Shown here: piece by piece, positions 1-64,000 of the stretch
Numbering within the stretch: position 1 is the stretch's first letter
How the letters are laid out: every line of letters begins with the position of its first letter
NCBI GenBank assembly: GCA_905213895.1
Contig: CAJMKE010000002.1
Location: 30,124-94,123, forward strand
Source: an uncultured Alistipes sp.
Lineage (GTDB): Bacteria > Bacteroidota > Bacteroidia > Bacteroidales > Rikenellaceae
DNA length: 64,000 nt
Direction: 5' to 3'
The notes under the pieces: generated by a model
What the model saw: the letters and a program-made list of their open reading frames with translations, nothing else
Told to the model about the DNA's origin: nothing
Database searches by the model: none
Made by a program: the position numbers and the translations under genes

Positions 1-721
1 GTGGGCGGCGAAGTGGTCGATCGAGGAGATACAGGCGGAGGCGCAATTTATGGGTTACATTTCGTTCCAGCGCGAAATGATGAATAACCCGATCACGGAG
101 GGGGCGACGTTCCGCCACGAATGGATCAAGTGGAAAAACCCGCTGCCGCTGAATCGTTACGACTGCCTCGTGGCGTATTGCGACCCCTCGTTCAAGGGAT
201 CGAGCAAAAACGATTTCAAGGCGATCAAACTATGGGGCAAGGTCGGGCAGGAGTTGCACCACCTTGCGGCGTTCGTGCGCCAGTGCTCCGTCGCCGAAAT
301 GGTGCGCTGGTTCTATGATCTGCACGAAAGATTGCCGCAGGACGTCGTATGCGAATACTACATCGAGGCGAATTTCCTGCAAGACATCCTGCTCGACGAG
401 TTCACGCGCGAGGGCAACCTACGCGGCTACCAACTGCCGATCCGCGCCGATCGACGTAAGAAGCCCGACAAGTTCCAGCGCATCGAAGCCATATCGCCGT
501 TATGGGAACGCGGGTTCGTGTACTATAACGCCAAACTGCGCAACGATCCCGATATGCTCGCGGGGCTGGAACAGACTCTTGCTTTTGAAAAGGGTATGAG
601 CGGACACGACGACGCCCCCGATGCCGATGAGGGCGCGATATACATTTTACAACAGCGCACGCGCATTCAGGCATTCCAACCCTCTTATGGGCGGCGCACA
701 ACTCCCAAATCCGTATGGTAA
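1..721 (+). CDS. Phage terminase large subunit, C-terminal nuclease part (5-prime partial)
   Basis: The frame is open from position 2, upstream of the first ATG. Motifs VAYCDPS..G and GHDDAPDA resemble the RNaseH-like nuclease domain of large terminases. The position just before a portal gene is consistent. Confidence 0.65.
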   Translation, partial: WAAKWSIEEIQAEAQFMGYISFQREMMNNPITEGATFRHEWIKWKNPLPLNRYDCLVAYCDPSFKGSSKNDFKAIKLWGKVGQELHHLAAFVRQCSVAEMVRWFYDLHERLPQDVVCEYYIEANFLQDILLDEFTREGNLRGYQLPIRADRRKKPDKFQRIEAISPLWERGFVYYNAKLRNDPDMLAGLEQTLAFEKGMSGHDDAPDADEGAIYILQQRTRIQAFQPSYGRRTTPKSVW

Positions 722-945
722 AATTTATCAAGGCGTTGGTATTCGACTACCGACTGAAAAAGCAAATCCGCATTGCCGACGAGCGCAAGGCGGCGACAGG
801 CAAGAAGCAGTTCGTGTTGTGCATCTGCGGGCGACCTATGTGCGTCAGTAAGGCGCATATCCGCCGACTGATCGGCGAGGGTGTTTATCGCAAGGGAATA
901 ACCGTGTCGGACATCGCCGCGAAAGCGATCTACAAAACCCGTTAG
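715..945 (+). CDS. Hypothetical small phage protein
   Basis: The ORF is packed between terminase and the next head gene on the same strand. Confidence 0.3.
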   Translation: MVKFIKALVFDYRLKKQIRIADERKAATGKKQFVLCICGRPMCVSKAHIRRLIGEGVYRKGITVSDIAAKAIYKTR

Positions 946-949
946 CCGA

Positions 950-1372
950 ATGTTCCTCGAAGAAAACGACTATCGCGTGGTGTGCTGCGAAGCAGACCTC
1001 GACATCATCACGCAGAGCAGCGACGACATACGGCAGCAGGCAGAACGCATCGCGATGGACGAAATTGCGGGATATGTTCGGGCGCGGTACGACATCGAGG
1101 CGGCGTATGCAGCAGTGGGCGCGGAACGGTGCCCGTTGCTTGTGCAAATGACCGTCAGCGTTGCCCTCTACTATCTCGGTATGTGGCTGCCGCAGTTTAT
1201 GGCGTCGGAGGTACGCGAAACGCTGTACGAGAACGCAATCAACCGTCTGAAAGATATTCAGCGCGGCGCGTTCACGCCCGACCTGCCAGCCTATCCGCCC
1301 GACGACAAGGGCAATGACGCCACGAATCCGATGCGCTACGGGTCAATGGCGGCGCAACGGTACGACTATTAA
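950..1372 (+). CDS. Phage protein, possibly Mu gp36-like (DUF1320) head-associated
   Basis: The 140-aa acidic protein sits between terminase and portal in a Mu-like head module. The family assignment is from memory only. Confidence 0.3.
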   Translation: MFLEENDYRVVCCEADLDIITQSSDDIRQQAERIAMDEIAGYVRARYDIEAAYAAVGAERCPLLVQMTVSVALYYLGMWLPQFMASEVRETLYENAINRLKDIQRGAFTPDLPAYPPDDKGNDATNPMRYGSMAAQRYDY

Positions 1373-1394
1373 ACAGCGTTCAAACACCGATTGA

Positions 1395-2639
1395 ATGAAA
1401 CGTAAAGACAACACGGAACAGACACTCACCACAATAGAATCCCTGCGCCTTGCAGCGCAGCGCAACAACAAGGAGGGCGGCGATATGCAGAAGCGCAAGA
1501 ACCTCCTTATGCTGCTTAACCAACAGACGCCGAGCCTCACGAAGCAGGACATCGCGCGGTGGCGTGCCGCGTGGCAAATGGCACTCAACATCGAGAACCC
1601 GAAGCGGGCGAACCTATACGACATCTATACGGACGTATTGATCGACCTGCACCTTACGGGCTGTATTTCCCAGCGTATGGGTAAAACCCTGTTGAAGTCG
1701 TTCGTCATCAAGAACCCCGACGGTTCGGAGAACGAAGATGCGCAGAAGATATTCGAGAGCCAATGGTTCTACGATTTTATGCTTTACGCCCTCGATAGCC
1801 GCTACTGGGGGCACTCGCTCGTACAGTTGGGCGACGTCATAACCGACGCAAACGGCGTGCGCAAGTTCTCCGACGTGGAACTCGTGCCGCGCAAGCACGT
1901 CGTGCCCGAAAAGGGCGTGATCCTGCGCGAGCAGAGCGACGACTGGCGCGACGGCTTCGACTACCGCAAGGGGGCGATCGCCGACTGGTGCGTGGAGATC
2001 GGGGGCAGCCGCGACTTGGGGCTGCTGCTCAAATGCGCCCCGCATTCACTGTCGAAAAAGAATATGACCGCCTATTGGGACGTGTTCGGCGAAATCTTCG
2101 GAATGCCGATGCGCATCGGTAAAACCAACTCGCAGAACCCCGCCGACCGCCGACAGTTGGAAGCGATGCTCGCCGAAATGGGGGCAGCTGGTTGGGCGCT
2201 GTTTCCCGACGGCACGGACATCGAGATCAAGGAATCGACGCGCGGCGATGCTTACAACGTCTATGACAAGCGTATTGACCGAGCCAACTCCGAAATCTCG
2301 AAAGGCATACTGAACCAAACAATGACTATCGACAGCGGTTCGTCTTTGTCGCAATCCGAAACGCACCTCGAAGTGTTCGAGAACGTCTGCGCTGCCGATC
2401 ACAAACTGATTCAGTACATCTTGATCGACCGTATGATCCCGAAGATGATAAAGTTCGGCTTTCTGTTTGCGGGTTTGTCGTTGGACTGGGAGATCGCGGC
2501 GACCTACACACCCGAACAGCAACGCGAACTCGAACGAATGCTGTTGCAATACTACACCATCGACGAGGAGTATTTCATCGATAAATACAAAATCAAGATC
2601 ACGGGCAGGCGCGAAGATACGAGCGGTTTTTTCGAGTAG
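1395..2639 (+). CDS. Phage portal protein, Mu gp29-like (DUF935 family)
   Basis: The 414-aa protein has size and composition typical of DUF935 portals. It is immediately followed by a MuF-like gene. Confidence 0.6.
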   Translation: MKRKDNTEQTLTTIESLRLAAQRNNKEGGDMQKRKNLLMLLNQQTPSLTKQDIARWRAAWQMALNIENPKRANLYDIYTDVLIDLHLTGCISQRMGKTLLKSFVIKNPDGSENEDAQKIFESQWFYDFMLYALDSRYWGHSLVQLGDVITDANGVRKFSDVELVPRKHVVPEKGVILREQSDDWRDGFDYRKGAIADWCVEIGGSRDLGLLLKCAPHSLSKKNMTAYWDVFGEIFGMPMRIGKTNSQNPADRRQLEAMLAEMGAAGWALFPDGTDIEIKESTRGDAYNVYDKRIDRANSEISKGILNQTMTIDSGSSLSQSETHLEVFENVCAADHKLIQYILIDRMIPKMIKFGFLFAGLSLDWEIAATYTPEQQRELERMLLQYYTIDEEYFIDKYKIKITGRREDTSGFFE

Positions 2640-2728
2640 GGGGCGACAAGGACAAAGGCGATAGCCCCCAATCTCCGAAAACCCCGAATAACGCCCGTAA
2701 AGAACATTACAGGCTGTTTAATCGCGCG

Positions 2729-4321
2729 GTGGGCGAATTGTACGCACCCGATATTCTGCGGCTGGCAAAAAGCCCCGAAACGAATAATATCGCATTCGAC
2801 CGCAAGACGTTCAACGATGTTGTTGCGTGGTTGCACCGCGAGGGGCATTTTTCCGCCGATATGCTCGCCGATCCGCACGCTCGGCGACTGATCGAGGCGA
2901 CATACGACGTTTTGAACGGCGCGATAGAAACGTCCGTCAAACAAGAGGTGCCCGCAGAACTTACCGCTGCGCTGCGTAATAATGCGTTCATATTTTCGGG
3001 CTTCAAGACCTATAATACTCTTTCGGAACTTGGGCTGGAACTGACCGACGACAAGGGAGCGGTAAAGCCGTTCGCAAAATTCATCGAAGATGTGCATAAG
3101 ATCGACGAGCGATATAATGGCGCATACCTGTTCGCCGAATACAATCACGCCGTACATTCGTCGCAAATGGCGGTCAAGTGGCACGACATCATAAAAGACG
3201 GCGACGAGTATAACCTTCAATATCGCACGGCGGGCGACGACCGTGTGCGCGAAGCTCACGCGCGGCTCGATGGCGTAACCCTGCCGCCCAACGACAAGTT
3301 TTGGGATCACTACCTGCCGCCCAACGGCTGGAACTGCCGCTGTCAGGTCGTGCAGGTGCTGCGCGAGGACTATGCCGTCAGCGACAGCGACGCCGCGACG
3401 AAGTGGGGCGACGAGTGCACCAAAGAGCCGAAGCAGCAAATTTTTCGGTTCAACGCGGGCAAAGAGTTGAAGTTGTTCCCGCCGAAACACCCGTATTACA
3501 AGGTGCCCAAAGAAGCAAAAACGGTTGTCGAACAGATCGCTGTGCGAGCCAATCCAGCAACGCCACAATTTACTGCAAAAACGATTGAGGAGGCTACACA
3601 GCAGTTCGTCGATAAGTTAGGCGTTAAATGCGCGTTGAACGGGTTCAAGAAGAAAGACTTGGCGCAAGTCAAAGATATTTTCGACTGCGTGGCGCTTCAC
3701 TTTACCAACTATCCCGAATTGCGTCGAAAAATCAAATTCGTCGGTTCGATAAGCGGTCGTGTGAAAATGCTTGAAGACGTGAAATTTCAAGAGTTACGTG
3801 CGCTGTATCCGCAAATGTTGGAGGAGGCAATACGCAAATACGCCCGTAGTTTCGCTCGCAAACACGCAGGAGCAAACACACACACTTACGCATATTCTCA
3901 CGGTGCATTTTCTGAATATGAATTAAACGGTGTAGCATTCAACTCGACGTGGGCGGGCGACAAAATAAAAGATTCCTTGCGCCGCGATGTGGAGTGTCGA
4001 TTCCATCCGATAGGATGTGATACGGTCAAAGCCGTATTCGATCACGAACTCGGGCACAAACTCGATGAGTTGTTGTCGTTATATACCGATCCCGATTTTT
4101 TGGCGATTTACAATCCTGCCAAAGCACAAGGCGAACAATACATAACCGATAACCTTTCGCACTATGCGTATAATTCCTCAATGTTCCGCAAGTCGAATTA
4201 TACACCGCAAAAGGAGTTTATTGCGGAGGCATGGAGCGAATACCTAAACAATGAAAAACCGCGACCGATTGCAGTCGCGGTAGGTGAACTTATAAAGCGT
4301 AAATACAATGCGAAAAAGTAG
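2729..4321 (+). CDS. MuF-like head morphogenesis protein (SPP1 gp7 family) with a C-terminal HExxH (putative zincin) extension
   Basis: The MuF core motif REAHARLDG..FW..LPPNGWNCRCQV lies at about aa 170-215. The C-terminal roughly 240 aa contain HELGH (nt 4044-4058) with a downstream EAWSEY. Confidence 0.7.
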   Translation: MGELYAPDILRLAKSPETNNIAFDRKTFNDVVAWLHREGHFSADMLADPHARRLIEATYDVLNGAIETSVKQEVPAELTAALRNNAFIFSGFKTYNTLSELGLELTDDKGAVKPFAKFIEDVHKIDERYNGAYLFAEYNHAVHSSQMAVKWHDIIKDGDEYNLQYRTAGDDRVREAHARLDGVTLPPNDKFWDHYLPPNGWNCRCQVVQVLREDYAVSDSDAATKWGDECTKEPKQQIFRFNAGKELKLFPPKHPYYKVPKEAKTVVEQIAVRANPATPQFTAKTIEEATQQFVDKLGVKCALNGFKKKDLAQVKDIFDCVALHFTNYPELRRKIKFVGSISGRVKMLEDVKFQELRALYPQMLEEAIRKYARSFARKHAGANTHTYAYSHGAFSEYELNGVAFNSTWAGDKIKDSLRRDVECRFHPIGCDTVKAVFDHELGHKLDELLSLYTDPDFLAIYNPAKAQGEQYITDNLSHYAYNSSMFRKSNYTPQKEFIAEAWSEYLNNEKPRPIAVAVGELIKRKYNAKK

Positions 4322-4323
4322 AA

Positions 4324-4551
4324 TCATACATCTGCGGCTTCATAGGTGCGCAACACTTCGCGCTCCTTGTCGGTTTCAAAAATATAATCACCGCGCTGTC
4401 CGTCGATCACCTTATTGTGGCTTTCAGCATTGTCGTATATATCCAGTGGGATAATATCAAACGCAGCGCATTTGATACCCTCCTTGTAGTGCTTACAATC
4501 CTCGCAGGAGAACGGCAACGACCTTTCAACGTCGATCAAGTGGTTCATTAC
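4324..4551 (-). CDS. Hypothetical small Cys-containing protein
   Basis: The ATG lies at 4551 and codes for 75 aa. The longer annotated ORF 4324..5013 overlaps the better-supported + gene 4591..5055 and is not believed. Confidence 0.3.
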   Translation of the reverse strand, partial: VMNHLIDVERSLPFSCEDCKHYKEGIKCAAFDIIPLDIYDNAESHNKVIDGQRGDYIFETDKEREVLRTYEAADV

Positions 4552-4590
4552 TGGATATAATTTTCGCAAAAATAACGTTTTTTTGATTAG

Positions 4591-5055
4591 ATGGCAAATA
4601 TTTACGATAAAATTCTGCGTGATGCCCGCGTCAAACTTACGTCGATGTTCGACGAGAATTTCCGACGGCAGGGGTTTTTCGGCAAAAAGTGGACGCCGAC
4701 CAAAGTGTCGAAAGTGAACAAGGCAGGCAAACGCGGTTCGATATTGATCGTTACGGGACAGATGCGCCGCTCGATCCGTTCGCAGATTCGCGGTAATGCC
4801 GTCGTATTCACTTCCGACCTCCCATATACCTCCCTGCACAACGAGGGCGGACATTTCGCCGTAACAGTGCGTCAGCACACTCGAACGGTCAAGGGCAAGA
4901 CGTTCGCAGTCAAGAGCCACACGCGGACGCTGACGATGCCGCAGCGACAGTTCATCGGCGACCACGCCGACGTGCAAAAGGCGCTCGGCGACATCGTGAA
5001 CCGCAACCTGCAAAAGTTCAGCGAGGATTTGGTTAAAAAATGTATGAAGCGATGA
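4591..5055 (+). CDS. Phage virion morphogenesis protein, Mu G-like
   Basis: The 154-aa basic protein follows the F-like gene, as in the Mu head module order. Confidence 0.45.
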   Translation: MANIYDKILRDARVKLTSMFDENFRRQGFFGKKWTPTKVSKVNKAGKRGSILIVTGQMRRSIRSQIRGNAVVFTSDLPYTSLHNEGGHFAVTVRQHTRTVKGKTFAVKSHTRTLTMPQRQFIGDHADVQKALGDIVNRNLQKFSEDLVKKCMKR

Positions 5056-5651
5056 GAATACGATTGTATAACGCGATTACGGCGCGTTTGGCGCACGTTC
5101 GCACTGTCGAGGGTGTTCCTGTATTCCTCGACCCGAAACAAACCGACAAAACGGCGCAAATGCCGCCGCAGGCAATCAAAGCATTCGACCTTTGGAACGA
5201 GAATGTCGTACAACTCACCAAACAGCGACCGTTCGAGGTGCCTGCTGTGTTCGTCGAGTTTTTGCCGATCGTATGGTCGTATGCTGGGCGCAAGGCAAAA
5301 CACGCCGACGTAACAGTGCGCTTGCATATCGTTACGGCGACGCTCGCCACGCCGAACTCGCCCTACAAAGAGCAAGCGCTGTACCGCCTCGCGTTGATCC
5401 GCGCCATCGATCAGGCGCTGACGAATTTTTCGGGTGCGGTCGATGATCGCGGGCTGGGCTTCGGGACGTTCGTGCCGCAAGAATCCGACACCGACCACAA
5501 CCACGAACAGGTGTGCGAGGACATCGAGGTGTGGCGAGCGTCGTGTTTCGACCTCTCGGCGGTCGGCAGAAATCTCGTAGCAACGCCTCTTGACGTTACG
5601 CTCGACGACGGCGAGATATTCGCAGCCGTATTCGGCGAAGCGTATGTATAG
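5040..5651 (+). CDS. Hypothetical phage structural-module protein
   Basis: The 203-aa protein is the last gene of the + strand head block before the convergent terminator. Confidence 0.35.
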   Translation: MYEAMRIRLYNAITARLAHVRTVEGVPVFLDPKQTDKTAQMPPQAIKAFDLWNENVVQLTKQRPFEVPAVFVEFLPIVWSYAGRKAKHADVTVRLHIVTATLATPNSPYKEQALYRLALIRAIDQALTNFSGAVDDRGLGFGTFVPQESDTDHNHEQVCEDIEVWRASCFDLSAVGRNLVATPLDVTLDDGEIFAAVFGEAYV

Positions 5652-5658
5652 ACGAAGA

Positions 5659-5685
5659 AACGCCCCGCAGATTTTGCAGGGCGTT
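5659..5685. terminator. Hairpin between the convergent head block and early block
   Basis: AACGCCCCGCAG-ATTT-TGCAGGGCGTT pairs 10 of 11 positions, with T-rich flanks on the minus side. Confidence 0.45.
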
Positions 5686-5690
5686 CTTGC

Positions 5691-5924
5691 TTAAAAGAGA
5701 TTTAGTTGTCGGTCATCTTCCGAATTTGCCGACCGAAGTTCTCCGAGCGGCGTATTGATATACGACAGGTAGGTTCGATAGCACATCGGATAGATCGGGT
5801 AAACGTATTTCTTCCATATCGCCTTGTAGCACTTCTGCAAGTTCCCTGCTTCATAATGTTGCTGGGTGATCTTACAAACGTGCTGAATGCGCAGAAGTGT
5901 ATTTTTATGGCGTTTATTACCCAT
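5691..5924 (-). CDS. Hypothetical protein
   Basis: The ORF lies at the distal end of the minus-strand early operon in a lower-GC patch. An alternative + ORF 5706..6119 exists. Confidence 0.2.
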   Translation of the reverse strand: MGNKRHKNTLLRIQHVCKITQQHYEAGNLQKCYKAIWKKYVYPIYPMCYRTYLSYINTPLGELRSANSEDDRQLNLF

Positions 5925-6000
5925 TTACCGAAAACTTTGACTATCTTTGCAGAAGTGTTCCCGCACTCTGCTCGTCTATCGTTTTCGGTGGCGAGTTTTT

Positions 6001-6207
6001 TTATTCAAGTGTGCCGTATGGCGAAACCTCGACCGTACCCTCGATATGTTTCAATATTCGACCTGTTCCGCCGCATATCGGGCACGTTTCGGTTGCAGAC
6101 GCACGTTCAAATGTTTTGAACTCCCGAACGGTTTCTACCGTTCCCGCGCCGCCGCAGTTGCGACACAACTCGATTTTGTCATAGGCAAACTCCTTGCGCT
6201 TGTTCAT
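6001..6207 (-). CDS. DnaJ-type zinc-finger small protein
   Basis: There are two CxxCxGxG motifs: CRNCGGAG and CPICGGTG. Confidence 0.45.
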   Translation of the reverse strand: MNKRKEFAYDKIELCRNCGGAGTVETVREFKTFERASATETCPICGGTGRILKHIEGTVEVSPYGTLE

Positions 6208-6215
6208 TCAGCAAT

Positions 6216-6731
6216 CTAATCCTCCTTTTCCTTTTTGGGTTCAACGTAAAATGTTTCGTCCTGCACGACGTAGATGCCGCACTTCTCCATCACCTGCTGG
6301 CACTCCTCCGTATCGCGGTCGGCGAGCAGCTTATCCCGCGCAGGCTCCTCGACCGTGCGGATATAGTCCTTTCCGAACTCTTTAAGCAGATTGAGAACCG
6401 CCGCCCACGTAAACGTCTTTTTCGGTTTGAGTTTCGGCATACCGATACGGAAACCGATCGTGCCGTGCGTGGTTTCGATGCTCCGCCGTTTCGTGAACAA
6501 CTCCTCGCGGTTCTCGGTGGCGAACACCTGCATCTTCTCGAACGCATCGGCTTTCATCTGCTCCAACTCCGCCAGCCGATCGGCGTGCTGCTCTCGGATC
6601 GCAACGAACTGACGATCCATCTCCGCGTTGATGTGCTGCACCTCCGCGTCGGCGGAGGCATACAGACCGAACGCCTCTTCCATCTGCTCACGGGTTACGC
6701 CCGTGATGATTGTTTTTTTCTGTCTTGCCAT
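6216..6731 (-). CDS. gam: Mu Gam-like host-nuclease inhibitor (DNA-end binding protein)
   Basis: The 171-aa protein has a coiled-coil-rich composition like Mu Gam. It lies downstream of the A/B transposition genes, as in Mu. Confidence 0.6.
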   Translation of the reverse strand: MARQKKTIITGVTREQMEEAFGLYASADAEVQHINAEMDRQFVAIREQHADRLAELEQMKADAFEKMQVFATENREELFTKRRSIETTHGTIGFRIGMPKLKPKKTFTWAAVLNLLKEFGKDYIRTVEEPARDKLLADRDTEECQQVMEKCGIYVVQDETFYVEPKKEKED

Positions 6732-6932
6732 AGTCTTTGTTTTTAATTGGGTTTCATCTGTCTTTTACGCCTGCGTTGCAAGCGGGTTAATCTTTGCTTT
6801 CGTCGAGTTTGCCGACGTCGGAGGGGTTCCTGCCGTTTATTTCGTTTTGGCAATGTGTCCCGATAGTGTTGTAGTATCGTGGCACAGCCTCGCATTACCG
6901 TTGCAAGGTGCGTAAACACTTCGGCAAGCCGT

Positions 6933-7250
6933 TCAAACTTTGCTTTCATACGTTCCGTATTCGGGCTGGTGTAGTATTTCCAAACCGCACTCTTGGGCGA
7001 TGTTCGCCTCGATGCGTGCGCCCCGACTGTCGCCCCAGTCGGGCAAGAGGTAGATCGCATCGCAGTCGAATAACATCGCGAGGCTCGCCGTCATCTGCTG
7101 CGCCCACGTCGCCGTCGAGGGCTGTCCATTGTCGAGCGGATTGACTGGTTCGTGTCCGAATGCCCGTATTTGCGCCTCCGCCTTTGCGAATTTCTCTTTG
7201 ACTTGTTCGGTAGGCAAATCCGAAATTTTGCCGCTGATGTAGATTTTCAT
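6933..7250 (-). CDS. DUF4406-like (nucleoside 2-deoxyribosyltransferase-like) protein
   Basis: It has an MKIYISGKI N-terminus and a DWGDSRGA..E..A motif. This small family is common in phages. Confidence 0.35.
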   Translation of the reverse strand: MKIYISGKISDLPTEQVKEKFAKAEAQIRAFGHEPVNPLDNGQPSTATWAQQMTASLAMLFDCDAIYLLPDWGDSRGARIEANIAQECGLEILHQPEYGTYESKV

Positions 7251-7261
7251 AGTGGTAATTG

Positions 7262-7735
7262 TTAGTTATAAAGTTGATTATCTTTCGTTATTCCGCGCGA
7301 GAACATTCCTGCGATATATTCGTCGGCAATACTCTGAACCGCTTTCTCGTCGCGCTGCTTTTTAAGGAAGCAGTTGTACAGGTTACGCAGACGCTCGGTC
7401 GGTATCTTGTTGAAGTCGTTGTACCCTGTCGCACGGCAGGCAATGCTCTTGATCGTGTCGATGTTGTGCTGCTTGCCTGCCAGCCGAAGCCACCCGCCGA
7501 TCGACGCGATAACGCGCTTGCGCAGATTGTCAGCCTCTTTCGCTCCTCTGTTGAGTTGAAGTTCGAGCGTGTGGCACAAATCCATCAAATCGTGGTTGTC
7601 TATATCCTTGCTGCTCTCGACGCCATATCCGCCAATCAGGGCGCGTTTCTCCTCCTCCGTCATCCCCAACCGCGTGCAGAGGGTGTGGAACTGGCGCAGG
7701 AGCCATTTTTGCTGTTTATCCATTATTGTTGTCAT
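7262..7735 (-). CDS. Mu gp16/GemA-like (DUF1018) protein
   Basis: The family assignment is from recollection only. Confidence 0.3.
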   Translation of the reverse strand: MTTIMDKQQKWLLRQFHTLCTRLGMTEEEKRALIGGYGVESSKDIDNHDLMDLCHTLELQLNRGAKEADNLRKRVIASIGGWLRLAGKQHNIDTIKSIACRATGYNDFNKIPTERLRNLYNCFLKKQRDEKAVQSIADEYIAGMFSRGITKDNQLYN

Positions 7736-7743
7736 ATCCGAAT

Positions 7744-8046
7744 TTATTTGTCGTATAATTTTGCGATCAATTTCAATTCATTCAAAAATCGAGTTTCATC
7801 GTTTCGTTCTGTCGTCGTCCCGTGATAGCGGAATTTAGCGAAGCAGAACGGGCATTCGAAAACCATCATATAGCCCGACGGCGTGCAACACCAGCCGACC
7901 AATCGCGCGCGAGGAAGTCGGTTTCCCCAATTCGGGCCGAGTCCCCAATTGTAGCCGTCCCCCGATTTTCCGCACACGCATTTGAAATTGGGACGATAAG
8001 CGATCGCTTCATACTGTGCGAATTTTTGTAAATCATTAACTCCCAT
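7744..8046 (-). CDS. Hypothetical zinc-ribbon protein
   Basis: Cys pairs CVCG and CPFC suggest a zinc ribbon. The start is taken at the internal Met so that it does not overlap the upstream gene; the ORF track allows a start at 8094. Confidence 0.3.
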   Translation of the reverse strand: MGVNDLQKFAQYEAIAYRPNFKCVCGKSGDGYNWGLGPNWGNRLPRARLVGWCCTPSGYMMVFECPFCFAKFRYHGTTTERNDETRFLNELKLIAKLYDK

Positions 8047-8051
8047 AACAT

Positions 8052-8687
8052 TTATAATTTGCTTGCCCGATATTCGGTTGCGCCCTCCTCCCATATCACG
8101 AAGTCCTCGCCGCCACCCTCCGCCGTTTTGAATCGGGTCGTAACATATCCGACGAAACCCTCGACGTGCACCTTGACCTCCGAAAGTTTGCGGACGTGTT
8201 GTGCGATGGCGGGATAGGGTTTGTTGTTCTCCTCATGGGCGATGAAGATGAACAGTTTGTCGGGGAACTCATCGATCAACTCCGCGAACACGGGGCGCGT
8301 GAAGCCGACCAGCGCAGTAATCGAATCGATCACTACAACGTCGGGGCTTTTGCGCCTGCGCAGACGCTCGCACAGTTGTTTGATACCCTCTTTCGAGTAA
8401 ACGACTACTTTCGTCCCGACGCTCTGCATATCGGCGTCATTCCACGCATTCTGAAACGATTTCGACAAGCCTTGCTCCAACGTGTCGTAAGCGCACCGAT
8501 CGACGAACTGCGTTAGGTATTTCAGCAGTTCGAGGGCGAAATGCGTCTTGCCGCAGCCACTCTCGCCAAAGATGATCCACGCGCCGCGTAGTTCGGGCTT
8601 GCCGAACGATGCGAGCCACGTGCCCGTGAAATCGGCGATCGTGAACTTGGCGTCGCACACGTTTTTATTGCTTATCGCGCGTTCCAT
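8052..8687 (-). CDS. P-loop NTPase (RecA/KaiC-like ATPase)
   Basis: Walker A GESGCGKTH and Walker B-like VVVIDSI are present. Confidence 0.5.
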   Translation of the reverse strand: MERAISNKNVCDAKFTIADFTGTWLASFGKPELRGAWIIFGESGCGKTHFALELLKYLTQFVDRCAYDTLEQGLSKSFQNAWNDADMQSVGTKVVVYSKEGIKQLCERLRRRKSPDVVVIDSITALVGFTRPVFAELIDEFPDKLFIFIAHEENNKPYPAIAQHVRKLSEVKVHVEGFVGYVTTRFKTAEGGGEDFVIWEEGATEYRASKL

Positions 8688-8689
8688 GT

Positions 8690-8974
8690 CTACTCTTCCG
8701 TTATCAGATGTATAGTCAGATAAGGCACATCGTTAATCGTCTTAATCGTTATGCTGTTCTCTCTTACGTCGAAACGATGGGTAATGCCGAGAAACTCCGT
8801 TGCATTCCTGCGTTTATAGGTAAAATCCGCCAGATAGCGCAGTACAGTTTCCATTATGGCGTACCTTTCGATGTCGGGATAACTCTTGCTTCGGTCAAAG
8901 GGGAAACATGCCAAAACGCACAACAGCCACAAAGGTTTCCTCTTGTTATGCCTTTCAATTACAAACCTTGCCAT
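8690..8974 (-). CDS. Hypothetical phage protein
   Basis: The ORF sits in the early operon between the B-like gene and the ATPase. Confidence 0.35.
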   Translation of the reverse strand: MARFVIERHNKRKPLWLLCVLACFPFDRSKSYPDIERYAIMETVLRYLADFTYKRRNATEFLGITHRFDVRENSITIKTINDVPYLTIHLITEE

Positions 8975-8986
8975 TTCGTCCGCTGT

Positions 8987-9841
8987 TTATTTGGTGGTTG
9001 AACGTTGTTTAACCGCGTGCACGAGGCGCTTTACACGACGCAGGTCGCAATCGCAATCCTCCACGATATGACGAATCGTCTGTTTATCCTCGATCCCGTT
9101 GGCAATGCAGACAGCGGAGATATTGCCGCTGTTCACGACGGGCATCGGAATGAATTTGCGCCCTATGCGGCTGTATATTTCGCGGTAGCCCTTGCGGTTG
9201 TTCTGCACACCCCGTTTGATGCGCTTTTCGAGATATTGTGTTGCCGTAAGTACGATACCGACGTGATCCTCTAACTTGTTGTAAATCGTAATGAAGAAGT
9301 AGAGCACTTGGTCGCTCAATTTGTCGGCTTCGTCCAGCACGAGCAGCACCCCGTCGCGGCGTTTGAGTTGGTGAACCGCTTCGGCAACCATATCGACGAC
9401 CGTCGTGCCTGCGTAGTCCACACCCAACTCACGGAGCAACTCCGAAAGGAATTGCTTGCGGTTCCAGTATTCCGAGCAGGAGAGCGCCAGCACGTTGCGG
9501 TTGCAATCCGCGTATGCCTTAATCGCCTGCGACTTGCCGCACCCAGCGTCGCCCGTTACAGCGAACACGAGCGAATTGCGCTGCGCATCGGTCAATACGT
9601 CGTACATGCGTCGATAGCCGTCTGTTTCGACTACCACCCAACCGCGCGGGTCGTAGCCGATCTGCGACGCAACCGTGCGCCACATTTCGTCCGAAATCAA
9701 ATCCCATTTGCCGTTTACGATCTGACTGATCGTCGCCGCACTGACGCCGCGCATCGAGCGTGCCGCCTTGTTTTGACTTTCCTTGCCGCCGACGTACTCC
9801 GCGAGGCGGTCGGCGATTGCCTGTTTTTCGGTAGTTTTCAT
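8987..9841 (-). CDS. MuB-like transposition ATPase (AAA+ target-DNA activator)
   Basis: It has an N-terminal HTH-like region and Walker A GDAGCGKS. It lies immediately downstream of the DDE transposase, the classic A-B pair. Confidence 0.65.
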   Translation of the reverse strand: MKTTEKQAIADRLAEYVGGKESQNKAARSMRGVSAATISQIVNGKWDLISDEMWRTVASQIGYDPRGWVVVETDGYRRMYDVLTDAQRNSLVFAVTGDAGCGKSQAIKAYADCNRNVLALSCSEYWNRKQFLSELLRELGVDYAGTTVVDMVAEAVHQLKRRDGVLLVLDEADKLSDQVLYFFITIYNKLEDHVGIVLTATQYLEKRIKRGVQNNRKGYREIYSRIGRKFIPMPVVNSGNISAVCIANGIEDKQTIRHIVEDCDCDLRRVKRLVHAVKQRSTTK

Positions 9842-9856
9842 ATCCTTATTTTGCGT

Positions 9857-11863
9857 TTAGTATAAATCGAAAGTTGATGTTTTGCGACCCGTGATCGGGG
9901 TTATATCCTGCGCTTCGACGTCCTCGATGTTAGCACCAGCCAACCGCTTCTCGTTGCGACGGTCTTTGTGCTGACCCTGCGAATCGCAGATAAGGGTGCG
10001 CGTCAGCGTGTTGCTTAATGCAGGATTGCGCGTGAACAGTTCATCGACGCGCTCGTTCGCTTCGGCGAGCGTTCCGACCACGTGCGGCTCTAACTGCTGG
10101 CTGTTGAAGCAGCGAATGCGGTCGAGTTCCTCCGCGTCGCCCTCCTTGCGATCCGCAAGCGCCATCGGCTGGACGAACTTTTCTTCGAGTAGGAATTTCA
10201 ACGAACCGTCCTCATTCACAGCGAGCACCCGTTCGGGGCGTTCGGGATCGTATTTGATGTTCCAGCGGATATGCGAATACTTGCGGAAATTGACATCGAA
10301 GCAGTCGTAAGAGCGTTCCGCGCCGAGCAGGCGGATATTCAACCCCGAACCCTCCAATGCGTTTTTGCAACCCGTTTCCGCGCCGAACGTCAGTAGATAC
10401 TGCTCGTCGGTCATCGGTAGCCGTCGCTCGGCGGGAACGCAGCCCCACGCTGCGACGAACTTGTCCCGCTTCGCCGCCCGCTCGCGCTCGATGATCCACG
10501 CGATCTGCGCGCGGCATTCTTCCTCGTTGGGGAACTGCTTGCGCAGCAGGTTGAGCGCGTCGGCGTTCGGTTGCAGATTCTTGTTCGACGTGATGCCGAA
10601 GCCCGACCAGTTCGGGCACAACTGGCAATACTTTTTATTGAGGGTGAGGAAATAGCGTTCGATCGGTTTTGCTTTGGCATTGCCGACACGTGCGGGCGTT
10701 ACCTTGTCGCCACTCACGCCGTAGATCGGCGTCATCGCTTTCATCGCGTAGTGGTCGCTTTGGATTTGCAGTGCGCGGTAGCGTTTGCCGAACAGTTCGC
10801 AGGTGTGGTTGGCTGCGTTGCGCAGGGCTTCGGTGATAAGCGCCGCACACTCTTGTTCGCCGACGGCATATCCGATCGGGTATTTGTTGAACACGTCGAG
10901 CACCACAACCACCGTCAAACGGTTCGAGTAAGTCGTTACGGTCTTTCCCTTGCGTGTCGTCGTTTTCTGATAATACAACTCGGCGTCCCAGCCGTCGAGC
11001 GACCACATATAAAGCGGAGCGGTCGGCGCGGAACGCTTGACCTGCATTGCCCGCTGGTTGTAAAACTCTTTCGCGCCGAGCCGTCCTGCGGCGGTTTCGA
11101 GATCGTACCGTTTGCGCCACGTTTTCAGCGCCGACGCCGTGATTGTAGACCACTCCATTTTTTCGGCGATGATATTGTAGAGCATTGCGATCTGCTCGTT
11201 GTCGAGGTTGCGGTGGTCGGACATCAGGCGAATAATGATCGACCGCTGTTCGTCCGTGCGGATCGACGAGGCATTTGCGTTTTGGAACTTGCCCGATACG
11301 AGGATTTCGTAATTCGGCTGACCGCCGCGATAGAACTCGTTGAACTTATCCTGTAAGCGGCGCGGGTTTTCGGGCAGCGAGTGCGGGAACTTGTCGGCGA
11401 TGCGCGGCAGAGCTTGCGCTGCGCGACGCCAAAAATCCGACCTGCGCAGGCGCGGTTTGCTGACGCTCGCGCGGCGGGAATCGGCGCGCTCGATCACCGA
11501 GCGGAACGCCGCCAGTATCGAAGCGTTATTCGTGTATTCGATCTGCTTGTCGTAATTCAAACCCCGCACGTCGTCGATCTTATAATCGGCGTAGAACTGC
11601 GCCGCAACACCGTCGGGCGTGATGCTGTCGATAAACTCGCGGCTTTCTGCCTGCGCCCGAAGATCGGGGTAACGACGGTAAACTTCGACACGGTATTTCG
11701 TCGGCAGACTATCTGGGATATACAATGCCTCTGATCCCCTACAACCACGACGGACTTGCTGTATCTTTCCCTCTGCAACCCACTTTTTGATAAGCGAGGC
11801 GCTCATTATACCGTCGGTCAATTCTGCGTATGAAATACAATATTTTCCGTTATAGAGTTCCAT
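9857..11863 (-). CDS. MuA-like DDE transposase (rve/Mu transposase family)
   Basis: The 668-aa protein has an LDGWDAELYY region typical of a Mu-transposase catalytic core. It is paired with the B-like ATPase. Confidence 0.75.
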   Translation of the reverse strand: MELYNGKYCISYAELTDGIMSASLIKKWVAEGKIQQVRRGCRGSEALYIPDSLPTKYRVEVYRRYPDLRAQAESREFIDSITPDGVAAQFYADYKIDDVRGLNYDKQIEYTNNASILAAFRSVIERADSRRASVSKPRLRRSDFWRRAAQALPRIADKFPHSLPENPRRLQDKFNEFYRGGQPNYEILVSGKFQNANASSIRTDEQRSIIIRLMSDHRNLDNEQIAMLYNIIAEKMEWSTITASALKTWRKRYDLETAAGRLGAKEFYNQRAMQVKRSAPTAPLYMWSLDGWDAELYYQKTTTRKGKTVTTYSNRLTVVVVLDVFNKYPIGYAVGEQECAALITEALRNAANHTCELFGKRYRALQIQSDHYAMKAMTPIYGVSGDKVTPARVGNAKAKPIERYFLTLNKKYCQLCPNWSGFGITSNKNLQPNADALNLLRKQFPNEEECRAQIAWIIERERAAKRDKFVAAWGCVPAERRLPMTDEQYLLTFGAETGCKNALEGSGLNIRLLGAERSYDCFDVNFRKYSHIRWNIKYDPERPERVLAVNEDGSLKFLLEEKFVQPMALADRKEGDAEELDRIRCFNSQQLEPHVVGTLAEANERVDELFTRNPALSNTLTRTLICDSQGQHKDRRNEKRLAGANIEDVEAQDITPITGRKTSTFDLY

Positions 11864-11974
11864 ATCCTTACTCTTTGTCGCTCCCGTGTCGGTATCGCTC
11901 CGAACAACGCCTGTGCGTTCACGGGATTTGCCTGTTTTATCCTTTCAAAAGATTAAGTTTCAAATTCTTAAAGC

Positions 11975-12688
11975 CTAAAATTGAAAAGCGGACACCGCGC
12001 GCACGTAGTAGTTGAGGTTCTTAGCGAGGTCGTCCGCGTACCCGTTGCCCATAGCCACGCCCCACGCGCACCGATTATCATTTTCGCAGGCGATACTTGA
12101 CCAGTAGAACCCCATCACCATAGGCGGCAACCCCATAGTCAGGAAGCAGGCGTTTACCTCTGCGATATTGTCTGCGATGATCTTCAACTGCGCCACCGTC
12201 GGCAGGTGCCATTTGCCTGCTCCGATACTGCCGTGCGAATACTTGCGGCAAAAGTCGGCAGCGGGCGAACCAATGAAATTGTATTGCGTATCTCCGTCCG
12301 AATCGACGTGTAACGCGTCCGAGTATTTTTCGATGATGCGGTCGGTGGCTTGTGCAGCATCGAGCGACTCCTTGTCGGTAATAAGTTCGACATCTTCCCG
12401 ACCGCTGTCGGCGGGGCTCCACTGTGCTGCAATCGTATTGTGCGGGGCAATTACGAATGCGGCTGTATTCGTGATAATTACAACTCCCACATCTGCCGAA
12501 TGATTATGATCCCAATCCTGCCGCTCAACGAGTTTCAACTTGTTGCAATCTTCAATCAAGCACCATACGCCGATCGGGCGCTTTTTGAATTGCTCCTCTC
12601 CGAAAAGGGCATGTAACACCTCACGACCTTGCCCACCAGTGCGTCCGTACAAGTCGCACACTTGATCCTTTGTTAATTTTACCTCCAT
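11975..12688 (-). CDS. Hypothetical phage early protein
   Basis: The 237-aa ORF lies between the ner-like gene and the transposase. No motif was recognised. Confidence 0.4.
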   Translation of the reverse strand: MEVKLTKDQVCDLYGRTGGQGREVLHALFGEEQFKKRPIGVWCLIEDCNKLKLVERQDWDHNHSADVGVVIITNTAAFVIAPHNTIAAQWSPADSGREDVELITDKESLDAAQATDRIIEKYSDALHVDSDGDTQYNFIGSPAADFCRKYSHGSIGAGKWHLPTVAQLKIIADNIAEVNACFLTMGLPPMVMGFYWSSIACENDNRCAWGVAMGNGYADDLAKNLNYYVRAVSAFQF

Positions 12689-12713
12689 AACAATCTGTTT
12701 TATTGAGTTGTGT

Positions 12714-12935
12714 CTAAATCTTGTCGACCCGAAGTCCGTTTGCGGTCATTTCAAGCAAATAACCGTTGCGTACAAAATCATTTATCAAGGACGGGGCGCA
12801 TTTGGAAATATGAATCGTGTAGTTCATCGATCCGATGTTTTCCACAAAGTGGTTTAACGTGCCGTTGATATGCACCGTCGTTGAGTGATGCCGAGCAATT
12901 ATATCTATTGCCGTATTGAAATGCTCCTGCGTCAT
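12714..12935 (-). CDS. Hypothetical phage early protein
   Basis: The 73-aa ORF is in the early operon. Confidence 0.3.
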   Translation of the reverse strand: MTQEHFNTAIDIIARHHSTTVHINGTLNHFVENIGSMNYTIHISKCAPSLINDFVRNGYLLEMTANGLRVDKI

Positions 12936-12938
12936 AAC

Positions 12939-13115
12939 TCACGCGACCTCGAAGTCGATTTGTCCCAGCATCGGGTCTGTTTCATACATTCGTTGCATAA
13001 ACTCCTCCGATGCCGTAAATTCTATTGCATAGCCGTCGAACGAAAAGGGCTTTTTATACACGAGCAGGTGCGACGCCAGCCGCGCGAGCATTTTATTTGT
13101 GCTGTAAGTTTTCAT
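12939..13115 (-). CDS. Hypothetical small phage early protein
   Basis: The start is taken at the internal Met (MKTYSTNK) to avoid overlapping the upstream gene. Confidence 0.25.
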   Translation of the reverse strand: MKTYSTNKMLARLASHLLVYKKPFSFDGYAIEFTASEEFMQRMYETDPMLGQIDFEVA

Positions 13116-13122
13116 CTCGCTA

Positions 13123-13335
13123 CTATTTGAGTTCGTTGATTGCTTTTTCCAAATTCGGACGCACCCATGATTCGAGGTAAATCTGTACCCGCCCGCGGAT
13201 AACCTCTGCTGTTTCGGGGTCGATCTTCTTGTCGAAGCCCACCAAATCAAACAAACACGTGTAATTGTTGAGGTGATCCGCCGACAGGCGTTCCTGCACC
13301 ACTTCGAGTAATTGTCTTGTTGCTACTTTTTTCAT
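13123..13335 (-). CDS. Hypothetical small phage early protein
   Basis: The 70-aa ORF is tightly packed after the ner-like gene. Confidence 0.3.
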   Translation of the reverse strand: MKKVATRQLLEVVQERLSADHLNNYTCLFDLVGFDKKIDPETAEVIRGRVQIYLESWVRPNLEKAINELK

Positions 13336-13345
13336 TGTTTTGCGA

Positions 13346-13525
13346 TTATTTGTTGTTTGTATTATTCACTACTACACCGCCACGTTTGATTGCGGCGGCT
13401 CTGATCTTCTTTGCAAGTGTGGTATTTGTCTGACCCCGAAGCGCAGCACGCACTGTCGGGAGGCTCGTTTTGAACATATTAGCGAGATACTGTCGCTCGC
13501 CATATTCAACTAATACCTTTGCCAT
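13346..13525 (-). CDS. Ner/Cro-like small HTH DNA-binding protein (59 aa; absent from the ORF track because it is under 60 aa)
   Basis: Hand translation of the reverse complement gives MAKVLVEYGERQYLANMFKTSLPTVRAALRGQTNTTLAKKIRAAAIKRGGVVVNNTNNK. It is the first gene of the early operon, divergent from the CI-like gene. Confidence 0.45.
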   Translation of the reverse strand: MAKVLVEYGERQYLANMFKTSLPTVRAALRGQTNTTLAKKIRAAAIKRGGVVVNNTNNK

Positions 13526-13660
13526 TTCTCTGTTTTTAATTATTTTACTATCTTTGTTCGCAAACTTTCATTTGTGAAAGCCTTTGCAAATATATACGCA
13601 TTTTGCGTAATAAACAAGAAAGATAGTAAATTGTTTCGCAATATGAGTAAAAAAGATATG
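13526..13660. promoter_or_regulatory. Divergent repressor / ner-like switch region with repeated TTTGCR / YGCAAA half-sites and an imperfect palindrome
   Basis: The palindrome is GCAAACTTTCATTTGTGAAAGCCTTTGC. TTTGC(A/G) / CGCAA(A) motifs occur at about 13558, 13589, 13607 and 13656. Confidence 0.35.
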
Positions 13661-14284
13661 TTGCAATGCCTAATAGACTATTATTCAGGTGGGAATAAAA
13701 CGCAGTTTGCCAATAAATTAGGCATATCGCCACAAGGATTGAGCAGTTGGTATAGCCGAAATACTTTCGATATAGAATTGATTTACGCAAAATGCGAAGG
13801 TGTATCAGCTCAATGGCTATTAACAGGTCAAGGCGATATGCTACGATCTGATGCCGAAGCACAAATTGCCGCAGCAGAACCCGTAACCATCGGAGGCATT
13901 CCCCTGATCCCGATCGAGGCGATGGCAGGTGTACTGTCAGGCAATAGCGCGCAAGTGATGGAGCGAGATTGCGAGCACTACAATATCCCGATGTTCAAAG
14001 GGGCGGAGTTCTTGATCCGCATAAGCGGCGATTCGATGCAGCCGAAGTATTACAGCGGTGATATAGTAGCCTGCAAGCGTCTACCGCTCGATACGTTCTT
14101 TCAGTGGAATCGGGTTTATGTAGTCGATAGCGAGCAGGGGGTAATCATCAAACGTGTGCGACGCGGAAGCGACGACCGACACATCGTTTTCGTATCGGAC
14201 AACACCGCATACGAGCCGTTCGAGTTGCCATTGGAGAAAATATATTCGATAGCCCTTGTAGTAGGTGTCGTAAGAGCCGAATAA
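13574..14284 (+). CDS. Phage CI/LexA-like repressor (N-terminal XRE HTH plus C-terminal S24 peptidase domain)
   Basis: The HTH is TQFANKLGISPQGLSSWYS. The S24 catalytic motif is GDSMQP with a downstream lysine (IIKRV). The true start may be an internal Met at 13643. Confidence 0.75.
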   Translation: MKAFANIYAFCVINKKDSKLFRNMSKKDMLQCLIDYYSGGNKTQFANKLGISPQGLSSWYSRNTFDIELIYAKCEGVSAQWLLTGQGDMLRSDAEAQIAAAEPVTIGGIPLIPIEAMAGVLSGNSAQVMERDCEHYNIPMFKGAEFLIRISGDSMQPKYYSGDIVACKRLPLDTFFQWNRVYVVDSEQGVIIKRVRRGSDDRHIVFVSDNTAYEPFELPLEKIYSIALVVGVVRAE

Positions 14285-14900
14285 GAGTAAAATATACCCT
14301 TTTTTAGGGCTGTAAAAAGAAATATGCGTGCATATTTCACTGTAAAACAGTGTATTATGTGCACATTTTCCATTGCGAAATACTTGTCGAAAAAGTGCAT
14401 TAAAGGGGGGCGAATCACTGAAAAACGCCCAATTTTGCCCCGTTTTTTTGCATTATAGGGGTTGTTATCCGTCAAAATTTGCACCCCAAAAGTAACCCCA
14501 ATGGTAACTCCATTGTCATTTTTAGGGCATTTTCAAGCAAAACGAAATGTACAATTTCAGTTTGCGGGCGTGTTATTCAAGCGGCATTCAAACGTCGTTT
14601 AGGTAATATTTGAACACCTTGTCGTTTTGCCCGATTTTAGGCGATTTCGCGGTGTTACGGCATTCTTGCCGATATTCGGGCATAGAAAAGGGGCGAAACC
14701 GTAGTAACGCCCCGCAATATCCAAGCAAAATACAACTTATCGCCTCAACCGATCGTGCGGAATACAAGCAAAATCCAAGCAAATACACATTTCGTTTGCG
14801 CGCCGAAATTTTGTCGTTCTATCGTAACTATCTGATAACACTACTGTTGTACCGCTTTCTTACTCTTGTCTATTTGTACATTTCGTTTTCCTGCCCATAA
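14285..14900. other. Non-coding AT-richer region that probably holds the prophage end and transposase-binding repeats
   Basis: Repeated motifs TTTCACTGTAAAAC, TTTCCATTGCGAAAT, GTCGAAAAAG and CCAAGCAAAAT(A/C)CA recur here. They resemble Mu end sites of the type TTTCAYT..RCGAAA. The exact end was not found. Confidence 0.3.
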
Positions 14901-14902
14901 AT

Positions 14903-14929
14903 GTCTTTAAGGTCCCTAAGGACTTTAAC
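14903..14929. repeat. Period-9 tandem repeat, copy a (GTCTTTAAG GTCCCTAAG GACTTTAAC)
   Basis: It belongs to the same unit family as six other intergenic sites in the window. Confidence 0.7.
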
Positions 14930-15029
14930 TACCCAGACAACCTTTATCACAACTCCCAAACAAACATTAAACATCACAGCCATGCATTTCAAGAAACCGA
15001 CCACAAAAACCAAATGCTCAATCGCAAAC

Positions 15030-15533
15030 ATGAAATTATACGACACGTTATTCAACGAATCGATAAATTTTCTGGAAGAACACGAATACAGCATCGATTC
15101 AGTAGATATACCGATAAGATTTGCTGTTCAATGGCAAATTCCCATAGACTGTAACAATTACGAACGGCAAAGACGACGCGACATATTGGCTTTCGACCCG
15201 ACCGGAGCAATATTGAATATGCCGTTGGATATATTCACGCACGTTTATATCCAGCGATACGGCGACCCGTACACCAAGCGCGGCATCGACGACATGAGCG
15301 AAGAGGAAATCGAAGAAAAACTGAAATGCGACCTCAGTTTGAAGGCGGAACTGGAACTGTTCGACGAAAGATTCTGCCAGTTTCAGACGCTATTGCGCCA
15401 TATACATAGGATGTATGTATTAAAATGTAAAGACAAGATGCTGCGGTTCGACGTGTTCGACCTCGATTCATACGACAAAGTGTTCAAACGAATCGACGCG
15501 GATATCGCCGAACACAATTGTCCCGGTTTGTAA
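15030..15533 (+). CDS. Hypothetical acidic protein, low GC (about 42%)
   Basis: The ORF starts at 14901 but overlaps the tandem repeat, so an internal Met (MKLYDTL) is taken. The composition differs from the flanking genes. Confidence 0.35.
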   Translation: MKLYDTLFNESINFLEEHEYSIDSVDIPIRFAVQWQIPIDCNNYERQRRRDILAFDPTGAILNMPLDIFTHVYIQRYGDPYTKRGIDDMSEEEIEEKLKCDLSLKAELELFDERFCQFQTLLRHIHRMYVLKCKDKMLRFDVFDLDSYDKVFKRIDADIAEHNCPGL

Positions 15534-15555
15534 CGTAATTATACATCGAATAAAT

Positions 15556-15592
15556 GAAAACCGGCAGACGCATTTGTTTATGCGTCTGCCGG
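15556..15592. terminator. Bidirectional hairpin terminator
   Basis: AAAACCGGCAGACGCAT-TTGTTT-ATGCGTCTGCCGGTT has a perfect 15-bp stem and lies between convergent genes. Confidence 0.6.
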
Positions 15593-15629
15593 TTCGATTA
15601 TCGGGTGGGAGTTGCGCTCCCTGTTTCCG

Positions 15630-17750
15630 TTACTCCTCGGTCAGTCCCATCTGGTCGATGAGTGCCTTGGTCTGCGGCTTGTGTCCGCGGAACTCGACGT
15701 AGAGGTCCATCGGGTGCTTCTGTCCGCCGCTTTGGAGCAGTTTGCGGAACTTGCCTGCCGTCTCGCGGTCGAAGATTCCCTTCTCCTTGAAGAGCGAGAA
15801 TCCGTCGGCTGCCAGTACCTCAGCCCACTTGTAGCCGTAGTAGCCCGCTGCGTATCCGCCAGCGAAGATGTGGGTGAATGACGGTGCCATTGCGGTGCCG
15901 GCGATAACCGGCATGACCTGCGTCGGAGCCATCGATTTCACCTCGAACTCCTCGACATCGCCCGTGTAAGGCTCTTTGAGCGTGTGCCATGCCATGTCGG
16001 TCATGCCGAACGAGAGTTGGCGCACGTTGGCGTATGCGGCGAGATAGTTCTTGGCTGCCACGATTTTCCCGACGAGTTCGGTCGGGATGGTTTCGCCGGT
16101 CTGATAATGTTTAGCCCACAGGTCGAGATACTCCTCTTCGGTAGCCCAGTTCTCCATGATTTGCGACGGCAACTCGACGAAGTCGCGGTAGACGCTCGTG
16201 CCGTTGAGCGATTCGTACTTGCCCTTGGCGAGCATTCCGTGCAGCGAGTGTCCGAACTCGTGAAGGAACGTCGTGAGTTCGTCGAACGTCAGCAGCGACG
16301 GCGCGGTTTCGGTCGGTTTGGTGAAGTTCATCACGAGCGATACGAGCGGACGAATCTCCTTGCCGTTCTCGATTTTAGTGCCGCGGAATTCGGTCATCCA
16401 TGCGCCCGAACGCTTCGATTCGCGCGGGAAGAAGTCGAGATAAAGCACCGCGAGGAACTTGCCGTCGGCATCGGTTACCTCGTATGCCGTTACGTCCGGA
16501 TGATATACCGTGATGTTCTCGGCAGGAGTGAAGTTGATGCCGTAGAGTTTGTTGGCGAGCATGAATACCGCGCTCTTGACGTTTTCGAGTTGCAGATAAG
16601 GCTTGATTTGCTCGTCGCTGACGGCATATTTCTCGTTCTTGTACTTCTCGTTGTAGTAGCCCCAGTCCCACGGCATCACGTCGCCTTCGAGTCCGAGCGA
16701 CTTGGCGTAGGCGTTGATGGTGTCGTAGTCCTTTTGGGCGTACTCCTTGGTCGAGGCGAGCAACTCGGCGAGGAAGTCGTTCACGGTCTTCGTGTTCTCC
16801 GCCATGCGGTTGTCGAGTACGTAGTCGGCGTAGCATTCGTAGCCGAGGAGGTTGGCGATTTTAAGGCGCAGTTCGGTGATGCGCTTGATGTTTGCCGTAT
16901 TGTCGAACTCGCCACCGAGTGCGCGCGAGTTGTAGGCTTTCCACAACTTCTCCTTGATGTCGCGCTGCGACGAATATGTCATGAACGGAACGTAACTCGG
17001 TGCTTTGAGCGTTACCGTCCAGCCCTTCTCGCCGCGGGCTTTGGCGTCCATCGCCATGCTCTCCTTGACGAAATCGGGAAGTTCGGCGACCTGTTTAGGG
17101 TCGGTGATGTTGTAGGTGAACGCATTCGTCGCAGCCAGCGAATTCTGACCGAAAGCGAGCGTCAGCGACGAGAGTTCGCCCGTGTATTCGCGGTATGCCG
17201 CCTTGTCCTCGTCGGAGAGGTTGGCACCGCTGCGGACGAAGCCCTTGTAGGTGTCTTCGAGCAACTTCTTGTCCTCTTTCGAGAGGAAAAGTCCCGGATG
17301 CTCGTAGACAGCCTTGACGCGCTCGAAGAGTTGCGGGTTGAGCGATACGTCGTTGCCCAACTCGGTGAGTTTCGGCTGGATGCGCATCGCTATCTCCTGC
17401 ATCTCGTCCGAGGTGTCGGCTTCGAGCAGGTTGAAGAATACGCCGGAAATGCGTCCGAGCAGTTTGCCCTGATTCTCCATAGCCTCGATGGTGTTGGCGA
17501 ACGTCGGTTTGGCAGGATTGTTCACTATGGCGTCCACTTCGGCGCGGCTTACGGCGATTGCCGTTTCGAATGCCGGCTCGTAGTCCGTGATTTTTATCTT
17601 GTCGAACGGCGGGGTCTGATGCGGGGTGTCCCACTCGGCGAGGAGCGGATTCGACGTGTCGATTTCGGGCAGTTGCACTACCGGCATCGAGTTGTCGGCG
17701 CAGCCTGCCGCAAATGCGGTGATTGACATAAACAATAAGATTTTTTTCAT
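15630..17750 (-). CDS. dcp: Peptidyl-dipeptidase Dcp / oligopeptidase A (M3 family) lipoprotein
   Basis: HEFGHSLHGM is the zinc motif. The N-terminus has a lipoprotein signal MKKILLFMSITAFAAGC, so the start is taken at that Met. Confidence 0.75.
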   Translation of the reverse strand: MKKILLFMSITAFAAGCADNSMPVVQLPEIDTSNPLLAEWDTPHQTPPFDKIKITDYEPAFETAIAVSRAEVDAIVNNPAKPTFANTIEAMENQGKLLGRISGVFFNLLEADTSDEMQEIAMRIQPKLTELGNDVSLNPQLFERVKAVYEHPGLFLSKEDKKLLEDTYKGFVRSGANLSDEDKAAYREYTGELSSLTLAFGQNSLAATNAFTYNITDPKQVAELPDFVKESMAMDAKARGEKGWTVTLKAPSYVPFMTYSSQRDIKEKLWKAYNSRALGGEFDNTANIKRITELRLKIANLLGYECYADYVLDNRMAENTKTVNDFLAELLASTKEYAQKDYDTINAYAKSLGLEGDVMPWDWGYYNEKYKNEKYAVSDEQIKPYLQLENVKSAVFMLANKLYGINFTPAENITVYHPDVTAYEVTDADGKFLAVLYLDFFPRESKRSGAWMTEFRGTKIENGKEIRPLVSLVMNFTKPTETAPSLLTFDELTTFLHEFGHSLHGMLAKGKYESLNGTSVYRDFVELPSQIMENWATEEEYLDLWAKHYQTGETIPTELVGKIVAAKNYLAAYANVRQLSFGMTDMAWHTLKEPYTGDVEEFEVKSMAPTQVMPVIAGTAMAPSFTHIFAGGYAAGYYGYKWAEVLAADGFSLFKEKGIFDRETAGKFRKLLQSGGQKHPMDLYVEFRGHKPQTKALIDQMGLTEE

Positions 17751-17814
17751 GTTTTTGTTATTTTGGTTTTTCGTATATTTATATTTGAGTTGCAATTCAA
17801 ATTACATTGCCAAC

Positions 17815-17888
17815 GTCATTCTGAGCGAAGCGAAGAATCTGCTTCGATTGAGTTTTTGTTTTAGATCCTTCGCTTCGCTCAGGATGAC
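17815..17888. other. Long inverted repeat (21-bp arms, 1 mismatch, 32-nt spacer) between the two M3 peptidase paralogs
   Basis: The arms are GTCATTCTGAGCGAAGCGAAG and CTTCGCTTCGCTCAGGATGAC. The inner sub-hairpin is CGAAG..CTTCG. Confidence 0.5.
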
Positions 17889-17928
17889 GATAGGGTAAGA
17901 TGTCCTTCTTCAAATATTTTTGTTTTAT

Positions 17929-20157
17929 CTAATCGAATTCGAGCGAGGCACTCTGCTTCGGCATCGGGCGCAGCGCGGCATCGCCTGCCGCCGCTTCGCC
18001 GTCTTCCGCAGGGATTTCATCCTCGGCAGGCTCGGGCTCCGTCCACAGTCCGCGTGCTTTGAGCATCGGCGTTTTGTCGGGTTCCTTGCCGCGGAAGTTG
18101 GTGTAGAGCGTCATTCCGTCAGCCGACCCGCCGCGCGAGAGTACCTGATTGCGGAACGTTTCGGCGATGCGACGGTTGAACGTGTCGCCGCTCTCGCGGA
18201 ACGCCTCGAAAGCGTCCTTGTCGAGAACCTCCGCCCAGATATAGAAATAGTATCCCGCCGAATATCCGCCCGAGAATATGTGGGCGAAATAGTTGTAGCG
18301 GTAGCGCGGCTCGATTTGCGGAATCATTCCGCGACGCTCGTAGAGGGCGTTGTACTCGAATCCGTCCACGTCTATCGGCTCGTATTTCTCCGTCGAGTGG
18401 ATGTCCATGTCCGACAGAGCCGCCGCGATGAGTTCCGTCGTGGCGAAACCTTGGTTGAACAGCGCGCTGCGGCGGATTTTGCCGATGTACGTGTCGTTTA
18501 TTATCTCGTTTGTGCGGTAGTGTACGGCGTATGTTTTCAGCATCTCGGGTTCGAGCGCGAAATTCTCCATTATCTGCGACGGCAGTTCGACGAAATCGCC
18601 CTCCACGTCGAGCAGCCCGTTGTATGGGACATCGGAGAATAGGAAGTGCAGCGCGTGTCCGAATTCGTGGAACAGCGTCAGAGTTTCGTCTATCGAGAGC
18701 AGCGCAGGCGTCGAACCCGACGGACGCGTGAAGTTGCATACGATGCTTACCACCGGTGCGATGCGGTTGCCGTCGGCGTCGCGGCTCGGTTCGCGGAAGT
18801 AGCCGCACCATGCGCCCTGACCCTTGCCGGCACGCGGGAAGAAGTCGAAATAGAGAACGCCGAGGTGCGATTCGTCGCTGTCGAGTACCTCGTAAGCCGA
18901 CACCTCCTCGTTGTAGAGCGGCACGGCTATCGGACGGAATGTCAGCGCGTAGAGCCTGTTGGCGAGGTTGAATACGCCCTGGCGCACGTTGTCGAGCGAG
19001 AAATACGGTCGCAGCATCTCCTCGTTGAGAGCGTAGTTCTGCTTGCGCAGTTTTTCGGCATAGTACCACCAGTCCCACGACTCGAAGCGGTCGTCCTCCT
19101 CGCTGAAATCGGCGCGGAAAAGCACCTCCATCTCGGCGAGTTCCGATTTCGCCTTTTCGAGAGCGGGCGTCCATATCTCGTCGAGCAGTGCGTATACGTT
19201 CTTCGGGCTGCCTGCCATCTGGTCGGCGGTAACGTATTCGGCGTAGGAGCGGTAGCCGAGCAGATGCGCCTTTTCGGTGCGCAGGCGTATCATGTCGTTC
19301 ACTGCCTGTTTGTTGTCGTATTCGTCGTTGCGGTTGCAGCGGTTAAGGTATGCTTCGTACATCTGTTTGCGCAAATCGCGGCGCGACGAGTATGTCAGGA
19401 ACGGAATCAGGCTCGGCTTGTGGAGCATGAACAGGTATTTGTTGTCCAGCCCTTTCTCGCTCGCCGCACTGCGCGCTGCATCGCGCACCGACGCTGGAAG
19501 CCCGTCGAGGTCGTCCGATGAGAGTACGAGTTCGAAGGCGTTGTTTTCGGCGAGAATGTTGTTGCCGAAACGGACGCTCGCGACCGACAACTCTTCGTTA
19601 ATCTGCTTCAACCGCGCCTTGTCCTCCCCGCCGAGCAGTGCGCCCGAGCGGACGAAGTCGTCGTAGACCTTTTCCGTCAGCCGCAGTTGGTCGGGCGTAA
19701 GGTCGGTGCTGTTGCGCTTGTCGTAGACCTGCTTTATGCGGGCGAACAGAGCGTCGTTCATCAGTATTTTGTCGTAGTGGGCGGCGAGCCGCGGCATCAT
19801 GCACTCCTCTATCTCCTGCATCCGCTCCGACGTGTCGGCTGCGCACAGCATCGAGAATATGTTGCTTACGTCGTCGAGCATCCGACCCGAAGCGTCGTAG
19901 GCTGCCAGCGTGTTGGCGAACGTAGGTTCGTCGGTTTCGGCGGTGATAGCCTCTATCTGCTCGTCGTGCAGCGACATGGCGCGCTCGAACGCAGGTTCGT
20001 AGTGGTATGCGCGGATACGGTCGAACGGAGGGACGCAGTAAGGGGTCGTCCACTCCTCAAAGAACGGATTGGGCAGATTTTCCTTGTCGCCCTTGCAGCC
20101 CGTAGTCAGTATGGATGCCATAATCGCTATCGATAATATTGTCGTAAAACGTCTCAT
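17929..20157 (-). CDS. Second M3 peptidyl-dipeptidase paralog, lipoprotein with an acidic C-terminal tail
   Basis: HEFGHALHFL is the zinc motif. The signal MRRFTTILSIAIMASILTTGC indicates a lipoprotein. It is in tandem with dcp. Confidence 0.75.
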   Translation of the reverse strand: MRRFTTILSIAIMASILTTGCKGDKENLPNPFFEEWTTPYCVPPFDRIRAYHYEPAFERAMSLHDEQIEAITAETDEPTFANTLAAYDASGRMLDDVSNIFSMLCAADTSERMQEIEECMMPRLAAHYDKILMNDALFARIKQVYDKRNSTDLTPDQLRLTEKVYDDFVRSGALLGGEDKARLKQINEELSVASVRFGNNILAENNAFELVLSSDDLDGLPASVRDAARSAASEKGLDNKYLFMLHKPSLIPFLTYSSRRDLRKQMYEAYLNRCNRNDEYDNKQAVNDMIRLRTEKAHLLGYRSYAEYVTADQMAGSPKNVYALLDEIWTPALEKAKSELAEMEVLFRADFSEEDDRFESWDWWYYAEKLRKQNYALNEEMLRPYFSLDNVRQGVFNLANRLYALTFRPIAVPLYNEEVSAYEVLDSDESHLGVLYFDFFPRAGKGQGAWCGYFREPSRDADGNRIAPVVSIVCNFTRPSGSTPALLSIDETLTLFHEFGHALHFLFSDVPYNGLLDVEGDFVELPSQIMENFALEPEMLKTYAVHYRTNEIINDTYIGKIRRSALFNQGFATTELIAAALSDMDIHSTEKYEPIDVDGFEYNALYERRGMIPQIEPRYRYNYFAHIFSGGYSAGYYFYIWAEVLDKDAFEAFRESGDTFNRRIAETFRNQVLSRGGSADGMTLYTNFRGKEPDKTPMLKARGLWTEPEPAEDEIPAEDGEAAAGDAALRPMPKQSASLEFD

Positions 20158-20206
20158 TTGCCTGAATAATTGTTACCTTTGCAAAAATAATAATATTTAC
20201 AGAGGT

Positions 20207-20923
20207 ATGCAACTATTTTATGCTCCCGACTTCGTTTCGCCCGAATATACGCTCTCGGAGGAGGAGTCGCGCCATGCGGTGCGCGTATTGCGGCTCGGTG
20301 TCGGCGATACGCTGCATATAACGGACGGTCGGGGCAATCTGTTCCGTTGCGAGGTTGTGTCCGATTCGTTGCGGAGTTGCACGGTTCGTGCCGTGTCGGT
20401 CGAACGGGAGTACGGACGGCTGCCTTACCGGCTCGTGATGGCTGTCGCGCCGACCAAGAATATCGACCGCTACGAATGGTTTCTGGAAAAGGCGACCGAG
20501 ATAGGCACGGCGGAGTTCGTTCCGCTCGAATGCGAACGCAGCGAGCGCAGGATTATCAAATGCGAGCGCGAGGAGAAGGTGATTACGGCGGCGGTGAAAC
20601 AGTCGCTCAAAGCCTATCATCCGACGCTGCACGATATGACGCGGTTCCGCGATTTCGTCGCACGACCGTTCGACGGACGCAAATTCATCGCTCATTGCGA
20701 TGCGCCGCTGGGCGAGAAAAAATACCTCGCATCGACGCTGAAAGCGGGCGAAAACGCGATTGTGATGATTGGTCCCGAGGGCGACTTCTCGCCCGAGGAG
20801 ATACGCTTGGCGGTCGGGTGCGGCTTCGAGGAGATTACGCTCGGCGAGCAGCGGCTGCGCACCGAAACGGCAGCCGTGATGGGAGCCGCAATGGTGTCGG
20901 TGGTAAACAATATGGGGAGATAA
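20207..20923 (+). CDS. rsmE: 16S rRNA (uracil1498-N3)-methyltransferase RsmE
   Basis: It starts MQLFYAPDF and has RsmE-like length and motifs. The ORF track start at 20069 is upstream and not believed. Confidence 0.65.
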   Translation: MQLFYAPDFVSPEYTLSEEESRHAVRVLRLGVGDTLHITDGRGNLFRCEVVSDSLRSCTVRAVSVEREYGRLPYRLVMAVAPTKNIDRYEWFLEKATEIGTAEFVPLECERSERRIIKCEREEKVITAAVKQSLKAYHPTLHDMTRFRDFVARPFDGRKFIAHCDAPLGEKKYLASTLKAGENAIVMIGPEGDFSPEEIRLAVGCGFEEITLGEQRLRTETAAVMGAAMVSVVNNMGR

Positions 20924-20969
20924 GTCCTTAATATCCTTAAAGTCTTTAAGGTCGTTAAGGACTTTAAGG
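20924..20969. repeat. Period-9 tandem repeat, copy b
   Basis: The units read GTCCTTAAT ATCCTTAAA GTCTTTAAG GTCGTTAAG GACTTTAAG. Confidence 0.7.
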
Positions 20970-20987
20970 GAAAAACATTGCAGAGTT

Positions 20988-21527
20988 ATGCTGTTACAAC
21001 TGTTCTGGTCTTTTTTCAAGATAGGGCTGTTCACGTTCGGCGGCGGATATGCGATGATTCCGCTCATCCAGCGTGAAGTCATCGACAACCGCAGGTGGAT
21101 TGCCGAAACCGATTTCCTCGACCTGCTGACGGTCGCGCAGTCGGCTCCGGGTCCGATTTCGCTGAACACGTCGGTCTTCGTGGGCTACAAGATGCGCGGC
21201 TATGCAGGAGCGATAGCCGCGATTGCGGGCGTCGTCCTGCCGTCGTTCGTCATAATCCTCGCGGTCGCGATGTTTTTCGCCGATATTCGCGACAATGCCG
21301 TCGTCGATGCCGCGTTCAAGGCTATGCGACCGGCGGTGGTCGCACTCATAATAGCCCCGATAGTCGGGCTGACGAAGGGTATGCGTTGGTGGTTGCTCGC
21401 CATTGCCGCAGCCGTCGCGCTCGTGGTCTGGGGTACGGGCATCTCGCCGATATACATTCTTTTGGCAGGTGCTGCGGCAGGATTGGTTTGGAGCGTCCGT
21501 GCGGCGGGAAAGGAGGCTGAGCGATGA
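20988..21527 (+). CDS. chrA: Chromate transporter ChrA, N-terminal half-size subunit
   Basis: The FGGGYAMIPL motif of the CHR family is present. The gene is paired with a second half-size gene. Confidence 0.65.
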   Translation: MLLQLFWSFFKIGLFTFGGGYAMIPLIQREVIDNRRWIAETDFLDLLTVAQSAPGPISLNTSVFVGYKMRGYAGAIAAIAGVVLPSFVIILAVAMFFADIRDNAVVDAAFKAMRPAVVALIIAPIVGLTKGMRWWLLAIAAAVALVVWGTGISPIYILLAGAAAGLVWSVRAAGKEAER

Positions 21528-22087
21528 TTTATCTGCAACTTTTCATCTCCTATCTGAAAATCGGATTCTTCGGATTCGGCGGCGGATATGCCATGCTGTC
21601 GCTGATTCAGAACGAAATCGTCGAACAGCAGGGCTGGCTGACGGCATCGGAGTTCGCCGACATAGTCGCCGTGTCGCAGATTACGCCGGGTCCGATAGCG
21701 ATTAACTCGGCGACCTACATAGGCTATGCCGTGGCGGGATTCTGGGGTTCGGTCGTGGCGACCGTCGCGGTCTGCCTGCCGGCACTCACGCTGATGATGC
21801 TGCTGACGCGGTTTTTCCTGAAACTGAAAGACAACAGATATATGCACGGCATCATAGCGGGCATGAAACCCGTGGTAATCGGCATGATTGCCTCGGCGGC
21901 ACTGCTGCTGATGTTCCCCAAGAGTGCCGACGAAGCCAATTTCATCGACATGTGGAGTTGGGTGTTCTTCCTCGGATGCCTCTACGGGTCGTACCGCAAG
22001 GTCAATCCGATTCTGCTTATCGTGCTGTCCGCCGCCGGCGGAATCGTCGTCTACTGGCTGCCGTCGTTCATGGCGACGATAGGGTAG
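21524..22087 (+). CDS. chrA: Chromate transporter ChrA, second half-size subunit
   Basis: The FGGGYAMLSL motif is present. It overlaps the upstream half by 4 nt. Confidence 0.65.
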   Translation: MIYLQLFISYLKIGFFGFGGGYAMLSLIQNEIVEQQGWLTASEFADIVAVSQITPGPIAINSATYIGYAVAGFWGSVVATVAVCLPALTLMMLLTRFFLKLKDNRYMHGIIAGMKPVVIGMIASAALLLMFPKSADEANFIDMWSWVFFLGCLYGSYRKVNPILLIVLSAAGGIVVYWLPSFMATIG

Positions 22088-22092
22088 TCCGC

Positions 22093-22377
22093 CTACAACA
22101 CGACTGCGAGCGAACCCCAGAACAGCATCGACAGTACGGCGAGGAACAGCACTATCGCCAGAAACGCCAGCACCGGCGCGATGCAGCCCCAGCGTTTCTC
22201 TCCCGTAGGCAGCGGGTCGGAGACGAGAGCCACGATAAGCCCTACGACGGGCGTGAAGACCAGTGAAATCAGAAACGACCAGCCGAAACCGATTCGTCGG
22301 CTGCTGCCGATGATTCCCACCAGAATGCTTAACAGCGAACCGCTGATAAGACCGAAAATAATCAATCCGAGAGCCAT
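22093..22377 (-). CDS. Small hypothetical membrane protein
   Basis: The 94-aa protein has three hydrophobic helices. Confidence 0.4.
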   Translation of the reverse strand: MALGLIIFGLISGSLLSILVGIIGSSRRIGFGWSFLISLVFTPVVGLIVALVSDPLPTGEKRWGCIAPVLAFLAIVLFLAVLSMLFWGSLAVVL

Positions 22378-22396
22378 AGTTATTTGTGTGTTTTTT

Positions 22397-22443
22397 CCTT
22401 AAAGTCCTTAAAGTCCTTAAAGTCGTTAAGGTCTTTAAGGTCG
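22397..22443. repeat. Period-9 tandem repeat, copy c
   Basis: The sequence is CCTTAAAGT repeated three times, then CGTTAAGGT and CTTTAAGGT. Confidence 0.7.
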
Positions 22444-23310
22444 TTATCTTGAAAATCGGTAGTAAGTTCCGAGCGGCAACTCCTTCGATGCGCGGTCGGC
22501 GAAATAGAGTTCGCCGTACTCCTCGTGCGACGGTACGCCGAACATCTGATGAACGATAGTCCGCGCGAGCGTCGATGACAACCCCATCGAGTAGAGGTTG
22601 AACACGAGGAACGAATCCTTCGGCACGAGCAGTTCGGCGCAGCATTCGAGCATCTGCGCGATGTTCTCCTCCAACACCCACTTCTCGCCGTTCGCACCGC
22701 GCCCGTATGCCGGCGGGTCGAGGATTATGCCGTCGTAGCGGTTGCCGCGGCGCACCTCGCGCTGAACGAACTTCATCGCGTCCTCGACTATCCAGCGTAT
22801 GCCGTCCATTCCGCTCGCCTCCATGTTCTCGCGCGACCACGTAACCACCTGCTTCACCGAGTCGACGTGCGTTACCTCCGCTCCCGCGGCGCGTGCGGCG
22901 AGCGATGCCCCGCCCGTGTAGGCGAAAAGGTTGAGTACCTTCGCACCCCGCTTGGCGATGCAGCGGTCGTAGATGAAGTTCCAGTTCGCCGCCTGCTCGG
23001 GGAATATGCCGACGTGCTTGAACGACGTCAGTCCGAGCCGCATCGACAGGTGCATATCGCGGTAGTCGTAGCGGATGCTCCACCGCGACGGCATCTTCGG
23101 CGAGAGCCGCCACTCGCCGCGCTCGTCGTTGCGCTCGTCGCGCAGGAACGAGGCGTCGGCAATCCGCCGCCACTCGCTTTCAGCCAGCGACTTGTGCCAT
23201 ATCGCCTGAGGCTCGGGGCGGCGCAGTACGTATGCGCCGAAGCGTTCGAGTTTCTCGAAATCGCCCGAATCTATCAGTTCGTAATCCTTTATGTCCGGTG
23301 TCAGTTGCAT
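22444..23310 (-). CDS. Class I SAM-dependent RNA methyltransferase (RlmI/RlmK-like)
   Basis: The 288-aa protein begins MQLTPDIKDY and has a DPPAYGRG motif. The ORF-track N-terminal extension to 24642 is an Arg-rich out-of-frame artefact running through the upstream U32 gene. Confidence 0.6.
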   Translation of the reverse strand: MQLTPDIKDYELIDSGDFEKLERFGAYVLRRPEPQAIWHKSLAESEWRRIADASFLRDERNDERGEWRLSPKMPSRWSIRYDYRDMHLSMRLGLTSFKHVGIFPEQAANWNFIYDRCIAKRGAKVLNLFAYTGGASLAARAAGAEVTHVDSVKQVVTWSRENMEASGMDGIRWIVEDAMKFVQREVRRGNRYDGIILDPPAYGRGANGEKWVLEENIAQMLECCAELLVPKDSFLVFNLYSMGLSSTLARTIVHQMFGVPSHEEYGELYFADRASKELPLGTYYRFSR

Positions 23311-23315
23311 CTCCT

Positions 23316-25130
23316 TTATCTTTGTTCGCTCACGTCGGTAAGGCTCATCCGACAGTGCGCGCAGTCGAAATTCAGTTCGTAGCGTTTGCGCCCGCGTTCG
23401 AGGAACAGCCGCCCGTCGAGCGTGTGCCGCTCGCGCAGACATTCGCCTATCTCGCGTCGGATGCAGTAGTCCGATACCATCACCCGTTCGCCTGCGGTCG
23501 TCGCGCGGCAGTCCAGCCCCTCGGCTATCTCCTCCGCTCCGTGCGAAGCGTAGAACTCGCGGGCAAGACGGTTCGTAACGTTGTCCTGCGGCGTCAGCGA
23601 CTTGTCGGGGTATACAGCCGCCGCGTTTTCGCGGAAGGCATCGCCGCGCCGGTGATTCGCGATACGCTCCGTCCGCAGCCGTTCGAGCAGTTCGCGGCGC
23701 AGAGCCGCCATAGCCGATGACGGGACAAAACGTATGCCGCCGACGATTTCGATACGGCGTATCTCGAACGGGGTGTCGCCACTTCGGGACATCTGCGTCC
23801 GTGCGACCTCCTCCATCTTCGCCGCATTCTTCGCCTCGGCGGTTTCGCAGCCGATTCGCGCGCGGGCGGTTATGCCCTGCTCGTCGGTCGCCGTCGCCTC
23901 GATTCCGTCGTCGAGAAAACGCAACTCGACGTTCACCGCTATCGTGCGGCGTATGCGGCTGCGCTCGACGGCGAGCGAGAACAGGCGGTTGCAGTTGCGG
24001 TAAATCTCCGTTCCGCGGGCGATGCCGTCCATGCGGTTCGGCGTTATGCGGCGTCCCTCGGCGGCGTTCACGTTCGTGCCGACGAGTTCGCCGCCGGCGA
24101 TGAAACATATTCCGTCGCCAGTCGCCAAATCGTTGTCGCGGTCGAGCGTAAAGGCGTTGCCGGCAGTCCTGACGACGCATCCGATGCGCTCGCCCATCGC
24201 CTTCGGCGTGTCGAACGATGCGACGCCGGCGCGCTTGCCGTCGAAAAAGTATTCGGATGCTCCGCGGGTGAAACTTTTCGCGGGGTCGGGTGCGAACTCT
24301 ATCGTACTGCGTCCGCAGGAACTCCGCACGCAGTCGCCGCGTCGGGCGATTTCGGCGTCGAGCAGCCGTCGGTAGTGGCTGACGGTGTTGCGCAGGTAGG
24401 TGCGGTCTTTGAGCCGACCTTCGATTTTGAACGAGGTTATTCCCGCGTCTATCATCTCTCCTATGCGAGCCGACAGGTCGAGGTCGCGTACCGAGAGCAG
24501 ATGTTTGCCCTTGATTATCGTGTTGCCCGCGGCGTCCGTGAGGTCGTATGCCAGCCGGCACGGCTGACTGCATTCGCCGCGGTTGCCGCTGCGTTCGCTC
24601 ATCGAGCGCGAGAGGAAACAGCGTCCGCTTTGGGATACGCAAATCGCGCCGTGGACGAAGGCTTCGAGGTCGATATTCGTCCTGCTGCGTATCGCGCGTA
24701 TCTCGTCCGCCGAGAGCGAGCGTTCGAGTATCGCCCGTGCGAATCCCGCCTGCTCGAAGAATGCCACCCGCTCGGGCGTCGCGCAGTTGGTCTGCGTCGA
24801 TGCGTGCAGTTCGACTGGCAGCCCCATGCGGCAGTACGCCATGTCCTGCACTATCAGTGCGTCCGCCCCCGCATCGACGAGCGACTGCGCGAGTACCTGC
24901 GCCTCGCCGAGTTCGTCGTCGAAAAGCAGTGTGTTGAGCGTCGCGTAGAGTTTCGCTCCGAACGTGTGGGCGTATTCGGCAGCCCGCGCGATGTCCTCCG
25001 TCGAGTTCGTCGCGGCATATCGCGCACCGAACCTCGTGCCGCCGATGTAGACGGCATCCGCCCCGCAGTCGATGGCGTCGATTGCGGATGCAAGGTCTTT
25101 TGCAGGTGCGAGCAGTTCGAGTCTTTTCAC
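23316..25130 (-). CDS. Peptidase U32 family protein (RlhA/TrhP-like)
   Basis: The N-terminus VKRLELLAPAKDL is typical of U32 proteins. A GTG start at 25130 sits 20 nt downstream of a TACTTTTG -7 motif. The gene ends 6 nt before the methyltransferase start. Confidence 0.7.
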   Translation of the reverse strand: MKRLELLAPAKDLASAIDAIDCGADAVYIGGTRFGARYAATNSTEDIARAAEYAHTFGAKLYATLNTLLFDDELGEAQVLAQSLVDAGADALIVQDMAYCRMGLPVELHASTQTNCATPERVAFFEQAGFARAILERSLSADEIRAIRSRTNIDLEAFVHGAICVSQSGRCFLSRSMSERSGNRGECSQPCRLAYDLTDAAGNTIIKGKHLLSVRDLDLSARIGEMIDAGITSFKIEGRLKDRTYLRNTVSHYRRLLDAEIARRGDCVRSSCGRSTIEFAPDPAKSFTRGASEYFFDGKRAGVASFDTPKAMGERIGCVVRTAGNAFTLDRDNDLATGDGICFIAGGELVGTNVNAAEGRRITPNRMDGIARGTEIYRNCNRLFSLAVERSRIRRTIAVNVELRFLDDGIEATATDEQGITARARIGCETAEAKNAAKMEEVARTQMSRSGDTPFEIRRIEIVGGIRFVPSSAMAALRRELLERLRTERIANHRRGDAFRENAAAVYPDKSLTPQDNVTNRLAREFYASHGAEEIAEGLDCRATTAGERVMVSDYCIRREIGECLRERHTLDGRLFLERGRKRYELNFDCAHCRMSLTDVSEQR

Positions 25131-25150
25131 GGTTCGCGGTTTATTCGCTA

Positions 25151-25158
25151 CAAAAGTA
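25151..25158 (-). promoter_or_regulatory. Candidate Bacteroidota -7 box (TAnnTTTG) for the U32/methyltransferase operon
   Basis: The minus strand reads TACTTTTG. The -33 element is weak. Confidence 0.3.
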
Positions 25159-25285
25159 GCAATTTCCGCACAAAATAAGAAATATCGATTTTCTTCAATG
25201 TGTGTACAACATACACGCTTTTTATGTAACTTTGCACGATGTAGCGATAATAATCGGTTATTCAAAGTCAAAAAGATATAAAAGT

Positions 25286-26557
25286 ATGCTTACACTTCAA
25301 CAACTGCGCGGCGACAAGGAAGCCGCTGTCAGAAAACTCGCCAAGAAGGGTGTCGATGCGGCTCCCGTAATCGCGAAAATCGAAGAACTCGACGACAAGC
25401 GCAAGTCGATTCAGAGCGAACTGGATGCCTGCCTTGCCCAGCAGAACAAGGCTGCCAAGGAGATTGGCGCGCTGATGGCTCAGGGCAAGCGCGAGGAGGC
25501 GGAGGAGCGCAAACGTCTGGTTGCCGACCTCAAAGCCCGTTCCGCCGAACTGAACGCACAGCACGATTCGGTCGCTGCCGAGTTGCAGTCGCAAATCGTA
25601 CTGCTGCCGAACTTCCCTGCCGAAATCGTTCCGGAGGGCAAGACTGCCGAGGACAATCTGGTGGTGAAAATCGACGAGAACTATACCAAACTGCCCGAAA
25701 ATCCGCTGCCGCACTGGGAACTCGCCCGCAAGTACGACATCATCGATTTCGATTTGGGCGTGAAACTTACCGGCGCGGGATTCCCTGTCTACAAGGGCAA
25801 GGGTGCCAAGTTGCAGCGCGCGCTCATCAACTATTTCCTCGATTTCAACACCGCAGCCGGCTACCGCGAGGTCGAGCCGCCGGTGATGGTGAACGAGGCT
25901 TCGGGATTCGGTACGGGTCAGTTGCCCGACAAGGAGGGACAGATGTACCACGCCACGGTGGATAACTTCTATCTCGTTCCGACCGCCGAGGTGCCTGTAA
26001 CCAACATTTACCGCGACTGCATCCTCGACGAGAAGGATTTTCCGGTGAAGATGACCGCCTACACTCCGTGCTTCCGCCGCGAAGCGGGTTCTTACGGCAA
26101 GGACGTCCGCGGTCTGAACCGTCTGCACCAGTTCGACAAGGTCGAAATCGTGCAACTCGCTCTGCCTGATGTATCCTACGAGGCGTTGGACGGTATGGTC
26201 GCTCACGTGGAGCGTCTCGTGAAGTCGCTCGGTCTGCCTTACCGCATTCTGCGTCTGTGCGGCGGCGACATGTCGTTCACATCCGCATTGACATACGATT
26301 TCGAGGTCTACTCGGAGGCTCAGAAACGCTGGTTGGAGGTTTCGTCGGTATCGAACTTCGAGTCGTTCCAGGCGAACCGCCTGAAACTGCGCTACCGCGA
26401 CGCCAACAAGAAGACCCAACTCGCGCACACCCTCAACGGTTCGTCGCTTGCCCTGCCGCGCATCGTAGCCGCACTGCTCGAAAACAATCAGACGCCGGAG
26501 GGTATCCGCATTCCGGAGGTGCTGGTGCCTTATACGGGCTTCGAGATGATAGACTAA
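25286..26557 (+). CDS. serS: Seryl-tRNA synthetase
   Basis: It has the N-terminal coiled coil MLTLQQLRGDKEA and class II motifs (FRRE, GSS.AL.R). Confidence 0.9.
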   Translation: MLTLQQLRGDKEAAVRKLAKKGVDAAPVIAKIEELDDKRKSIQSELDACLAQQNKAAKEIGALMAQGKREEAEERKRLVADLKARSAELNAQHDSVAAELQSQIVLLPNFPAEIVPEGKTAEDNLVVKIDENYTKLPENPLPHWELARKYDIIDFDLGVKLTGAGFPVYKGKGAKLQRALINYFLDFNTAAGYREVEPPVMVNEASGFGTGQLPDKEGQMYHATVDNFYLVPTAEVPVTNIYRDCILDEKDFPVKMTAYTPCFRREAGSYGKDVRGLNRLHQFDKVEIVQLALPDVSYEALDGMVAHVERLVKSLGLPYRILRLCGGDMSFTSALTYDFEVYSEAQKRWLEVSSVSNFESFQANRLKLRYRDANKKTQLAHTLNGSSLALPRIVAALLENNQTPEGIRIPEVLVPYTGFEMID

Positions 26558-26580
26558 ACGGCGGAACTGCCGAAAAAAGA

Positions 26581-26615
26581 TTCGGGGCAATCTTCAAAGA
26601 TTGCCCCGAATTTCT
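26581..26615 (+). terminator. Rho-independent terminator of serS
   Basis: TTCGGGGCAATCTT-CAAA-GATTGCCCCGAA forms a perfect 13-bp stem followed by TTTCTTT. Confidence 0.7.
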
Positions 26616-26657
26616 TTAAGGTCATTAAAGTCCTTAACGACCTTAAAGTCTTTAAGG
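26613..26657. repeat. Period-9 tandem repeat, copy d
   Basis: The units read TCTTTAAGG TCATTAAAG TCCTTAACG ACCTTAAAG TCTTTAAGG. Confidence 0.7.
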
Positions 26658-26675
26658 AGAGTGGCGTGTCAGGCT

Positions 26676-27485
26676 CTATTTCCCGAAAATCGTGTTGAGA
26701 GCCTTTGCCAACTGGTATCCCGCCTTGCGCATCTGCTGTTCGGCGAGCGGTATGGCTTTCGCCTGGAACTCGTCGCCCAACTTGTCGTCTTCGCCTACCC
26801 AGTAGAGGCTCTCGCGCACGTCGCGCGCTCCGTCCTCGAACCACTCCTGCGCCCATCCCGCCGTGCATTTCTTGATTTCGGCTTTCGACCATGTGTCGAG
26901 ATAGTCGGCGTACTGCTTGTAGGTCCAGCCCTTGTGTGCATGCGTTATGGCGAATGTGTCCCACACGCGGTGCATGTAGGTCGGCTTGCCGTAGAATTTG
27001 ACGTAAACCGCTCCTTCGTTGTTGTTGTCCACGTAACGTACGTGTGCCGGACAGTGGAAGTCGCCGACGATATGCACGATGCACTTTATGGCGCACAGAA
27101 TCGTCGAGTCGCTCAACTGCAACTCGTCGCGCTGTGCCATGCGCTCGCGGAAATACTCCATCGCCGTTACGCCGTCGCGACCGTCGCGGTAACGGTTGCG
27201 GACGATTGCCGGCGAGGTGCAGTCTACATCGGCTATCGATGCGTGCCAGCCGCTAAACGGCTTCTTGTATTTCGGATGATTGGCTACCGAATCCATGAAT
27301 ACGGCATAGTGCGCCAGCGGCTTTCCGCCGGTGTAACGTTCGATTTCGGCCTTCGCTTTCGGCGTCAGATGCCGTTCGGCGATTTCGGCAATCGTGTAGT
27401 GTCCGAGCCGTCCCCAGGCGAAACTCTCGCCGACGGCGCATAGCGTCAGTGCGACGCTTGCCGCAATTACGAATATCCTCTTCAT
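26676..27485 (-). CDS. S1/P1 nuclease family protein, secreted (paralog 1 of 4)
   Basis: A signal peptide precedes mature AWG..GH. It has the HCPAH motif. Confidence 0.7.
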   Translation of the reverse strand: MKRIFVIAASVALTLCAVGESFAWGRLGHYTIAEIAERHLTPKAKAEIERYTGGKPLAHYAVFMDSVANHPKYKKPFSGWHASIADVDCTSPAIVRNRYRDGRDGVTAMEYFRERMAQRDELQLSDSTILCAIKCIVHIVGDFHCPAHVRYVDNNNEGAVYVKFYGKPTYMHRVWDTFAITHAHKGWTYKQYADYLDTWSKAEIKKCTAGWAQEWFEDGARDVRESLYWVGEDDKLGDEFQAKAIPLAEQQMRKAGYQLAKALNTIFGK

Positions 27486-27493
27486 CGTCGTGC

Positions 27494-28312
27494 CTATTTG
27501 TCGAAAATGTCGTTCAGTACCTTCGCCAGACGCAGACCCGCTTTGAGCATCTGTTCGCAGGCGAGGTCGTCGAACTCGTTGAGCATGTCGCGGTCTACGT
27601 GCGCCATATCCTTCAACTCGGCATCCTCGGCGGCTTTCGGTGCGCGCTCGAAAATCACCTTGCTCGTGCGCGCGCTCTCCTCCAACCACTCTTCGAGCGT
27701 TCCGGCGACGATTGCATCCTTGCGCTCCTGCGAAACTCCGTCATTGAGGATGTGTCCGTAATCCATGTAGCCCCAGTCGGCGTGGTTGCCGATGACGACC
27801 ATCGTGTCCCAGACCTTGTGATAGTTCACCGGCTTCTTCTCGTCGAGATAGCGGACGTTGTAGAACGAGTTGCACAGCACTGTTTTGCAGTCGGGCGTGC
27901 GGTACTCGGTATGTCCCGGGCAGTGGAAGTCGCCCATCGTGTGTACGAGCGTGTAGATGTGGAACTTGCGTGCCGAATCGGTCAGGTTCTCGTAGTTCCC
28001 CAGCAGACGCAGCGTTTCGCGCATCTGCTTGACGGGCTTGCCGATAGGCTTGTCGGTCGCGAGGTCGAAATCGCAGGTGTGGCGGCGTTTGTTCCATGCC
28101 TTGTGCTCCTTGCGGTGGTTGTCGAGCCATGATGCGTAGTAGACTATCGAGTGTCCGTCGATGCACTTCTCGACGTTCTCCTTCGCGCGCGGCGTGAGAT
28201 TCAGTTCGGCGATGTAGGCGATTGCGGCGTGTCCGTCGCGACCCCATGCGAACGCGTCGGCATGGATGCCGATTGCGGTTGCCAGTGTAAATACGGTAAA
28301 TATGATGCGTTT
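27494..28312 (-). CDS. S1/P1 nuclease family protein (paralog 2)
   Basis: It has AWGRDGH and the DFHCPGH motif. Confidence 0.7.
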   Translation of the reverse strand, partial: KRIIFTVFTLATAIGIHADAFAWGRDGHAAIAYIAELNLTPRAKENVEKCIDGHSIVYYASWLDNHRKEHKAWNKRRHTCDFDLATDKPIGKPVKQMRETLRLLGNYENLTDSARKFHIYTLVHTMGDFHCPGHTEYRTPDCKTVLCNSFYNVRYLDEKKPVNYHKVWDTMVVIGNHADWGYMDYGHILNDGVSQERKDAIVAGTLEEWLEESARTSKVIFERAPKAAEDAELKDMAHVDRDMLNEFDDLACEQMLKAGLRLAKVLNDIFDK

Positions 28313-28341
28313 CATGATTTTGTCCATTTGAAATTAAGTTG

Positions 28342-29187
28342 CTATTTTATCGCTGCGGCAGGTTCGCCGTCGTCGAACAGACCGTTAAGCACCTTCGCGA
28401 TGCGGTAGCCCGCAACGGCGACCTGCTCCGTCGAGAACGGATAGATGCCGTTGAGCCACAGGCGAAACTCTTTGCCGTCGAACCGTTTGTCCGGCGTAAT
28501 CATAGAGTAGATTTTGCGGTATTCGGCGGCATTCGACTCTATCCATTTCGTGATGCTTCCGTCGGTCAGAGCCTCGATTTCGTCGGCACTTTTGCGGTTG
28601 AGTTGGTGTGCGAATTCGTTGGCGCGCCAGTTGAAAGTGCCGGTGATTGAGGCGCCGTCCCAGAATGCCATGTAACTGTCGCCCTTCTTCGCCTTGTCGC
28701 GGAAATATTTCCACGAACGCTCCGCCAGAAGGTCGGAGTATACGTAGTGCGACGGGCAGTGGAGGTCGGCAAGTATGTATACGATGAAACGGATGTTGTC
28801 GGCAATCTCCTCTTTCGAGAGGGTGTCGCGCTTTTTCAGTGTCTCTATCGCTTTCGCGAGTCCGTCGAACGCCTGTGCTGAGCGAATATCCTCGGACTGC
28901 GACTTGGCGGCTTTCTTGGCGGCGATGATTTTGCCTTTCGGCGTCAGGGCGACGTTGTGCCACTGGCGGCTTGCGGCGTACTTGTCGATGCCTGCCACGT
29001 CGTCCATCCAGTAGGCGTAGTTGGCAATCGTATGCCCGTCGAGTGCCTCGGCGACAGCCTTCTTGGTCGCCGGAGTGAGGTTGGCATCGGCTATTGCCGC
29101 GATGCCCGTGTGTATCGCGCTGTTCCATGCGTTCGCTGCGGGCGAGAACGCCATGGCTGCGAATATGAGCAGATATATCTTCTTCAT
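28342..29187 (-). CDS. S1/P1 nuclease family protein (paralog 3, more divergent)
   Basis: It has AWNSAIH and the DLHCPSH motif. Confidence 0.65.
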   Translation of the reverse strand: MKKIYLLIFAAMAFSPAANAWNSAIHTGIAAIADANLTPATKKAVAEALDGHTIANYAYWMDDVAGIDKYAASRQWHNVALTPKGKIIAAKKAAKSQSEDIRSAQAFDGLAKAIETLKKRDTLSKEEIADNIRFIVYILADLHCPSHYVYSDLLAERSWKYFRDKAKKGDSYMAFWDGASITGTFNWRANEFAHQLNRKSADEIEALTDGSITKWIESNAAEYRKIYSMITPDKRFDGKEFRLWLNGIYPFSTEQVAVAGYRIAKVLNGLFDDGEPAAAIK

Positions 29188-29195
29188 GGTGTATG

Positions 29196-29981
29196 TTATT
29201 TGTCGAAAATGAGGTTGAGTACGTATGCCAGACGGTAGCCGGCGTTGCGGAGTTGGGTATCGACGACAGTTATCGCGTCGTTGAAGTAGTTTTCGGTCGT
29301 GAGAACCGCGTTCTTCTCTTTCGGTAGCAGTGCGAAGGTCTGCTCGGCAGCCTCTACCGCACCTTTGTACCAGTCGTCGGGCGTGCCTGCCTGAACGGCG
29401 GCGATTGCCTGCCCGTCGAACGTGTCGAGTTCGGCGGCGAGCATCATCGGCGACATGCCGTTATGCTTGATTGCGGTGATGCCTCCGTCCCACAACTTGT
29501 GGAAACGCATCTTCTTGCCGAGTACATTTACGTTCATCGGACGGCTTTTCGGAAAATCGACGTGTACGGGGCAGTGCATGTCGCCGACCAGATGGACGAG
29601 ATACTTTATGTTTATATTGACGGTCGAATCGTCGAGAATGCGGAAATCGGGCATCTCTCCGATTATGCGCTTGACCTGACTCACGGATGCGGGCGGCAGC
29701 GGATTGCCGTTCTCGTCATGGCGGAGGTCGTCGGTCCAGTAGTCCACGTGCCATACGTGCGTCATCTCGTAGCCCTTGCTGTGGCGGTTCTTGTCCATCC
29801 ACGAGGCGTAGTAGACGATGGAACGTTCGCCCGTGTACTTTTCGATGTTCGCCTTGGCGCGCGGCGTGAGGTGGCGTTCGGCGATATAGGCTATCGCGGA
29901 GTGTCCTCTGCCGTCCCATGCGAATACTTTCGCCCCCGAAAGCGTCAGGGCGACGGTGAGCATTAGCAGAAATCTTTTCAT
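29196..29981 (-). CDS. S1/P1 nuclease family protein (paralog 4)
   Basis: It has AWDGRGH and the DMHCPVH motif. Confidence 0.7.
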   Translation of the reverse strand: MKRFLLMLTVALTLSGAKVFAWDGRGHSAIAYIAERHLTPRAKANIEKYTGERSIVYYASWMDKNRHSKGYEMTHVWHVDYWTDDLRHDENGNPLPPASVSQVKRIIGEMPDFRILDDSTVNINIKYLVHLVGDMHCPVHVDFPKSRPMNVNVLGKKMRFHKLWDGGITAIKHNGMSPMMLAAELDTFDGQAIAAVQAGTPDDWYKGAVEAAEQTFALLPKEKNAVLTTENYFNDAITVVDTQLRNAGYRLAYVLNLIFDK

Positions 29982-30059
29982 TGTGCGGATGTTTTAAGGT
30001 GTTATGGTTATCCGTGCAAAGATAGTGAATTCGGTCGGAAATAAGACCCGTGCGGGCAT

Positions 30060-30120
30060 AAAAAAACCGGTTTTCGCAAGAAAACCGGTATGATTCGAGG
30101 CGTATTTCTTGCCTCGCCCG
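30060..30120 (-). terminator. Terminator hairpins after rpmA
   Basis: CGAGGCGTATTTCTTGCCTCG and ACCGGTTTTCGCAAGAAAACCGGT are followed by a T-run on the minus strand. Confidence 0.55.
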
Positions 30121-30127
30121 CATCAGG

Positions 30128-30385
30128 TTATGCGAGCGGAGTAACGCTTACGAAGGATTTGCCCGAAGCCTTCTTTGTGAAGACTACCGTGCCGTTTACC
30201 AGTGCGAACAGAGTGTGGTCCTTGCCCATACCTACGTTCTCACCCGGATTGTGAACAGTACCGCGCTGACGGACGATGATGTTGCCTGCCTTAGCGAACT
30301 GACCACCGAAAAGTTTGACGCCGAGTCGTTTGCTTTCCGACTCACGACCGTTCTTGGAACTACCTACACCTTTTTTGTGTGCCAT
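30128..30385 (-). CDS. rpmA: 50S ribosomal protein L27
   Basis: [24 protein letters not shown] is the canonical L27 N-terminus. Confidence 0.95.
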
Positions 30386-30402
30386 GTTTCTCTAAATTTT
30401 AA

Positions 30403-30714
30403 TTATGCAACAATGTCTTCGATGAGAACCTGCGACAGATACTGACGGTGTCCGTTGCACTTCTGATAGCCGGTTCTGCGCTTCTTCTTGAACACCAGAA
30501 CCTTGTCGTCCTTCAAGTGTTTCAGAATCTTGCATTTTACCGAGGCGCCTTTTACCACAGGTGCGCCGACTTTAACCTGACCGCCGTTGTCTACGAGCAG
30601 GACCTTGTCGAAACTCAAAGACGAATCTACTTCGCCTTGAAGACGGTGAACATAGAGTTTCCGACCTTTTTCAGCCTTGAACTGCTGACCTGCAATCTCT
30701 ACTATTACGTACAT
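30403..30714 (-). CDS. rplU: 50S ribosomal protein L21
   Basis: [17 protein letters not shown] is the canonical L21 N-terminus. Confidence 0.95.
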
Positions 30715-30753
30715 TTGTTAAATTTGTTATGTGCTTAAACATAATTCAGCCCG

Positions 30754-30761
30754 CAAATATA
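30754..30761 (-). promoter_or_regulatory. Candidate -7 box TATATTTG for rplU-rpmA
   Basis: It matches TAnnTTTG about 40 nt upstream of the rplU ATG on the minus strand. Confidence 0.35.
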
Positions 30762-30836
30762 GCGATTTTTTCGATACGCGCAACACCTGCGCGATAATTT
30801 TCCCGAAAAGTTTGCGGGGAGAGGGGCGGGGGCGGG

Positions 30837-30876
30837 TCCTTAAAGTCTTTAAGGTCTTTAAGGACTTTAAGGTCGT
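30837..30876. repeat. Period-9 tandem repeat, copy e
   Basis: The units read GTCCTTAAA GTCTTTAAG GTCTTTAAG GACTTTAAG GTCGTT. Confidence 0.7.
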
Positions 30877-30943
30877 TGGGTGCTACTGCCGCGTGTTTGG
30901 CATATTTTTGGGAAGCGGATAGTCGTCAAAACGTAAACTGCGG

Positions 30944-31318
30944 ATGAAAAAGATTCTTGTCTATTCGCGCTCCGCGCGGTTCCGGGCTTTGGTCGAAGGA
31001 TTGCTTTCGGTGCGCGGAACGGAGATTTGCAGAGCGGAATGCGTCGGCGAACTCGTCGAGCATTGCCGCTGCGGAACTTTCGACAGCGTGGTCGCCGACG
31101 ACGTGCGTCTGTTCATGGACGGCACGGATTCGGTCGGTCGCCTGCGGCGGTCGCGGTTGGCAGGTCCGCGTATCTTCGTCGTGTCGGCAGACCTTACCGA
31201 AGATACGGTCGTGGCACTGCTCGGCGCGGGCGTAGACCAGTACGTGTCATTGCCGGCAGACCCGACGAGGCTGCTCGACAAACTGTGCGGAAAGAGGTCG
31301 GAGAGCAGTCATGGTTGA
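30944..31318 (+). CDS. Receiver-like (pseudo-receiver, CheY-fold) domain protein
   Basis: The 124-aa protein shows a REC-like pattern (VVADDV, IFVVSADL, GAGVDQYVSLP) but lacks the N-terminal acidic pair. Confidence 0.35.
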   Translation: MKKILVYSRSARFRALVEGLLSVRGTEICRAECVGELVEHCRCGTFDSVVADDVRLFMDGTDSVGRLRRSRLAGPRIFVVSADLTEDTVVALLGAGVDQYVSLPADPTRLLDKLCGKRSESSHG

Positions 31319-32243
31319 AACATTCTCCCTATATTATACGGTCGCCGTGTCGGCGGCTCTGGCGGCGTTCGGCGCATGGCGTATCGCCGCTTTCGTCGGA
31401 CGGCGGCGCGAGAAACGCCGCGAGGCGGAGTGTGCCGAGTGCATATTCCGCATCTCGCGTGTCGTGGCGGCGGATTGCGAACCGTCGTATGACGGCTGCA
31501 TAGGCGATTTCCCGCCGTCGGTCGTTGCCGAATCGCTCGCGTTCGCCGCCGACAATCTCGGTTTGGAGTGTATCGACCGTTTGCGGGGCATCGCCGACGG
31601 CTATTCGGCCTACGACACGCTGTTGTCTCATGCGCGCCGCAGCCGCGGATTCCGTCGGGCGCGCTATCTCGCGATGTCCGCCAAACTGCCGCCGTCGAAG
31701 TCGGCTGCGGCGCGCTGCGAACGTTTCCTGAACGACCGCAACCGCTTCGTGCGCTTCCATGCCTTCATGATTGCTCTGGCGTCCGACAACGGCTCCGCCA
31801 TACGGCGTCTGGCGGCGACCGAAAGACGGCTTACGCACTTCGATGCGGCGGAGATAATGACGCTTCTGCGACGCGGAGTGTGTCCGGTCGCCTACACTCC
31901 GCTGCTGAAATCGGGCAACCGCAATCTCGCGATGTTTGGGATGCAGATAGTGCGTCAGTTCGGCATAACCGACTGCGAAACTGCGCTGCTCGACATCGTG
32001 CGCGGCGGCGACGACGATTTGCGGACGGATGCCGTGCTGCTGCTCGGCTCGCTGCACGGCGACGTGGCTGTGCCTGCCGTCAGAGGGTATGTCCGCGGGC
32101 TGCCCGTTGCGGTGCGCAGGTCGATATACCGCCACTTCGCCGTCGCGGGCTATTCGTCGTCTGCGCTTGCGGCACTGTTCCGCCGCGGCGAGCGGGCATG
32201 GTTCGAATCGGTTCTCAAATCGTATAAACGCTCTATCGTATGA
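31311..32243 (+). CDS. Hypothetical membrane-anchored protein, Ala/Arg-rich
   Basis: It has an N-terminal TM helix. No motif was recognised. GC is very high. Confidence 0.3.
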   Translation: MVETFSLYYTVAVSAALAAFGAWRIAAFVGRRREKRREAECAECIFRISRVVAADCEPSYDGCIGDFPPSVVAESLAFAADNLGLECIDRLRGIADGYSAYDTLLSHARRSRGFRRARYLAMSAKLPPSKSAAARCERFLNDRNRFVRFHAFMIALASDNGSAIRRLAATERRLTHFDAAEIMTLLRRGVCPVAYTPLLKSGNRNLAMFGMQIVRQFGITDCETALLDIVRGGDDDLRTDAVLLLGSLHGDVAVPAVRGYVRGLPVAVRRSIYRHFAVAGYSSSALAALFRRGERAWFESVLKSYKRSIV

Positions 32244-33226
32244 CGGCAGTCTGGTCGGCGGCATTCGTCCTTACACTGTTTTTGGCGGTCTGTGCCGCCG
32301 TATTCGCGCTCCGCGTCGCCCGCGGCGAAGAGAAGGCGCGGCTGATGATGATGTCGCAGGCTTCGGTGAGTGCGCCCGTCGGCAATATCGGGGTGTCGCT
32401 CGTCTGCATCGAACCGTCGTGCGCCGATGCGGTGTCGTCGATGCTCGCCGCGACCTATCCGACGTCGGAGGTCATCGCCGTCGTCGATTCCGTGCGCGAC
32501 AGCGATATTGCCGCCGCGATAATCGAACGCTACGGTCTGGTCGCCGTCGATTACGTGCCGTGCGGGTCGCTGCATGTCGCAGGGGTGCGGCGGCTCTACC
32601 GCTCGCGCTGTCGGGCATGTCGCCGGCTGGTGATGCTGGATATGGCACACGGCGATACGGCGGCGATGTATGATGCTGCGGCGGGCGTCGCCTCCTACGA
32701 CTATCTGCTGCCCGTTCCGTGCGGCGCATCAGTCCGCCCGTACGCCGCGGGCAGGATGGCTTCCGAAGCGGGATTCCATCCGAGTTACTCGGTGGCGGCG
32801 GTCGTAACCTCGCTCGGTGCGCCGCTCGCCATGGTCGCGCTCGAACCTCTTGTCGAATGCGGCGGATTCCGTAATCTTCGTAAATTGATTTCCGGTCGCT
32901 GCGGAACGGTGTGCCGTATCGACGAACCTCTCGCCGACTATACCGGCGGAAGACCGCCGGCGGTATTCGCTTTCATCGCTGCGGCGGCGGTTATTGCGAC
33001 CGTTGCCGCTGTTGCGGTCGCTGCGGTGAAGGGGAGTGCGGCGATAGGGGCTGTCGCCGCGAACATGGCTGCGACGGTCGCCGTGCTGATGTATGTTTCG
33101 GGTCGCGTGATGGTCGGAAAGGGCGTGTGGCGGGCTTTTGTCGCGGCGACATGTAATTTTTGCAGAAATTTAACGTTCGATATTATGAAATGTGGCAAAA
33201 TAGCGTTACCTTTACTAAACCATTAA
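32240..33226 (+). CDS. Hypothetical membrane protein with a degenerate GT2-like N-terminal segment
   Basis: VSLVCIEPSCADAVSSMLAATYPTSEVIAVVDS parallels the GT2 N-terminus. The C-terminus has Ala-rich TM helices. The start overlaps the previous gene by 4 nt. Confidence 0.25.
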   Translation: MTAVWSAAFVLTLFLAVCAAVFALRVARGEEKARLMMMSQASVSAPVGNIGVSLVCIEPSCADAVSSMLAATYPTSEVIAVVDSVRDSDIAAAIIERYGLVAVDYVPCGSLHVAGVRRLYRSRCRACRRLVMLDMAHGDTAAMYDAAAGVASYDYLLPVPCGASVRPYAAGRMASEAGFHPSYSVAAVVTSLGAPLAMVALEPLVECGGFRNLRKLISGRCGTVCRIDEPLADYTGGRPPAVFAFIAAAAVIATVAAVAVAAVKGSAAIGAVAANMAATVAVLMYVSGRVMVGKGVWRAFVAATCNFCRNLTFDIMKCGKIALPLLNH

Positions 33227-33237
33227 AACTTCAAGCA

Positions 33238-34083
33238 ATGTTTAACGACGATATACGAGCCTATCTTCTCTCACGGGCGTTCAATGCCGCAGTGAGGGCT
33301 GGCGCGGAGATAATGAAGGTCTACAAGAACAGCGACGACTACGATATTACCGTCAAGAACGACCATACCCCGTTGACCGTAGCCGACCGTCTGGCACACA
33401 ACAAAATCAAGGAGGTGCTCGGCGAAACGCGAATCCCGATTCTGAGCGAGGAGGGGCGCGAAATGCTCTATGACGAGCGTCGCAACTGGGAGTTGTTCTG
33501 GCTCGTAGACCCGCTCGACGGCACTGTGGAATTCATCAAGGGCAACAACGAGTTTACCGTCAATATCGCCCTGATGTCGGACAACGTCTGCGTCGGTTCG
33601 GTCGTCTATGTACCTTATCTGCGCAAGGCTTATTTCGCCGAACAGGGCATGGGCGCGTATCTGCTGACGGATATTGCGCCGGCGGCTGACGCCGACTACG
33701 ATTACGTGCATCTCTGCTCCGAACGGCGCAGACTGCCGCTCGACGATTCCAAACATTCGACGTTCCGTATCGCCGTTTCGCGTTCGCACCAGACTGACGA
33801 CACGAAGGCTTGCGTGGAGCGAGTGTGCAGGTCGCATCCCGATGCCGAGATTATCGAGCAGGGCAGTTCCTACAAGTTCTGTCTGCTTGCCGAAGGCGCG
33901 ATAGACTACTATCCGCGGACGACGCACACCTATGAGTGGGACACTGCGGCTGCGGAACTCGTGCTTGCCGAAGCGGGCGGTATCACCCGTTCGCTGCCCG
34001 ACCACGGGGCGTTGAAGTATAATAAGGAGGATTTGCACAACCCTTGGTTCGAATGCTACTGCAAGGGCTGCGCCGAACAGTAA
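33238..34083 (+). CDS. cysQ: 3'(2'),5'-bisphosphate nucleotidase CysQ (inositol monophosphatase family)
   Basis: WLVDPLDGT and the EEG..DSK motifs match the IMPase fold. The start is taken at MFNDDIRAYLL. Confidence 0.65.
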   Translation: MFNDDIRAYLLSRAFNAAVRAGAEIMKVYKNSDDYDITVKNDHTPLTVADRLAHNKIKEVLGETRIPILSEEGREMLYDERRNWELFWLVDPLDGTVEFIKGNNEFTVNIALMSDNVCVGSVVYVPYLRKAYFAEQGMGAYLLTDIAPAADADYDYVHLCSERRRLPLDDSKHSTFRIAVSRSHQTDDTKACVERVCRSHPDAEIIEQGSSYKFCLLAEGAIDYYPRTTHTYEWDTAAAELVLAEAGGITRSLPDHGALKYNKEDLHNPWFECYCKGCAEQ

Positions 34084-34093
34084 AGGATAGACC

Positions 34094-34135
34094 CTAACGA
34101 CCTTGAAGACTTTAAGGACTTTAAGGTCGTTAAAG
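34094..34135. repeat. Period-9 tandem repeat, copy f, followed by a C8 run (34136-34143)
   Basis: The units read CTAACGACC TTGAAGAC TTTAAGGAC TTTAAGGTC GTTAAAG, then CCCCCCCC. Confidence 0.7.
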
Positions 34136-34197
34136 CCCCCCCCGACAACAAATAATGCGGGAACGAAATTCCCGCATTATTTTATCAGGTCAGACGG

Positions 34198-35439
34198 CTA
34201 CCGCCTTTTCAGCCTTTCTCTTGCCATTCCCATCACGAGTGCCGGCGATTTCTTTTCGAGCAGCAGTGCCTTCATGCGCTGCATGTAAGGTTCGGTATGC
34301 TCGAAAAACATCTTGTATCCATCGCACAGAATGTTCAGTCCGTATTCGTCGGTCGAATCCTTGATGAAGCGGTGCTTCGGGCATTCGCCGCGGCAGAGGA
34401 AATAGTATTTGCAGTGGCGGCACTGGTGCGGCAGCGACGAACGTTTGAGTACGCCGAATTCGAACTGGCGGTCGCAGTAGGCGAGGTCGCTCAGCGAATC
34501 GGTGTGTATGTTGCCCAGCCGGTATTCGGGGTATACGAAGTGGTCGCAGGCGTAGACGTCGCCGTTGTGTTCGACCGTCAGACCCGTTCCGCAGGTCTCG
34601 CACAGCGAACAGATGGACGGCTGCACGCCGACATAGTTCGCCAGCGTGGCGTCGAACAACTGCACGTATCGCTCGCCGACGTCGTTCACGACCCAGTCGT
34701 CGAATATGTCGCACATGAACTGTCCGAATCCGCGCGCCGACACCGACCACGGGGCGATTTGCGCGCTCTCCTTGTCGGGCGACTGTATGAATCCGTCCGA
34801 AACGAGTTCGGCGACCGGCAGGAACTGCATGAACATGCTTATCTGGCGCAGAAACCGATAGACTTCGTGTCCGCGACCCTCGCTGTGGACATTGACTGTG
34901 GACAGCGTGTTGTACTCCACGCGCGAACGGTACATCATCTCTATTGCCTTCATCACGCGGGCGAACGTAGGCTGCCCGCCGGTATCGAAACGGTGGGCGT
35001 CGTGGATGTCCTCCGGTCCGTCTATCGATATGCCGACGAGGAAGTTGTTGTCGCGGAAGAAGTCGCACCATTCGCGATTGACGAGCAGTCCGTTGGTCTG
35101 AATCGAGTTCTCGACCTCGCGACCCTCGGCGTACTTTTTCTGCAATGCGACCGCCTTTTTGTAGAAGTCGATTCCTGCGAGCAGCGGCTCGCCGCCGTGC
35201 CATGCGAACGACAGCACGGGCGACGCGTTGCCCTCGATGTTGCGGCGGATGTAGAGTTCGAGCAGGTCGTCGTCCATTTTAGGCTCGTGATAGTCGTACA
35301 GAGCCGCCTTGTCGAGGTAGTAGCAGTACTTGCAGCGCATGTTGCATAAAGAACCGACGGGTTTCACCATCGAGGTGAAACCGCGTCGTTCTTCGCGCCG
35401 GAGAATGTCTTCGTATGTGAATTCTATCTTGCGCGCCAT
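34198..35439 (-). CDS. Anaerobic sulfatase-maturating enzyme (radical SAM, SPASM domain)
   Basis: The CNMRCKYC CxxxCxxC radical SAM cluster motif is present. The C-terminus has Cys-rich SPASM motifs. It is adjacent to a sulfatase. Confidence 0.8.
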   Translation of the reverse strand: MARKIEFTYEDILRREERRGFTSMVKPVGSLCNMRCKYCYYLDKAALYDYHEPKMDDDLLELYIRRNIEGNASPVLSFAWHGGEPLLAGIDFYKKAVALQKKYAEGREVENSIQTNGLLVNREWCDFFRDNNFLVGISIDGPEDIHDAHRFDTGGQPTFARVMKAIEMMYRSRVEYNTLSTVNVHSEGRGHEVYRFLRQISMFMQFLPVAELVSDGFIQSPDKESAQIAPWSVSARGFGQFMCDIFDDWVVNDVGERYVQLFDATLANYVGVQPSICSLCETCGTGLTVEHNGDVYACDHFVYPEYRLGNIHTDSLSDLAYCDRQFEFGVLKRSSLPHQCRHCKYYFLCRGECPKHRFIKDSTDEYGLNILCDGYKMFFEHTEPYMQRMKALLLEKKSPALVMGMARERLKRR

Positions 35440-35445
35440 CGGCGA

Positions 35446-37038
35446 TTATTTCGTGTATTTGATGTTGAAGTTCGGATTCTCGGCAGGCACGTGCGACTCG
35501 TTGATGTAGCCCCACATGCGCTCGACGATTTCCGGATGCTCGGCGGCGACGTTGTTGCGGAAGTCCTCGACCTCCTTGCTCGGAGTGGTCAGGTCGTAGA
35601 GTTCCATCTTGCGGTTGCCCTTGTTCACGTCCTGAACCAGTCCTTTCCATTTGCCCCAGCGCACTGCGAATATACCGCCCTTGGTCGGGTACTCCCAATA
35701 GAGGTACTCATGCTCCTTCTGCTTCTTCTCTTTGCCCGAAAGGAGCGGCAGCAGCGATACGCCGTCGGTCTGCGGACACTCGACACCGCCTATTTCACAT
35801 ACCGTAGGCATGATGTCGGTGAAGTCGCCGATATGGTCGCTGACGATGCCTTTCTTGATTTTTGCGGGCCACGAAGCGATGAACGGCATTCGGATTCCGC
35901 CCTCGTGGAGCGAACGCTTGCCCCAGCCTTTGCCGCAGCGGAACGGCTGCGCGCTGTCGAACCATACGGTCGGCGACGATGCGTTGTTGGCAGGACCGTT
36001 GTCGCTGGTGAAGATGATAATCGTATTCTCGTAGATGCCCAGACGCTTCAACTCCTTGACGAGTTCGCCGACCTGATGGTCGAAATAACTTATCATCGCG
36101 GCGTATGTAGCGTGCGGGTAGCGGCAAGGATAGTAGTTGTGAGGCCATACGTTCTGGTGGAAGTCGTCGCCCGCGAGCGGCTCCTCGTCGCCGAACTTCG
36201 CCACATAGTGGTCTACCCACTCCTGCGGAGCCTGCAACGGCGAGTGAGGCAGCGGGGTAGTCCACATCAGGAAGAACGGACGCTCGGCGTTCTCATTGAC
36301 GAACTCCTTCACGTTCTCGAACATCACGTCAGGTCCGTAAACCTTGCCCTTCGAATATTTGTCGTAACTGCGCGGGTCGCGAGGGTCTGCCCCTTCGTCG
36401 AGCGGCGTACCCGGGTTGATGTACTCCTTGTTGATTTGCTCTTTCTGGTCGTTTTTCCAGTAGAACGGCGTGTAGTAGTTGTGCGCCAGACGCTGGCAGA
36501 TGCAGCCGTAGTAGAAGTCGAATCCCATCGTCCAAGGCTTGCTCTCGTTCGCCGGTCCTCCGACTCCCCATTTGCCGACCATGCCGGTGCGGTAGCCCGC
36601 CTTCTGCATCTCTGTGCCGAGCGTAGGGGTGTCGGCATGCAGAGGATACTGACCTTCGAGGGTCGGGTCCATATATACGTCGTCGTAGTACCATACGCGT
36701 GGGTTGCCGTCCTGTACCTCCTGATTGTCGCGGATTTGTGCATGTCCCGAGTTCATGCCCGTGAGCAGGCAGCAGCGCGACGGCGAGGATACCGGTGCGG
36801 CGGTGTACATGTTGGTGAAACGGATTCCGTTTTCGGCGAGCGCGTCGATGTTCGGGGTCTCGGTCTTGGTCTGTCCGTAGCAGCCGAAATCGCCGTGTCC
36901 GGCATCGTCCATAAGGATGAAAATCACGTTCGGACGCTTGTCGTTCTTCGCCTTGTCGGCTTTTCCGGCTGCTGTCGCCGGTGCAGCCGCAACGGAAGGA
37001 ACGGTTGCGCAAAGTGCAAGTCTGGTAAATTTGTTCAT
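35446..37038 (-). CDS. Arylsulfatase family protein (Ser-type formylglycine motif), secreted
   Basis: It has a signal peptide and a sulfatase signature SSPSRCCLLTG, a Ser-type S-x-P-x-R. Downstream it has the GKWH, GY motifs. Confidence 0.8.
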   Translation of the reverse strand: MNKFTRLALCATVPSVAAAPATAAGKADKAKNDKRPNVIFILMDDAGHGDFGCYGQTKTETPNIDALAENGIRFTNMYTAAPVSSPSRCCLLTGMNSGHAQIRDNQEVQDGNPRVWYYDDVYMDPTLEGQYPLHADTPTLGTEMQKAGYRTGMVGKWGVGGPANESKPWTMGFDFYYGCICQRLAHNYYTPFYWKNDQKEQINKEYINPGTPLDEGADPRDPRSYDKYSKGKVYGPDVMFENVKEFVNENAERPFFLMWTTPLPHSPLQAPQEWVDHYVAKFGDEEPLAGDDFHQNVWPHNYYPCRYPHATYAAMISYFDHQVGELVKELKRLGIYENTIIIFTSDNGPANNASSPTVWFDSAQPFRCGKGWGKRSLHEGGIRMPFIASWPAKIKKGIVSDHIGDFTDIMPTVCEIGGVECPQTDGVSLLPLLSGKEKKQKEHEYLYWEYPTKGGIFAVRWGKWKGLVQDVNKGNRKMELYDLTTPSKEVEDFRNNVAAEHPEIVERMWGYINESHVPAENPNFNIKYTK

Positions 37039-37135
37039 TGGTACGGTAATTATAAGTTTGGTACAAAAGTATTAAAAAAAAACGAGATTCCGACAAAGCG
37101 ACCGAAAAAGTCTGCAAAAGGAAAACCGCGAGATG

Positions 37136-37197
37136 CCTTTAAGGACACTAACGACCTTAACGACCTTAAAGTCCCTAATGTCCTTAAAGTCTTTAAT
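37136..37197. repeat. Period-9 tandem repeat, copy g (the longest)
   Basis: The units read CCTTTAAGGAC ACTAACGAC CTTAACGAC CTTAAAGTC CCTAATGTC CTTAAAGTC TTTAAT. Confidence 0.7.
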
Positions 37198-37302
37198 CCC
37201 ATTACCCATCCCCGCCTTCCGCGAAAATTCTCCCGAATTGTTGCATGGTAACGAAAAAAGAGTTATCTTTGCCCGCTATGTTTAACTAAATATTTTACAA
37301 TT

Positions 37303-37497
37303 ATGCCAAAAATGAAAACAAATGCCGCTGCAAAGAAGCGTTTTACTTTCACCGGCACAGGTAAGATTAAGCGCAAGCACGCTTATCACAGTCATATCCT
37401 GACCAAAAAGACTAAAAAACAGAAGCGTAACCTCTGCTATTCGGGTATCGTTTCGTCTGCCGACGAGGCAAAAATCAAGAGCCTGCTGGTTAAATAA
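37303..37497 (+). CDS. rpmI: 50S ribosomal protein L35
   Basis: [27 protein letters not shown] is the canonical L35. Confidence 0.95.
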
Positions 37498-37599
37498 CCG
37501 GTCGGACGAACTAACACAATTTATTAACACCGGAGCGACATAGCCCCAGAGAGTGCGAGAGAATCGCGCCGCTATCAACTCCATCAAAAACTTTTAATT

Positions 37600-37944
37600 A
37601 TGCCACGTTCAGTCAATGCTGTTGCGTCCCGCGCAAGAAGAAAAAAGGTTTTGAAACTTGCCAAAGGCAACTTTGGTTCAAGGGGAAACGTTTGGACGGT
37701 AGCGAAAAACACCGTCGAAAAGGGTTTGCAGTTTGCCTATGCACACCGCCAACTCAAAAAGCGCACATTCCGTTCGTTGTGGATTACGCGTATCAACGCC
37801 GCAGTCCGCGCCCAGGGAATGACGTATTCCGAATTTATCGGTAAAATCAACGCCAAAGGCATCGCCCTCAACCGCAAGGTTCTGGCAGATTTGGCGATGA
37901 ACGAGCCGAAAGCATTCGAGGCGATTGTAAAAGCAGTTAAATAG
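37600..37944 (+). CDS. rplT: 50S ribosomal protein L20
   Basis: [23 protein letters not shown] is the canonical L20. Confidence 0.95.
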
Positions 37945-38000
37945 CACTTTTGCATCACGCAAAAGCGGGTCGGGCGGCATGCGTGCCGCCCGATTTTTTT
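37945..38000 (+). terminator. Rho-independent terminator(s) after rplT
   Basis: Two hairpins are CTTTTGC-ATCAC-GCAAAAG and CGGGCGGCATGCGTGCCGCCCG. A T7 run follows. Confidence 0.7.
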
Positions 38001-38294
38001 AATCATATATACTTTATATTATATTGACATCATTTTGGACATAACGACGGGTTGTCGAAATATGATGTAAAATGGTATATATTAGTCCTTATTATATATG
38101 TTGCTTGCTCCTGCGAACATGCTCTGGCGACGCCGTCCGTGCGTTGCGTAGGCATATTGCGCGGATGATTCCGAATGCCGCCCAACTTTTGTCGAAATAC
38201 GAAAATATGCTGTGTTTTTATACGATAAAGTTTATTTTTTTGACAATTTCCGAGTCGTATATACAACTGGTTGATAATCAATATAAAAATTTTC

Positions 38295-38305
38295 GGGGGG
38301 GGGGG
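38295..38305. repeat. G11 homopolymer about 30 bp upstream of the candidate -33 element of the polysaccharide-locus promoter
   Basis: TTTTCGGGGGGGGGGGATTTTTG lies in AT-rich intergenic DNA. Confidence 0.9.
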
Positions 38306-38335
38306 ATTTTTGCAATAAAAAACACTACGAAATAT

Positions 38336-38366
38336 TTGGATTAAAGTATTATTTCATATACTTTTG
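38336..38366 (+). promoter_or_regulatory. Candidate Bacteroidota sigma-A promoter of the CPS locus (-33 TTTG at 38336-38339, -7 TACTTTTG at 38359-38366)
   Basis: The spacer is 19 bp. A leader of about 170 nt before upxY is usual for UpxY-regulated loci. Confidence 0.45.
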
Positions 38367-38540
38367 CGCTTGATATAGTACGGTTTCTTTTACAGAAACG
38401 TGCAAGATCGGATTTTACAGGCAATAAACTTCATACGGATATACTTATAACTGCTTGATGCATAGACTTGTATTGTATCAGGCAGGATTAGAGGAATTGC
38501 CATTCGGAGAATATAAAGCCCTGATACGGTTTCCGCAGCC

Positions 38541-39089
38541 ATGACACAAAAAGCCGAAACGACCGCACGCTGGTATGTGATGCGCGACCTTAAACGCCCG
38601 AATGCGAAGATGCCTGCATACCGACAACTTTCGGATGCCGGCATGGAGGTCTTCACGCCGATGCGTCAGGTACTTAAAGTCCGCAACGGCAGACGTATCC
38701 GCGAGAGCGTACCGTTTATCCGCGACCTGCTGTTCGTCCGCGAAATGCGCGCCGTTCTCGACCCGATAGTCGAAAAGACGCCGACGCTCCAATACCGCTA
38801 CCGCCGCGGCGGCGAATACCGTGAACCGATGGTCGTCGCCGACGCCGACATGGATATTTTCATGCGCGCCGTCGCCTGCTCGTCGAATCCGCGCTATTAT
38901 CTGCCGCAAGAACTTACTCCGTCGATGTGCGGATGTACGGTTCGGGTTGTCGGAGGCGTTCTCGACGGCTACGAAGGCAGACTGTTGAGCATCCGTGGTT
39001 CGCGCACCAAAAGACTTCTGGTGGAACTGCCGGATTTCGTAACCGTCGCCATCGAAGCCGACTTCGAATACGTGCAGATAATCAAATGA
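38541..39089 (+). CDS. upxY: UpxY-family NusG-like transcription antiterminator (CPS locus leader gene)
   Basis: The NusG N-domain is WYVMRDLKRP...VFTPMRQV and the KOW motif is VRVVGGVLDGYEGRL. It is the first gene of a polysaccharide operon. Confidence 0.7.
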   Translation: MTQKAETTARWYVMRDLKRPNAKMPAYRQLSDAGMEVFTPMRQVLKVRNGRRIRESVPFIRDLLFVREMRAVLDPIVEKTPTLQYRYRRGGEYREPMVVADADMDIFMRAVACSSNPRYYLPQELTPSMCGCTVRVVGGVLDGYEGRLLSIRGSRTKRLLVELPDFVTVAIEADFEYVQIIK

Positions 39090-39172
39090 CGGATTGCCGC
39101 CGGCACTTTGCAGCGGCATTGCGTATAGATGCATACGATAGATTACGACCCAAACAAATTTATTTACTCAAT

Positions 39173-41110
39173 ATGCAACGACTGATAACCAAATTGCATT
39201 TGGAGCGTTATTTGAGTTCCAAACTGATTCTCTGCATCGACCTTGCGATTTCCGTCATGGCATCGCTGGTCGCGCTCATAATCGTACACCTGCTCTTCGG
39301 AGGCGGCATCTCGAACCGTTTTGCACTGGTATGGCTGGTCGGCGCGACGGTATTCTCGCTGCTGCTGTATTATGTACTGAAAACATACCGCTTTATCATC
39401 CGCCATTCCACGCTGCGCGAAATCGCCAAGTTCGTGCTTGCGACTTTCGGCAAAGAGGTGCTGCTGGGATTGAGCGTGCCGGTGTTCGCCCGCGGCATCG
39501 TCGGGGGGGGGAATACGGCGGTATTGCTGCTGCTCGATTTCCTGCTTACGCTCTGTGCGCTGGTCGTGGTGCGCGTGATGATGATAGTCGGTTATGACCT
39601 GATAAAACACCGGTTGAAACGTCGCAGCAATTGCAGCCGTGTGCTGATTTACGGTACGGGCGACAAATCGGTGGCGTTGGTCATGCGTTTGCAGAACTCG
39701 CCGCACTACGAAGTGTCGGGATTCCTGACCTACGGACCGCGTCTGAAAAACCACATGCTCGCCCAACACAGCGTCTACTATTTCGAGAGTGCGGGCAACG
39801 TGAAGTATCTTCGCGGACGCTACGACATCGACGCCATATTGTTCGCCACCGAATCGGAAGCGCAGTCGGAACAGGAACGCCTGCTCAAATACGCCACCGA
39901 CAACGACATAAAGATACTCATCGCCCCTCCGATAGACGAGGTCGTGGGCGGCAGACTGATGAAGTCGTCCATCCGCGAAATCAAAATCGAGGATTTGCTG
40001 GGTCGTCCCGAGATAAAGATTTCGCTCGACGAGATAATCGCCGACTTCCGCGGCAAGACGATTATGGTAACCGGTGCCGCAGGCTCGATAGGCTCGGAGT
40101 TGTGCCGCCAGTTGGCGACGTTCGGCATCAGGAAACTCGTGCTGTTCGACAACTCCGAAACGCCGATGCACAACATCCGTCTCGAACTTGAAGAGCGTTT
40201 TCCGGAACTCGACTTCTCGCCCGTAATCGGCGACGTCCGCATTCCGGCACGTCTCGATTTCGTCTTCCGCACCTATCGCCCGCAGGTGGTCTTCCACGCC
40301 GCAGCCTACAAGCATGTGCCGCTGATGGAGGAGAACCCGTGCGAAGCGGTGCTGGCGAATGTCGCCGGTTCGCGCAACGTAGCCGACAAGTGTCTGGAAT
40401 ACGGCGTCGAGAAGATGGTGATGATTTCGACCGACAAGGCTGTGAATCCGACAAACATCATGGGTTGCACCAAGCGTCTGGCGGAGATTTACGTGCAGTC
40501 GCTGGGTCTTGCCGTCGAGCAGGGCAGGATAAAGGGACGGACGAGATTCGTAACCACGCGCTTCGGCAACGTTCTCGGCTCGAACGGCTCCGTAATCCCT
40601 CGTTTCCGCGAACAGATTGCAAAGGGAGGTCCGGTAACGGTAACGCACCCCGACATCACGCGTTTCTTCATGACCATTCCCGAAGCCTGCCGTCTGGTGA
40701 TGGAGGCTGCGACGATGTCCACCGGCACGCAGATATTCGTGTTCGACATGGGCGAATCGGTGAAGATTGCGCATCTGGCGAAACGCATGATAGAACTCGC
40801 CGGCTTCGAACCGGGCAAGGACATCAAAATCGAGTATACGGGTCTGCGACCGGGCGAGAAACTCTACGAGGAGGTGCTTTCCAATACGGAGAATACCCTG
40901 CCGACCTCGCACGACCGCATCCGCATCGCCAAGGTGCGCGAGTACGACTACGCCGACGCCTGCCGCGCCGCCGACATGCTCGAAACCCTCTCCCGCGAGG
41001 TGAACATACCCGACATGGTCCGACTCATGAAATCGACCGTCCCAGAGTTCATATCAAAGAACTCTCGGTTCGAGGTGTACGATAAAATAACGGAGTCAGT
41101 AAATAGTTAA
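39173..41110 (+). CDS. Membrane-anchored UDP-sugar 4,6-dehydratase, CapD/WbpM/PglF family
   Basis: Four N-terminal TM helices precede two Rossmann domains (VLIYGTG, MVTGAAGSIGSEL). The start is taken at MQRLITKLH, since the ORF track start at 38927 overlaps upxY. Confidence 0.8.
   Translation: MQRLITKLHLERYLSSKLILCIDLAISVMASLVALIIVHLLFGGGISNRFALVWLVGATVFSLLLYYVLKTYRFIIRHSTLREIAKFVLATFGKEVLLGLSVPVFARGIVGGGNTAVLLLLDFLLTLCALVVVRVMMIVGYDLIKHRLKRRSNCSRVLIYGTGDKSVALVMRLQNSPHYEVSGFLTYGPRLKNHMLAQHSVYYFESAGNVKYLRGRYDIDAILFATESEAQSEQERLLKYATDNDIKILIAPPIDEVVGGRLMKSSIREIKIEDLLGRPEIKISLDEIIADFRGKTIMVTGAAGSIGSELCRQLATFGIRKLVLFDNSETPMHNIRLELEERFPELDFSPVIGDVRIPARLDFVFRTYRPQVVFHAAAYKHVPLMEENPCEAVLANVAGSRNVADKCLEYGVEKMVMISTDKAVNPTNIMGCTKRLAEIYVQSLGLAVEQGRIKGRTRFVTTRFGNVLGSNGSVIPRFREQIAKGGPVTVTHPDITRFFMTIPEACRLVMEAATMSTGTQIFVFDMGESVKIAHLAKRMIELAGFEPGKDIKIEYTGLRPGEKLYEEVLSNTENTLPTSHDRIRIAKVREYDYADACRAADMLETLSREVNIPDMVRLMKSTVPEFISKNSRFEVYDKITESVNS
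39503..39511 (+). repeat. G9 homopolymer inside the capD-like CDS (encodes GGG in IVGGGNTA); currently in frame
   Basis: The context is ATCGTCGGGGGGGGGAATACG. Confidence 0.9.
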
Positions 41111-41131
41111 AAAGTGCATTTGGAGAATTTT

Positions 41132-41139
41132 GGGGGGGG
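41132..41139. repeat. G8 homopolymer in the intergenic region upstream of the GT2 gene
   Basis: The context is GAGAATTTTGGGGGGGGACTAAAAAAC. Confidence 0.9.
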
Positions 41140-41330
41140 ACTAAAAAACTTGTAAGGTGGTGCTATCCCAGTATTTCTACAGAATGACAAATTTAATATC
41201 TATCTGTAAAAACTAAATTTCGTTCTCCTTACAGCGAATTAAATATGACAAATAATGTTTAGGTAAATACGCAATATTGGGTTCGAATAAAATTATGACC
41301 TTTTATTACGATCTTAAGATTGATAACGCG

Positions 41331-42335
41331 ATGAATATAAAAGTAAGCATTATAGTTCCAGTTTATAATGTCAAACAATATCTTTCTCGATGTCTTACCT
41401 CCCTTGTAAATCAGACATTAAATGATATTGAAATAATTGTGGTAGATGATGGCTCTACTGATGGAAGTGAGCATATTATTGATGAATTTGCATTACGTTT
41501 TTTTAAAATAATGCGTGTTATTCATAAAGAGAATGGCGGATTGATGTCTGCGTGGACAACAGGAGTAAAAGCCGCCAAAGGGGAATACATAGGCTTTATT
41601 GATAGTGATGATTATGCAGCAGTAGATATGTTTGAAAATTTATATAAGTTAGCAACATCGAGCAATGTTGATATCGTTATCAGCAATTATATCGTAAATG
41701 GTATCGCATTGGGGACTCATCCAATTAAAGAAGGGCGATATGAAGGCGAACAATTAGTAAACATTTTCAAAAAGCACGTTTTCCCATCGCCGTATACATA
41801 TTCGATATCGATGTCAAGAATGCCTAAATTATTCAAGCGTCATATTATTACAGATAATCTAATATATACGGAAAGTTTAAGTAAAACATTTGAAGATCGT
41901 TATATAACTCCGGCAGCAATATTAAGTGCTCAATCAATATATTATACACCAAAGGGATATTATTATTGGATGCTTCGAAAAAATTCCAATCATGGTATGT
42001 ATAAAGAGCATTTGTTGGACGATATAAAACGGGTGTATAATGTGCAATATCAAATTATTCATGATAAACAATTATCGTTGGAGCAAATTTGGGAGGAGGC
42101 TTATTTAGATTTCATTCGTTTATATGTAGACAGAAATATTATAAAGGTGGAATCGCTATTTACAAAAATTAAATCTGCAAAAGAACTTTTAAACGATAAA
42201 CTGACAAAAGCAAGGCTTGATAAATACGGGCATTTATTGAGGAATAAGTTAGGTAAAGCAGTAATGATTTCGTATAAACTAAATTCTCCGGTCCTTCTTG
42301 CCGTATCGAGTTATTTGACCAGATCCGTTGACTGA
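41331..42335 (+). CDS. Glycosyltransferase family 2
   Basis: It has MNIKVSIIVPVYN...IEIIVVDDGSTDGS and a DSDD (DxD) motif. The start is taken at the Met before KVSIIVPVYN. Confidence 0.75.
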   Translation: MNIKVSIIVPVYNVKQYLSRCLTSLVNQTLNDIEIIVVDDGSTDGSEHIIDEFALRFFKIMRVIHKENGGLMSAWTTGVKAAKGEYIGFIDSDDYAAVDMFENLYKLATSSNVDIVISNYIVNGIALGTHPIKEGRYEGEQLVNIFKKHVFPSPYTYSISMSRMPKLFKRHIITDNLIYTESLSKTFEDRYITPAAILSAQSIYYTPKGYYYWMLRKNSNHGMYKEHLLDDIKRVYNVQYQIIHDKQLSLEQIWEEAYLDFIRLYVDRNIIKVESLFTKIKSAKELLNDKLTKARLDKYGHLLRNKLGKAVMISYKLNSPVLLAVSSYLTRSVD

Positions 42336-43861
42336 TGAGGAAGCCGTCTCTTAATGAACAAAGTGCTCTGAATGTCATTGGCAGTATCGTTGTAGTTGCT
42401 ATTAACGTTACTATCAATTTAGTGCTTTCTCCTTATATAGTAAAACATTTGGGAGTGGAAGCGAATGGGTATATTACGTTAGCCAATAACTTCGTGTCAT
42501 ATTTGACTATGGTGTCTATAGCATTAAATTCCATGGTCGGAAGGTTTATTTTAATAGATAATCGCAGAGGATATCAACAATCGGCTAATGAATATTACAG
42601 TTCTGTGTTGATTGGAGATTGGATAATGGCAATGGTATTCTTTATGCCAATGTTATTATTTGTTGTTTTTATTGACAGATTAATTAAAGTCCCAGACCAA
42701 CTTATATGGGACATAAGAATCCTGTTTGGGATAGTATTCTTCAATTATATTATTCAACTTTGTGTTCCGCAGTGGCAGACGGCGACCTACTGTACTAATA
42801 ATTTATATTTGCGGTCGTTGAAGAATGCGGTTTCCAATATTATTCGAGCAGTCTCTGTTTATTTGTTGTTTAGGCTGTTTACCCCTCATAGTTATTATGT
42901 CGCAGTGTCGGCGACATTTATGACGATTGTCAGTTTGTCGATCGATTATACTTTTTATAAAAAGTTAATGCCGGAATTGAAGTGGAGTATTTCGTGGTTC
43001 AGATGGAAAAAAGTTAAAGAATTAGTGTCGTCGGGTATATGGAATACGATTTCGCAATGCGGAAATCTACTATTGGAAGGATTCGATATTTTAATTGCTA
43101 ATATTTTCATCAATCCAGTAGCGGCAGGAGTTTTGGCTTTATCCAAGATGATTCCCAATATGATTAATCAAATAACTGGAACTGTGTCTACAACTTATGG
43201 CCCTCGACTGACATATCTATATGCCGATGGGAAAATAAATCAAATGGAGAATGAGATTAAAAATAATATTGTGTTGCTTTCAGTACTTTCGAATATACCC
43301 ATTGGAACTTTCTTCGTATTCGGGATTCCATTCTTTAAACTTTGGGTACCATCACAGGATGCATTTCAACTTACAGTCTTGTCCTCTTTGTCCTTATTAG
43401 GTTTACTCTTTGCAGGATTGGCACAATGTTATGTTAATATTTTCGGTGTTGTGAACAAGTTAAAACTTAACTCACTCATGATAGTTGGTTCAGGTTTAAT
43501 AAATTTGACATGTGTATTTTTATTATTGAAATATAGTTCGTTAGGGATATATTCCGTTGTAATAACGAGTTCGGTAATAACAATTATACGAATTATGACA
43601 TTCGTTATTCCATATTCCGCCCGTCTTATCGATACATCCAGTTGGAAATTGACAATATATCTACTGCGAGGTGCGATCAATGTTGTAATCCCGATTGGCA
43701 TAGGGCTAATATTCAGGTGTTTAATTGAAATAGACGGATGGGGAGGTCTTGTAACTGCAATCGGCGGTACAGCAATTATATCCGCACTTATTTATATGAT
43801 AGTCGTTTTAAATAGAAATCAGAGAGAGACGGTTCTTAGAATATTCCATGTAATTCAATAA
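42335..43861 (+). CDS. wzx: Wzx-type oligosaccharide flippase (MOP superfamily polysaccharide biosynthesis protein)
   Basis: The 508-aa protein has about 12 TM helices and is in a polysaccharide locus. Confidence 0.7.
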   Translation: MRKPSLNEQSALNVIGSIVVVAINVTINLVLSPYIVKHLGVEANGYITLANNFVSYLTMVSIALNSMVGRFILIDNRRGYQQSANEYYSSVLIGDWIMAMVFFMPMLLFVVFIDRLIKVPDQLIWDIRILFGIVFFNYIIQLCVPQWQTATYCTNNLYLRSLKNAVSNIIRAVSVYLLFRLFTPHSYYVAVSATFMTIVSLSIDYTFYKKLMPELKWSISWFRWKKVKELVSSGIWNTISQCGNLLLEGFDILIANIFINPVAAGVLALSKMIPNMINQITGTVSTTYGPRLTYLYADGKINQMENEIKNNIVLLSVLSNIPIGTFFVFGIPFFKLWVPSQDAFQLTVLSSLSLLGLLFAGLAQCYVNIFGVVNKLKLNSLMIVGSGLINLTCVFLLLKYSSLGIYSVVITSSVITIIRIMTFVIPYSARLIDTSSWKLTIYLLRGAINVVIPIGIGLIFRCLIEIDGWGGLVTAIGGTAIISALIYMIVVLNRNQRETVLRIFHVIQ

Positions 43862-43957
43862 TTATTACATATAAAATTAGGACCGACATACATTTTATTG
43901 ATAAGTTGCTAAACAACACTATATTTAGCGGTGTATTGATTTCATAAAAAATAATAT

Positions 43958-44689
43958 ATGAACATTTCAGTAATATTTGCGGGTGGTGTTGGCACCCGTA
44001 TGAATACAAAATCTCGTCCCAAGCAGTTTTTGGATCTGAATGGCAAACCTATTATTGTATATACAATTGAACTGTTTGAGAATCATCCCGATGTAGACGG
44101 CATAATCGTAGTATGTTTAGAGAGTTGGATCCCTTTTCTTCGTAAAATGCTTAAAAAATTCGAGATTACCAAAGTCGTTAGAATTGTTTCCGGAGGAGTA
44201 TCAGGTCAAGACTCTATATATAACGGTCTGTGTGCAGCAGAAGATTATGTCAAGGAACAAGGTGAAAGTAATGCTATAGTAATGATTCATGACGGAGTGC
44301 GTCCTTTGATAACAGAAGACACGATTACAGACAATATTGAAAAAGTTAAGGAGTGCGGAAGTTGTATTACGGTCGTTCCTGCTACCGAGACTTTTGTAGT
44401 AACTCACGAAGACGGTTCATTGGAACTGCCATCACGTTCGCTCTGTAAACTTGCTCGTGCACCGCAAAGTTTTTATCTGAATGATATCATTAGTGCGCAC
44501 CGAAGAAGCAGAAAAGAGGGTTTGACAGGATTTATCGATTCGTGTTCATTAATGAGTTACTATGGCTATAAATTGGGATTGATCGAAGGTCCTATGGAAA
44601 ACATTAAAATTACAACACCTACTGATTATTTCGTGTTTCGCGCAATGGTTGAAGTGCATGAAAATCAGCAAATATTCGGAATATACTGA
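43958..44689 (+). CDS. IspD/TarI-like nucleotidyltransferase (CDP-alcohol forming, e.g. ribitol-5-phosphate cytidylyltransferase)
   Basis: It has VIFAGGVGTRMNTKSRPKQFL...HDGVRPL. It overlaps the next gene at ATGA. Confidence 0.7.
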   Translation: MNISVIFAGGVGTRMNTKSRPKQFLDLNGKPIIVYTIELFENHPDVDGIIVVCLESWIPFLRKMLKKFEITKVVRIVSGGVSGQDSIYNGLCAAEDYVKEQGESNAIVMIHDGVRPLITEDTITDNIEKVKECGSCITVVPATETFVVTHEDGSLELPSRSLCKLARAPQSFYLNDIISAHRRSRKEGLTGFIDSCSLMSYYGYKLGLIEGPMENIKITTPTDYFVFRAMVEVHENQQIFGIY

Positions 44690-45686
44690 TGACACAAAGA
44701 CTTTATCAATTCGATATTCTCAAAGGAATAGGGATACTTTGCGTGTTGCTGGGGCATAGTGCTTTGAGTGGATTCCCCAAAGAGATCATATATGGTTTTC
44801 ATATGCCATTATTCTTTTTCTGTTCAGGAGTCTTCTTTAAAGATAGAAATTTGCGTGAAACTATAACTAAAAGCATAAAGCAACTCTTATTTCCATATTT
44901 GTTTTTCCTTTTGGTGTTATTGTCATGCGATTTTGTACTTTATCTGAAAGCGACACATAGTCTTTACGAAACGGTTATATCCATATATAATAGTATAAAT
45001 TGTCCTTTAAACGAAGATTGCCGCTTGTATTTAACGATTTGGTTTTTACCTTGTCTTTTTATTGTAAGAATATTATACGCGTTATTGTATAGGTGTTGCA
45101 AATGTAATGAGGGAAAACTATTGGCAATATCTATTATTGCCGGGGGGGGTATTTTATCGGTAATCATATAACCTTACCTTTTTTTCTCGATTCTGCAATT
45201 AGTTGTTTAATATACTATCATTTCGGTTATTGTTTTTATAAATATAATCTGTATAAAATCCGATTAGCATTACGATGGACAATACTTTTAGGGTTTTTAT
45301 ATATTCTTACTGTAGCATTGTTACATCCGCATGTCGATCTGAAGTATAACACATTCCCGTTCTATCTAATTATACTATCATCGATGGCAATCATCGTATT
45401 GTATCAGTTCAGTTTGTTTTTATCGAAAGAGTCGAATGTAATTTCTGCTTTTTTGATTAAATGCGGTAATTGCAGCCTTACGATGTTGGGTTTGCATAGA
45501 CCGGTTTGGTTATTCGTATATCCGATATGCTTGAAATTTGAATTTAACGAGTATATGCTAATAATAGTTGAAATGATTACTGCGGTGTCGTTTATACGAT
45601 TAGCGGATAAAATACTTAACAAATACGCTCCGACCTTGATAGGTAAACAAAATAACAATCTTGTATATTGTAAACAGCGCATATGA
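44689..45686 (+). pseudogene. Acyltransferase-3 family (OafA-like O-acyltransferase) gene interrupted by a frameshift at a G8 tract; candidate phase-OFF gene
   Basis: ORF 44689..45171 has the AT3 N-terminal motif FDILKGIGILCVLLGH. ORF 45318..45686 in frame +1 carries the remaining TM helices. Hand translation shows that reading a ninth G at 45142-45149 gives a continuous 332-aa ORF with no stop across 45150-45320. Confidence 0.65.
45142..45149 (+). repeat. G8 homopolymer at the frameshift point of the acyltransferase-3 gene
   Basis: The context is ATTGCCGGGGGGGGTATTTTATCG. Confidence 0.9.
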
Positions 45687-46702
45687 ATGCTCAACTTGAA
45701 GATGATATCTTGGAATACTCTCAAACTTTTCCTTTTGCGGATAAATTGAGAGATGCATCCTTTATGATTACCGGTGCAACGGGATTGATCGGTTCCATAC
45801 TTGTCAGATGCTTATTGGCATTAGACCGGAATATCAGTATCACTATTCCGGTTCGCAATTTTGAGAAGGCTGTTACCCTATATGGGAAAGATGCAGCGAA
45901 GATTAAAATCATACCGTGCAATCTATGTGATTATATCGAATCTTTGGAAGACCATTTCGATTTTATCATTCATTGTGCGAGTCCTACTTCGGGAAAGTAT
46001 GTGAATGAACATCCTGTCGAGACTTTCGAGTTGGCGATAGAGAGTACACGCGCATTATTGAAATATGCCAAGTCTAACGATGTTAAGAGTTTCGTTTATG
46101 TCAGTTCGCTAGAATACTATGGTCAAAATAATGACAATAGGTTTATTACGGAAGAAATGCAGGGTTATATAGATCCAGTAAGTCCTCGATCCTCATATCC
46201 TATGGGCAAGCGAGCGGCAGAATATTTATGTTTTGCATACGCTTCCGAATACGCAGTACCCGTAAAGATTGCCAGGCTTACGCAGACTTTCGGAGCAGGT
46301 GTGTCTAGTGATGACAATAGAGTTTTCGCACAGTTTGCGAGATGTGTTCTAAACGGGAAGGATATAGTGATGCACTCTACTGGAGAGTCTGCTAAACCTT
46401 ATTGTTATACTACGGATTGTGTATCTGCAATTCTATATATTTTATTAAAAGGTGAGAATGGAGAATCATATAATGTCGCGAATCAGAGTACATATATAAG
46501 CATTGCTGAGATGGCAGAATTCCTTAAGACAAGATTCAATTCCACTATAGATGTCCGTATAGAGCAGCATCCGGAAATGGGCTATGCTCCTATCACGAAA
46601 CTTCGTTTATCTACTGAAAAATTGAATGGCCTGGGCTGGACTCCTAAAATAGGCTTGGAAGAAATGTACAAAAGGCTTTTAGCATCGTTTAAATATGCAT
46701 AG
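45683..46702 (+). CDS. NAD-dependent epimerase/dehydratase family (extended SDR)
   Basis: It has ITGATGLIGS, YxxxK (YPMGK) and an upstream S. Confidence 0.7.
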   Translation: MNAQLEDDILEYSQTFPFADKLRDASFMITGATGLIGSILVRCLLALDRNISITIPVRNFEKAVTLYGKDAAKIKIIPCNLCDYIESLEDHFDFIIHCASPTSGKYVNEHPVETFELAIESTRALLKYAKSNDVKSFVYVSSLEYYGQNNDNRFITEEMQGYIDPVSPRSSYPMGKRAAEYLCFAYASEYAVPVKIARLTQTFGAGVSSDDNRVFAQFARCVLNGKDIVMHSTGESAKPYCYTTDCVSAILYILLKGENGESYNVANQSTYISIAEMAEFLKTRFNSTIDVRIEQHPEMGYAPITKLRLSTEKLNGLGWTPKIGLEEMYKRLLASFKYA

Positions 46703-46796
46703 GAATTATCTTAATTTTAAGATTGTAAGTTTCTCTCATTCTTTTCACTGTAATCAAATATTATTTAACGAACGAAGTTTATAACATTGTCTATTA

Positions 46797-47627
46797 ATGG
46801 ATAATAGAAGTAAAATGACACTCCAAGAGCATAAACAAGTAATGCTTGGTATTCTTTTGGAATTTACTAAATTTTGCGATCGACACGGCTTAATGTATTA
46901 TTTGGATGCGGGGACGCTTATCGGTGCTGTACGTCATAAGGGATTCATCCCTTGGGATGATGATATTGATGTCAACATGCCGTATTGTGATTATGATAAG
47001 TTCATTTATATTACAAAGCAATCCGGAGGTTATATGACTGAACATCTTAGAGTGGAATATCCAGAAGAAACTATATATCCGTTTTTGAAAATTTCCGATG
47101 ACAGAACCATTCTTGTGGAATTTCCCGAGAAAAATCCGATGGAGGTTGGCGTATACATCGATGTATTTCCCAAATATGGAATAAAGGATAAGAAATGGAA
47201 ATCCAGAATGGTATGTAAAATCTCTGAGCTGTTAGGACTTTTCCACTGGTTTTCTTCTTATAGCATTTATGCCTGGCGTCGTCCCGGTCATAACATATTA
47301 AAAAAAACGATGGCAGCGATAGGTCGATTGTTGTTTCCGCAAGAGAAATTTTCTACACGAATTCAAAATTGGTTTATGCATCAATATGCAAAACACCACC
47401 CAGCCGAAAATTGCCAGTACGTAACGACTCTTACCAACGGTGAGTTCAATAAATTGGCTCCGAGGGCTTGTTTTGATGGATTCCAATGGTTGGAATTCGA
47501 AGGCTATAAATTTAAAGCACCAAAAGATTTTGATACATATCTGCATTGTTTGTATAGTGGGGATTATATGCAACTACCACCCGAAAATAATAGAGTGCAT
47601 CATGATATTATAGTTTATTGGAAATAG
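46797..47627 (+). CDS. licD: LicD-family phosphotransferase (polyol-phosphate / phosphocholine transferase)
   Basis: YYLDAGTLIGAVRHKGFIPWDDDIDVNMP is the LicD signature. Confidence 0.75.
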   Translation: MDNRSKMTLQEHKQVMLGILLEFTKFCDRHGLMYYLDAGTLIGAVRHKGFIPWDDDIDVNMPYCDYDKFIYITKQSGGYMTEHLRVEYPEETIYPFLKISDDRTILVEFPEKNPMEVGVYIDVFPKYGIKDKKWKSRMVCKISELLGLFHWFSSYSIYAWRRPGHNILKKTMAAIGRLLFPQEKFSTRIQNWFMHQYAKHHPAENCQYVTTLTNGEFNKLAPRACFDGFQWLEFEGYKFKAPKDFDTYLHCLYSGDYMQLPPENNRVHHDIIVYWK

Positions 47628-47635
47628 AATACTAT

Positions 47636-48739
47636 ATGGTTAAGAAGTTTTGCATTCTGCTTTTTATGATAGCGTGCTCTGCTACAATTTATTATAATGG
47701 ATTAGATAACAATACTTCTAAAATGCTTGCCATGGCTTGCTTCGGAGTACTGTTTCTGTTTGCCGTCTTTGACCAAATCAAACGTCGTCAATTATTGTCT
47801 TTATTCAAGAGATGGTTGGCTTGGATTATCTTGGCAATGACAGTTAATATGTTGTACGGTCTACCAGCAAACTCAATTCTTGAAATCGTATTTCCTTTGG
47901 TAGTAGCATTTGAGTCTTATCAGTTATTGGATATTCCGCGAAATCAATGGAGTGTATTTTTTCTTCCGTTATGCGTATTTTCATCTGTTTGTGCCGTATG
48001 GTCTGTATTATATGGTTTAGGTTCTTTATCTATTGCTGAATATTATGACAACGACATCGCGAAGAATCAAATAGGTGCGGCATTTACGACGTTTGCAATT
48101 ATCAGTGCCATGTTTGTAGTGGAGGAAAAACGATTGCTCTTGAAAATCCTTTTTACGGTTGCATCTATTGTAAATCTTTATCCGGCATTATGTTTCACAT
48201 GTCGTACTGCACTGCTATGTTATGCTTTTGTGGTTTGCTTTATTCTATTTCGGGTTTATGGATGGAGAGGTTTTATTGTAATCCCTATTATATTGTTAGT
48301 AATTGTTGGCTTGGGCGGTAACAATCTAGGCAATTTATTATACGAATCTATTGTAGGCACTCGGGACATAAATGATGCCGATGACATTTCTTCCGGTCGA
48401 ATAACATATGCAAAAGCCTCTCTCGATTATTTTTTAGAGCATCCGTTCTTCGGATATTACGGGGCTATGGATGGAAGTAATATGCCTCCCAATGCGCATA
48501 TTTTTTTGTTATATAGACTAACGAAATGGGGACTTTTAGGCTCAATACCGTTTCTGGCCTTATATTTTAGTATTATAAAAATTTTCTTTAAGAGCATTAA
48601 ACATAGAGAAATATTGGTGATGGGAACACTGTTCCTTGCATTAATGGAAAGTTTCTCGGAGTATTCTCCTCCGTTCGGTCCCGGCTCTTGCTTTATACCT
48701 GTTTTTATGATAGTCGGAATGTATTTGCGAAATAAATAA
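47636..48739 (+). CDS. wzy: Wzy-like polysaccharide polymerase (O-antigen polymerase/ligase family membrane protein)
   Basis: About 10 TM helices and a large periplasmic loop are present. The start is taken at MVKKF. Confidence 0.45.
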   Translation: MVKKFCILLFMIACSATIYYNGLDNNTSKMLAMACFGVLFLFAVFDQIKRRQLLSLFKRWLAWIILAMTVNMLYGLPANSILEIVFPLVVAFESYQLLDIPRNQWSVFFLPLCVFSSVCAVWSVLYGLGSLSIAEYYDNDIAKNQIGAAFTTFAIISAMFVVEEKRLLLKILFTVASIVNLYPALCFTCRTALLCYAFVVCFILFRVYGWRGFIVIPIILLVIVGLGGNNLGNLLYESIVGTRDINDADDISSGRITYAKASLDYFLEHPFFGYYGAMDGSNMPPNAHIFLLYRLTKWGLLGSIPFLALYFSIIKIFFKSIKHREILVMGTLFLALMESFSEYSPPFGPGSCFIPVFMIVGMYLRNK

Positions 48740-48744
48740 TAAAA

Positions 48745-49833
48745 ATGAAAATAAATAAAATACTTGTTATCGATGGGGCCATGGTATCAAGATCTCCGCA
48801 TGTAAAAATGTATCTTAATGCTTTGGATAATTTGGGGATCGAATATGATGTCATCGGTTGGAATAGAAAGGGTGATGATTTGTCGGATGTTCCTAACAAT
48901 TACTATATTTATGATAATCCAACCGATGATCATTATCCGGTGTGGCGAAAAATTTGGGAGATATATGGATTTTATAAATATTTCCAAAAAAATTTAGGCG
49001 GTGATGAGTACAAAGCAGTAATAATCTTCGAGATTGCCAATACTATTCTTTTTACTCATTTTTTAGAACGTAAATATAAAAATAGATATATATTTGATAT
49101 CAGGGATTATTCTCCGGTTTGTAAATTCTGGCTCGCGCGAGTTATACTATCAAAGTTAATAAACAATTCGTATAGAACTGTGATATCTTCGGCTGGTTTT
49201 AAAACTTGGCTTCCCAAATGTTATGATTATCTGATTTCTCACAATATTGACATAAAATATTTTAATAATCTGAAGAACAGTCCATTCGTGGATTTCCATG
49301 CTCCGTTGCGGATATTGACGATTGGAAATTTGAGAGATCCCGAAATTAATTGTGAATTAACGAGAAGTTTCGGAAACGATATGAATTTTGACATGAGGTT
49401 TGTCGGATATGGTTATGCGGGTCAGATAATTCAAAAATTTTGTTCAAACAACAATATTGCTAACGTATCATTTCATGGACGTTATAAAAAATCAGAAGAG
49501 ATATCGTTTTATGAAGATGCGGATATAATAAACTGTTGTATGGGCAACAATATGTTAAGTAATTATTTGATGTCTAATCGAATTTATCTTGCAGCACTTC
49601 TGCGAAAACCGATTATTTGTATAAAAGGATCTTATCAATCCAATATTGTGCAGCAATACAACCTCGGTTGCATCGTAAATAATATAAATAACATGAAAAA
49701 TGAATTACAGGAATATTTAGATAGGTTTGATAGAATAAAATATTTGAATGGAGTTTCGTTGTTTTTGCAAATGGTTGAAATTGACCAAAAGAAATATTTG
49801 AATCAAATTGAAGAATTAACCGAGTTAGAATGA
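48745..49833 (+). CDS. Hypothetical protein, possible GT-B-like glycosyltransferase
   Basis: The 362-aa protein is very AT-rich. No firm motif was recognised. Confidence 0.3.
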   Translation: MKINKILVIDGAMVSRSPHVKMYLNALDNLGIEYDVIGWNRKGDDLSDVPNNYYIYDNPTDDHYPVWRKIWEIYGFYKYFQKNLGGDEYKAVIIFEIANTILFTHFLERKYKNRYIFDIRDYSPVCKFWLARVILSKLINNSYRTVISSAGFKTWLPKCYDYLISHNIDIKYFNNLKNSPFVDFHAPLRILTIGNLRDPEINCELTRSFGNDMNFDMRFVGYGYAGQIIQKFCSNNNIANVSFHGRYKKSEEISFYEDADIINCCMGNNMLSNYLMSNRIYLAALLRKPIICIKGSYQSNIVQQYNLGCIVNNINNMKNELQEYLDRFDRIKYLNGVSLFLQMVEIDQKKYLNQIEELTELE

Positions 49834-50450
49834 TGAGTATTAAATACATTTGGTCAAAACTGATAAAGAAACTCAGATTGAGTTCGATTATCAATAGTAA
49901 TATTCATAAAACTTCGACAATCGAGTCAGGCAGTAATGTCGTAAATGTTATAATGGACAAGTATTCCTATTGTGGATACGATTGCGAAATAGTTAATGCA
50001 AAAATAGGGGCATATTGTTCTATTGCCAATAATGTTACTATAGGCGGTGCTATGCATCCGATGGAATGGGCGAGCACTTCGCCAGTATTCTATTATGGTC
50101 GTGATAGTGTCAAAAAAAAGTTCGCATCATTCCATCGTGCGGAACACAAGAAAACAATTATAGGGAATGATGTATGGATTGGGGGGGGGAGTTTTATAAA
50201 GCAGGGTGTCCGTATTAGCGACGGAGCGGTCGTGGGGATGGGATCAATCGTTACTAAAGATGTCCCACCTTATGCTATTGTCGCTGGAAATCCAGCCAAA
50301 TTAATTCGTTATCGTTTTGACGACGAAACTATAAATAAACTGTTGAAGTCAGAATGGTGGACATTGGAAGACGAAGATTTGACGGTTTTCGCTCGTAATA
50401 TTCGAGAACCAATGCTGTTCGCTGATTCGATAATAACAAGTAGACTGTAA
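49830..50450 (+). CDS. Hexapeptide-repeat (left-handed beta-helix) O-acetyltransferase, Vat/LacA/CysE-like
   Basis: The hexapeptide repeats include IGAYCSIANNVTIGG and IGNDVWIGGGSFI. Confidence 0.7.
   Translation: MMSIKYIWSKLIKKLRLSSIINSNIHKTSTIESGSNVVNVIMDKYSYCGYDCEIVNAKIGAYCSIANNVTIGGAMHPMEWASTSPVFYYGRDSVKKKFASFHRAEHKKTIIGNDVWIGGGSFIKQGVRISDGAVVGMGSIVTKDVPPYAIVAGNPAKLIRYRFDDETINKLLKSEWWTLEDEDLTVFARNIREPMLFADSIITSRL
50181..50189 (+). repeat. G9 homopolymer inside the acetyltransferase CDS (encodes GGG in WIGGGSF); in frame
   Basis: The context is TGGATTGGGGGGGGGAGTTTT. Confidence 0.9.
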
Positions 50451-50469
50451 ATATTTAATAACACGATTT

Positions 50470-51615
50470 ATGTCAGAAAGATCTTATCAAGTGTGTACCC
50501 ATTGTGTAATGGATACAAGCGACAAAAATATCCTATTCGATGAGAATGGGGTATGTATGCGATGCAAGGAATATGAAGAGAGTATCTTACCTTGGTGGAA
50601 TTACGGAAAAGGGCACGAAGCAGAATTACAGACCATAATCAATCGCATCAAAAATGATGGTAAAGGCAAGGAGTACGATTGTATACTCGGCATGAGCGGA
50701 GGGTTGGACAGTTCTTATATGCTCCATTTGGCGGTGAAGGAATGGGGACTTCGTCCGTTTGTGTTTCACATCGATGCTGGATGGAATCTTCCCGTTGCCG
50801 AAGAAAATATTCGCAAGATGTGTGATAAACTCGGTGTCCACCTGCATATACAGAAACTGAACTGGGAAGAATTGAGACAAATGCAGATCGCTTTCTTCAA
50901 GACCGGTCATGCAGGATTGGATGTCCCCCAAGATCATTCGTTCATAGCCCAAATAGATAAATATTCCGAAGAACTTGGCGTCAAATACATTCTTAATGGT
51001 TATAACATCTGTACTGAAATCATTGCGGATCCGGAATCATGGTTTGAAGGTGCTGGTCCAACTGCAGATAAAACATATGTAAAGGATGTATTGAAAAAAC
51101 ATGGTGGTGTTCATACGAAAGATTATACTTACACAACAGGTTTCAAGCACAAGTTTGTACTACCGTATATTAAAGGTGTTAAGACATTGCAATTATTGAA
51201 TTACGTAGAATTCACAAAACAATCTATGATCGAGACTCTGCAAAAAGAGTATGATTATCAACCGTACGGTCAAAAACATTTTGAGGATTTGCTTACGAAG
51301 TTTCTTGAAGCGTGGTGGTTGCCGAAACGTTTCGGCTTTGATATAAGAAGAGCGCAGTTGTCGAGTCTTGTGATAACCGGTCAGATGTCGAGGGATGACG
51401 CATTAAAAATTCTTGAAACACCTCCGGTGCCTGAAAAGGAATGTATGGAAATGTTTAAGGAGGTCTGCCGTAGATTGGAGATCAGTGAAGAAGAATTGAT
51501 GTCTTATTTTAATTTGCCTAAAAAGTATAGGCATTATAAAAACAATTCATGGGCATTTGCAGTCGGTATTAAATTGTACCAATTTTTGGGTCTCGACAGA
51601 AGAATCAGAAAGTAA
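50470..51615 (+). CDS. N-acetyl sugar amidotransferase (PP-loop ATP pyrophosphatase, WbpG/WbuX-like)
   Basis: An N-terminal Cys cluster (CTHC...CMRC) precedes the SGGLDSS PP-loop. Confidence 0.65.
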   Translation: MSERSYQVCTHCVMDTSDKNILFDENGVCMRCKEYEESILPWWNYGKGHEAELQTIINRIKNDGKGKEYDCILGMSGGLDSSYMLHLAVKEWGLRPFVFHIDAGWNLPVAEENIRKMCDKLGVHLHIQKLNWEELRQMQIAFFKTGHAGLDVPQDHSFIAQIDKYSEELGVKYILNGYNICTEIIADPESWFEGAGPTADKTYVKDVLKKHGGVHTKDYTYTTGFKHKFVLPYIKGVKTLQLLNYVEFTKQSMIETLQKEYDYQPYGQKHFEDLLTKFLEAWWLPKRFGFDIRRAQLSSLVITGQMSRDDALKILETPPVPEKECMEMFKEVCRRLEISEEELMSYFNLPKKYRHYKNNSWAFAVGIKLYQFLGLDRRIRK

Positions 51616-51659
51616 TGCAATTGTTATTTAATGCTTTTATTTGGGACTGAGGTATCAAT

Positions 51660-52868
51660 ATGAATATTCTTTTTCTGACGCTTTCACATATTACTGATAT
51701 TCATGAGCGGAGCATATATAATGATCTGGTGCGAGAATTAATGCGAAGAGGTCATAGTGTGTATATTGCATCTCCGACAGAAAGGCGATATGCCATGCCG
51801 ACGCAATCGTATGAAAGTAATGGAGCACATATTCTAAATATCAAAACTCTCAATATTCAGAAAACAAATATAATAGAGAAAGGTATCGGTACATTGATCA
51901 TAGAATATCAATTCGATTATGCCATAAGTAAGTATTGGTCTGATATAAAGTTTGATTTAGTTCTTTACTCAACACCTCCAATTACTTTTAACAGAATCAT
52001 AGCCAAAGTGAAACGTCGTTGCGGGGCACGGAGTTATTTGATGCTCAAAGATATCTTCCCTCAGAATGCCGTCGACCTCGGAATAATGAAAGAGGGTGGG
52101 CTACTACACAGGATATTCCGTCGTAAAGAGAAGCAACTGTATGAGTTATCGGATCGAATCGGGTGCATGTCTCCCGCCAATTGCCGATATGTAATAAAAC
52201 ATAATACTCATGTTGATCCTGTAAAAGTAGAGATTTGTCCTAATGCAATTGAAGTGATACCACAAACCGAGATTTCAATTGTCGAAAAATCGATACTGTT
52301 ATCTAAATATGGAATTCCGTTTGACAAAACATTATTCATTTACGGTGGTAATCTCGGGAAACCTCAAGGATTGGAGTTTTTAATAAACGTATTAGCAATA
52401 AATGAAAAACGCACGAACAGTTTTATCGTGATAGTTGGTTCTGGAACAGAATATCCAATGTTATCCGCATGGTTTGACAAGTACAAACCGTATAATTCTA
52501 AACTTGTATCCACTCTTGAAAAAAAAGAGTATGATAGACTTGTCGGGATTTGTGATGTAGGATTAGTTTTTCTTCATCCTAAGTTTACTATCCCGAATTT
52601 CCCGTCTCGAATTCTCAGTTATCTTGAAAATAAAATGCCGGTTCTGTTGGCCACAGATATAAACACCGATGTCGGTAAAATAGCAGAAGACAATGGCTTT
52701 GGCTTTTGGTGCGAAAATGGTGATATAGAAATGTTTGAAAAACTAATGGATAAATTTTCCGATTTATCTACTATAAAAAAAATGGGGCAGAGAGGTTATG
52801 AATTCCTTGTTGATAATTATCAAGTTTCCAATGCTTGTGATATTATTTTAGATCAAAAGAAAAAATAA
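51660..52868 (+). CDS. Glycosyltransferase family 4 (WbuB-like, candidate L-FucNAc transferase)
   Basis: It has a GT-B fold and the C-terminal E..G.P motif region. It co-occurs with fnlABC-like genes. Confidence 0.65.
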   Translation: MNILFLTLSHITDIHERSIYNDLVRELMRRGHSVYIASPTERRYAMPTQSYESNGAHILNIKTLNIQKTNIIEKGIGTLIIEYQFDYAISKYWSDIKFDLVLYSTPPITFNRIIAKVKRRCGARSYLMLKDIFPQNAVDLGIMKEGGLLHRIFRRKEKQLYELSDRIGCMSPANCRYVIKHNTHVDPVKVEICPNAIEVIPQTEISIVEKSILLSKYGIPFDKTLFIYGGNLGKPQGLEFLINVLAINEKRTNSFIVIVGSGTEYPMLSAWFDKYKPYNSKLVSTLEKKEYDRLVGICDVGLVFLHPKFTIPNFPSRILSYLENKMPVLLATDINTDVGKIAEDNGFGFWCENGDIEMFEKLMDKFSDLSTIKKMGQRGYEFLVDNYQVSNACDIILDQKKK

Positions 52869-52878
52869 GCATTAAAAT

Positions 52879-53487
52879 ATGTATCGTTGTTTTTTCAAAA
52901 GAGTAATAGATTTTTCGGTTGCTTTTTGTGGACTGCTTTTCATAGGTTGGCTTCTTGCTGTCATTGCACTTTGGCTTTATTTTGCGAATAAAGGTGCTGG
53001 CGTTTTCTTTACTCAGGAACGTCCCGGTAAGGGTGCTAAAATTTTCAAGGTCATAAAATTCAAAACCATGACTGACGAACGCGACGCAGACGGCAATCTT
53101 TTGCCGGACGAAAAACGTCTGACAGAGGTCGGTCGGTTCGTGCGTTCGACTTCTATCGATGAATTGCCACAACTTTGGAATGTTTTTAAAGGAGATATGT
53201 CGTTAATCGGACCGAGACCATTGCTCGTACAATATCTTCCTTTATACTCTCCGGAACAGGCGCGTAGGCATGAGGTACGTCCTGGTATCACAGGGTGGGC
53301 GCAATGTCATGGTCGCAATGCCATATCTTGGCAGAAGAAATTTGAATTGGACGTGTGGTATGTCGATCACATCTCATTTATTACCGATTGTAAAGTGATT
53401 TGGAACACTATCCAGAAAGTATTGAAACGCGCAGATATATCATCGGAAACTTCAGCGACTATGGAGCCATTTAATGGAAATAATTAA
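52879..53487 (+). CDS. Initiating undecaprenyl-phosphate sugar-phosphate transferase (small bacterial sugar transferase, PglC/WcfS/WbaP-C-like)
   Basis: It has an N-terminal TM helix, then KVIKFKTM, PQLWNV..G.MS.VGPRP and GITGWAQ. Confidence 0.8.
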   Translation: MYRCFFKRVIDFSVAFCGLLFIGWLLAVIALWLYFANKGAGVFFTQERPGKGAKIFKVIKFKTMTDERDADGNLLPDEKRLTEVGRFVRSTSIDELPQLWNVFKGDMSLIGPRPLLVQYLPLYSPEQARRHEVRPGITGWAQCHGRNAISWQKKFELDVWYVDHISFITDCKVIWNTIQKVLKRADISSETSATMEPFNGNN

Positions 53488-53490
53488 TAC

Positions 53491-54132
53491 ATGAAAGATA
53501 TCGCAATATACGGAGCCGGCGGATTCGGTCGCGAAATCGCCTGTCTAATTAGGCAAATCAACAATGTTGAACCGCAGTGGAAGTTTATCGGTTTTTTTGA
53601 TGACGGAATTCCGAAATGTGAGCGAAATGAATATGGGACTGTACTCGGTGGGATAAATGATCTTAATTTATGGAAAAAGTCGATCTCGATAGTCATGGCT
53701 ATAGGTTCGCCTCTAACGGTTAAGGTATTGGCAGATAAAATATCAAATCCCAATGTATCTTTTCCTAATATAATAGCGCCGACTACGCTTTTTCTCGACA
53801 GGAACAGCGTGAAAATGGGTCATGGAAATGTGATTTGCAACCGATGTACAATCAGTTGCAACGTTACGATCGGTGATTTCAATATTTTTAATGGGTATAT
53901 CCCAGTCGGTCATGATGCTATTATCGGCAACTACAATGTTTTCATGCCGTCTGTGAATGTGTCGGGCGGAGTAGAGATCGGCAATTGTAATTTCTTCGGA
54001 GTGCAGTCGGTCGTGTTGCAATATCAAAATGTTGGCAGCAATGTACGCATCGGAGCCAATAGTGTTGTAATGCGCACTGCAAAAGACGGAAACTTGTATA
54101 TGGGCAATCCTGCTACAAAAGTTAAACTTTAA
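53491..54132 (+). CDS. NeuD/PglD-family sugar N/O-acyltransferase (hexapeptide)
   Basis: It has IYGAGGFGREI and C-terminal hexapeptide repeats. Confidence 0.7.
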   Translation: MKDIAIYGAGGFGREIACLIRQINNVEPQWKFIGFFDDGIPKCERNEYGTVLGGINDLNLWKKSISIVMAIGSPLTVKVLADKISNPNVSFPNIIAPTTLFLDRNSVKMGHGNVICNRCTISCNVTIGDFNIFNGYIPVGHDAIIGNYNVFMPSVNVSGGVEIGNCNFFGVQSVVLQYQNVGSNVRIGANSVVMRTAKDGNLYMGNPATKVKL

Positions 54133-54145
54133 ATAATATTAGAAA

Positions 54146-54379
54146 ATGGAAATTCAAGAATTCATTCAAAATTTCTCAGATCAGTTTGATGATACTGATT
54201 CAGTAGTGTTTACTCCGGAAACCAACTTCCGGGAACTCGACGAGTGGTCATCTCTACTTGCATTATCGATCCTTGCAATGGTTGATGAAGAATATGACGT
54301 GCAGTTAAAAGCGGATCAGATGCGTAAAGCAAACACCATTCAAGAACTTTTCGAAATCGTAAAATCGCTTAAAGACTAA
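54146..54379 (+). CDS. Acyl carrier protein-like
   Basis: The 77-aa acidic protein has LDEWSSL at the expected phosphopantetheine-Ser position. Confidence 0.5.
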   Translation: MEIQEFIQNFSDQFDDTDSVVFTPETNFRELDEWSSLLALSILAMVDEEYDVQLKADQMRKANTIQELFEIVKSLKD

Positions 54380-55437
54380 TGGCTGTTTTTTCTACGGAAC
54401 ACGTTGCCATTAGAGGTATATCCGCTTGCGTACCTGCTGATATACAGTATAATAGTAAGGTGTATGAAAAATATGGAGGTGGGGGGTATGAACAGTTTGT
54501 CGCAACGACTGGAGTTAAACAGAAGAGAATAGCATCGAAGTATATTACGTCATCAGACTTGTGTTGCTCTGCCGCAGAGAAATTGATGACCGATCTATGT
54601 TGGAAGAATGATGAAATAGATGTACTGATTTTTGTTTCACAAACTCCCGATTACATCCTTCCTGCTACTTCTTGCATCCTTCAGGAAAGACTCGGACTTT
54701 CTAATAATTGCTATACTCTTGATATATCGCTTGGCTGTTCCGGATGGGTTTATGCATTGAGTGTGATTGCATCTCTGATGCAAAATGGATTTTTTAGAAA
54801 AGGGTTGCTTTTATCTGGAGATACTGTATTAAAACTTTGTTCCGATAATGACAAAAGTACGTACCCTTTATTCGGAGATGCTGGTACTTGTACCGCTTTG
54901 GAATTCGACGAGAATGCAAAGGCAATGTCATTTGTTATGCATACCGACGGTTCGGGCGCAAATGCAATTATTGTAAAAACCGGTGCAGCAAGAAATCGTG
55001 TAACACCAGAATCGTTTGTCGAGGAAGATTACGGTGAAGGAATACGACGTAATTCTTATCAGATTGAAATGGATGGTATATCGGTGTTTACATTCGGCAT
55101 ATCCAAAGCATCAAAAGTCGTTAATGAATTATTAGATGTTACAGACGAAAATCGCGAAAATATCGACATTTACTCTTTTCATCAGGCAAATCTCTTCATG
55201 AACGAGAAGATTCGTAAAAAATTGAAACTATTACCCGAACAAGTACTGTATTCAATGGATGAATTCGGTAACACTTCTTGCGCAAGCATTCCGTTGACGC
55301 TTGTGGTTAGACGTGCAGACGATCTTCGTAATAAATCTTTGAAGCATATCGGGTGCGGTTTTGGTGTGGGACTTTCTTGGGGGGCAGTGCGGTTCGACAC
55401 AGATAATATTATTGTACCAAAATTAATCGAGATTTAA
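54379..55437 (+). CDS. 3-oxoacyl-ACP synthase III (FabH-like KAS III) paralog 1
   Basis: It has active-site Cys (LGCSGW), His (SFHQANLFM) and Asn (GNTSCAS). Confidence 0.75.
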   Translation: MAVFSTEHVAIRGISACVPADIQYNSKVYEKYGGGGYEQFVATTGVKQKRIASKYITSSDLCCSAAEKLMTDLCWKNDEIDVLIFVSQTPDYILPATSCILQERLGLSNNCYTLDISLGCSGWVYALSVIASLMQNGFFRKGLLLSGDTVLKLCSDNDKSTYPLFGDAGTCTALEFDENAKAMSFVMHTDGSGANAIIVKTGAARNRVTPESFVEEDYGEGIRRNSYQIEMDGISVFTFGISKASKVVNELLDVTDENRENIDIYSFHQANLFMNEKIRKKLKLLPEQVLYSMDEFGNTSCASIPLTLVVRRADDLRNKSLKHIGCGFGVGLSWGAVRFDTDNIIVPKLIEI

Positions 55438-56196
55438 ATGGAATACAATCCCTTTTCATTAAAAGATAAGACTATTCTTGTTACCGGCGCAAGCAGCGGG
55501 ATCGGTCGTGCAATTGCTATCGAGTGTTCCAAAATGGGCGCTGTTGTTGTTGCTTCGGCGAGAAATAGAGAACGTCTTGAACAAACGCTTTTCCAAATGA
55601 ATGGAGAAGGGCATTTATCGATAACCGCTGATCTTGGAGATGCGGATGATGTTGAGCGTATGGTAAAGCAGTTGCCGCAACTCGATGGTGTTGTACATTG
55701 TGCGGGTATTGGAGATCGAACGCTTGGCAAAATGGTTCGAGAAAAGGATATAGAAAGGGTGATGAAAACTAATTTTGACGCTCCGGTTCTTCTGCAACGC
55801 GCATTATTAAAAAAGAAACTCATAAAACAGTCTTCTTCAATAGTTTTCATCGCTTCTCGTGCGCCTTTTGCTCCGACAATTGGGAATGGTCTGTACGCAG
55901 CCTCTAAAGGTGCTATAATCGCTTACTCCAAAGTTCTTGGGTTGGAACTTGCTTCTCAAAAAATTCGAGTCAACTGCATATGTCCGGCAATGGTCTGGAC
56001 AGAACTTGTAGAACGTGATGCATTGCTGACTGGCGCCGATTATCATGAAGCGGAGAAAGCATATCCTCTCGGACGATATGGTCAACCCGAAGATGTAGCT
56101 TACTTATGCATATATTTACTATCTGACGCAAGTGGCTGGATGACTGGTAGTAGTGTGGATATAACTGGGGGGGGGGAATTCTCTCTAAAATCGTAA
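55438..56196 (+). CDS. SDR family 3-oxoacyl-ACP reductase (FabG-like)
   Basis: It has TGASSGIGRAIA and Y..xK (YAASK). Confidence 0.75.
   Translation: MEYNPFSLKDKTILVTGASSGIGRAIAIECSKMGAVVVASARNRERLEQTLFQMNGEGHLSITADLGDADDVERMVKQLPQLDGVVHCAGIGDRTLGKMVREKDIERVMKTNFDAPVLLQRALLKKKLIKQSSSIVFIASRAPFAPTIGNGLYAASKGAIIAYSKVLGLELASQKIRVNCICPAMVWTELVERDALLTGADYHEAEKAYPLGRYGQPEDVAYLCIYLLSDASGWMTGSSVDITGGGEFSLKS
56167..56176 (+). repeat. G10 homopolymer 20 nt before the stop of the FabG-like gene (encodes GGG in ITGGGEF); in frame
   Basis: The context is ATAACTGGGGGGGGGGAATTC. Confidence 0.9.
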
Positions 56197-56198
56197 GA

Positions 56199-57197
56199 AT
56201 GAAATCATTTATTAAGGCTATATCATACTATCTCCCTTCGACTGTAGTTACTAACGAACAGTTGGTGAGGGAATTTCCGGAATGGACTGTTGAAAAAATA
56301 GCCGAAAAAGTCGGTGTGAATCGAAGGCATATCGCCATGAATGAGACAATATCCGACATGGCTGTCAAAGTAGCGGAAAAACTTTTTGCCGAGAATCCTG
56401 ACGTTAAGCGGGAGAATGTGGATTTTGTACTTTTATGCACCCAAAGTCCGGATTATTTTTTGCCGTCCACGTCTTGCATTGTCCAAAACAGACTCGGATT
56501 ATCTACGCATTGCGGGGCTTTCGATTTCAATCTCGGATGCTCAGGGTATGAATACGGTTTGGCGACCGCAAAGGGATATATCGCTTCCGGAATCGCTCGA
56601 AATATATTGTTGATAACATCTGAAGATTACAATAAACATATTCATGGTCGAGACAAAGGGAACCGCACGATCTTCGGTGCGGCGGCGACGGCAACCCTAA
56701 TATCGACAGAAGGTTTTGCAGAAATCGGAGAATTCACACTCGGCACTGATGGTTCCGGTGCTATGGAACTTGTTGTCAAGACCGGCGGAATGGCATTTCC
56801 CGCCAAAGCGGATGATTTAAGATACGATGAAAATGGTAATCCGCATTCATCAGATTATCTCTATATGAACGGTGCCGAGATTTTCAATTTCACGCTTCGT
56901 ATTGTTCCAAAAATGGTTGGGGAAACGCTTGCAAAAAACGGTTTTGATAAGGATAATATAGATCTATTCGTATTTCATCAGGCTAACAGATTTATGCTCA
57001 ACCATCTCCGCAAAAAGATGAAGATTGAAGAAAGCAAATTCTTCATTAATATGTCGGAAATTGGAAACACCGTTTCATCAACGATTCCTATTGCTCTTTG
57101 CGACGCGAAGCGACAAGGAATACTACGTGGAAATGTTCTTATAGCCGGTTTTGGAGTCGGTTTAAGTTGGGGCGCTTGTGTATTGAGAGTTTATTAA
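56199..57197 (+). CDS. 3-oxoacyl-ACP synthase III (FabH-like KAS III) paralog 2
   Basis: It has LGCSGY, VFHQANRFM and GNTVSST. Confidence 0.75.
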   Translation: MKSFIKAISYYLPSTVVTNEQLVREFPEWTVEKIAEKVGVNRRHIAMNETISDMAVKVAEKLFAENPDVKRENVDFVLLCTQSPDYFLPSTSCIVQNRLGLSTHCGAFDFNLGCSGYEYGLATAKGYIASGIARNILLITSEDYNKHIHGRDKGNRTIFGAAATATLISTEGFAEIGEFTLGTDGSGAMELVVKTGGMAFPAKADDLRYDENGNPHSSDYLYMNGAEIFNFTLRIVPKMVGETLAKNGFDKDNIDLFVFHQANRFMLNHLRKKMKIEESKFFINMSEIGNTVSSTIPIALCDAKRQGILRGNVLIAGFGVGLSWGACVLRVY

Positions 57198-57211
57198 ATC
57201 AAGAAAATCAG

Positions 57212-58456
57212 ATGTCAAGAAAACGTATTTATCTTTGCCTTGCCCATATGTCGGGCGAAGAGCAGAAATTTATTAAGGAGGCATTTGACACCAACTGGGT
57301 AGTGCCTCTCGGTCCTAACGTAAACGGCTTCGAGTCGGACCTCGAAGCGTTTGTCGGTGAGAATAAGAGGGTCGTGGCACTTTCTGCCGGTACGGCGGCG
57401 GTGCATCTCGCACTTATCGCTTGCGGTGTAGGACCCGGCGACGAGGTTTTGGTACAGAGTTTCACATTTTGTGCGTCCTCGCACCCGATTACATATCTCG
57501 GAGCGACACCGGTTTTCATCGATTCCGAACGCGACAGTTGGAACATGGACCCAAAACTTCTAGAACAGGCAATAGAAGACCGTATTGTCAAAACCGGAAA
57601 GAAGCCTAAGGCGATAGTTCCGGTATATCTCTACGGAATGCCGGCTAAAATCGACGAGATTATGGCGATTGCCGACAAATACGATATTCCTGTCGTCGAG
57701 GATGCCGCCGAGGGATTCGGCAGTAGGTTCGACGGTCGGGTTTGCGGAACATTCGGCAAATACGGAGTTTTGTCTTTCAACGGCAACAAAATGGTAACCA
57801 CCTCAGGCGGCGGGGCATTGATTTGTCCGGATGCGGAGGCGAAGAACGAAATCATGTATTATGCCACCCAAGCCCGCGAGGCATATCCGTACTATCAGCA
57901 CGAGCATATCGGCTATAATTATCGTATGTCGAACATTTGTGCCGGTATCGGTCGCGGACAGATGACCATTGCGGATGCACATATCGAACACCACAAGCAT
58001 GTTTGCGCTCTGTATAAGGAGTTGCTGGCTGATGTGGACGGCATTACGCTGCACGAAAATCCATCGCCGCGTTTCGATAGCAATTATTGGCTGTGTACCA
58101 TAGTACTCGACCCATCGCTGCGAATTAAGGGTGATGAGCGTGCATATGCTGCCGCAATTCAAGATGCGGTAGGCGGTGCGGCAGGTGTCGTCCATTCGGG
58201 CGGTGAAATTCATACCGATTGCGAACCGAATCGCAACGTAGAGGCACTTCGTATCGCTTTGGATGCTGCCGGTATCGAATCGCGACCGCTTTGGAAGCCG
58301 ATGCACAAACAGCCGGTCTATGCAAATGCTCCGGCATATGTAAACGGCGTAAGCGAGTCGTTGTTCAAAGTTGGCATGTGTTTGCCGAGCGGACCTTATG
58401 TCTCGGATGACGATGTGAAATATATAGTAGACAATATTAAAAATGCAATGTTGTAA
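57212..58456 (+). CDS. DegT/DnrJ/EryC1/StrS-family PLP-dependent sugar aminotransferase
   Basis: The start is taken at MSRKRIY. It has the SFNGNKMVTTSGGGAL Lys-containing PLP site. Confidence 0.8.
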   Translation: MSRKRIYLCLAHMSGEEQKFIKEAFDTNWVVPLGPNVNGFESDLEAFVGENKRVVALSAGTAAVHLALIACGVGPGDEVLVQSFTFCASSHPITYLGATPVFIDSERDSWNMDPKLLEQAIEDRIVKTGKKPKAIVPVYLYGMPAKIDEIMAIADKYDIPVVEDAAEGFGSRFDGRVCGTFGKYGVLSFNGNKMVTTSGGGALICPDAEAKNEIMYYATQAREAYPYYQHEHIGYNYRMSNICAGIGRGQMTIADAHIEHHKHVCALYKELLADVDGITLHENPSPRFDSNYWLCTIVLDPSLRIKGDERAYAAAIQDAVGGAAGVVHSGGEIHTDCEPNRNVEALRIALDAAGIESRPLWKPMHKQPVYANAPAYVNGVSESLFKVGMCLPSGPYVSDDDVKYIVDNIKNAML

Positions 58457-58468
58457 AATAGTATAAAT

Positions 58469-59542
58469 ATGAGCATTTTCAAGGATAAAGTCCTCTTGAT
58501 AACGGGAGGCACAGGTTCGTTCGGCAATGCGGTGCTGCGTCGTTTTTTGGACAGCGATATCAAGGAAATTCGTATTTTCAGCCGAGACGAGAAGAAGCAG
58601 GACGACATGCGACACATGCTTCAAAATCCGAAGGTAAAGTTCTATATCGGCAATGTTCGCGACAAATCATCGGTCGATATTGCGATGCGTGGTGTGGATT
58701 ACGTGTTCTCGGCTGCGGCTCTGAAACAGGTTCCTTCGTGCGAGTTTTTCCCTATGGAGGCTACGAGAACGAATGTAATAGGTACCGGAAATGTGCTTGA
58801 ATCGGCAATCGAACACGGCGTGAAAAACGTCGTCGTTCTTTCGACGGACAAGGCCGCTTATCCGATTAACGCAATGGGAATATCGAAAGCCCTTATGGAG
58901 AAGGTCGCCATCGCCAAGGGTCGCGAATTGGGCGAGAACGCTGCGACGACAATTTGCTGCACCCGTTACGGCAATGTTATGGCAAGCCGCGGCAGCGTTA
59001 TTCCGTTGTGGGTGGAACAGATGATGGAGGGCAAGCCGATTACCATTACCGATCCTAACATGACACGTTTTATGATGACATTGGACGATGCGGTGGATTT
59101 GGTAATATATGCGTTCCAGCACGGGCATAACGGCGACTTGTTTGTCCAAAAGGCACCAGCAGCAACTCTCGACACGTTGGCGGAGGCATTGAAGCAGGTT
59201 TATTCCAAAATAGACCCGAAATACGGCACAACGGAAGTCAAGGTTATAGGTACGCGGCACGGCGAGAAACTTTACGAGACGCTCGTTACCCGAGAAGAGA
59301 TGGCAAAAGCAATCGATATGGGCAATTACTATCGTATCCCGTGCGATACGCGCGACCTTAACTACGACAAGTTTTTCACCGAAGGTAGCGAAGATGTGTC
59401 GAAGATAGAGGATTACCATTCGCACAATACACGCCGTCTTGATGTCGAAGGCATGAAAGAGCAACTGCTCCGTTTGCGATTCATTCGCGAAGACCTCGGC
59501 ATCGAAAAACGAGCCAAACCCCGCGATATCCGTTCGGAGTAA
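58469..59542 (+). CDS. fnlA: UDP-GlcNAc 4,6-dehydratase/5-epimerase, CapE/FnlA/WbjB family
   Basis: KVLLITGGTGSFGNAVLRRFLDSDIKEIRIFSRDEKKQ closely matches the CapE N-terminus. Confidence 0.8.
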   Translation: MSIFKDKVLLITGGTGSFGNAVLRRFLDSDIKEIRIFSRDEKKQDDMRHMLQNPKVKFYIGNVRDKSSVDIAMRGVDYVFSAAALKQVPSCEFFPMEATRTNVIGTGNVLESAIEHGVKNVVVLSTDKAAYPINAMGISKALMEKVAIAKGRELGENAATTICCTRYGNVMASRGSVIPLWVEQMMEGKPITITDPNMTRFMMTLDDAVDLVIYAFQHGHNGDLFVQKAPAATLDTLAEALKQVYSKIDPKYGTTEVKVIGTRHGEKLYETLVTREEMAKAIDMGNYYRIPCDTRDLNYDKFFTEGSEDVSKIEDYHSHNTRRLDVEGMKEQLLRLRFIREDLGIEKRAKPRDIRSE

Positions 59543-59601
59543 ATAAAATCTCATTATAACCAATTCGTACGAATTGCCGAGAGTAAACCAATGACCATTT
59601 T

Positions 59602-60804
59602 ATGAAAATACTTGTAACAGGGGCGAAAGGCTTCGTAGGCAGAAATCTTTGCGCTCAGTTGAACAATATCAAAGAGGGTAAGGCGAAATGCTACGGAAAT
59701 CTTGTAGTAGATGAGGTTTTCGAATACGATATCGATTCGACGCCCGAGGAACTCGAATCCTATTGTCGTGAGTCGGATTTCGTATTCAATCTTGCCGGCG
59801 TGAACCGTCCGCAGAATACGGAAGAGTTCATGCAGGGCAATTTCGGGTTCGCATCGACATTGCTCGATACGTTGAAAAAGTTCGGCAATCGATGTCCGGT
59901 CATGCTATCGAGTTCGATTCAGGCGACGCTTATCGGACGGTATGCCGAAGGCGACTACGGCAAAAGCAAGAAAGCCGGTGAGGAGTTGTTCTTCGATTAC
60001 GGCAAGGAGACCGGAGCGAAAGTATTGGTATACCGCTTCCCGAATCTTTTCGGCAAATGGTGCCGCCCGAACTACAATAGTGCCGTCGCAACGTTTTGCA
60101 ACAACATAGCCAATGATTTGCCGATTCAGGTGAATAATCCTGCGACCGAACTCGAACTGCTCTATATCGACGATCTCGTGGACGAGATGATTGCTGCATT
60201 GAAAGGCGAAGAGCATCATTGCGAGTTCGATGGGGTAGATACAGTATTGAAGGCGGATGGTCGTTATTGTGCCGTACCTGTTTCGCATAAGGCGACGCTC
60301 GGCGAGATAGTCGGTTTGTTGCATAGATTTCATGAGCAGCCCCAAACTCTCGTCGTTCCGGAGATACCCGAAAACAGTTTTGCCAAGAAACTATATTCGA
60401 CCTATTTGAGTTATCTGCCGAAAGATAAGGTGAAATTCCCGCTGAAAATGAATGTCGATGCACGCGGCAGTTTCACAGAACTGCTCAAAACCTGCAATTG
60501 CGGTCAGGTTTCAATCAATATATCCAAACCGGGAATTACGAAGGGACAGCATTGGCACAACAGCAAGTGGGAGTTTTTTATCGTGGTGTCCGGACACGGA
60601 TTGATTCAGGAACGCAAGATAGGCACCGACAAGGTTTTGAATTTCGAAGTTTCGGGAGACAATATCGAAGCGATACACATGCTCCCGGGATATACTCACA
60701 ATATAATCAACCTGTCGGAGACAGAAAATCTCGTAACGGTTATGTGGGCGAACGAAGCGTTCGACCCGAACCGTCCGGATACATATTTCGAACCAGTGGA
60801 ATAA
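59602..60804 (+). CDS. fnlB: CapF/FnlB/WbjC-like bifunctional reductase-epimerase (N-terminal SDR plus C-terminal cupin)
   Basis: It has VTGAKGFVG, RFPNLFGKWCRPNYNS, LYSTYLSYLP and a C-terminal cupin. Confidence 0.75.
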   Translation: MKILVTGAKGFVGRNLCAQLNNIKEGKAKCYGNLVVDEVFEYDIDSTPEELESYCRESDFVFNLAGVNRPQNTEEFMQGNFGFASTLLDTLKKFGNRCPVMLSSSIQATLIGRYAEGDYGKSKKAGEELFFDYGKETGAKVLVYRFPNLFGKWCRPNYNSAVATFCNNIANDLPIQVNNPATELELLYIDDLVDEMIAALKGEEHHCEFDGVDTVLKADGRYCAVPVSHKATLGEIVGLLHRFHEQPQTLVVPEIPENSFAKKLYSTYLSYLPKDKVKFPLKMNVDARGSFTELLKTCNCGQVSINISKPGITKGQHWHNSKWEFFIVVSGHGLIQERKIGTDKVLNFEVSGDNIEAIHMLPGYTHNIINLSETENLVTVMWANEAFDPNRPDTYFEPVE

Positions 60805-60812
60805 AATAAATT

Positions 60813-62000
60813 ATGGAGACCAAACTCAACTATTCGAACATAAAATTTGCCGACAACGGCAAACTGAAACTGTTGATAATCGTCGGTACACGACCGGAAA
60901 TCATACGTCTTGCCGCCGTAATCAACAAATGCCGGAAATATTTCGACTGCATTTTGGCGCACACTGGACAGAATTACGATTACAATCTGAACGGAATATT
61001 TTTTCGGGATTTGAAACTCAAAGACCCGGATGTGTACATGGATGCCGTCGGCGACGATTTGGGCGCGACGATGGGGAACATCATAAATGCTTCGTACAAA
61101 CTGATGGCGCAAATCCGACCGGATGCCGTACTCGTGCTTGGCGACACCAACAGTTGTCTGTCGGTAATAGGCGCAAAACGTCTTCACATTCCGATATTTC
61201 ATATGGAGGCAGGTAATCGTTGTAAGGACGAATGTTTGCCGGAGGAGACGAACCGCCGTATTGTGGATATAATTTCCGATGTCAATATGGCATATTCCGA
61301 ACATGCGCGTCGTTATCTTGCAGATTGCGGTCTGCCCAAAGAACGTACTTATGTAACCGGTTCCCCGATGGCTGAGGTTCTTCATGAAAATCTTGCGGAA
61401 ATCGAATCTTCGAATATTCATGAGCGTTTGGGCTTGGTAAAGGGCAAATATATTCTTTTGAGTGCTCATCGTGAAGAGAATATCGATACGGAAAAGAACT
61501 TCGTTTCTCTTTTTACCGCCATTAATAAGATGGCGGAAAAATATGACATGCCGATTCTTTATAGTTGCCACCCGAGAAGCAGAAATCGCCTCGCCGCATC
61601 GGGATTCCAACTCGATAAACGTGTGATACAGCATGAGCCGCTGGGCTTCCATGATTATAATTGCCTGCAAATGAACGCTTATGCTGTGGTTTCGGACAGC
61701 GGAACGTTACCTGAGGAATCGAGTTTCTTCACGTCGGTAGGACATCCGTTCCCTGCGGTCTGCATCCGTACGTCGACAGAACGTCCGGAGGCATTGGACA
61801 AGGGTTGTTTCGTCTTGGCTGGTATTGACGAAAAATCGTTGTTGCAGGCGGTCGATACGGCAGTCGAAATGAACAATGCCCATGACGACGGCATCCCTGT
61901 TCCGAACTATACCGACGAGAATGTCTCCACGAAAGTCGTGAAACTGATTCAAAGTTACACCGGAGTAGTCAATAAAATGGTGTGGAGAAAAGAAGAATAA
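60813..62000 (+). CDS. fnlC: UDP-N-acetylglucosamine 2-epimerase, non-hydrolysing (CapG/FnlC)
   Basis: It has LIIVGTRPEIIRLA...HTGQNYD and the HMEAG motif. Confidence 0.8.
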   Translation: METKLNYSNIKFADNGKLKLLIIVGTRPEIIRLAAVINKCRKYFDCILAHTGQNYDYNLNGIFFRDLKLKDPDVYMDAVGDDLGATMGNIINASYKLMAQIRPDAVLVLGDTNSCLSVIGAKRLHIPIFHMEAGNRCKDECLPEETNRRIVDIISDVNMAYSEHARRYLADCGLPKERTYVTGSPMAEVLHENLAEIESSNIHERLGLVKGKYILLSAHREENIDTEKNFVSLFTAINKMAEKYDMPILYSCHPRSRNRLAASGFQLDKRVIQHEPLGFHDYNCLQMNAYAVVSDSGTLPEESSFFTSVGHPFPAVCIRTSTERPEALDKGCFVLAGIDEKSLLQAVDTAVEMNNAHDDGIPVPNYTDENVSTKVVKLIQSYTGVVNKMVWRKEE

Positions 62001-62055
62001 AATGGAAATTTAAGTGATATAACTTTATGTAAAACACATCAATTTATTATAAAAA

Positions 62056-63357
62056 ATGAAAGTATCAGTAGCAGGTACGGGCTATGTCGGGTTGAGCATC
62101 GCGACATTGCTTTCGCAGCACAATAAGGTAACGGCGGTGGACATCGTGCCGGAGAAGGTCGCGATGATTAACCGTCGCAAGTCGCCGATTCAGGACGAAT
62201 ACATAGAAAAATATCTCGCCGAGAAGAATCTCGACCTTACGGCGACCCTCGATGCCGAGGCGGCATACCGCGACGCCGATTTCGTCGTCATCGCCGCTCC
62301 GACCAACTACGACAGTCAGAAAAACTTCTTCGACACCTCCGCCGTCGAGTCGGTCATCGACCTCGTATTGAGCGTCAATCCCGATGCCGTCATGGTCATC
62401 AAATCGACCATTCCGGTCGGATATTGCCGCAGCCTGTACGTCAAATATGCGCGGAAAGGTGTCGGGAAACTCAATCTCCTCTTCTCGCCCGAGTTCCTGC
62501 GCGAAAGCAAGGCTCTGTACGACAACCTCTATCCGAGCCGCATCATAGTCGGCATTCCGAAGATTGTCGATAACGAGATGTTCGCCGAGGAGAACGAAGC
62601 GATTCGCAAGATAGCCGACATCCCTGCGTTGGAAAAGGCTGCGCATACGTTCGCCGGACTGTTGCAGCAGGGCGCAATCAAGGAGAATGTCGATACGCTG
62701 TTCATGGGTCTGAAAGAGGCAGAAGCGGTGAAGTTGTTCGCCAATACCTATCTCGCCCTCCGCGTAAGTTATTTCAACGAACTCGACACCTATGCCGAGA
62801 TGAAGAGTCTGGATACGCAGTCGATTATCGACGGTGTCTGCCTCGACCCGCGTATCGGCACGCACTACAACAACCCGTCGTTCGGCTACGGCGGTTACTG
62901 CCTGCCGAAGGACACGAAACAGTTGCTGGCGAACTATGCCGACGTGCCGCAGAACATGATGTCGGCAATCGTCGAGTCGAACCGCACGCGCAAGGACTTC
63001 ATCGCCGACCGCGTACTGGCGCAGGCGGGCTACTATACCGCCAACAGTGCGTGGAACAGTGCGGAGGAGCATCCGGTAACCATCGGCGTCTACCGGCTGA
63101 CTATGAAGTCGAATTCGGACAACTTCCGCCAGTCGTCGATTCAGGGCGTCATGAAGCGTGTGAAGGCGAAGGGTGCACAGGTAATCATCTACGAACCGAC
63201 ATTGGAGGACGGGACGACGTTCTTCGGCAGCAGGGTCGTGAACGACCTCGCGGCATTCAAGTCGCAGAGCGACGCCGTCATCGCCAACCGCTACGATGCG
63301 TGTCTGGACGACATAAGGGAAAAGGTCTACACCCGAGATATTTTCAAACGAGACTAA
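62056..63357 (+). CDS. ugd: UDP-glucose 6-dehydrogenase family (nucleotide-sugar dehydrogenase)
   Basis: It has the [10 protein letters not shown] Rossmann motif and the catalytic [11 protein letters not shown] is high like the backbone. Confidence 0.8.
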
Positions 63358-63402
63358 TCCGTAAATAGTTTTGCATCGTCATATCCACTCCTCACAAATA
63401 AC

Positions 63403-63442
63403 CTTTCCCGAATCCTGCGACGCACCCGTCGCAGGATTTTTT
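63403..63442 (+). terminator. Rho-independent terminator after ugd
   Basis: CCTGCGACG-CACC-CGTCGCAGG is followed by a T7 run. Confidence 0.7.
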
Positions 63443-63485
63443 TGTTCCGACAGTCGGCGCGGATGCAAAAAAGTGGGGTAATGAT

Positions 63486-63520
63486 GCAAAAAACAGTCCG
63501 GCACGACGTATATCGTGCCG
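63486..63520 (-). terminator. Terminator hairpin after the minus-strand outer-membrane protein gene
   Basis: GTCCGGCACGACGTATATCGTGCCGGAC has A-run and T-run flanks. Confidence 0.55.
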
Positions 63521-63622
63521 GACCTCCACAAAAATTCAAAGCATACGCCGCCCGGAATATTGGCGTTTCTCCCGATGCCGCGTATTCCGGTACGGTCGGT
63601 CTGGCGGAAACCGACCGTAGAA

Positions 63623-64000
63623 TCAGAATGTTACACCGACTTTGATTTTGAAACCGTCGGTGTCCGCATATTGGGCGTAAACGCCCGAAACGTTGAACCG
63701 TCCGACGCTCAAACCGATGCCGGCATCCCAGTACAGCCCGATTTCCGAATTGCCGTCGCGGCTTTGGGTTGAGTAATTGAAACCCACTCTTGCATCCAGA
63801 AACGGTGAAACGCGCCGTTTGAGAACATACGCGCGGAAATTGAAAAATCCGTTCAGCATGTGGGCGGTGTCGCCTTCAAGTGTGGTGTAGTAATATCCGT
63901 AGCGACCTCCCGAGTAGTAGTTCGACTGTTCTACCTGCAAATCGGGAATCACCTGATAAGCCAGTCCCAGACCGAGGAAAAAACGGTGTGCAATCAACGC
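63623..64000 (-). CDS. Outer-membrane beta-barrel protein (OmpA-like / PF13505-like), 5-prime partial at the window edge
   Basis: It has alternating hydrophobic beta-strand patterns and a C-terminal Phe (GVTF). The gene continues beyond 64000. Confidence 0.5.
   Translation of the reverse strand, partial: ALIAHRFFLGLGLAYQVIPDLQVEQSNYYSGGRYGYYYTTLEGDTAHMLNGFFNFRAYVLKRRVSPFLDARVGFNYSTQSRDGNSEIGLYWDAGIGLSVGRFNVSGVYAQYADTDGFKIKVGVTF

Follow-up and report, generated by a model that had tools for sequence, protein, structure and literature searches.

A Mu-like prophage of Alistipes whose packaging genes run against its early genes

The window, a 64,000-nucleotide stretch from an Alistipes sp. chromosome, opens with a prophage whose DNA-packaging genes run against its early genes, and this raises the question of whether the arrangement is damage or design. 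ORF calls and Pfam searches confirmed the strands and coordinates given in a first-pass annotation: the early genes run leftward, a terminase-portal-F-G block runs rightward, the two converge exactly at 5651/5691, and no capsid or tail gene follows G in the window. That annotation offered two readings, a different architecture with structural genes upstream of the window or a block inverted or truncated in a defective prophage. We conclude that positions 1-14899 are very probably the ~15 kb nearest the repressor in a transposable (Mu-like) prophage of ~35 kb that appears to be intact, and that the reversed packaging block is a regular, conserved trait of the phage group to which it belongs and not damage. 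The packaging block and its downstream boundary comprise the following features.

2-721, + strand: terminase large subunit, C-terminal 239 aa, cut by the window start (weak Terminase_6C match, E 0.007)
715-945, + strand: conserved 76-aa ORF between terL and the adaptor (phrog_22181, E 1e-20; + strand in 72 relatives)
950-1372, + strand: Mu gp36-like head-tail adaptor (PF07030, E 4e-7)
1395-2639, + strand: Mu-type portal, 414 aa (PF06074, E 4e-71)
2729-4321, + strand: Mu F-like head morphogenesis protein (PF04233, E 6e-13; TIGR01641, E 7e-11)
4324-4548, - strand: 74-aa ORF lying antisense within the packaging block (gene call on contigs)
4591-5055, + strand: Mu G-like virion morphogenesis protein (PF05069, E 2e-12)
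5040-5651, + strand: conserved 203-aa ORF, last of the packaging operon (phrog_6911, E 1e-18; + strand in 64 relatives)
5655-5688, no strand: GC-rich hairpin where the two operons meet (fold energy -17.7 kcal/mol; z = -3.3 relative to shuffled sequence)

On contigs of the same prophage terL is full-length (511 aa) and preceded by a 154-aa terS; the operon thus reads terS, terL, the 76-aa ORF, gp36 adaptor, portal, F, G and the 203-aa ORF before it runs into the hairpin, and these ~7.4 kb are the sole part reversed. The 414-aa ORF had been labelled a terminase; it is the portal, and a gp36-type adaptor lies between it and the terminase, in the position of the 'adaptor'/DUF1320 gene of phages fF4, TCUEAP3, P. 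gingivalis phage007a and pippi8-1. Portals of Flavobacterium and Porphyromonas phages share 27-32% identity with this one (tblastn). The F-like protein has a C-terminal extension of ~300 aa with a HELGH motif, as read in the translation. Pfam and PHROG gave no family match for the 74-aa antisense ORF, which is 40-89% identical in 12 relatives and antisense in every one. The hairpin, with an A-rich 5' side and a T-rich 3' side, is probably a bidirectional terminator and would insulate the packaging operon from the early operon. On the other side of it lie the early operon and the repressor, given here from the repressor inward.

13643-14284, + strand: CI-type repressor with an S24 self-cleaving peptidase domain (PF00717, E 7e-14; PF07022, E 1e-7)
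13526-13642, no strand: divergent repressor/early promoter switch with Bacteroidetes-type -7 motifs
13346-13525, - strand: 59-aa ORF, first early-operon gene, in the Ner/Cro position (phrog_16858, function unknown, E 9e-11)
12714-13335, - strand: three small early ORFs of 73, 58 and 70 aa (called as genes in contigs)
11975-12688, - strand: Lcl_C/DUF1566 protein with a C-type-lectin fold (PF07603, E 2e-9)
9857-11863, - strand: DDE transposase of the MuA/TnsB type, 668 aa (weak rve match, residues 282-354)
8987-9841, - strand: MuB-like AAA+ transposition ATPase, directly downstream of the transposase gene (AAA_22, E 4e-18; TniB, E 8e-5)
Between the MuB-like gene and the next ATPase, - strand: 94-aa ORF (from the ORF listing)
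8052-8687, - strand: P-loop ATPase (weak AAA-family matches)
7262-8094, - strand: two early ORFs of 157 and 116 aa (157-aa ORF: phrog_286, function unknown, E 3e-5, its sole match)
6933-7250, - strand: DUF4406 protein (PF14359, E 4e-22)
6216-6731, - strand: Gam, a Ku-like DNA-end binding protein (PF07352, E 1e-35)
6001-6207, - strand: DnaJ-type CxxCxGxG zinc-finger protein (PF00684, E 2e-7)
5691-5924, - strand: 77-aa ORF, last gene of the early/middle operon (- strand in 62 relatives)

The early operon, which encodes a DDE transposase, a MuB-like ATPase and Gam along with accessory proteins, thus runs divergently to the CI/S24 repressor gene. The switch between them holds the -7 motifs TATCTTTG (+ strand, 13549) and TATATTTG (- strand, 13587), and three of the ten TAnnTTTG motifs in positions 1-15000 fall within 13500-13660. 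The exact 213-aa repressor product is present on 22 contigs. The transposase is 42.7% identical over 93% to the 'MuA-like transposase' of TCUEAP3; no direct sequence similarity was found between it and E. coli MuA, and a profile of eight homologues matched TnsB (E 6e-6), with D290, D370 and E402 invariant. An ATPase/helicase gene follows MuB at the same or a near position in TCUEAP3, P. gingivalis phage007a and Hankyphage. Among the small ORFs, those of 73, 58 and 70 aa had no family match in Pfam or PHROG, nor did the 77-aa ORF in Pfam, PHROG or NCBIfam; the latter occupies the position of a possible late regulator. The earlier labels 'GemA-like' (157 aa) and 'ner-like' (59 aa) found no backing in Pfam or NCBIfam, each ORF matching only a PHROG of unknown function, and by its position the 59-aa ORF may play a Ner/Cro-like role. 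Neither GemA nor Mor/C had an annotated match in any early ORF (Pfam, NCBIfam, PHROG; E <= 0.01); GemA and the Mor/C regulators are core genes of the Saltoviridae (PMC7761591).

The structural genes missing from the window are found just upstream of it. Contigs of this prophage overlap the window at 99.4-100% identity and, within the 9 kb upstream of it, encode protease, major capsid, amidase, sheath, tube and tape measure; the genes match or approach those of relatives in length. From protease to tape measure these genes lie on the strand of the early genes and diverge from terS/terL; the point of divergence between terS and the protease gene is a 276-bp region that also carries a tRNA-Met. 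Relatives 89-92% identical continue past the tape measure with baseplate genes, a diversity-generating retroelement (DGR) cassette and a mom or Dam-type methylase gene. By extrapolation from them, the Alistipes prophage is probably complete beyond ~9 kb upstream of the window and probably has the DGR cassette and a target-site duplication as well.

We next asked how general this layout is. An architecture census covered 80 IMG/VR relatives with portals 56-96% identical, 74 of which were informative. In all 74, terS, terL, gp36, portal, F and G were opposite to MuA/MuB/Gam and to protease/capsid/amidase/sheath, as seen on both sides in 44 loci, from the late genes only in 16 and from the early genes only in 14, with no exceptions. 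The same three parts recur in the annotated genomes of fF4, TCUEAP3, Hankyphage p00 and P. gingivalis phage007a. Across the clade the three-part layout does not vary, the packaging block being its one reversed part, and functional Bacteroidota transposable phages have it too.

These data bear directly on the proposal that the terminase-to-G block was recently inverted and/or the prophage truncated, with loss of capsid and tail, so that only a remnant unable to form virions is left. The lack of a capsid or tail gene after G inside the window would fit such a remnant, as would the single chromosomal site in all long contigs and a portal split in one sample. It is nevertheless very unlikely, given that capsid, protease, lysis and tail genes of the same or nearly the same length as in relatives lie directly upstream, that the arrangement recurs in every informative relative down to 56% portal identity and in the infectious or particle-producing phages fF4, TCUEAP3 and Hankyphage (PMC7761591, PMC12135933), that all ORFs of the window are open, and that a second insertion site exists. 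The first-pass annotation had itself said that a complete upstream structural module, or alignment to a characterised phage, would count against a defect, and what we found is essentially that: an intact module upstream and a match to characterised phages. Its other reading, a different architecture, is the one borne out.

Two further explanations leave the phage functional or deny that it is one phage. A site-specific recombinase might flip the packaging block as a programmed invertible segment, as Gin does with the G segment of Mu, and a discrete ~7.4-kb block of opposite orientation between two short intergenic regions is what one would then see. We consider this extremely improbable: the two boundaries do not share inverted repeats (among the 25 longest inverted pairs listed, complementarity is 71-89% and every pair has one arm or both in coding sequence), neither the window proteins nor the called contig genes showed a recombinase or invertase domain, and the other orientation was seen in 0 of 74 relatives and was likewise absent from the contigs of this phage, more than 20 in number. 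The locus could also be a mis-assembly, or a Mu-like transposon beside a separate packaging island or satellite that together mimic one phage, for which nothing speaks except the unusual strand pattern. Both junctions recur across many samples that were assembled independently (ENA, Logan, IMG/VR), a 35,409-bp contig of a relative stops 3 nt beyond a family-type right terminus, and the complete genomes of the isolated phages TCUEAP3 and fF4 have the same gene order; we give an artefact or composite next to no credence. We therefore retain the reading of one intact phage with a normally flipped packaging operon.

How such an operon would be expressed can be considered by reference to Mu. Mu has four late promoters, Plys, PI, PP and Pmom, reportedly described by Margolin, Rao and Howe in 1989 and by Morgan and colleagues in 2002. 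Plys is documented as a Mu late promoter in PMC9239132. The flipped block would correspond to the Plys late unit, without lys, and the protease-capsid block to the PI unit; from this correspondence it would follow that an ancestor underwent inversion of the whole operon, leaving two late operons to fire divergently from one control region. The late promoters of the Alistipes prophage are assumed here and not seen, because the divergent late region has no canonical Bacteroidetes -7 promoter motif.

The repressor-side end of the phage could be placed at position 14899, where the sequence reads ...CCTGCCCATA (also written ...TCCTGCCCATA).

14540-14899, no strand: repressor-proximal end region with three copies of ACATTTCGTTT, at 14540 (- strand), 14787 and 14878 (both + strand)

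Three independent junctions (the window, L015 and L152) diverge directly after ...CCCATA into unrelated flanks. The terminus fits the family pattern TATnnnnnnnAAAACGA and reads TATGGG... inward; termini of the family start with TA (TATGGG/TATAATCGG...), unlike the TG...CA of Mu. At the repressor-side end, the one tested, we found the family-type form TAT(A)......AAAAC(G/C)A: the window end reads TATGGGCAGGAAAACGAAATG inward, compared with TATAGGGCACAAAACGACACG in P. gingivalis phage007a, TATAATTATTAAAACCAAATA in fF4 and TATAATCGGCAAAACGATTTG in L059. The TG...CA termini that had been suggested as a diagnostic are specific to Mu. The 5-bp duplication is likewise a Mu-specific diagnostic; P. gingivalis members of the family have 4-bp bounding repeats and insert without site specificity (PMC10367356). 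In relatives the opposite end reads ...GCCGATTATA, followed by five unrelated flanks, and the far end of the Alistipes prophage is expected ~20-21 kb left of the window start with a terminus resembling ...TCGTTTTGCCGATTATA.

In a second sample the phage (L015, 99.3% identical) occupies a different insertion site, which shows that the prophage is mobile. All long contigs have it at one and the same site, the other site being on one short contig only. Some copies may be decaying, since the portal gene is split in the sample variant L001. On its flank the host has two M3 peptidase genes, the first from 15630, that are 80-87% identical to peptidases named Alistipes, and relatives of the prophage are located in Alistipes/Rikenellaceae MAGs; both observations assign the host to Alistipes, here one from the gut. 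The phage part of the window has a GC content of 44-58% (1-kb windows).

Four ORFs between the 59-aa gene and the transposase had been noted as unknowns; there are indeed four, and one of them is the Lcl_C/DUF1566 gene, whose 3' end contains a DGR repeat.

11982-12072, - strand: DGR variable repeat VR2 in the Lcl_C gene, at its 3' end (78% match with the L059 template repeat)

The template was taken from 91%-identical relatives (L059; that of L024 is 99% the same) and not from this prophage; bAvd, TR and RT are encoded in relatives L024/L041, L059, L273 and L278. The window and L015 show 20 differences within 12009-12055, 19 of them at template adenines, and L062 differs at 12019, likewise a template adenine. 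The concentration of L015 differences at DGR-mutable adenines speaks for recent activity. Judged by this variable repeat, the gene at 11975-12688 is a predicted non-adjacent DGR target. That the DGR hypermutates a tail-side target, seen in relatives, and in addition this second C-type-lectin-fold gene in the early (transposition) operon is a tentative proposal that we hold to be rather doubtful; the gene lies more than 20 kb from the DGR cassette, and a signal peptide is not visible. If true, the phage would make a hypervariable, probably intracellular, non-structural early protein, whose diversified binding could be directed at host factors or defences and not at receptor switching.

Altogether, the Alistipes prophage is an ordinary new member of a known phage kind. 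A DDE transposase gene followed directly by a MuB-type AAA+ ATPase gene, together with the same element at unrelated sites with a precise conserved terminus, places it among transposable phages, and the Mu-type morphogenesis set is present with all matches above the gathering score (PF06074, PF04233, PF05069, PF07030, PF07352). Mu proper has all genes co-directional and 5'-TG...CA-3' termini, neither of which is found here; the layout is that of the Bacteroidota transposable phages with a flipped packaging operon, as in the census of 80 relatives. The earlier remark that little has been done to characterise such phages in high-GC Bacteroidales holds for Alistipes but not for Bacteroidales as a whole.

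Phage fF4 of Flavobacterium columnare (MN850656; PMC7761591) likewise has a repressor, an early operon with DDE transposase and ATPase, and an opposite block of terS, terL, gp36/DUF1320, portal, F and G-like genes; the genes for protease, capsid and tail come next and return to the strand of the early operon. The phage is reported to be a myovirus, spontaneously induced and titred in PFU as free phage (PMC7761591); its contractile tail is consistent with the sheath and tube genes of the Alistipes prophage. Its termini begin TATAAT...AAAAC. It differs in its Flavobacteriales host, its size and GC content (32 kb and 36% against roughly 35 kb and 44-58%), a portal only ~28% identical, the lack of an annotated DGR and a gene annotated as tape measure inside the flipped block. 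TCUEAP3, a wastewater isolate of Elizabethkingia (OK632026), has the closest annotated transposase (42.7% over 93%) and an identical three-part layout, down to the amidase gene that follows capsid and the mom-type gene at its right end. It differs in that its tail is of siphovirus type, with a 4.4-kb tape measure and without a sheath; DUF3164 is found instead of a detected Gam, no DGR is annotated, and the host is again in Flavobacteriales.

Within the Bacteroidales, Hankyphage p00 (BK010646) is grouped with the proposed 'Alisviridae' (PMC10367356) and 'Ca. Mubacviridae' (bioRxiv 10.64898/2026.05.11.724261); relative to these groups, the Alistipes prophage was set beside Hankyphage by pairwise values and tail type only. 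Hankyphage-type transposable phages share the MuA-MuB operon, an early DnaJ-type zinc-finger ('DNAJ chaperone') gene and the flipped terS-terL-adaptor-portal-F block followed by protease-capsid-lysin; they also have a DGR near the right end, and relatives of the Alistipes prophage likewise encode a DGR. Experiments have shown that Hankyphage transposes replicatively and is packaged by headful starting at its left end (PMC12135933), and by analogy the Alistipes prophage probably integrates and replicates by transposition and is packaged by headful from the repressor end. Its transposase is, however, 23-24% identical to that of Hankyphage, whose tail is of siphovirus type as against sheath and tube here, and whose single DGR target adjoins the cassette, whereas the Alistipes prophage has a predicted second target in the early region. 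P. gingivalis phage007a_Bg4 (PP754929) has the same layout, and the P. gingivalis termini, TATAGGGCAC AAAACGA and TATAATCGGC AAAACGA, are very similar to the Alistipes TATGGGCAGG AAAACGA; these phages differ in having a portal-F fusion of 853 aa and a siphovirus-type tail, and identity is ~28% for the portal and ~24% for the transposase.

Mu and the Alistipes prophage have in common the lifestyle class, a c-type repressor, A and B, Gam, a contractile tail and, for morphogenesis, the Mu-type portal H together with F, G, gp36 and protease I; in relatives of the prophage mom lies at the right end, as in Mu. Both phages have several transposase-binding repeats at their ends, which are spaced out near the repressor and lie next to each other at the opposite end. 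All genes of Mu are co-linear, but the operon equivalent to its Plys unit is inverted in the Alistipes prophage; Mu has TG...CA termini with a 5-bp duplication where the Alistipes phage termini begin with TA, and a lysin before terminase where the Alistipes lysin follows the capsid gene. The winovirus pippi8-1 of Flavobacterium (Winoviridae; NC_048830) has the same order of terS, terL, a small ORF, gp36 adaptor, portal, F, a small ORF, G and an ORF of ~170 aa, then protease, capsid, DUF2586 sheath and tube, but its packaging block is co-linear, and helicase and VirE primase replace the transposition module.

Window genes were identified by ORF listing together with Pfam, PHROG and NCBIfam scans. 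These returned the strand pattern described in the first-pass annotation, with rightward packaging genes meeting a run of minus strand genes that spans 5691 to 13525, while several of its gene names needed small fixes. The mislabelled 414-aa ORF encodes the portal, the ‘four unknowns’ include an Lcl_C/DUF1566 protein, and the labels ‘GemA-like’ and ‘ner-like’ found no support in the three databases.

Genes of the prophage and its host flank in the window (coordinates, strand, product).
2-721, plus: terminase large subunit, C-terminal 239 aa, cut by the window start
After the terminase, plus: 76-aa ORF
950-1372, plus: Mu gp36-type adaptor
1395-2639, plus: Mu-type portal, 414 aa (PF06074, E 4e-71)
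2729-4321, plus: Mu F-like protein
4591-5055, plus: G-like virion morphogenesis protein
End at 5651, plus: conserved 203-aa ORF
From 5691, minus: 77-aa ORF
Between 5691 and 13525, minus: DnaJ-type zinc-finger protein
Between 5691 and 13525, minus: Gam (E 1e-35)
Between 5691 and 13525, minus: DUF4406 protein, then two unknowns
Between 5691 and 13525, minus: P-loop ATPase
Between 5691 and 13525, minus: MuB-like AAA+ protein
Between 5691 and 13525, minus: DDE transposase, 668 aa
Up to 13525, minus: four ORFs (one of them Lcl_C/DUF1566), then a 59-aa ORF at the Ner/Cro position
13643-14284, opposite to the early operon: CI-type repressor with S24 peptidase domain
15630-20157, minus: two tandem paralogous M3 peptidases, 706 and 742 aa, host genes

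The repressor gene is called from an ATG at 13643; the longest ORF there has a GTG start. The F-like protein carries a C-terminal extension of ~300 aa with a HELGH motif (HExxH, metalloprotease-like), and its pippi8-1 homologue is comparably long (537 aa). Between F and G, a 74-aa cysteine-containing ORF (4324-4548, minus) lies antisense within the packaging operon. It had no family match, and 12 relatives keep it at 40–89% identity, antisense every time; Hankyphage likewise has a small opposite-strand ORF adjoining F. In the portal gene, mismatches against otherwise ~99.9% identical contigs are clustered at 2421-2494 and 2059-2220. The cluster of 12 substitutions in 74 nt, altering ~10 amino acids, looks like a recombination patch. 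One sample variant (L001) has its portal gene split into two called ORFs, of 235 and 176 aa.

The first-pass annotation had considered the strand pattern odd and offered two readings: a different but intact architecture with structural genes upstream, or an inverted or truncated block in a defective prophage. Exact look-up of the gp36-like protein in public assemblies retrieved contigs of the same prophage, 99.4–100% identical to the window in the overlap, that reach 9 kb further left. These contain the full-length terminase (511 aa), with the small terminase subunit ahead of it, and a 276-bp intergenic region separates the latter from late genes on the opposite strand. The upstream check for capsid and tail genes proposed in that annotation thus found them within the 9 kb.

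Late genes on the same-prophage contigs (position, strand, product).
Left of the window, past the 276-bp region, opposite to the packaging block: Mu-like prohead protease
Left of the window, opposite to the packaging block: major head protein (phrog_267, E 1e-35)
Left of the window, opposite to the packaging block: amidase and three small ORFs
Left of the window, opposite to the packaging block: DUF2586 tail sheath (phrog_907)
Left of the window, opposite to the packaging block: tube protein and tape measure protein

Because these contigs carry the late genes on the early strand, the capsid and tail genes exist with the same orientation as the early genes, and the flipped part is a block of only ~7.4 kb, from terS to the 203-aa ORF. 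In relatives at 89–92% nucleotide identity (L024/L041, L059, L273 and L278), baseplate genes come next, together with a 350-aa Lcl_C protein, and are followed by bAvd, the template repeat (TR) of a diversity-generating retroelement (DGR), its reverse transcriptase (RT), four ORFs, either mom or a Dam-type methylase, and the phage end. Since one relative's contig of 35,409 bp stops 3 nt past that other end, the whole element is estimated at ~35 kb.

We then asked how this orientation compares among relatives. In 80 IMG/VR relatives with portals 56–96% identical to this one, terS, terL, gp36, portal, F and G lie opposite MuA, MuB and Gam wherever these are reached, and likewise opposite protease, capsid, amidase and sheath in each locus long enough to include them (44 loci informative on both sides, 16 for late genes only and 14 for early genes only; no exceptions). 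The same three-part layout is found in the annotated genomes of P. gingivalis phage007a, TCUEAP3, Hankyphage p00 and fF4. The opposite packaging block is therefore how transposable phages of Bacteroidota are normally built, and not an accident. A defective prophage, which the damage-like strand pattern had seemed to signal, is set aside, given that the capsid and tail genes stand upstream and the layout is constant in relatives; of the two original readings, the intact architecture is the right one. An assembly artefact is also set aside, as the layout recurs in IMG/VR relatives and annotated phages. An invertible segment would also place one block on the opposite strand, but no recombinase domain appears among the window proteins or the called genes of the contigs, and inverted repeats are lacking at the boundaries of the block. 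We dropped that idea because a search around the block returned only chance-level repeat pairs, with at least one arm within coding sequence. The locus needs no special explanation, since its strand pattern is the group standard, and prophage callers should not score elements of such layout as defective.

The arrangement of control sites was also examined. Between the repressor and the early operon lies a 117-bp switch with back-to-back Bacteroidetes-type -7 motifs, and a scan of 15 kb for TAnnTTTG gave ten motifs, three of them within 13500-13660. The early and packaging operons run towards each other and meet at 5655-5688 in a GC-rich hairpin (-17.7 kcal/mol, z = -3.3), which we read as a putative bidirectional terminator because its 5’ side is A-rich and its 3’ side T-rich. 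A sigma-70 promoter scan of this junction gave nothing useful, that consensus being inappropriate for Bacteroidetes. The two late operons would diverge from the terS/protease intergenic region, which contains a tRNA-Met (CAT) at 7568-7640 (minus) of L002, a contig of the same prophage, ~1.4 kb to the left of the window start; the relative L024 has a phage-borne tRNA-Met at 2720-2792. Beside the tRNA, a perfect 13-bp palindrome (AACAGAGTGTAAA...TTTACACTCTGTT, L002 ~7672-7705) may act in regulating the late promoters. A motif scan of this region showed no canonical promoter motif, an absence that activator-dependent late promoters would fit.

In Mu, the lys-to-G genes make up one late transcript, Plys; those starting with I are on a separate one, PI. 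The flipped block would correspond to the Plys unit without lys; the amidase here comes after the capsid gene. Plys is described in PMC9239132. Inversion of a complete transcription unit would leave the expression logic intact, so that whole-unit inversion would suffice to explain the stable arrangement, and the fact that the block is a separate late unit in Mu offers a simple reason why its inversion is tolerated.

The repressor-side end of the phage could be placed by comparing junctions. L015, a short contig from another sample in which the same phage sits elsewhere, matches window 11284-14901 at 99.3% and then runs into unrelated DNA, while the IMG/VR relative L152 shares an identical terminal 25 nt before a third flank. 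The three junctions agree through ...TCCTGCCCATA, that is, to window position 14899. Read inward, this end (TATGGGCAGGAAAACGAAATGTACA) agrees with phage007a at its left end (TATAGGGCACAAAACGACACG), with relatives at their right ends (TATAATCGGCAAAACGATTTG) and with the termini of fF4 and TCUEAP3. Copies of the motif ACATTTCGTTT stand at the terminus and 91 bp inward of it, and a third, inverted, lies 338 bp in from the terminal copy; the other ends of relatives carry two adjacent copies. Mu has spaced sites at its left end and adjacent ones at its right, which this spacing recalls. The termini are TA ends rather than the TG...CA of Mu that the first-pass annotation had suggested looking for, and the P. 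gingivalis members are bounded by 4-bp, not 5-bp, repeats (PMC10367356). Comparison of window 14899 with the ends of loci L019, L022, L066, L053, L056, L059, L273 and L278 gave a terminus, TAT(A)-N6/7-AAAAC(G/C)A, common to transposable phages of Bacteroidota whose hosts span four orders or families. This terminus type (TA ends and an AAAACGA box) helps to delimit such prophages.

All long contigs have the prophage at one and the same site, and the alternative target site of L015 was not found in the window. A viral-contig scan with a guessed left junction (AATGT + TATAATCGG), a poorly chosen pattern, gave only unspecific 14-mer matches, none of which ran on into the AAAACGA box. Scanning genome contigs with the RT of a relative found only 64–84% relatives, in Alistipes/Rikenellaceae MAGs, and an RT protein search with look-ups of three cluster members found only 91–92% relatives.

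Next to the prophage, the M3 peptidases have 80–87% identical homologues named Alistipes sp., and this similarity therefore identifies Alistipes as the host genus. The stretch separating the phage end from the M3 peptidase contains a 183-aa ORF (14982-15533, plus). Its exact protein adjoins the prophage in every look-up match, so the look-ups gave no empty site; in a related Alistipes species the M3 peptidase is next to galK, without the phage and without the 183-aa gene. Further along, GC falls sharply to 31–43% at ~41000-57000 (plus), with strong positive GC skew. Its genes form a capsule/LPS-type polysaccharide locus (GT2, Wzx-type flippase, Wzy, epimerases, GT1/GT4, KAS III), a common kind of locus in Bacteroidales that has nothing to do with the phage.

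The Lcl_C/DUF1566 gene (11975-12688, minus) lies between small early ORFs and the transposase gene, and ends in 90 nt that match the template repeat of the relatives' DGR, giving a variable repeat at 11982-12072. The window and L015 differ at 26 positions over 3.6 kb, 20 of them within 12009-12055, and 19 of these 20 are template adenines; another contig differs at one more. After the repeat the gene has GCGCGCGGTGTCCGCTTTTCA, common to the tail-side target of relatives, where the template has ...CCGAATTTCA, as expected for target versus template. The gene is thus a predicted non-adjacent DGR target, with template, Avd and RT read in the 89–92% relatives only, at the far phage end. Relatives L067 and L069 have an Lcl_C-type C-terminus directly past the transposase. 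No new mechanism is involved, since earlier work describes DGR targets of the DUF1566 type as well as non-adjacent ones in phages (PMC5758913). A predicted diversified protein in a transposition operon, with no visible signal peptide, would nevertheless be unusual, and is the one item here that might repay experimental follow-up.

The transposase showed no direct similarity to MuA. Because a PDB sequence search returned only a spurious flavohemoglobin match, we built a profile of eight homologues, which matched TnsB (E 6e-6) across the catalytic and C-terminal regions; residues D290, D370 and E402 are invariant.

Finally, we compared the element with known phages. Megablast of 20 kb against deposited phages gave zero DNA matches, so relatives were sought at the protein level; a six-portal alignment was too divergent for seeding a locus search. 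The layout itself is already known from several deposited and studied genomes, and the element is an Alistipes-host, sheath-tailed, DGR-associated addition to an already described kind of phage; the literature searched describes no such Mu-like lineage for that genus. TCUEAP3, an Elizabethkingia phage from wastewater, shares the three-part layout. The Flavobacterium columnare phage fF4 is a spontaneously induced, PFU-titred myovirus described with 10 of 50 ORFs leftward (PMC7761591). For Hankyphage, experiments have demonstrated transpositional replication and headful packaging from the left end (PMC12135933), and ‘Ca. Mubacviridae’ is the name under which a 2026 preprint unites the Hankyphage-like phages of Bacteroidales, stressing a conserved TerS-TerL-adaptor module (bioRxiv 10.64898/2026.05.11.724261). 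The non-transposable Winoviridae (pippi8-1, FPSV-S1) have the identical head gene order, but co-linear with their other genes.

Follow-up and report, generated by a model that had tools for sequence, protein, structure and literature searches.

A capsular polysaccharide (CPS) operon in a human-gut Alistipes species carries six runs of eight or more G residues, and these are probably hypermutable homopolymeric contingency loci. Capsule genes in this operon are most likely switched on and off in a Campylobacter-like manner and not by DNA-flipping promoters of the Bacteroides type. The window, by which we mean the whole 64-kb stretch of DNA analyzed, contains the locus; its features are collected in Table 1.

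The locus is a UpxY-led CPS operon. The product of its first gene scored 128 bits against the NCBIfam UpxY model NF033644 (cutoff 100), its homologues are named as UpxY family members, and polysaccharide biosynthesis genes follow this NusG paralogue on the same strand. There is no upxZ directly after upxY: capD starts 84 nt past the upxY stop codon, and no gene was called between the two in any contig. The best NCBIfam similarities of CapD were to PseB and FnlA, both under cutoff. Pfam and NCBIfam scans agreed with the gene assignments proposed in an earlier, sequence-only reading of this DNA. In other strains, the same chromosomal site holds different cassettes.

Table 1. Features of the Alistipes CPS locus, numbered from the first nucleotide of the window
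Feature	Position	Strand	Basis or detail
Palindromic box TTGATAATCAA	38271..38281		13 nt upstream of G11
G11 tract	38295..38305	+	Regular-expression scan; upstream of CPS promoter
Predicted Bacteroidetes-type core promoter	38335..38366	+	-33 TTTG 38335-38338; 20-nt spacer; -7 TACTTTTG 38359-38366
Hairpin at 5' end of predicted leader	38378..38403	+	Predicted fold
Conserved leader motif AACTGCTTGA-hairpin-GGCAGGATTAGAGG	38449..38493	+	Motif conservation; predicted fold
upxY	38541..39089	+	NusG-like transcription antiterminator, operon gene 1; Pfam NusG
capD/WbpM-like membrane-anchored UDP-sugar 4,6-dehydratase (645 aa)	39173..41110	+	Pfam Polysacc_synt_2
G9 tract in capD, ON in window	39503..39511	+	Regular-expression scan; frame analysis; Gly111-113
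Intergenic G8 tract	41132..41139	+	Regular-expression scan; 22 nt past capD stop, ~155 nt before GT2 start
Remaining CPS cassette	41277..63357	+	Pfam and NCBIfam scans: GT2, flippase, IspD-like cytidylyltransferase, epimerase, LicD, Wzy, WbuX-like amidotransferase, GT4, initiating sugar transferase, PglD-like acyltransferase, ACP, two KASIII genes, DegT aminotransferase, FnlA-like dehydratase, epimerase with Polysacc_synt_C domain, UDP-GlcNAc 2-epimerase, UDP-sugar dehydrogenase
Acyltransferase-3 (O-acyltransferase) gene, frameshifted, OFF in window	44689..45686	+	Pfam Acyl_transf_3 on 160-aa N-terminal part
G8 tract at acyltransferase-3 frameshift	45142..45149	+	Regular-expression scan; frame analysis
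Hexapeptide-repeat acetyltransferase, ON in window	49830..50450	+	Pfam Hexapep; G9 50181-50189 (regular-expression scan) = Gly118-120
FabG-like 3-oxoacyl-ACP reductase	55438..56196	+	G10 56167-56176 (regular-expression scan) = Gly244-246

The sequence-only reading had listed six G homopolymers of 8–11 nt, and a regular-expression scan of the window recovered every one at the same position, each as G on the coding strand. The scan also upheld its claim that the only other G/C run of at least 8 nt in the 64 kb is a C8 (34136–34143). Base composition was said not to account for the runs, and this holds: between 38001 and 57200, 0.10 runs of at least 8 nt are expected under an iid model and 0.11 under a first-order Markov model, versus six observed. 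The histogram of G-run lengths is bimodal, with 103, 19, 0, 2 and 0 runs of lengths 3–7 and 2, 2, 1 and 1 runs of lengths 8–11. The AT-rich setting described for the tracts is correct for 41–57 kb (31–43% GC, compared with 50–65% in the flanks) but not for the first two, G11 and the capD G9, which fall in the conserved locus head formed by upxY and capD (47–59% GC). The six tracts are non-random and are longer by far than composition predicts. Of the Gly codons in the locus, GGG is used least (68 of 517, or 13%), and despite this rarity four of the seven Gly-Gly-Gly runs are spelled GGG-GGG-GG(G/T), a spelling that is not neutral. Frame analysis bore out the proposal that three tracts are ON as in-frame Gly3 and one is OFF, the codon-aligned Gly3 in open frame being those of the capD, hexapeptide and FabG tracts.

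Simulated changes of one unit gave clean ON/OFF outcomes in capD, acyltransferase-3 and the hexapeptide gene. In capD, G9 encodes the 645-aa protein, and G8 and G10 leave 134 and 141 aa; contig L005 has a G8 tract and a split gene, and fragments of both 134 and 141 aa are present in public data. Lengths of 8, 9 and 10 were found at this tract over all contigs. A sister lineage lacks the capD tract and spells the same Gly3 GGA GGA GGG; therefore, the capD switch is not conserved. In the acyltransferase-3 gene, the reading frame would be restored by G9 (332 aa) or G6 (331 aa). All 13 window-lineage loci carry G8 there, and the sister lineage shows G7, G8 or G9; across public contigs, the protein is 332 aa in 23, 160 aa in 41 and 157 aa in two. 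The hexapeptide tract is G9 in all 14 window-lineage loci, and simulated G8 and G10 alleles encode 122 and 129 aa. Contigs L105 and L108 have G8 and a gene split into 121 + 91 aa, and their respective near-identical counterparts, L106 and L110, have G9. Switching at the acyltransferase-3 and hexapeptide tracts is thus documented in the sister lineage only, with none in the window's clone.

If the cassette were horizontally acquired, dispensable and decaying, the tracts could simply be its mutational weak points on a one-way path to pseudogenes. The acyltransferase-3 gene is indeed OFF in all contigs of the window's clone, and the cassette is foreign in composition (31–43% versus 50–65% GC) and replaced in other strains. 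However, apart from the change of one base in tract length, the downstream frame of the broken acyltransferase-3 gene is fully open and only one residue differs from intact alleles, a second lesion is absent from every affected gene, capD occurs with either a +1 or a -1 change, and unrelated cassettes and species carry tracts as well. We consider decay very unlikely.

The FabG tract is separated from the stop by 9 codons and from the next gene by 22 nt, and Pfam and NCBIfam SDR/FabG matches stop at residue 245. G10 encodes 252 aa and simulated G9 encodes 249 aa, and simulated G8 and G11 produce 585- and 586-aa FabG-KASIII fusions. Because the tract is only 9 codons from the stop, length change here is expected to switch or fuse the C-terminal tail and not to act as an on/off switch. 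Contig L015 has G9, and public data hold both the 252-aa and the 249-aa FabG. The intergenic G8 marks the point where the conserved head gives way to the low-GC variable cassette; lengths of 8, 7 and 6 were seen, and a different cassette at this site carries C9 or C10 at the equivalent junction.

Every tract length was read from the consensus of a short-read metagenome assembly, and several of these assemblies had 3–9x coverage. The window was compared with 21 loci at 99.8–100% identity, and ~286 kb of alignment contained 43 mismatches and four gaps, all four of which were in G tracts. Contigs L105 and L106 are 99.94% identical and both of their gaps are in tracts; the single gap between L108 and L110 is also within a tract. 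Twelve A/T control runs of 7–9 nt were constant in length within the window's clone. With the sister lineage included, lengths were 8–11 at the promoter, 8, 9 or 10 in capD, 6, 7 or 8 at the intergenic tract, 7, 8 or 9 in acyltransferase-3, 8 or 9 in the hexapeptide gene and 9 or 10 in FabG. In these assembly-level calls, all six tracts vary among near-identical genomes, each independently of the others, and tract length is not invariant among strains; invariance would have counted against the sequence-only reading. Public data contain both ON and OFF alleles, and capD in both directions of frameshift, which is compatible with reversibility rather than proof of it.

Of all homopolymers, poly-G is the one most poorly handled by Illumina chemistry. 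Several assemblies break exactly at G11; contigs L005, L007 and L008 begin there with 26–48 artefactual C's, and L010 begins just after it. Because of the poly-G sequence, the low coverage and these breaks, some length differences, especially 10 versus 11, could be errors. The stronger proposition, that the tracts are real but static, all length differences are sequencing or assembly errors and the truncated database proteins are artefacts, would draw on the same disturbance at G11 and on the variant contigs at just 3–9x. It is very unlikely, though, given that variant lengths were also found at 15–28x (L105, 21x; L106, 15x; L117, 28x; L120, 17x) and that the shorter G8 and G9 tracts vary as much as G11. 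Random error would also not reproduce the intact acyltransferase-3 allele in 23 contigs from several studies and the broken one in 41.

Tract variation and localisation support the contingency-locus reading, from which we infer reversibility, a switching rate and any capsule or fitness phenotype. Replication slippage would add or remove single Gs, and each tract would act on its own target. Frameshifting at the capD G9 would toggle the first biosynthetic enzyme and probably the whole polymer too, and the acyltransferase-3 G8/G9 and hexapeptide G9 would turn two O-acyl decorations on and off. The FabG G10 would swap the C-terminal tail or fuse it to the downstream KASIII and may thereby adjust an N-acyl decoration. 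The G11 tract would be a spacer of variable length between the palindromic box and the -33/-7 elements and probably modulates transcription of the whole operon. Combined, the tracts could produce many capsule variants in a clonal population from a single locus.

The G11 tract is part of a conserved promoter module with the order palindrome, TTTTC, G tract, -33, -7 and leader. A TGAnnnTCA box lies 12–19 nt upstream of the tract (box centre to tract start) in 11 upxY promoters from Alistipes, Rikenellaceae and Tidjanibacter, and the palindromic box is a candidate regulator-binding site. The promoter call relies on the Bacteroides consensus, which we take to be TTTG / TAnnTTTG with a 19–21 nt spacer. 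Across eight aligned loci, the TTTG of the -7 box does not vary, and G11 sits outside the promoter spacer, ~30 nt ahead of the predicted -33 box. Tract length was 10 or 11 in contigs 98.6–100% identical to the window and 8–11 across more strains of the species.

A conserved 5' leader precedes upxY, as judged by the motif starting at 38449. The leader (38372–38500) has a predicted fold with z = -3.5 versus shuffles, and related loci have a hairpin of different sequence at the place equivalent to that at its 5' end. The leader motif is a candidate UpxY target element; it matched no Rfam family. In 48 of 80 loci, the pattern AACTGCNTG...GCAGGANT was found no more than 250 nt ahead of upxY, and elsewhere in those 80 loci it occurred twice on the sense strand and not at all on the antisense strand.

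Invertible-promoter switching by a fin site or Mpi was considered and rejected: the ~20-nt repeats expected to flank a segment of ~200 bp were not found, and a single orientation was present in all contigs. The search for invertible-promoter repeats around the promoter gave none that was convincing, the best flanking pair having 12-nt AT-rich arms, and longer inverted-repeat pairs nearby were weak (71–87% complementarity). No inversion of the promoter was seen among public contigs, and all those spanning it are colinear with the window. The sequence-only reading had also reported no inverted repeats here, in agreement with the one orientation in every public contig.

Recurrence was assessed by comparing 80 upxY loci, all taken from GTDB genomes. 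Per 100 kb, flanking DNA contained 0.73 G/C runs of at least 8 nt, CPS bodies 2.7 and the 600-nt region upstream of upxY 49.8, which answers the concern that such tracts might be uniformly common. The region upstream of upxY held 23 tracts in the 80 loci, 20 of which were sense-strand G. A G8–G12 in this position recurs in Rikenellaceae and other Bacteroidales and is ~68-fold enriched over flanking DNA; a promoter tract at the equivalent position was present in 10 of 17 Rikenellaceae upxY loci. In Alistipes, it stands between the conserved palindrome and the predicted promoter; across genera, it either adjoins a palindrome upstream of the promoter or abuts or falls inside the conserved leader motif. 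Hosts of intragenic tracts in other loci were acyltransferase-3, hexapeptide acetyltransferase, GT2 and FrhB-like proteins and the Wzc C terminus.

The conserved position of the tract upstream of upxY across genera would point to a sequence-specific function in addition to mutability. The tract could be a fixed cis-regulatory element, such as a promoter spacer or structural element or a UpxY pause or loading signal, with length change as tolerated noise and the intragenic runs as neutral by-products of Gly3, and the capD Gly3 is in fact kept as protein even in the lineage that has no DNA tract. We consider this unlikely. A fixed element would be expected to have a preferred length, yet lengths of 8–11 occur within one species; GGG-based codons make up four of seven Gly3 runs against 13% usage; and frame-breaking lengths occur naturally in capD, acyltransferase-3 and the hexapeptide gene.

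As contingency loci, the Alistipes tracts can be set beside several known systems. Poly-G/C contingency tracts are found in the capsule, LOS and flagellar glycosylation loci of Campylobacter jejuni (PMC8355987; PMC3417653). In both organisms, a low-GC cluster for surface glycans is where G runs of 8–11 are gathered, chiefly in decoration genes such as transferases; frameshifts would turn genes ON and OFF, combinatorial variation would arise from several independent tracts, and escape from phage is a likely benefit. Unlike C. jejuni, Alistipes is a member of the Bacteroidota whose genome has ~55% GC, and its operon is UpxY controlled with one tract in a promoter module conserved across genera. 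Mismatch repair, presumably intact in Alistipes, is a further difference and would lower slippage rates relative to Campylobacter.

The CPS loci of Bacteroides fragilis and B. thetaiotaomicron use invertible promoters (Mpi invertase) and UpxY/UpxZ, and they share with Alistipes the goal of a variable gut capsule (PMC12632263). The Bacteroidetes promoter, leader, upxY, conserved dehydratase and variable cassette are also common to them, whereas the Alistipes locus has no promoter-flanking inverted repeats, no upxZ and one orientation. Alistipes would change repeat length at several points of one locus, and Bacteroides inverts promoters at many loci. Bordetella pertussis fim has a poly-C tract that separates the -10 box from the activator site, and comparable tracts are known for Neisseria opc, porA and nadA. 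By analogy, a homopolymer in or near the Alistipes promoter may alter the spacing of elements and so grade transcription; it differs in lying ~30 nt ahead of the -33 box, with the palindrome on one side and a predicted sigma-ABfr-type core promoter on the other. For the FabG tract, the closest parallel is C-terminal sequence switching by simple sequence repeats in Helicobacter canadensis (PMC2823697). There too, a homopolymer near the 3' end alters the tail only or fuses adjacent ORFs, although the gene family and the organism are different. O-acetyltransferases are phase variable in Haemophilus influenzae (oafA) and Neisseria meningitidis (lot3). As with these, acetylation of a surface glycan would be toggled by a repeat tract within an O-acetyltransferase of the acyltransferase-3 or hexapeptide type, although the two Alistipes acyltransferases are predicted to act on the capsule of a gut commensal.

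Our literature search turned up no publication describing repeat-mediated phase variation in CPS loci of Bacteroidales. The new point is the G8–G12 tract upstream of upxY, which recurs across genera.

The locus annotates, by Pfam and NCBIfam scans and gene calls on public contigs, as a Bacteroidales-type capsular polysaccharide (CPS) operon headed by the NusG-like antiterminator gene upxY and preceded by rpmI-rplT and the rplT terminator. A upxZ gene was absent from the gene calls on the operon in the window and in public contigs. The closest UpxY among GTDB species representatives has 77% identity to that of the window, and the source samples of the locus-bearing contigs are human-gut metagenomes. 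Clusters that match the sequence exactly are annotated as Alistipes sp.

Features of the capsule locus, in window coordinates
Feature	Position	Strand	Basis or remark
Palindromic box TGAnnnTCA, here TTGATAATCAA	38271-38281		putative operator; alignment
Promoter G11	38295-38305	+	run scan of the window
Predicted -33 box TTTG	38335-38338	+	read against the Bacteroides promoter consensus
Predicted -7 box TACTTTTG	38359-38366	+	20 nt from the -33 box
upxY	38541-39089	+	NF033644, 128 bits (cutoff 100)
capD/WbpM-like dehydratase, membrane-anchored	39173-41110	+	second gene, after upxY
capD G9	39503-39511	+	run scan of the window
Intergenic G8	41132-41139	+	run scan of the window
Acyltransferase-3 G8	45142-45149	+	run scan of the window
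Hexapeptide acetyltransferase G9	50181-50189	+	run scan of the window
FabG G10	56167-56176	+	run scan of the window
GT2; flippase; IspD-like cytidylyltransferase; split acyltransferase-3			genes 3-6, in order
Epimerase; LicD; Wzy; unknown protein			genes 7-10
Hexapeptide acetyltransferase; WbuX-like amidotransferase; GT4; initiating sugar transferase			genes 11-14
PglD-like acyltransferase; ACP; KASIII; FabG-like reductase; KASIII			genes 15-19
DegT aminotransferase; FnlA-like dehydratase; Polysacc_synt_C-domain epimerase; UDP-GlcNAc 2-epimerase; UDP-sugar dehydrogenase			genes 20-24

The sequence-only reading had singled out six G homopolymers as a non-random signal. Direct scanning of the window recovered all six exactly where they had been placed, and the C8 at 34136 is, as had been noted, the only other G/C run of at least 8 nt within the 64 kb. 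The chance expectation for such runs over 38001-57200 is 0.10-0.11 (iid or first-order Markov) against six observed. Run lengths are bimodal, with 103, 19, 0, 2 and 0 G runs of 3-7 nt and 2, 2, 1 and 1 of 8-11 nt, so the signal stands: the long runs form a group of their own rather than the end of a distribution set by composition. All six tracts carry G on the + strand, the coding strand of the locus. GGG is the rarest Gly codon of the locus (68/517), and the spelling GGG-GGG-GG(G/T) occurs in four of its seven Gly-Gly-Gly runs. The description of the surrounding DNA as AT-rich holds for the four tracts in the cassette (31-43% GC) but not for the first two, which lie in a conserved head of 47-59% GC. 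The C8 (34136-34143) separates two convergent genes, for an inositol-monophosphatase-family protein and an anaerobic sulfatase-maturase, and its length is constant in three contigs. A C9 absent from the window lies between rpmI and the sulfatase gene in one other strain (L120:1705-1713).

Tract lengths were compared in 32 public contig segments of the locus, obtained by exact-protein look-ups, and in 10 further strains with the same chromosomal site; all calls are the consensus of short-read assemblies, in which poly-G is error-prone, a serious caveat but not a fatal one. Twenty-one segments are 99.8-100% identical to the window, and over ~286 kb of alignment they show 43 mismatches and four gaps, every one of the gaps in a G tract: the promoter tract is 10 rather than 11 in two segments (L002, L003), the capD tract 8 rather than 9 (L005) and the FabG tract 10 to 9 (L015). 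A more divergent partial match (L006, 98.6%) has a promoter tract of G10. In three pairs of contigs from a sister lineage, ~97-98% identical to the window, indels were found only at tracts: promoter 8 vs 9 and hexapeptide 8 vs 9 in L105 and L106 (99.94% identical), hexapeptide 8 vs 9 in the near-identical L108 and L110, and intergenic 6 vs 7 and acyltransferase 7 vs 8 in L022 and L023. Across the species the promoter tract takes lengths of 8, 9, 10 and 11. Control A/T runs of 7-9 nt (n = 12) are constant in length within the window's clone. From these contig comparisons and the non-varying controls, therefore, all six tracts are length-polymorphic in near-identical or same-species contigs, and their states assort independently.

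Three contigs open exactly at G11 (L005:1-49, L007:1-26 and L008:1-26; window 38295-38308) and show 26-48 C's in place of the window's G's; a fourth (L010) starts just past the tract. The pattern resembles the spurious poly-G of two-colour sequencing reads, here assembled from the opposite strand, combined with an assembly break, and because of it length calls at the G11 site are the least reliable. Such breaks, and the known error rate at poly-G, would fit an account in which all length differences are pure sequencing or assembly error; we consider this very improbable, since contigs covered 15-28x show variant lengths too and the alternative protein forms are shared by many independent contigs.

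The consequences of length change were predicted by simulation for the four tracts within genes, and public contigs were checked for the matching forms. For capD, G9 encodes a 645-amino-acid enzyme, G8 a product of 134 and G10 one of 141 amino acids; both truncated forms were found in public data, and capD is split in L005. The acyltransferase-3 frame of the window (G8) stops at 160 amino acids, and G9 or G6 would restore 332 or 331. Public contigs hold the intact 332-amino-acid form 23 times, the 160-amino-acid form 41 times and a 157-amino-acid form (G7) twice, and one intact allele differs by one residue from the restored window protein. The hexapeptide acetyltransferase is 206 amino acids long with G9 and 122 with G8, and the gene is split in L105 and L108. 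The FabG tract encodes residues 244-246, at the extreme end of the conserved SDR domain: G10 gives 252 amino acids, G9 gives 249 and alters the tail, and at G8 or G11 the frame runs on into the downstream KASIII as a fusion of 585 or 586 amino acids. The proposed role of the tracts as gene switches thus holds as predicted ON/OFF (open or frameshifted) control for capD, acyltransferase-3 and the hexapeptide acetyltransferase, but not for FabG, where the tail switches or a fusion forms. The Gly-Gly-Gly run of CapD is spelled GGG GGG GGG in the window lineage (39503-39511) and GGA GGA GGG in the 97% identical sister lineage (L105, L106), so the tract can be made or destroyed by two synonymous changes.

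The G8 at 41132 lies where the conserved head gives way to the variable cassette, 22 nt past the capD stop and ~155 nt ahead of the GT2 start; a different cassette inserted at this chromosomal site has C9/C10 at the equivalent junction. The low-GC cassette after capD (window 41100-57200) is swapped for wholly different gene sets in six contigs (L114, L116-L119, L121), all at one shared rpmI-rplT-upxY-capD site. The replacement cassettes bear tracts of their own, namely this C9/C10 and a G9 in another acyltransferase-3 (L117, L118).

Bacteroides promoters have the consensus -33 TTTG and -7 TAnnTTTG, spaced 19-21 nt apart. Alignment of the window with seven other upxY upstream regions (Alistipes, Rikenellaceae and Tidjanibacter) revealed a conserved module consisting, in order, of a TGAnnnTCA palindrome, TTTTC, the G tract, an A-rich stretch, the -33 box, a -7 box with invariant TTTG, a 5'-leader hairpin and the motif TAACTGCTTGA...GCAGGAWTAGA. 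In this order ~30 nt separate G11 from the -33 box downstream of it, and the tract is best read as a spacer of variable length that sets the predicted core promoter apart from a putative operator. Measured from the centre of the palindrome, the -7 box tends to lie 82-83 or 73-75 nt away. These two spacings differ by one helical turn, which is suggestive of tract length setting the helical phase of palindrome and promoter; it stays a hint because other loci give 65, 78 and 89 nt. Between palindrome and tract, a 7-nt indel, TATAAAA, distinguishes the window (38283-38289) from L105 and L113-L122. Where one lineage has tracts of 10-11, the other has tracts of 8-10; in the window lineage the indel is offset by longer tracts, so that indel and tract length together keep the palindrome-promoter distance near 83 or 73-75 nt.

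A fin-type invertible promoter, whose inverted repeats had already been sought in vain, was rejected: a repeat search of 37900-38600 returned short AT-rich or weak pairs only, and no contig carries the region in the opposite orientation. A small open reading frame (ORF) over G11 (38072-38344, 90 amino acids) was also rejected, as its frame is not kept in the sister lineage, which has several indels and a 63-amino-acid ORF ending before the tract. A relatively GC-rich block of ~110 nt (38125-38240) between the rplT terminator and the palindrome is kept across lineages, but neither a structured RNA (fold z = 0.24 vs shuffles, 38105-38215) nor a conserved ORF could be assigned to it.

The leader folds well (z = -3.5 vs shuffles). 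An Rfam scan of 37000-41500 with E up to 1 gave three chance-level matches only, with no Bacteroidales-1 in the leader or after rplT. The leader motif, TAACTGCYTGA - variable hairpin - GCAGGAYTAGAAG (window 38449-38493), occurs in sense orientation at most 250 nt upstream of upxY in 48 of the GTDB upxY loci (L025-L104), with hosts in Bacteroidaceae, Rikenellaceae, Muribaculaceae, Odoribacter and others. It may be a recruitment or target element of UpxY antiterminators. In the covariation alignment of the motif the inner hairpin was out of register, and the outer stem was fixed by the selecting pattern itself.

A UpxY-profile scan of GTDB species representatives yielded 80 loci, in which G/C runs of at least 8 were counted. 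Their density is 0.73 per 100 kb in the upstream flank (548 kb, 80 loci) and 2.7 per 100 kb in upxY and the downstream CPS genes (634 kb), but 49.8 per 100 kb in the 600 nt just ahead of upxY, where 20 of the 23 tracts are G on the sense strand. Of the 17 Rikenellaceae-group loci whose upstream region is complete, 10 have an upstream tract, compared with 3 of 24 Bacteroidaceae loci. On this evidence, G tracts ahead of upxY are widespread among related bacteria. They take two positions: class A, in the palindrome-tract-promoter module, and class B, directly 5' of the leader motif or in its loop; the class B position points to a connection of the tract with leader function dependent on UpxY. Among class B loci, G7-G10 lies inside the motif loop in L035, L038, L042 and L056, and 2-8 nt upstream of the motif in L044, L048, L059, L079, L082, L096 and L099. 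Bacteroidales-type upxY genes were also found in eight loci (L027, L037, L046, L060, L079, L082, L099, L101) despite genome labels of Oscillospiraceae, Eggerthellaceae, Acutalibacteraceae, Faecalibacillus, Bulleidia and Gastranaerophilales, most likely through binning contamination of metagenome-assembled genomes.

Intragenic tracts elsewhere reside in genes for acyltransferase-3 (n = 2), hexapeptide acetyltransferase, GT2, FrhB-like proteins (n = 2) and UpxY, and in the last codons of Wzc (n = 4); the window locus is unusually dense, with five tracts per 18 kb of coding DNA. The Wzc-type tyrosine kinase genes end in G9 just past the C-terminal Tyr-rich cluster (L027 ~5132, L037 ~5638, L060 ~5337, L079 ~9145), followed directly in the first three by TAAATG, a possible stop-start junction. 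A length change there could alter only the last few residues, and the start of the next gene could be affected. Two Alistipes loci (L094, L102) have a G9 inside upxY, at +407 from the start, as well as a G9 at about -395; the internal tract would switch the antiterminator on or off.

Promoter inversion is the textbook route of capsule phase variation in gut Bacteroidales. The window locus belongs to the UpxY-type CPS operons of this order but lacks their hallmark invertible promoter and upxZ. Its tracts behave like the poly-G contingency loci in the capsule and LOS clusters of Campylobacter jejuni, and the locus resembles the promoter homopolymer switches of Bordetella and Neisseria, the phase-variable O-acetyltransferases of Haemophilus and Neisseria, and C-terminal switching in Helicobacter canadensis (PMC2823697). 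For Bacteroidales, only invertase-based switching is described in two reviews from 2025, one of phase variation (PMC11868660) and one of the order (PMC12632263), and a culture-collection study reports that the production of many phase-variable polysaccharides is not universal among gut Bacteroidales, citing Alistipes putredinis (PMC10942478). We found no report of homopolymer or other simple-sequence-repeat phase variation in Bacteroidales or Alistipes in the full texts searched, whose coverage excludes most subscription journals.

The interpretation of the tracts as contingency loci is therefore supported, with refinements, by the non-random runs, their length polymorphism and their ON/OFF consequences. 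Judged from sequence, the mechanism is that of homopolymeric contingency loci, which were expected neither in this lineage nor in this type of operon. The data point to Campylobacter-style poly-G slippage, at up to six sites, as the way in which a single capsule locus is diversified in an abundant gut Alistipes; the newest element is the conserved G tract upstream of upxY. We tentatively propose, as a possibility that falls a little short of probable, that Rikenellaceae and some other high-GC gut Bacteroidales have an inversion-independent form of UpxY-capsule phase variation, with a G8-G12 promoter or leader tract at its core and intragenic tracts in decoration genes. The hypermutable G8-G12 tract would set the helical phase of the -33/-7 promoter relative to the palindromic operator; in other lineages it would sit beside or within the conserved leader motif, possibly recognised by UpxY, and the intragenic tracts would supplement the promoter module.

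In metagenomes, frameshifted "pseudogenes" and contig breaks at such tracts may be biology rather than error, and PhaseFinder-type tools, limited to inversions, would miss tract-length variation. Capsule variants are the main route to phage resistance in Bacteroidales, and tract-driven capsule variation would bear on phage-host dynamics and immune recognition. If the proposal is true, a single locus could give species with few CPS loci as much surface diversity as Bacteroides gets from many invertible loci.

Follow-up and report, generated by a model that had tools for sequence, protein, structure and literature searches.

Within a 64,000-nt stretch of DNA from an uncultured Alistipes sp., which we call the window, the acyltransferase-3 (AT3) gene at 44689..45686 is very likely a contingency (phase-variable) gene of a capsule locus, switched ON and OFF by slippage in a poly-G tract. 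Replication slippage in this tract would shift the reading frame and would be reversible within one clone: G9 would be the ON state, giving a membrane acyltransferase of 332 aa, and G7 and G8 would be OFF states. The window carries G8 and would accordingly be OFF. The evidence comprises the frameshift anatomy of the gene, tract-length polymorphism on identical backgrounds, the lack of any other lesion, purifying selection and the invariance of A/T runs. A slipped-strand phase switch had already been proposed in the initial annotation, and the comparative data support that reading, as does every refuting check named with it that could be run. The placement in Bacteroidales assumed there agrees with the Alistipes host.

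The AT3 gene lies in a UpxY-type capsule locus

The locus has the make-up of a UpxY-type capsule locus: upxY comes first, it is accompanied by genes for Polysacc_synt (Wzx), Wzy_C, GT2, GT4 and Bac_transf proteins, and all of them are on the + strand. The AT3 gene lies in the CDP-ribitol/LicD module of this locus, where its start overlaps the stop of the cytidylyltransferase gene (ATGA). The relevant features are as follows.

38541..39089, + strand: antiterminator of the UpxY family (NusG-like), encoded first in the capsule operon (NF033644, 128.4 bits, cut-off 100; PF02357)
43958..44689, + strand: D-ribitol-5-phosphate cytidylyltransferase, TarI/IspD-like (NF001183, 180.3 bits, cut-off 166; PF01128)
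44689..45686, + strand: AT3-only acyltransferase gene, frameshifted (OFF) in the window, 332 aa with G9
44689..45171, + strand: 160-aa truncated product of the G8 (OFF) allele, the exact protein (P0069) being on 16-23 public contigs
45142..45149, + strand: G8 tract, the proposed switch, forming the codons of Gly152-154 in the ON frame
45150..45686, + strand: C-terminal AT3 half in the +1 frame, outside the translated frame of the G8 allele
45683..46702, + strand: SDR-type epimerase/reductase (PF01370, 142 bits), start overlapping the AT3 stop (ATGA)
46797..47627, + strand: LicD-family phosphotransferase (PF04991, 137 bits)

The SDR at 45683..46702 is probably the partner of the cytidylyltransferase, and its context suggests that it may act as a ribulose-5-P reductase. 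Since the AT3 gene sits between the ribitol-5-phosphate cytidylyltransferase gene and the SDR and LicD genes, a ribitol-phosphate capsule unit is its likely substrate, and the enzyme would most likely O-acylate (acetylate) the ribitol-phosphate-containing repeat unit outside the cytoplasm. The AT3 protein matched no named family in NCBIfam, and the substrate was therefore assigned from gene context alone.

We also considered an inversion switch at this locus and rejected it. No invertible promoter flanked by inverted repeats was found upstream of upxY, where the inverted repeats were weak, AT-rich or terminator-derived, and no inverted segment occurred in 21 contigs, all of which (21/21) were collinear over 37901-38700, assemblies showing the majority orientation only.

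Anatomy of the frameshifted gene

The tract at 45142-45149 reads GGGGGGGG, with CC directly 5' and TATTTT directly 3' of it. The ORF 44689..45171 (160 aa) stops 7 codons past the G8 tract, and the frame of the ORF 45318..45686 (122 aa) is entered when one G is added. Replacing G8 with G9 gave a single ORF of 332 aa (44689..45686) and G6 gave one of 331 aa, with truncated products for G7 (157 aa), G8 (160 aa) and G10 (158 aa). The position of the tract, the early stop behind it and the fusion of the two ORFs by one extra G had all been described in the initial annotation, and each was reproduced. Gain or loss of repeat units within the ORF thus decides whether the product is full-length or truncated, which is the arrangement of contingency genes.

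The G9 translation matched the Pfam family PF01757 (Acyl_transf_3) over residues 6-292 and profile positions 2-312 of 326, with 74.2 bits (gathering score 31 bits) and an E-value of 1.3e-20. In an alignment of 20 sequences, H23, M39-P40-L41-F42-F43, S46 and G47 were invariant, corresponding to an N-terminal His and a FHMPLFFxxSG block; the catalytic roles of conserved AT3 residues are taken from the AT3 literature (PMC9558356). Homologues consisting of two separate genes had been named at the outset as a possible finding against a switch, but each of the 19 relatives (38-51 % identity) is one undivided AT3 protein of full length, with 307-336 aa. PF01757 was the sole Pfam domain of the 332-aa G9 product, and an SGNH domain was absent from it. 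The fused AT3-SGNH type (OafA/OafB/PglI, ∼600 aa) was ruled out because the protein stops at residue 332, so that the earlier label OafA-like holds for the AT3 domain and not for the SGNH part. By its predicted sequence, the protein resembles the AT3-only enzymes Oac, WbaK and WcjE, not the fused OafA (PMC9558356).

Poly-G tracts in the window exceed chance. We counted 14 matches to GGGGGGGG, in 7 tracts, compared with 0.33 expected from dinucleotide-preserving shuffles, and none of 100 shuffles reached 14. The capsule part with 34 % GC (41001-57200) holds 4 tracts where 0.05-0.12 would be expected (Poisson P between about 3e-6 and 8e-6), and GGG makes up only 16 % of the Gly codons in the locus.

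Tract-length alleles on identical backgrounds

Tract length was compared in the window and 60 public metagenome contigs carrying the locus. Because these contigs were retrieved through exact matches to known proteins, the proportions of ON and OFF are those of a biased sample: the AT3 tract was G9 in 20, G8 in 37 and G7 in 4 (the G7 alleles being P0082/P0079). At least 23 public contigs carry G9 and encode the full-length forms of this protein, P0001, P0071 and P0074 (332 aa). A scan of JGI metagenomes that allowed any G number at the AT3 tract gave no match.

Pairs of contigs from different samples were found that have 0 substitutions over 17-19.6 kb and differ only by 1-base indels in poly-G tracts. 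Contig L032 (G9) and contigs L041/L042 (G8) align over 19,614 nt with 0 mismatches and 2 gaps, both within poly-G tracts, and L003 (G9) aligns with L024 (G8) over 17,133 nt with 0 mismatches and a single gap, which is the AT3 tract. Between L005 and L024 there are likewise 0 mismatches, the only gaps being in the AT3 tract and the tract of a hexapeptide gene described below, and L037 and L049, aligned over 9,519 nt, show 1 gap, at the AT3 tract. G7, G8 and G9 were all found on a single nucleotide haplotype of the AT3 gene. Clusters whose contigs are no more than 1 SNP apart contained at least 5 independent changes of the AT3 tract, at least 4 of the tract upstream of upxY and at least 3 of the hexapeptide-gene tract; identical strains possibly come from related hosts or time series, which fits fast change and limits the count of independent events. 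The AT3 tract is thus polymorphic in repeat number among (near-)identical genomes, beyond the other mutations that separate them, and its length differs between relatives as a slipping tract would.

The gene is maintained despite OFF states

Despite frequent OFF states, the functional frame of the AT3 gene is kept. With the tract set to G9, all complete copies were intact (58/58, representing 10 nucleotide haplotypes with up to 6.9 % locus divergence), and no lesion outside the homopolymer was found. The gene as a whole had a pN/pS ratio of 0.21. For the part past the tract, the ratio was 0.15 (14 synonymous and 8 non-synonymous changes) when the lineages of the window and of L131 were compared, each of which was seen in the OFF state only. 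The latter ratio indicates that the downstream half is under purifying selection between two OFF-only lineages.

The best surviving alternative, which we nevertheless consider improbable, is a lineage-fixed pseudogene: the tract would be mutable, but G8 in the window lineage would mean that a dispensable decoration gene has in effect been lost for good. It fits the observation that the window haplotype was G8 only, in 9 of the 9 contigs examined (with 23 on record for its 160-aa product), and that none of about 15 billion proteins is identical to the window's G9 translation; the window lineage may have long been in the OFF state. The divergent L131 lineage is likewise G8 only, and the C-terminal part of the window and L032 shows a pN/pS of 0.93, a value from just 2 synonymous and 7 non-synonymous changes. 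However, the window-haplotype contigs are at most 1-2 SNPs apart and perhaps represent one circulating strain, and sister haplotypes carry G7, G8 and G9 on 0-SNP backgrounds. Permanent loss also sits badly with the absence of a second lesion in the OFF copies (0/38), with the ratio of 0.15 past the tract between two OFF-only lineages, and with the retention of an uninterrupted G tract over 6.9 % divergence. We favor a phase-variable gene.

A sequencing or assembly artefact, in which the G8 of the window and the differences among G7, G8 and G9 would be homopolymer length errors, is very unlikely. Indel errors classically occur at homopolymers, and a G-specific error of two-colour Illumina chemistry is possible, yet such an error would hardly shift an assembly consensus at 14-104x coverage, and contig coverage reaches 104x. 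The G8 allele recurs across independent assemblies (SPAdes NODE contigs, MEGAHIT k141 contigs and Logan), and the G tracts vary amid identical flanks of 17-19 kb. As a control, the A8 runs of the same contigs at 47300, 50112, 52519 and 52775 were invariant in 37/37, 31/31, 30/30 and 8/8 contigs, respectively (106 observations), and the T7 runs within capsule genes were invariant as well, so that the generic homopolymer error raised with the original proposal is unlikely.

There is similarly little chance of programmed recoding, in which RNA polymerase slippage or +1/-1 ribosomal frameshifting would yield some full-length enzyme from G8: transcriptional slippage can arise at long homopolymers and the downstream frame is conserved, but this conservation is explained without recoding because many genomes already carry the in-frame G9 in their DNA, the tract varies in length, unlike a programmed site, and bacterial transcriptional slippage on record mostly concerns A/T runs.

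Further poly-G tracts in the locus

The AT3 tract had initially been presented as a single switch that alters acylation only. The account was incomplete: the locus contains five further poly-G tracts, at least three of which vary in length (the one upstream of upxY, that of the hexapeptide gene and an intergenic one), and since the tract upstream of upxY is among them, expression of the whole locus may be affected as well. The five tracts and their genes are as follows.

38295..38305, + strand: G11 tract, 236 nt upstream of upxY, length range G8-G12
39173..41110, + strand: CapD/WbpM-like protein of polysaccharide biosynthesis (645 aa), G9 tract in frame at 39503-39511
41132..41139, + strand: intergenic G8 tract, 156 nt upstream of a GT2 gene
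49830..50450, + strand: O-acetyltransferase of the hexapeptide-repeat type (CatB/Vat/WbbJ-like), ON in the window, G9 tract in frame at 50181-50189
55438..56196, + strand: FabG-like SDR, G10 tract at 56167-56176, 20 nt ahead of the stop codon

The tract upstream of upxY lies 4 nt 5' of Bacteroidetes-type -33/-7 promoter-like motifs. Conserved on its 3' side are TTTG-19 nt-AAtaTTTG and TTTG-20 nt-TAcTTTTG, motifs that were read by eye in the alignment and serve as a lead only, the sigma-70 consensus being different from Bacteroidales promoters. Its length was G10, G11 or G12 in near-identical contigs of lineage A, and G8 or G9 in lineage-B contigs with 0 SNPs between them; in lineage B, all four combinations of the upstream-tract and AT3-tract states are present. 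A JGI metagenome scan for this promoter-proximal tract returned just 3 loci.

Among the coding tracts, that of the CapD-like gene gives 645 aa with G9, 134 aa with G8 and 141 aa with G10, and in lineage B it is replaced by the interrupted synonymous GGAGGAGGG (16 contigs). The hexapeptide gene encodes 206 aa with G9 and 122 aa with G8, and G8 alleles, in which the gene is split, were found in five contigs (L005, L031, L034, L132 and L133). The FabG-like SDR has 252 aa with G10 and 249 aa with G9, the latter product occurring in L033, whereas G8 or G11 would join it to the next gene, a KASIII gene (585-586 aa). The intergenic tract sits where the conserved part of 59 % GC meets the variable part of 34 % GC; its lengths follow lineage (G6 in 32, G7 in 3 and G8 in 9 contigs), and no change was seen in clusters whose contigs are no more than 1 SNP apart.

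Slippage would thus probably act also on the promoter-adjacent tract (G8-G12), on the gene of the cytoplasmic hexapeptide acetyltransferase (G9 ON, G8 OFF) and on the CapD-like gene. With several slippage-prone G tracts, a population could hold multiple states of capsule decoration and expression without DNA inversion.

Comparison with known phase-variable systems

A close parallel in design is pglI of Neisseria meningitidis and N. gonorrhoeae, which also encodes an AT3-family O-acetyltransferase of a surface glycan and is switched by poly-G in the ORF. PglI, however, is a fused AT3-SGNH protein of a betaproteobacterial pathogen and acts on an O-linked pilin/protein glycan, whereas the protein described here is AT3-only, has 332 aa and belongs to a Wzx/Wzy capsule locus with UpxY; no orthology between the two is detectable past the Pfam family. 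The oafA gene of Haemophilus influenzae, for an AT3 O-acetyltransferase of LOS, is turned ON and OFF by a simple-sequence repeat in its ORF as well, and was first seen in frameshifted form in a reference genome (PMC9558356, citing Fox et al. 2005). It differs in its tetranucleotide repeat and LOS heptose target, compared with a homopolymer and a capsule here.

WcjE and WciG of Streptococcus pneumoniae are, like the AT3 protein, stand-alone AT3 O-acetyltransferases within Wzx/Wzy capsule loci. WcjE of serotype 11A acetylates phosphoglycerol, a polyol-phosphate, and loss of the gene creates new serotypes (PMC9558356). This target resembles the ribitol-phosphate module of the Alistipes locus. In contrast, wcjE is inactivated by assorted mutations (serotype 11E), while each OFF allele here maps to a single G tract.

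The capsule and LOS contingency genes of Campylobacter jejuni likewise have several G8-G11 tracts per surface-polysaccharide locus, which give combinatorial phasotypes. The genome of C. jejuni is AT-rich, and mismatch repair is reportedly absent, whereas the present host is a Bacteroidales commensal of about 56 % GC with tracts in other genes. In C. jejuni, too, tract lengths differ between otherwise identical isolates (PMC11868660).

Bacteroides capsule loci of the Mpi-type/UpxY/UpxZ kind share the variable capsule and the gene order, with UpxY first, then a CapD-like gene and then a variable Wzx/Wzy cassette. They use invertible promoters, and reviews describe inversion only (PMC11868660, PMC12355684), whereas the Alistipes locus varies by G-tract length. 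A gut commensal with ON/OFF switching of a surface structure by replication slippage in a G tract is Bifidobacterium breve (PMC9187656); this organism is an actinobacterium, and its switch acts on sortase-dependent pili, not on a capsule decoration enzyme.

Proposed poly-G switching in gut Bacteroidales

Our literature search found no link between Alistipes and homopolymeric or slipped-strand phase variation. What it found on contingency loci or poly-G tracts of Bacteroidales was inversion work only, besides one speculation on a C4-to-C5 frameshift in a B. fragilis acetyltransferase (PMC3090145). The mechanism is classical (cf. Neisseria pglI), and within the literature searched the clade is new.

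Capsule variation in gut Bacteroidales has been described as inversion-driven (PMC11868660, PMC12355684), and metagenome tools for phase variation seek inversions and would overlook G-tract switches. If the proposed switching is true, part of the strain-level 'pseudogenes' in Alistipes MAGs would be switch states instead of gene loss, and phage receptors or antibody epitopes on an abundant, disease-associated commensal could change without gene gain or loss. Short-read metagenomes that already exist could then be scored for ON/OFF states, for comparison with host, phage or inflammation data, and combinatorial capsule states could be read straight from metagenomes. Multi-locus repeat-based phase variation has been reported as restricted to pathogens (PMC11868660). 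A multi-tract phasome in Alistipes, if true, would be a commensal counter-example to this restriction, and a test case for why such variation appears pathogen-confined.

We tentatively extend the proposal, at a level of confidence well below that for the AT3 gene itself: Alistipes, together with one or more further lineages of gut Bacteroidales, might run capsule variation on a multi-tract poly-G phasome that replaces or supplements invertible promoters. The tract at upxY might gate or tune the locus, the G9 tract of the CapD-like gene could stop synthesis, and the two acetyltransferases might toggle independently. A second example was found in a pig-gut capsule locus (L144), where an unrelated AT3 gene is split at G8 and G9 restores 324 aa. 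Database products match the G7 (60 aa), G8 (82 aa), G9 (324 aa, on at least 23 contigs) and G10 (61 aa) forms of this gene.

The AT3 gene lies within a capsular polysaccharide locus

Between 38.5 and 59.5 kb, the window holds a Bacteroidales-type capsular polysaccharide locus with all genes on one strand, in the following order.

Gene order of the capsule locus (+ strand, window coordinates)
38541-39089, UpxY antiterminator (128 bits against a cut-off of 100)
39173-41110, CapD-like gene
GT2 glycosyltransferase and Wzx flippase, between the CapD-like gene and the cytidylyltransferase
43958-44689, D-ribitol-5-phosphate cytidylyltransferase (180 bits against 166), directly before the AT3 gene
44689-45686, acyltransferase-3 (AT3) gene
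45683-46702, SDR gene, directly after the AT3 gene
46797-47627, LicD
Wzy polymerase, between LicD and the hexapeptide acetyltransferase
49830-50450, hexapeptide acetyltransferase
WbuX amidotransferase, GT4, initiating transferase and PglD-like gene, 3' of the hexapeptide acetyltransferase
ACP/KASIII/FabG acyl module and DegT aminotransferase, last in the locus

The AT3 gene shares an ATGA overlap with each neighbour and is therefore embedded in the CDP-ribitol/LicD module. At 41.1 kb, GC content falls from about 56-59% to about 34%. The adjacent sulfatase is 98% identical to a homologue from an uncultured Alistipes MAG, with next-best matches all from Alistipes. Another strain, represented by the public contig L143 (ERZ827168), retained upxY, the G tract upstream of it (G11) and the CapD-like gene, while the entire 18.5-kb cassette (window 41086-59602) was swapped for about 3 kb of different sequence. 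The cassette can thus be exchanged, in line with its low GC. We also noted an ACP-like 77-aa ORF, two KASIII genes and a FabG-like SDR within the locus (54146-57197), which suggests an N- or O-acylated sugar whose acyl chain is made locally.

A G8 tract splits the AT3 gene

The AT3 tract (45142-45149) consists of eight G, with CC on its 5' side and TATTTT on its 3' side, and divides the gene into two ORFs.

44689-45171 (+), N-terminal ORF, 160 aa, with its stop seven codons past the tract
45318-45686 (+), C-terminal ORF, 122 aa, in the frame of the tract plus one base

The initial annotation had proposed that one extra G restores a 332-aa ORF, and retranslation confirmed this: G9 gave a single 332-aa product matching Pfam Acyl_transf_3 over residues 6-292 (74.2 bits, cut-off 31). 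Setting the tract to G6 gave 331 aa, and G7, G8 and G10 truncated the protein at 157, 160 and 158 aa, respectively. In G7 alleles, two overlapping ORFs of 157 and 192 aa jointly span the whole AT3 protein (window 45107-45686; e.g. contig L137, 6069-6647). Since the domain search found no SGNH domain after the AT3 domain, the G9 product groups with AT3-only enzymes such as Oac, WbaK and WcjE, and the earlier label "OafA-like" does not fit this architecture.

The tract encodes Gly152-154, immediately before the invariant Tyr155; relatives often carry one to three Gly here, but not all do. Across the locus, GGG accounts for only 16% of the codons used for Gly, so three successive GGG represent a codon choice that creates mutability. 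The window contained 14 occurrences of GGGGGGGG (7 tracts) against 0.33 expected from shuffles, and the 34%-GC capsule cassette contained four G tracts against 0.05-0.12 expected. The AT3 run is not a chance feature.

Tract length varies on otherwise identical backgrounds

Homologues of the G9 protein were all single full-length AT3 proteins of 307-336 aa at 38-51% identity. We searched the 90%-identity cluster of this conceptual protein for product classes. Members of 332 aa (P0001, P0071, P0074) came from at least 23 contigs and members of 160 aa (P0069, P0075, P0076, P0078, P0081) from at least 41, P0069 being identical to the 160-aa ORF of the window; P0082 (157 aa) and P0079 (192 aa) are products of G7.

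We then fetched 60 contigs carrying AT3 cluster proteins and read tract lengths from the assemblies. Together with the window, the tract was G9 in 20, G8 in 37 and G7 in four. Length varied within a single nucleotide haplotype of the gene: haplotype 0 occurred with G9 (10), G8 (8) and G7 (3), and haplotype 1 with G9 (8) and G8 (8). Across 19,614 nt, contig L032 departed from L041 and L042 by two 1-base gaps and nothing else, one falling in the AT3 tract and the other in a G tract that precedes upxY. The AT3 tract was the sole gap between L003 and L024 in 17,133 nt, and L005 differed from L024 by gaps in the AT3 and hexapeptide acetyltransferase tracts. Among contigs clustered at no more than one SNP of difference, we counted at least five changes at the AT3 tract, four at the upstream tract and three at the hexapeptide tract.

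Homopolymer sequencing error, raised initially as an alternative, would also produce length differences. Four A8 runs in the locus were constant (37, 31, 30 and 8 contigs) and T7 runs within capsule genes showed no length variation. Two runs upstream of upxY, A9 at 37074 and T7 at 38235, had different lengths in different contigs, a pattern that may follow lineage. Generic homopolymer noise thus does not account for the variation, which is specific to G tracts. The error explanation is further disfavoured by the assembled contigs, which came from different pipelines with coverage up to 104x.

The AT3 gene is maintained

All 58 complete AT3 copies (10 nucleotide haplotypes, up to 6.9% locus divergence) were intact once the tract was set to G9; among them, no OFF (frameshifted) allele carried a second lesion, and no disruption lay at a non-homopolymer site. 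Between the window lineage and the divergent L131 lineage, both seen with G8 only, pN/pS was 0.21 for the whole gene and 0.15 downstream of the frameshift (14 synonymous, 8 non-synonymous), so over most of its history the downstream part has been translated in the G9 frame.

Five further G tracts in the locus

The capsule locus contains five further G tracts that the initial annotation had missed.

38295-38305, G11, 236 nt upstream of upxY and 4 nt 5' of promoter-like motifs
39503-39511, G9, in frame in the CapD-like gene
41132-41139, G8, intergenic, exactly at the drop from ~59% to ~34% GC
50181-50189, G9, in frame in the hexapeptide acetyltransferase
56167-56176, G10, in the FabG-like SDR (55438-56196), 20 nt before its stop

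The G11 tract is followed by conserved tandem Bacteroidetes-type promoter-like motifs (TTTG-19 nt-AAtaTTTG, then TTTG-20 nt-TAcTTTTG); its length in public contigs spanned G8 to G12 and differed even between contigs separated by 0 SNPs. Such a promoter-proximal tract may, speculatively, modulate transcription, gating or tuning the capsule operon as a whole. Inverted repeats and collinearity upstream of upxY gave no evidence of an invertible promoter in the assembled orientation. All four combinations of upstream-tract and AT3-tract states occurred, as expected for independent switches.

At the CapD-like tract, G8 and G10 are predicted to truncate the product at 134 and 141 aa, and lineage B, a sister lineage, carries the synonymous, interrupted GGAGGAGGG, as if locked ON. 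The intergenic tract at 41132-41139 separates the conserved upxY/CapD-like part from the variable cassette; it was G6, G7 or G8 by lineage, with no change within near-identical clusters. The hexapeptide acetyltransferase was split by G8 alleles in five contigs (L005, L031, L034, L132, L133), and its tract is a predicted second, independent ON/OFF switch in the locus. In the FabG-like SDR, G9 (249 aa) and G10 (252 aa) differ in the tail alone, and G8 or G11 would join the SDR in frame to the KASIII gene that follows, giving 585-586 aa; the 249-aa product of L033 indicates a G9 allele. Outside the capsule genes, a C8 run (34136-34143) lies between convergent genes beside a terminator-like hairpin, and L141 had no run of 8 or more there.

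Proposed mechanism and relation to known systems

The sequences show how the frameshift is built, that tract length is polymorphic on identical backgrounds and that the gene is maintained. By analogy with contingency loci, the length changes would arise through slipped-strand mispairing during replication. G9 cells would make the AT3 enzyme and pass an acyl group across the membrane (AT3 transfer is reviewed in PMC9558356) to the capsule repeat unit; G7 and G8 cells would not make it. Judging from gene context, the target is probably a ribitol-phosphate-containing polymer, and the nearest functional analogue is WcjE of pneumococcal serotype 11A, which acetylates phosphoglycerol. More speculatively, the SDR gene that overlaps the 3' end of the AT3 gene may lose its translational coupling through the premature AT3 stop. 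As assembled, the window is predicted to be OFF for the AT3 gene and ON for the CapD-like and hexapeptide genes.

The slippage mechanism is classical. Neisseria pglI is likewise a poly-G-switched AT3 acetyltransferase (PMC10425976, PMC9558356), H. influenzae oafA is also an AT3 gene but switches by a tetranucleotide (PMC9558356), and C. jejuni capsule loci carry several G tracts, as here. The novelty lies in the clade and the locus type: our literature search turned up no paper describing phase variation by repeats in Alistipes or in other gut Bacteroidales, for which recent reviews describe inversions only. For an acetyltransferase of B. fragilis, Patrick et al. 2010 speculated on a frameshift between C4 and C5 (PMC3090145). 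As a finding from sequence alone, the present one has unusually good evidence, and it indicates a class of variation that escapes inversion-based gut microbiome surveys.

Poly-G runs in other loci

The pig-gut metagenome contig L144 (ERZ940711) carries a capsule locus that encodes an AT3 relative and contains G8 tracts at four positions. One of these interrupts a different AT3 gene (3882-4855), leaving ORFs of 82 and 230 aa, and a G9 tract gives back 324 aa. Exact database matches existed for its G7 (60 aa), G8 (82 aa), G9 (324 aa, at least 23 contigs) and G10 (61 aa) products. This gene is a putative second, independent AT3 poly-G switch, in a capsule locus unrelated to that of the window. 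The other three tracts (9451, 11590, 12635) lie in two further AT3 genes and a GT1 gene without breaking the reading frame.

Among 80 loci retrieved by sulfatase, G/C runs of at least 8 occurred in 3 of the seven Alistipes-like loci versus 1 of the 73 others, the latter a Phycisphaerae locus of 64% GC. Related Alistipes MAG loci carried C12, C9 and G9 runs (L051, 76-87; L053, 5225; L054, 9732 and 17849), that of L051 lying directly 3' of rplT.
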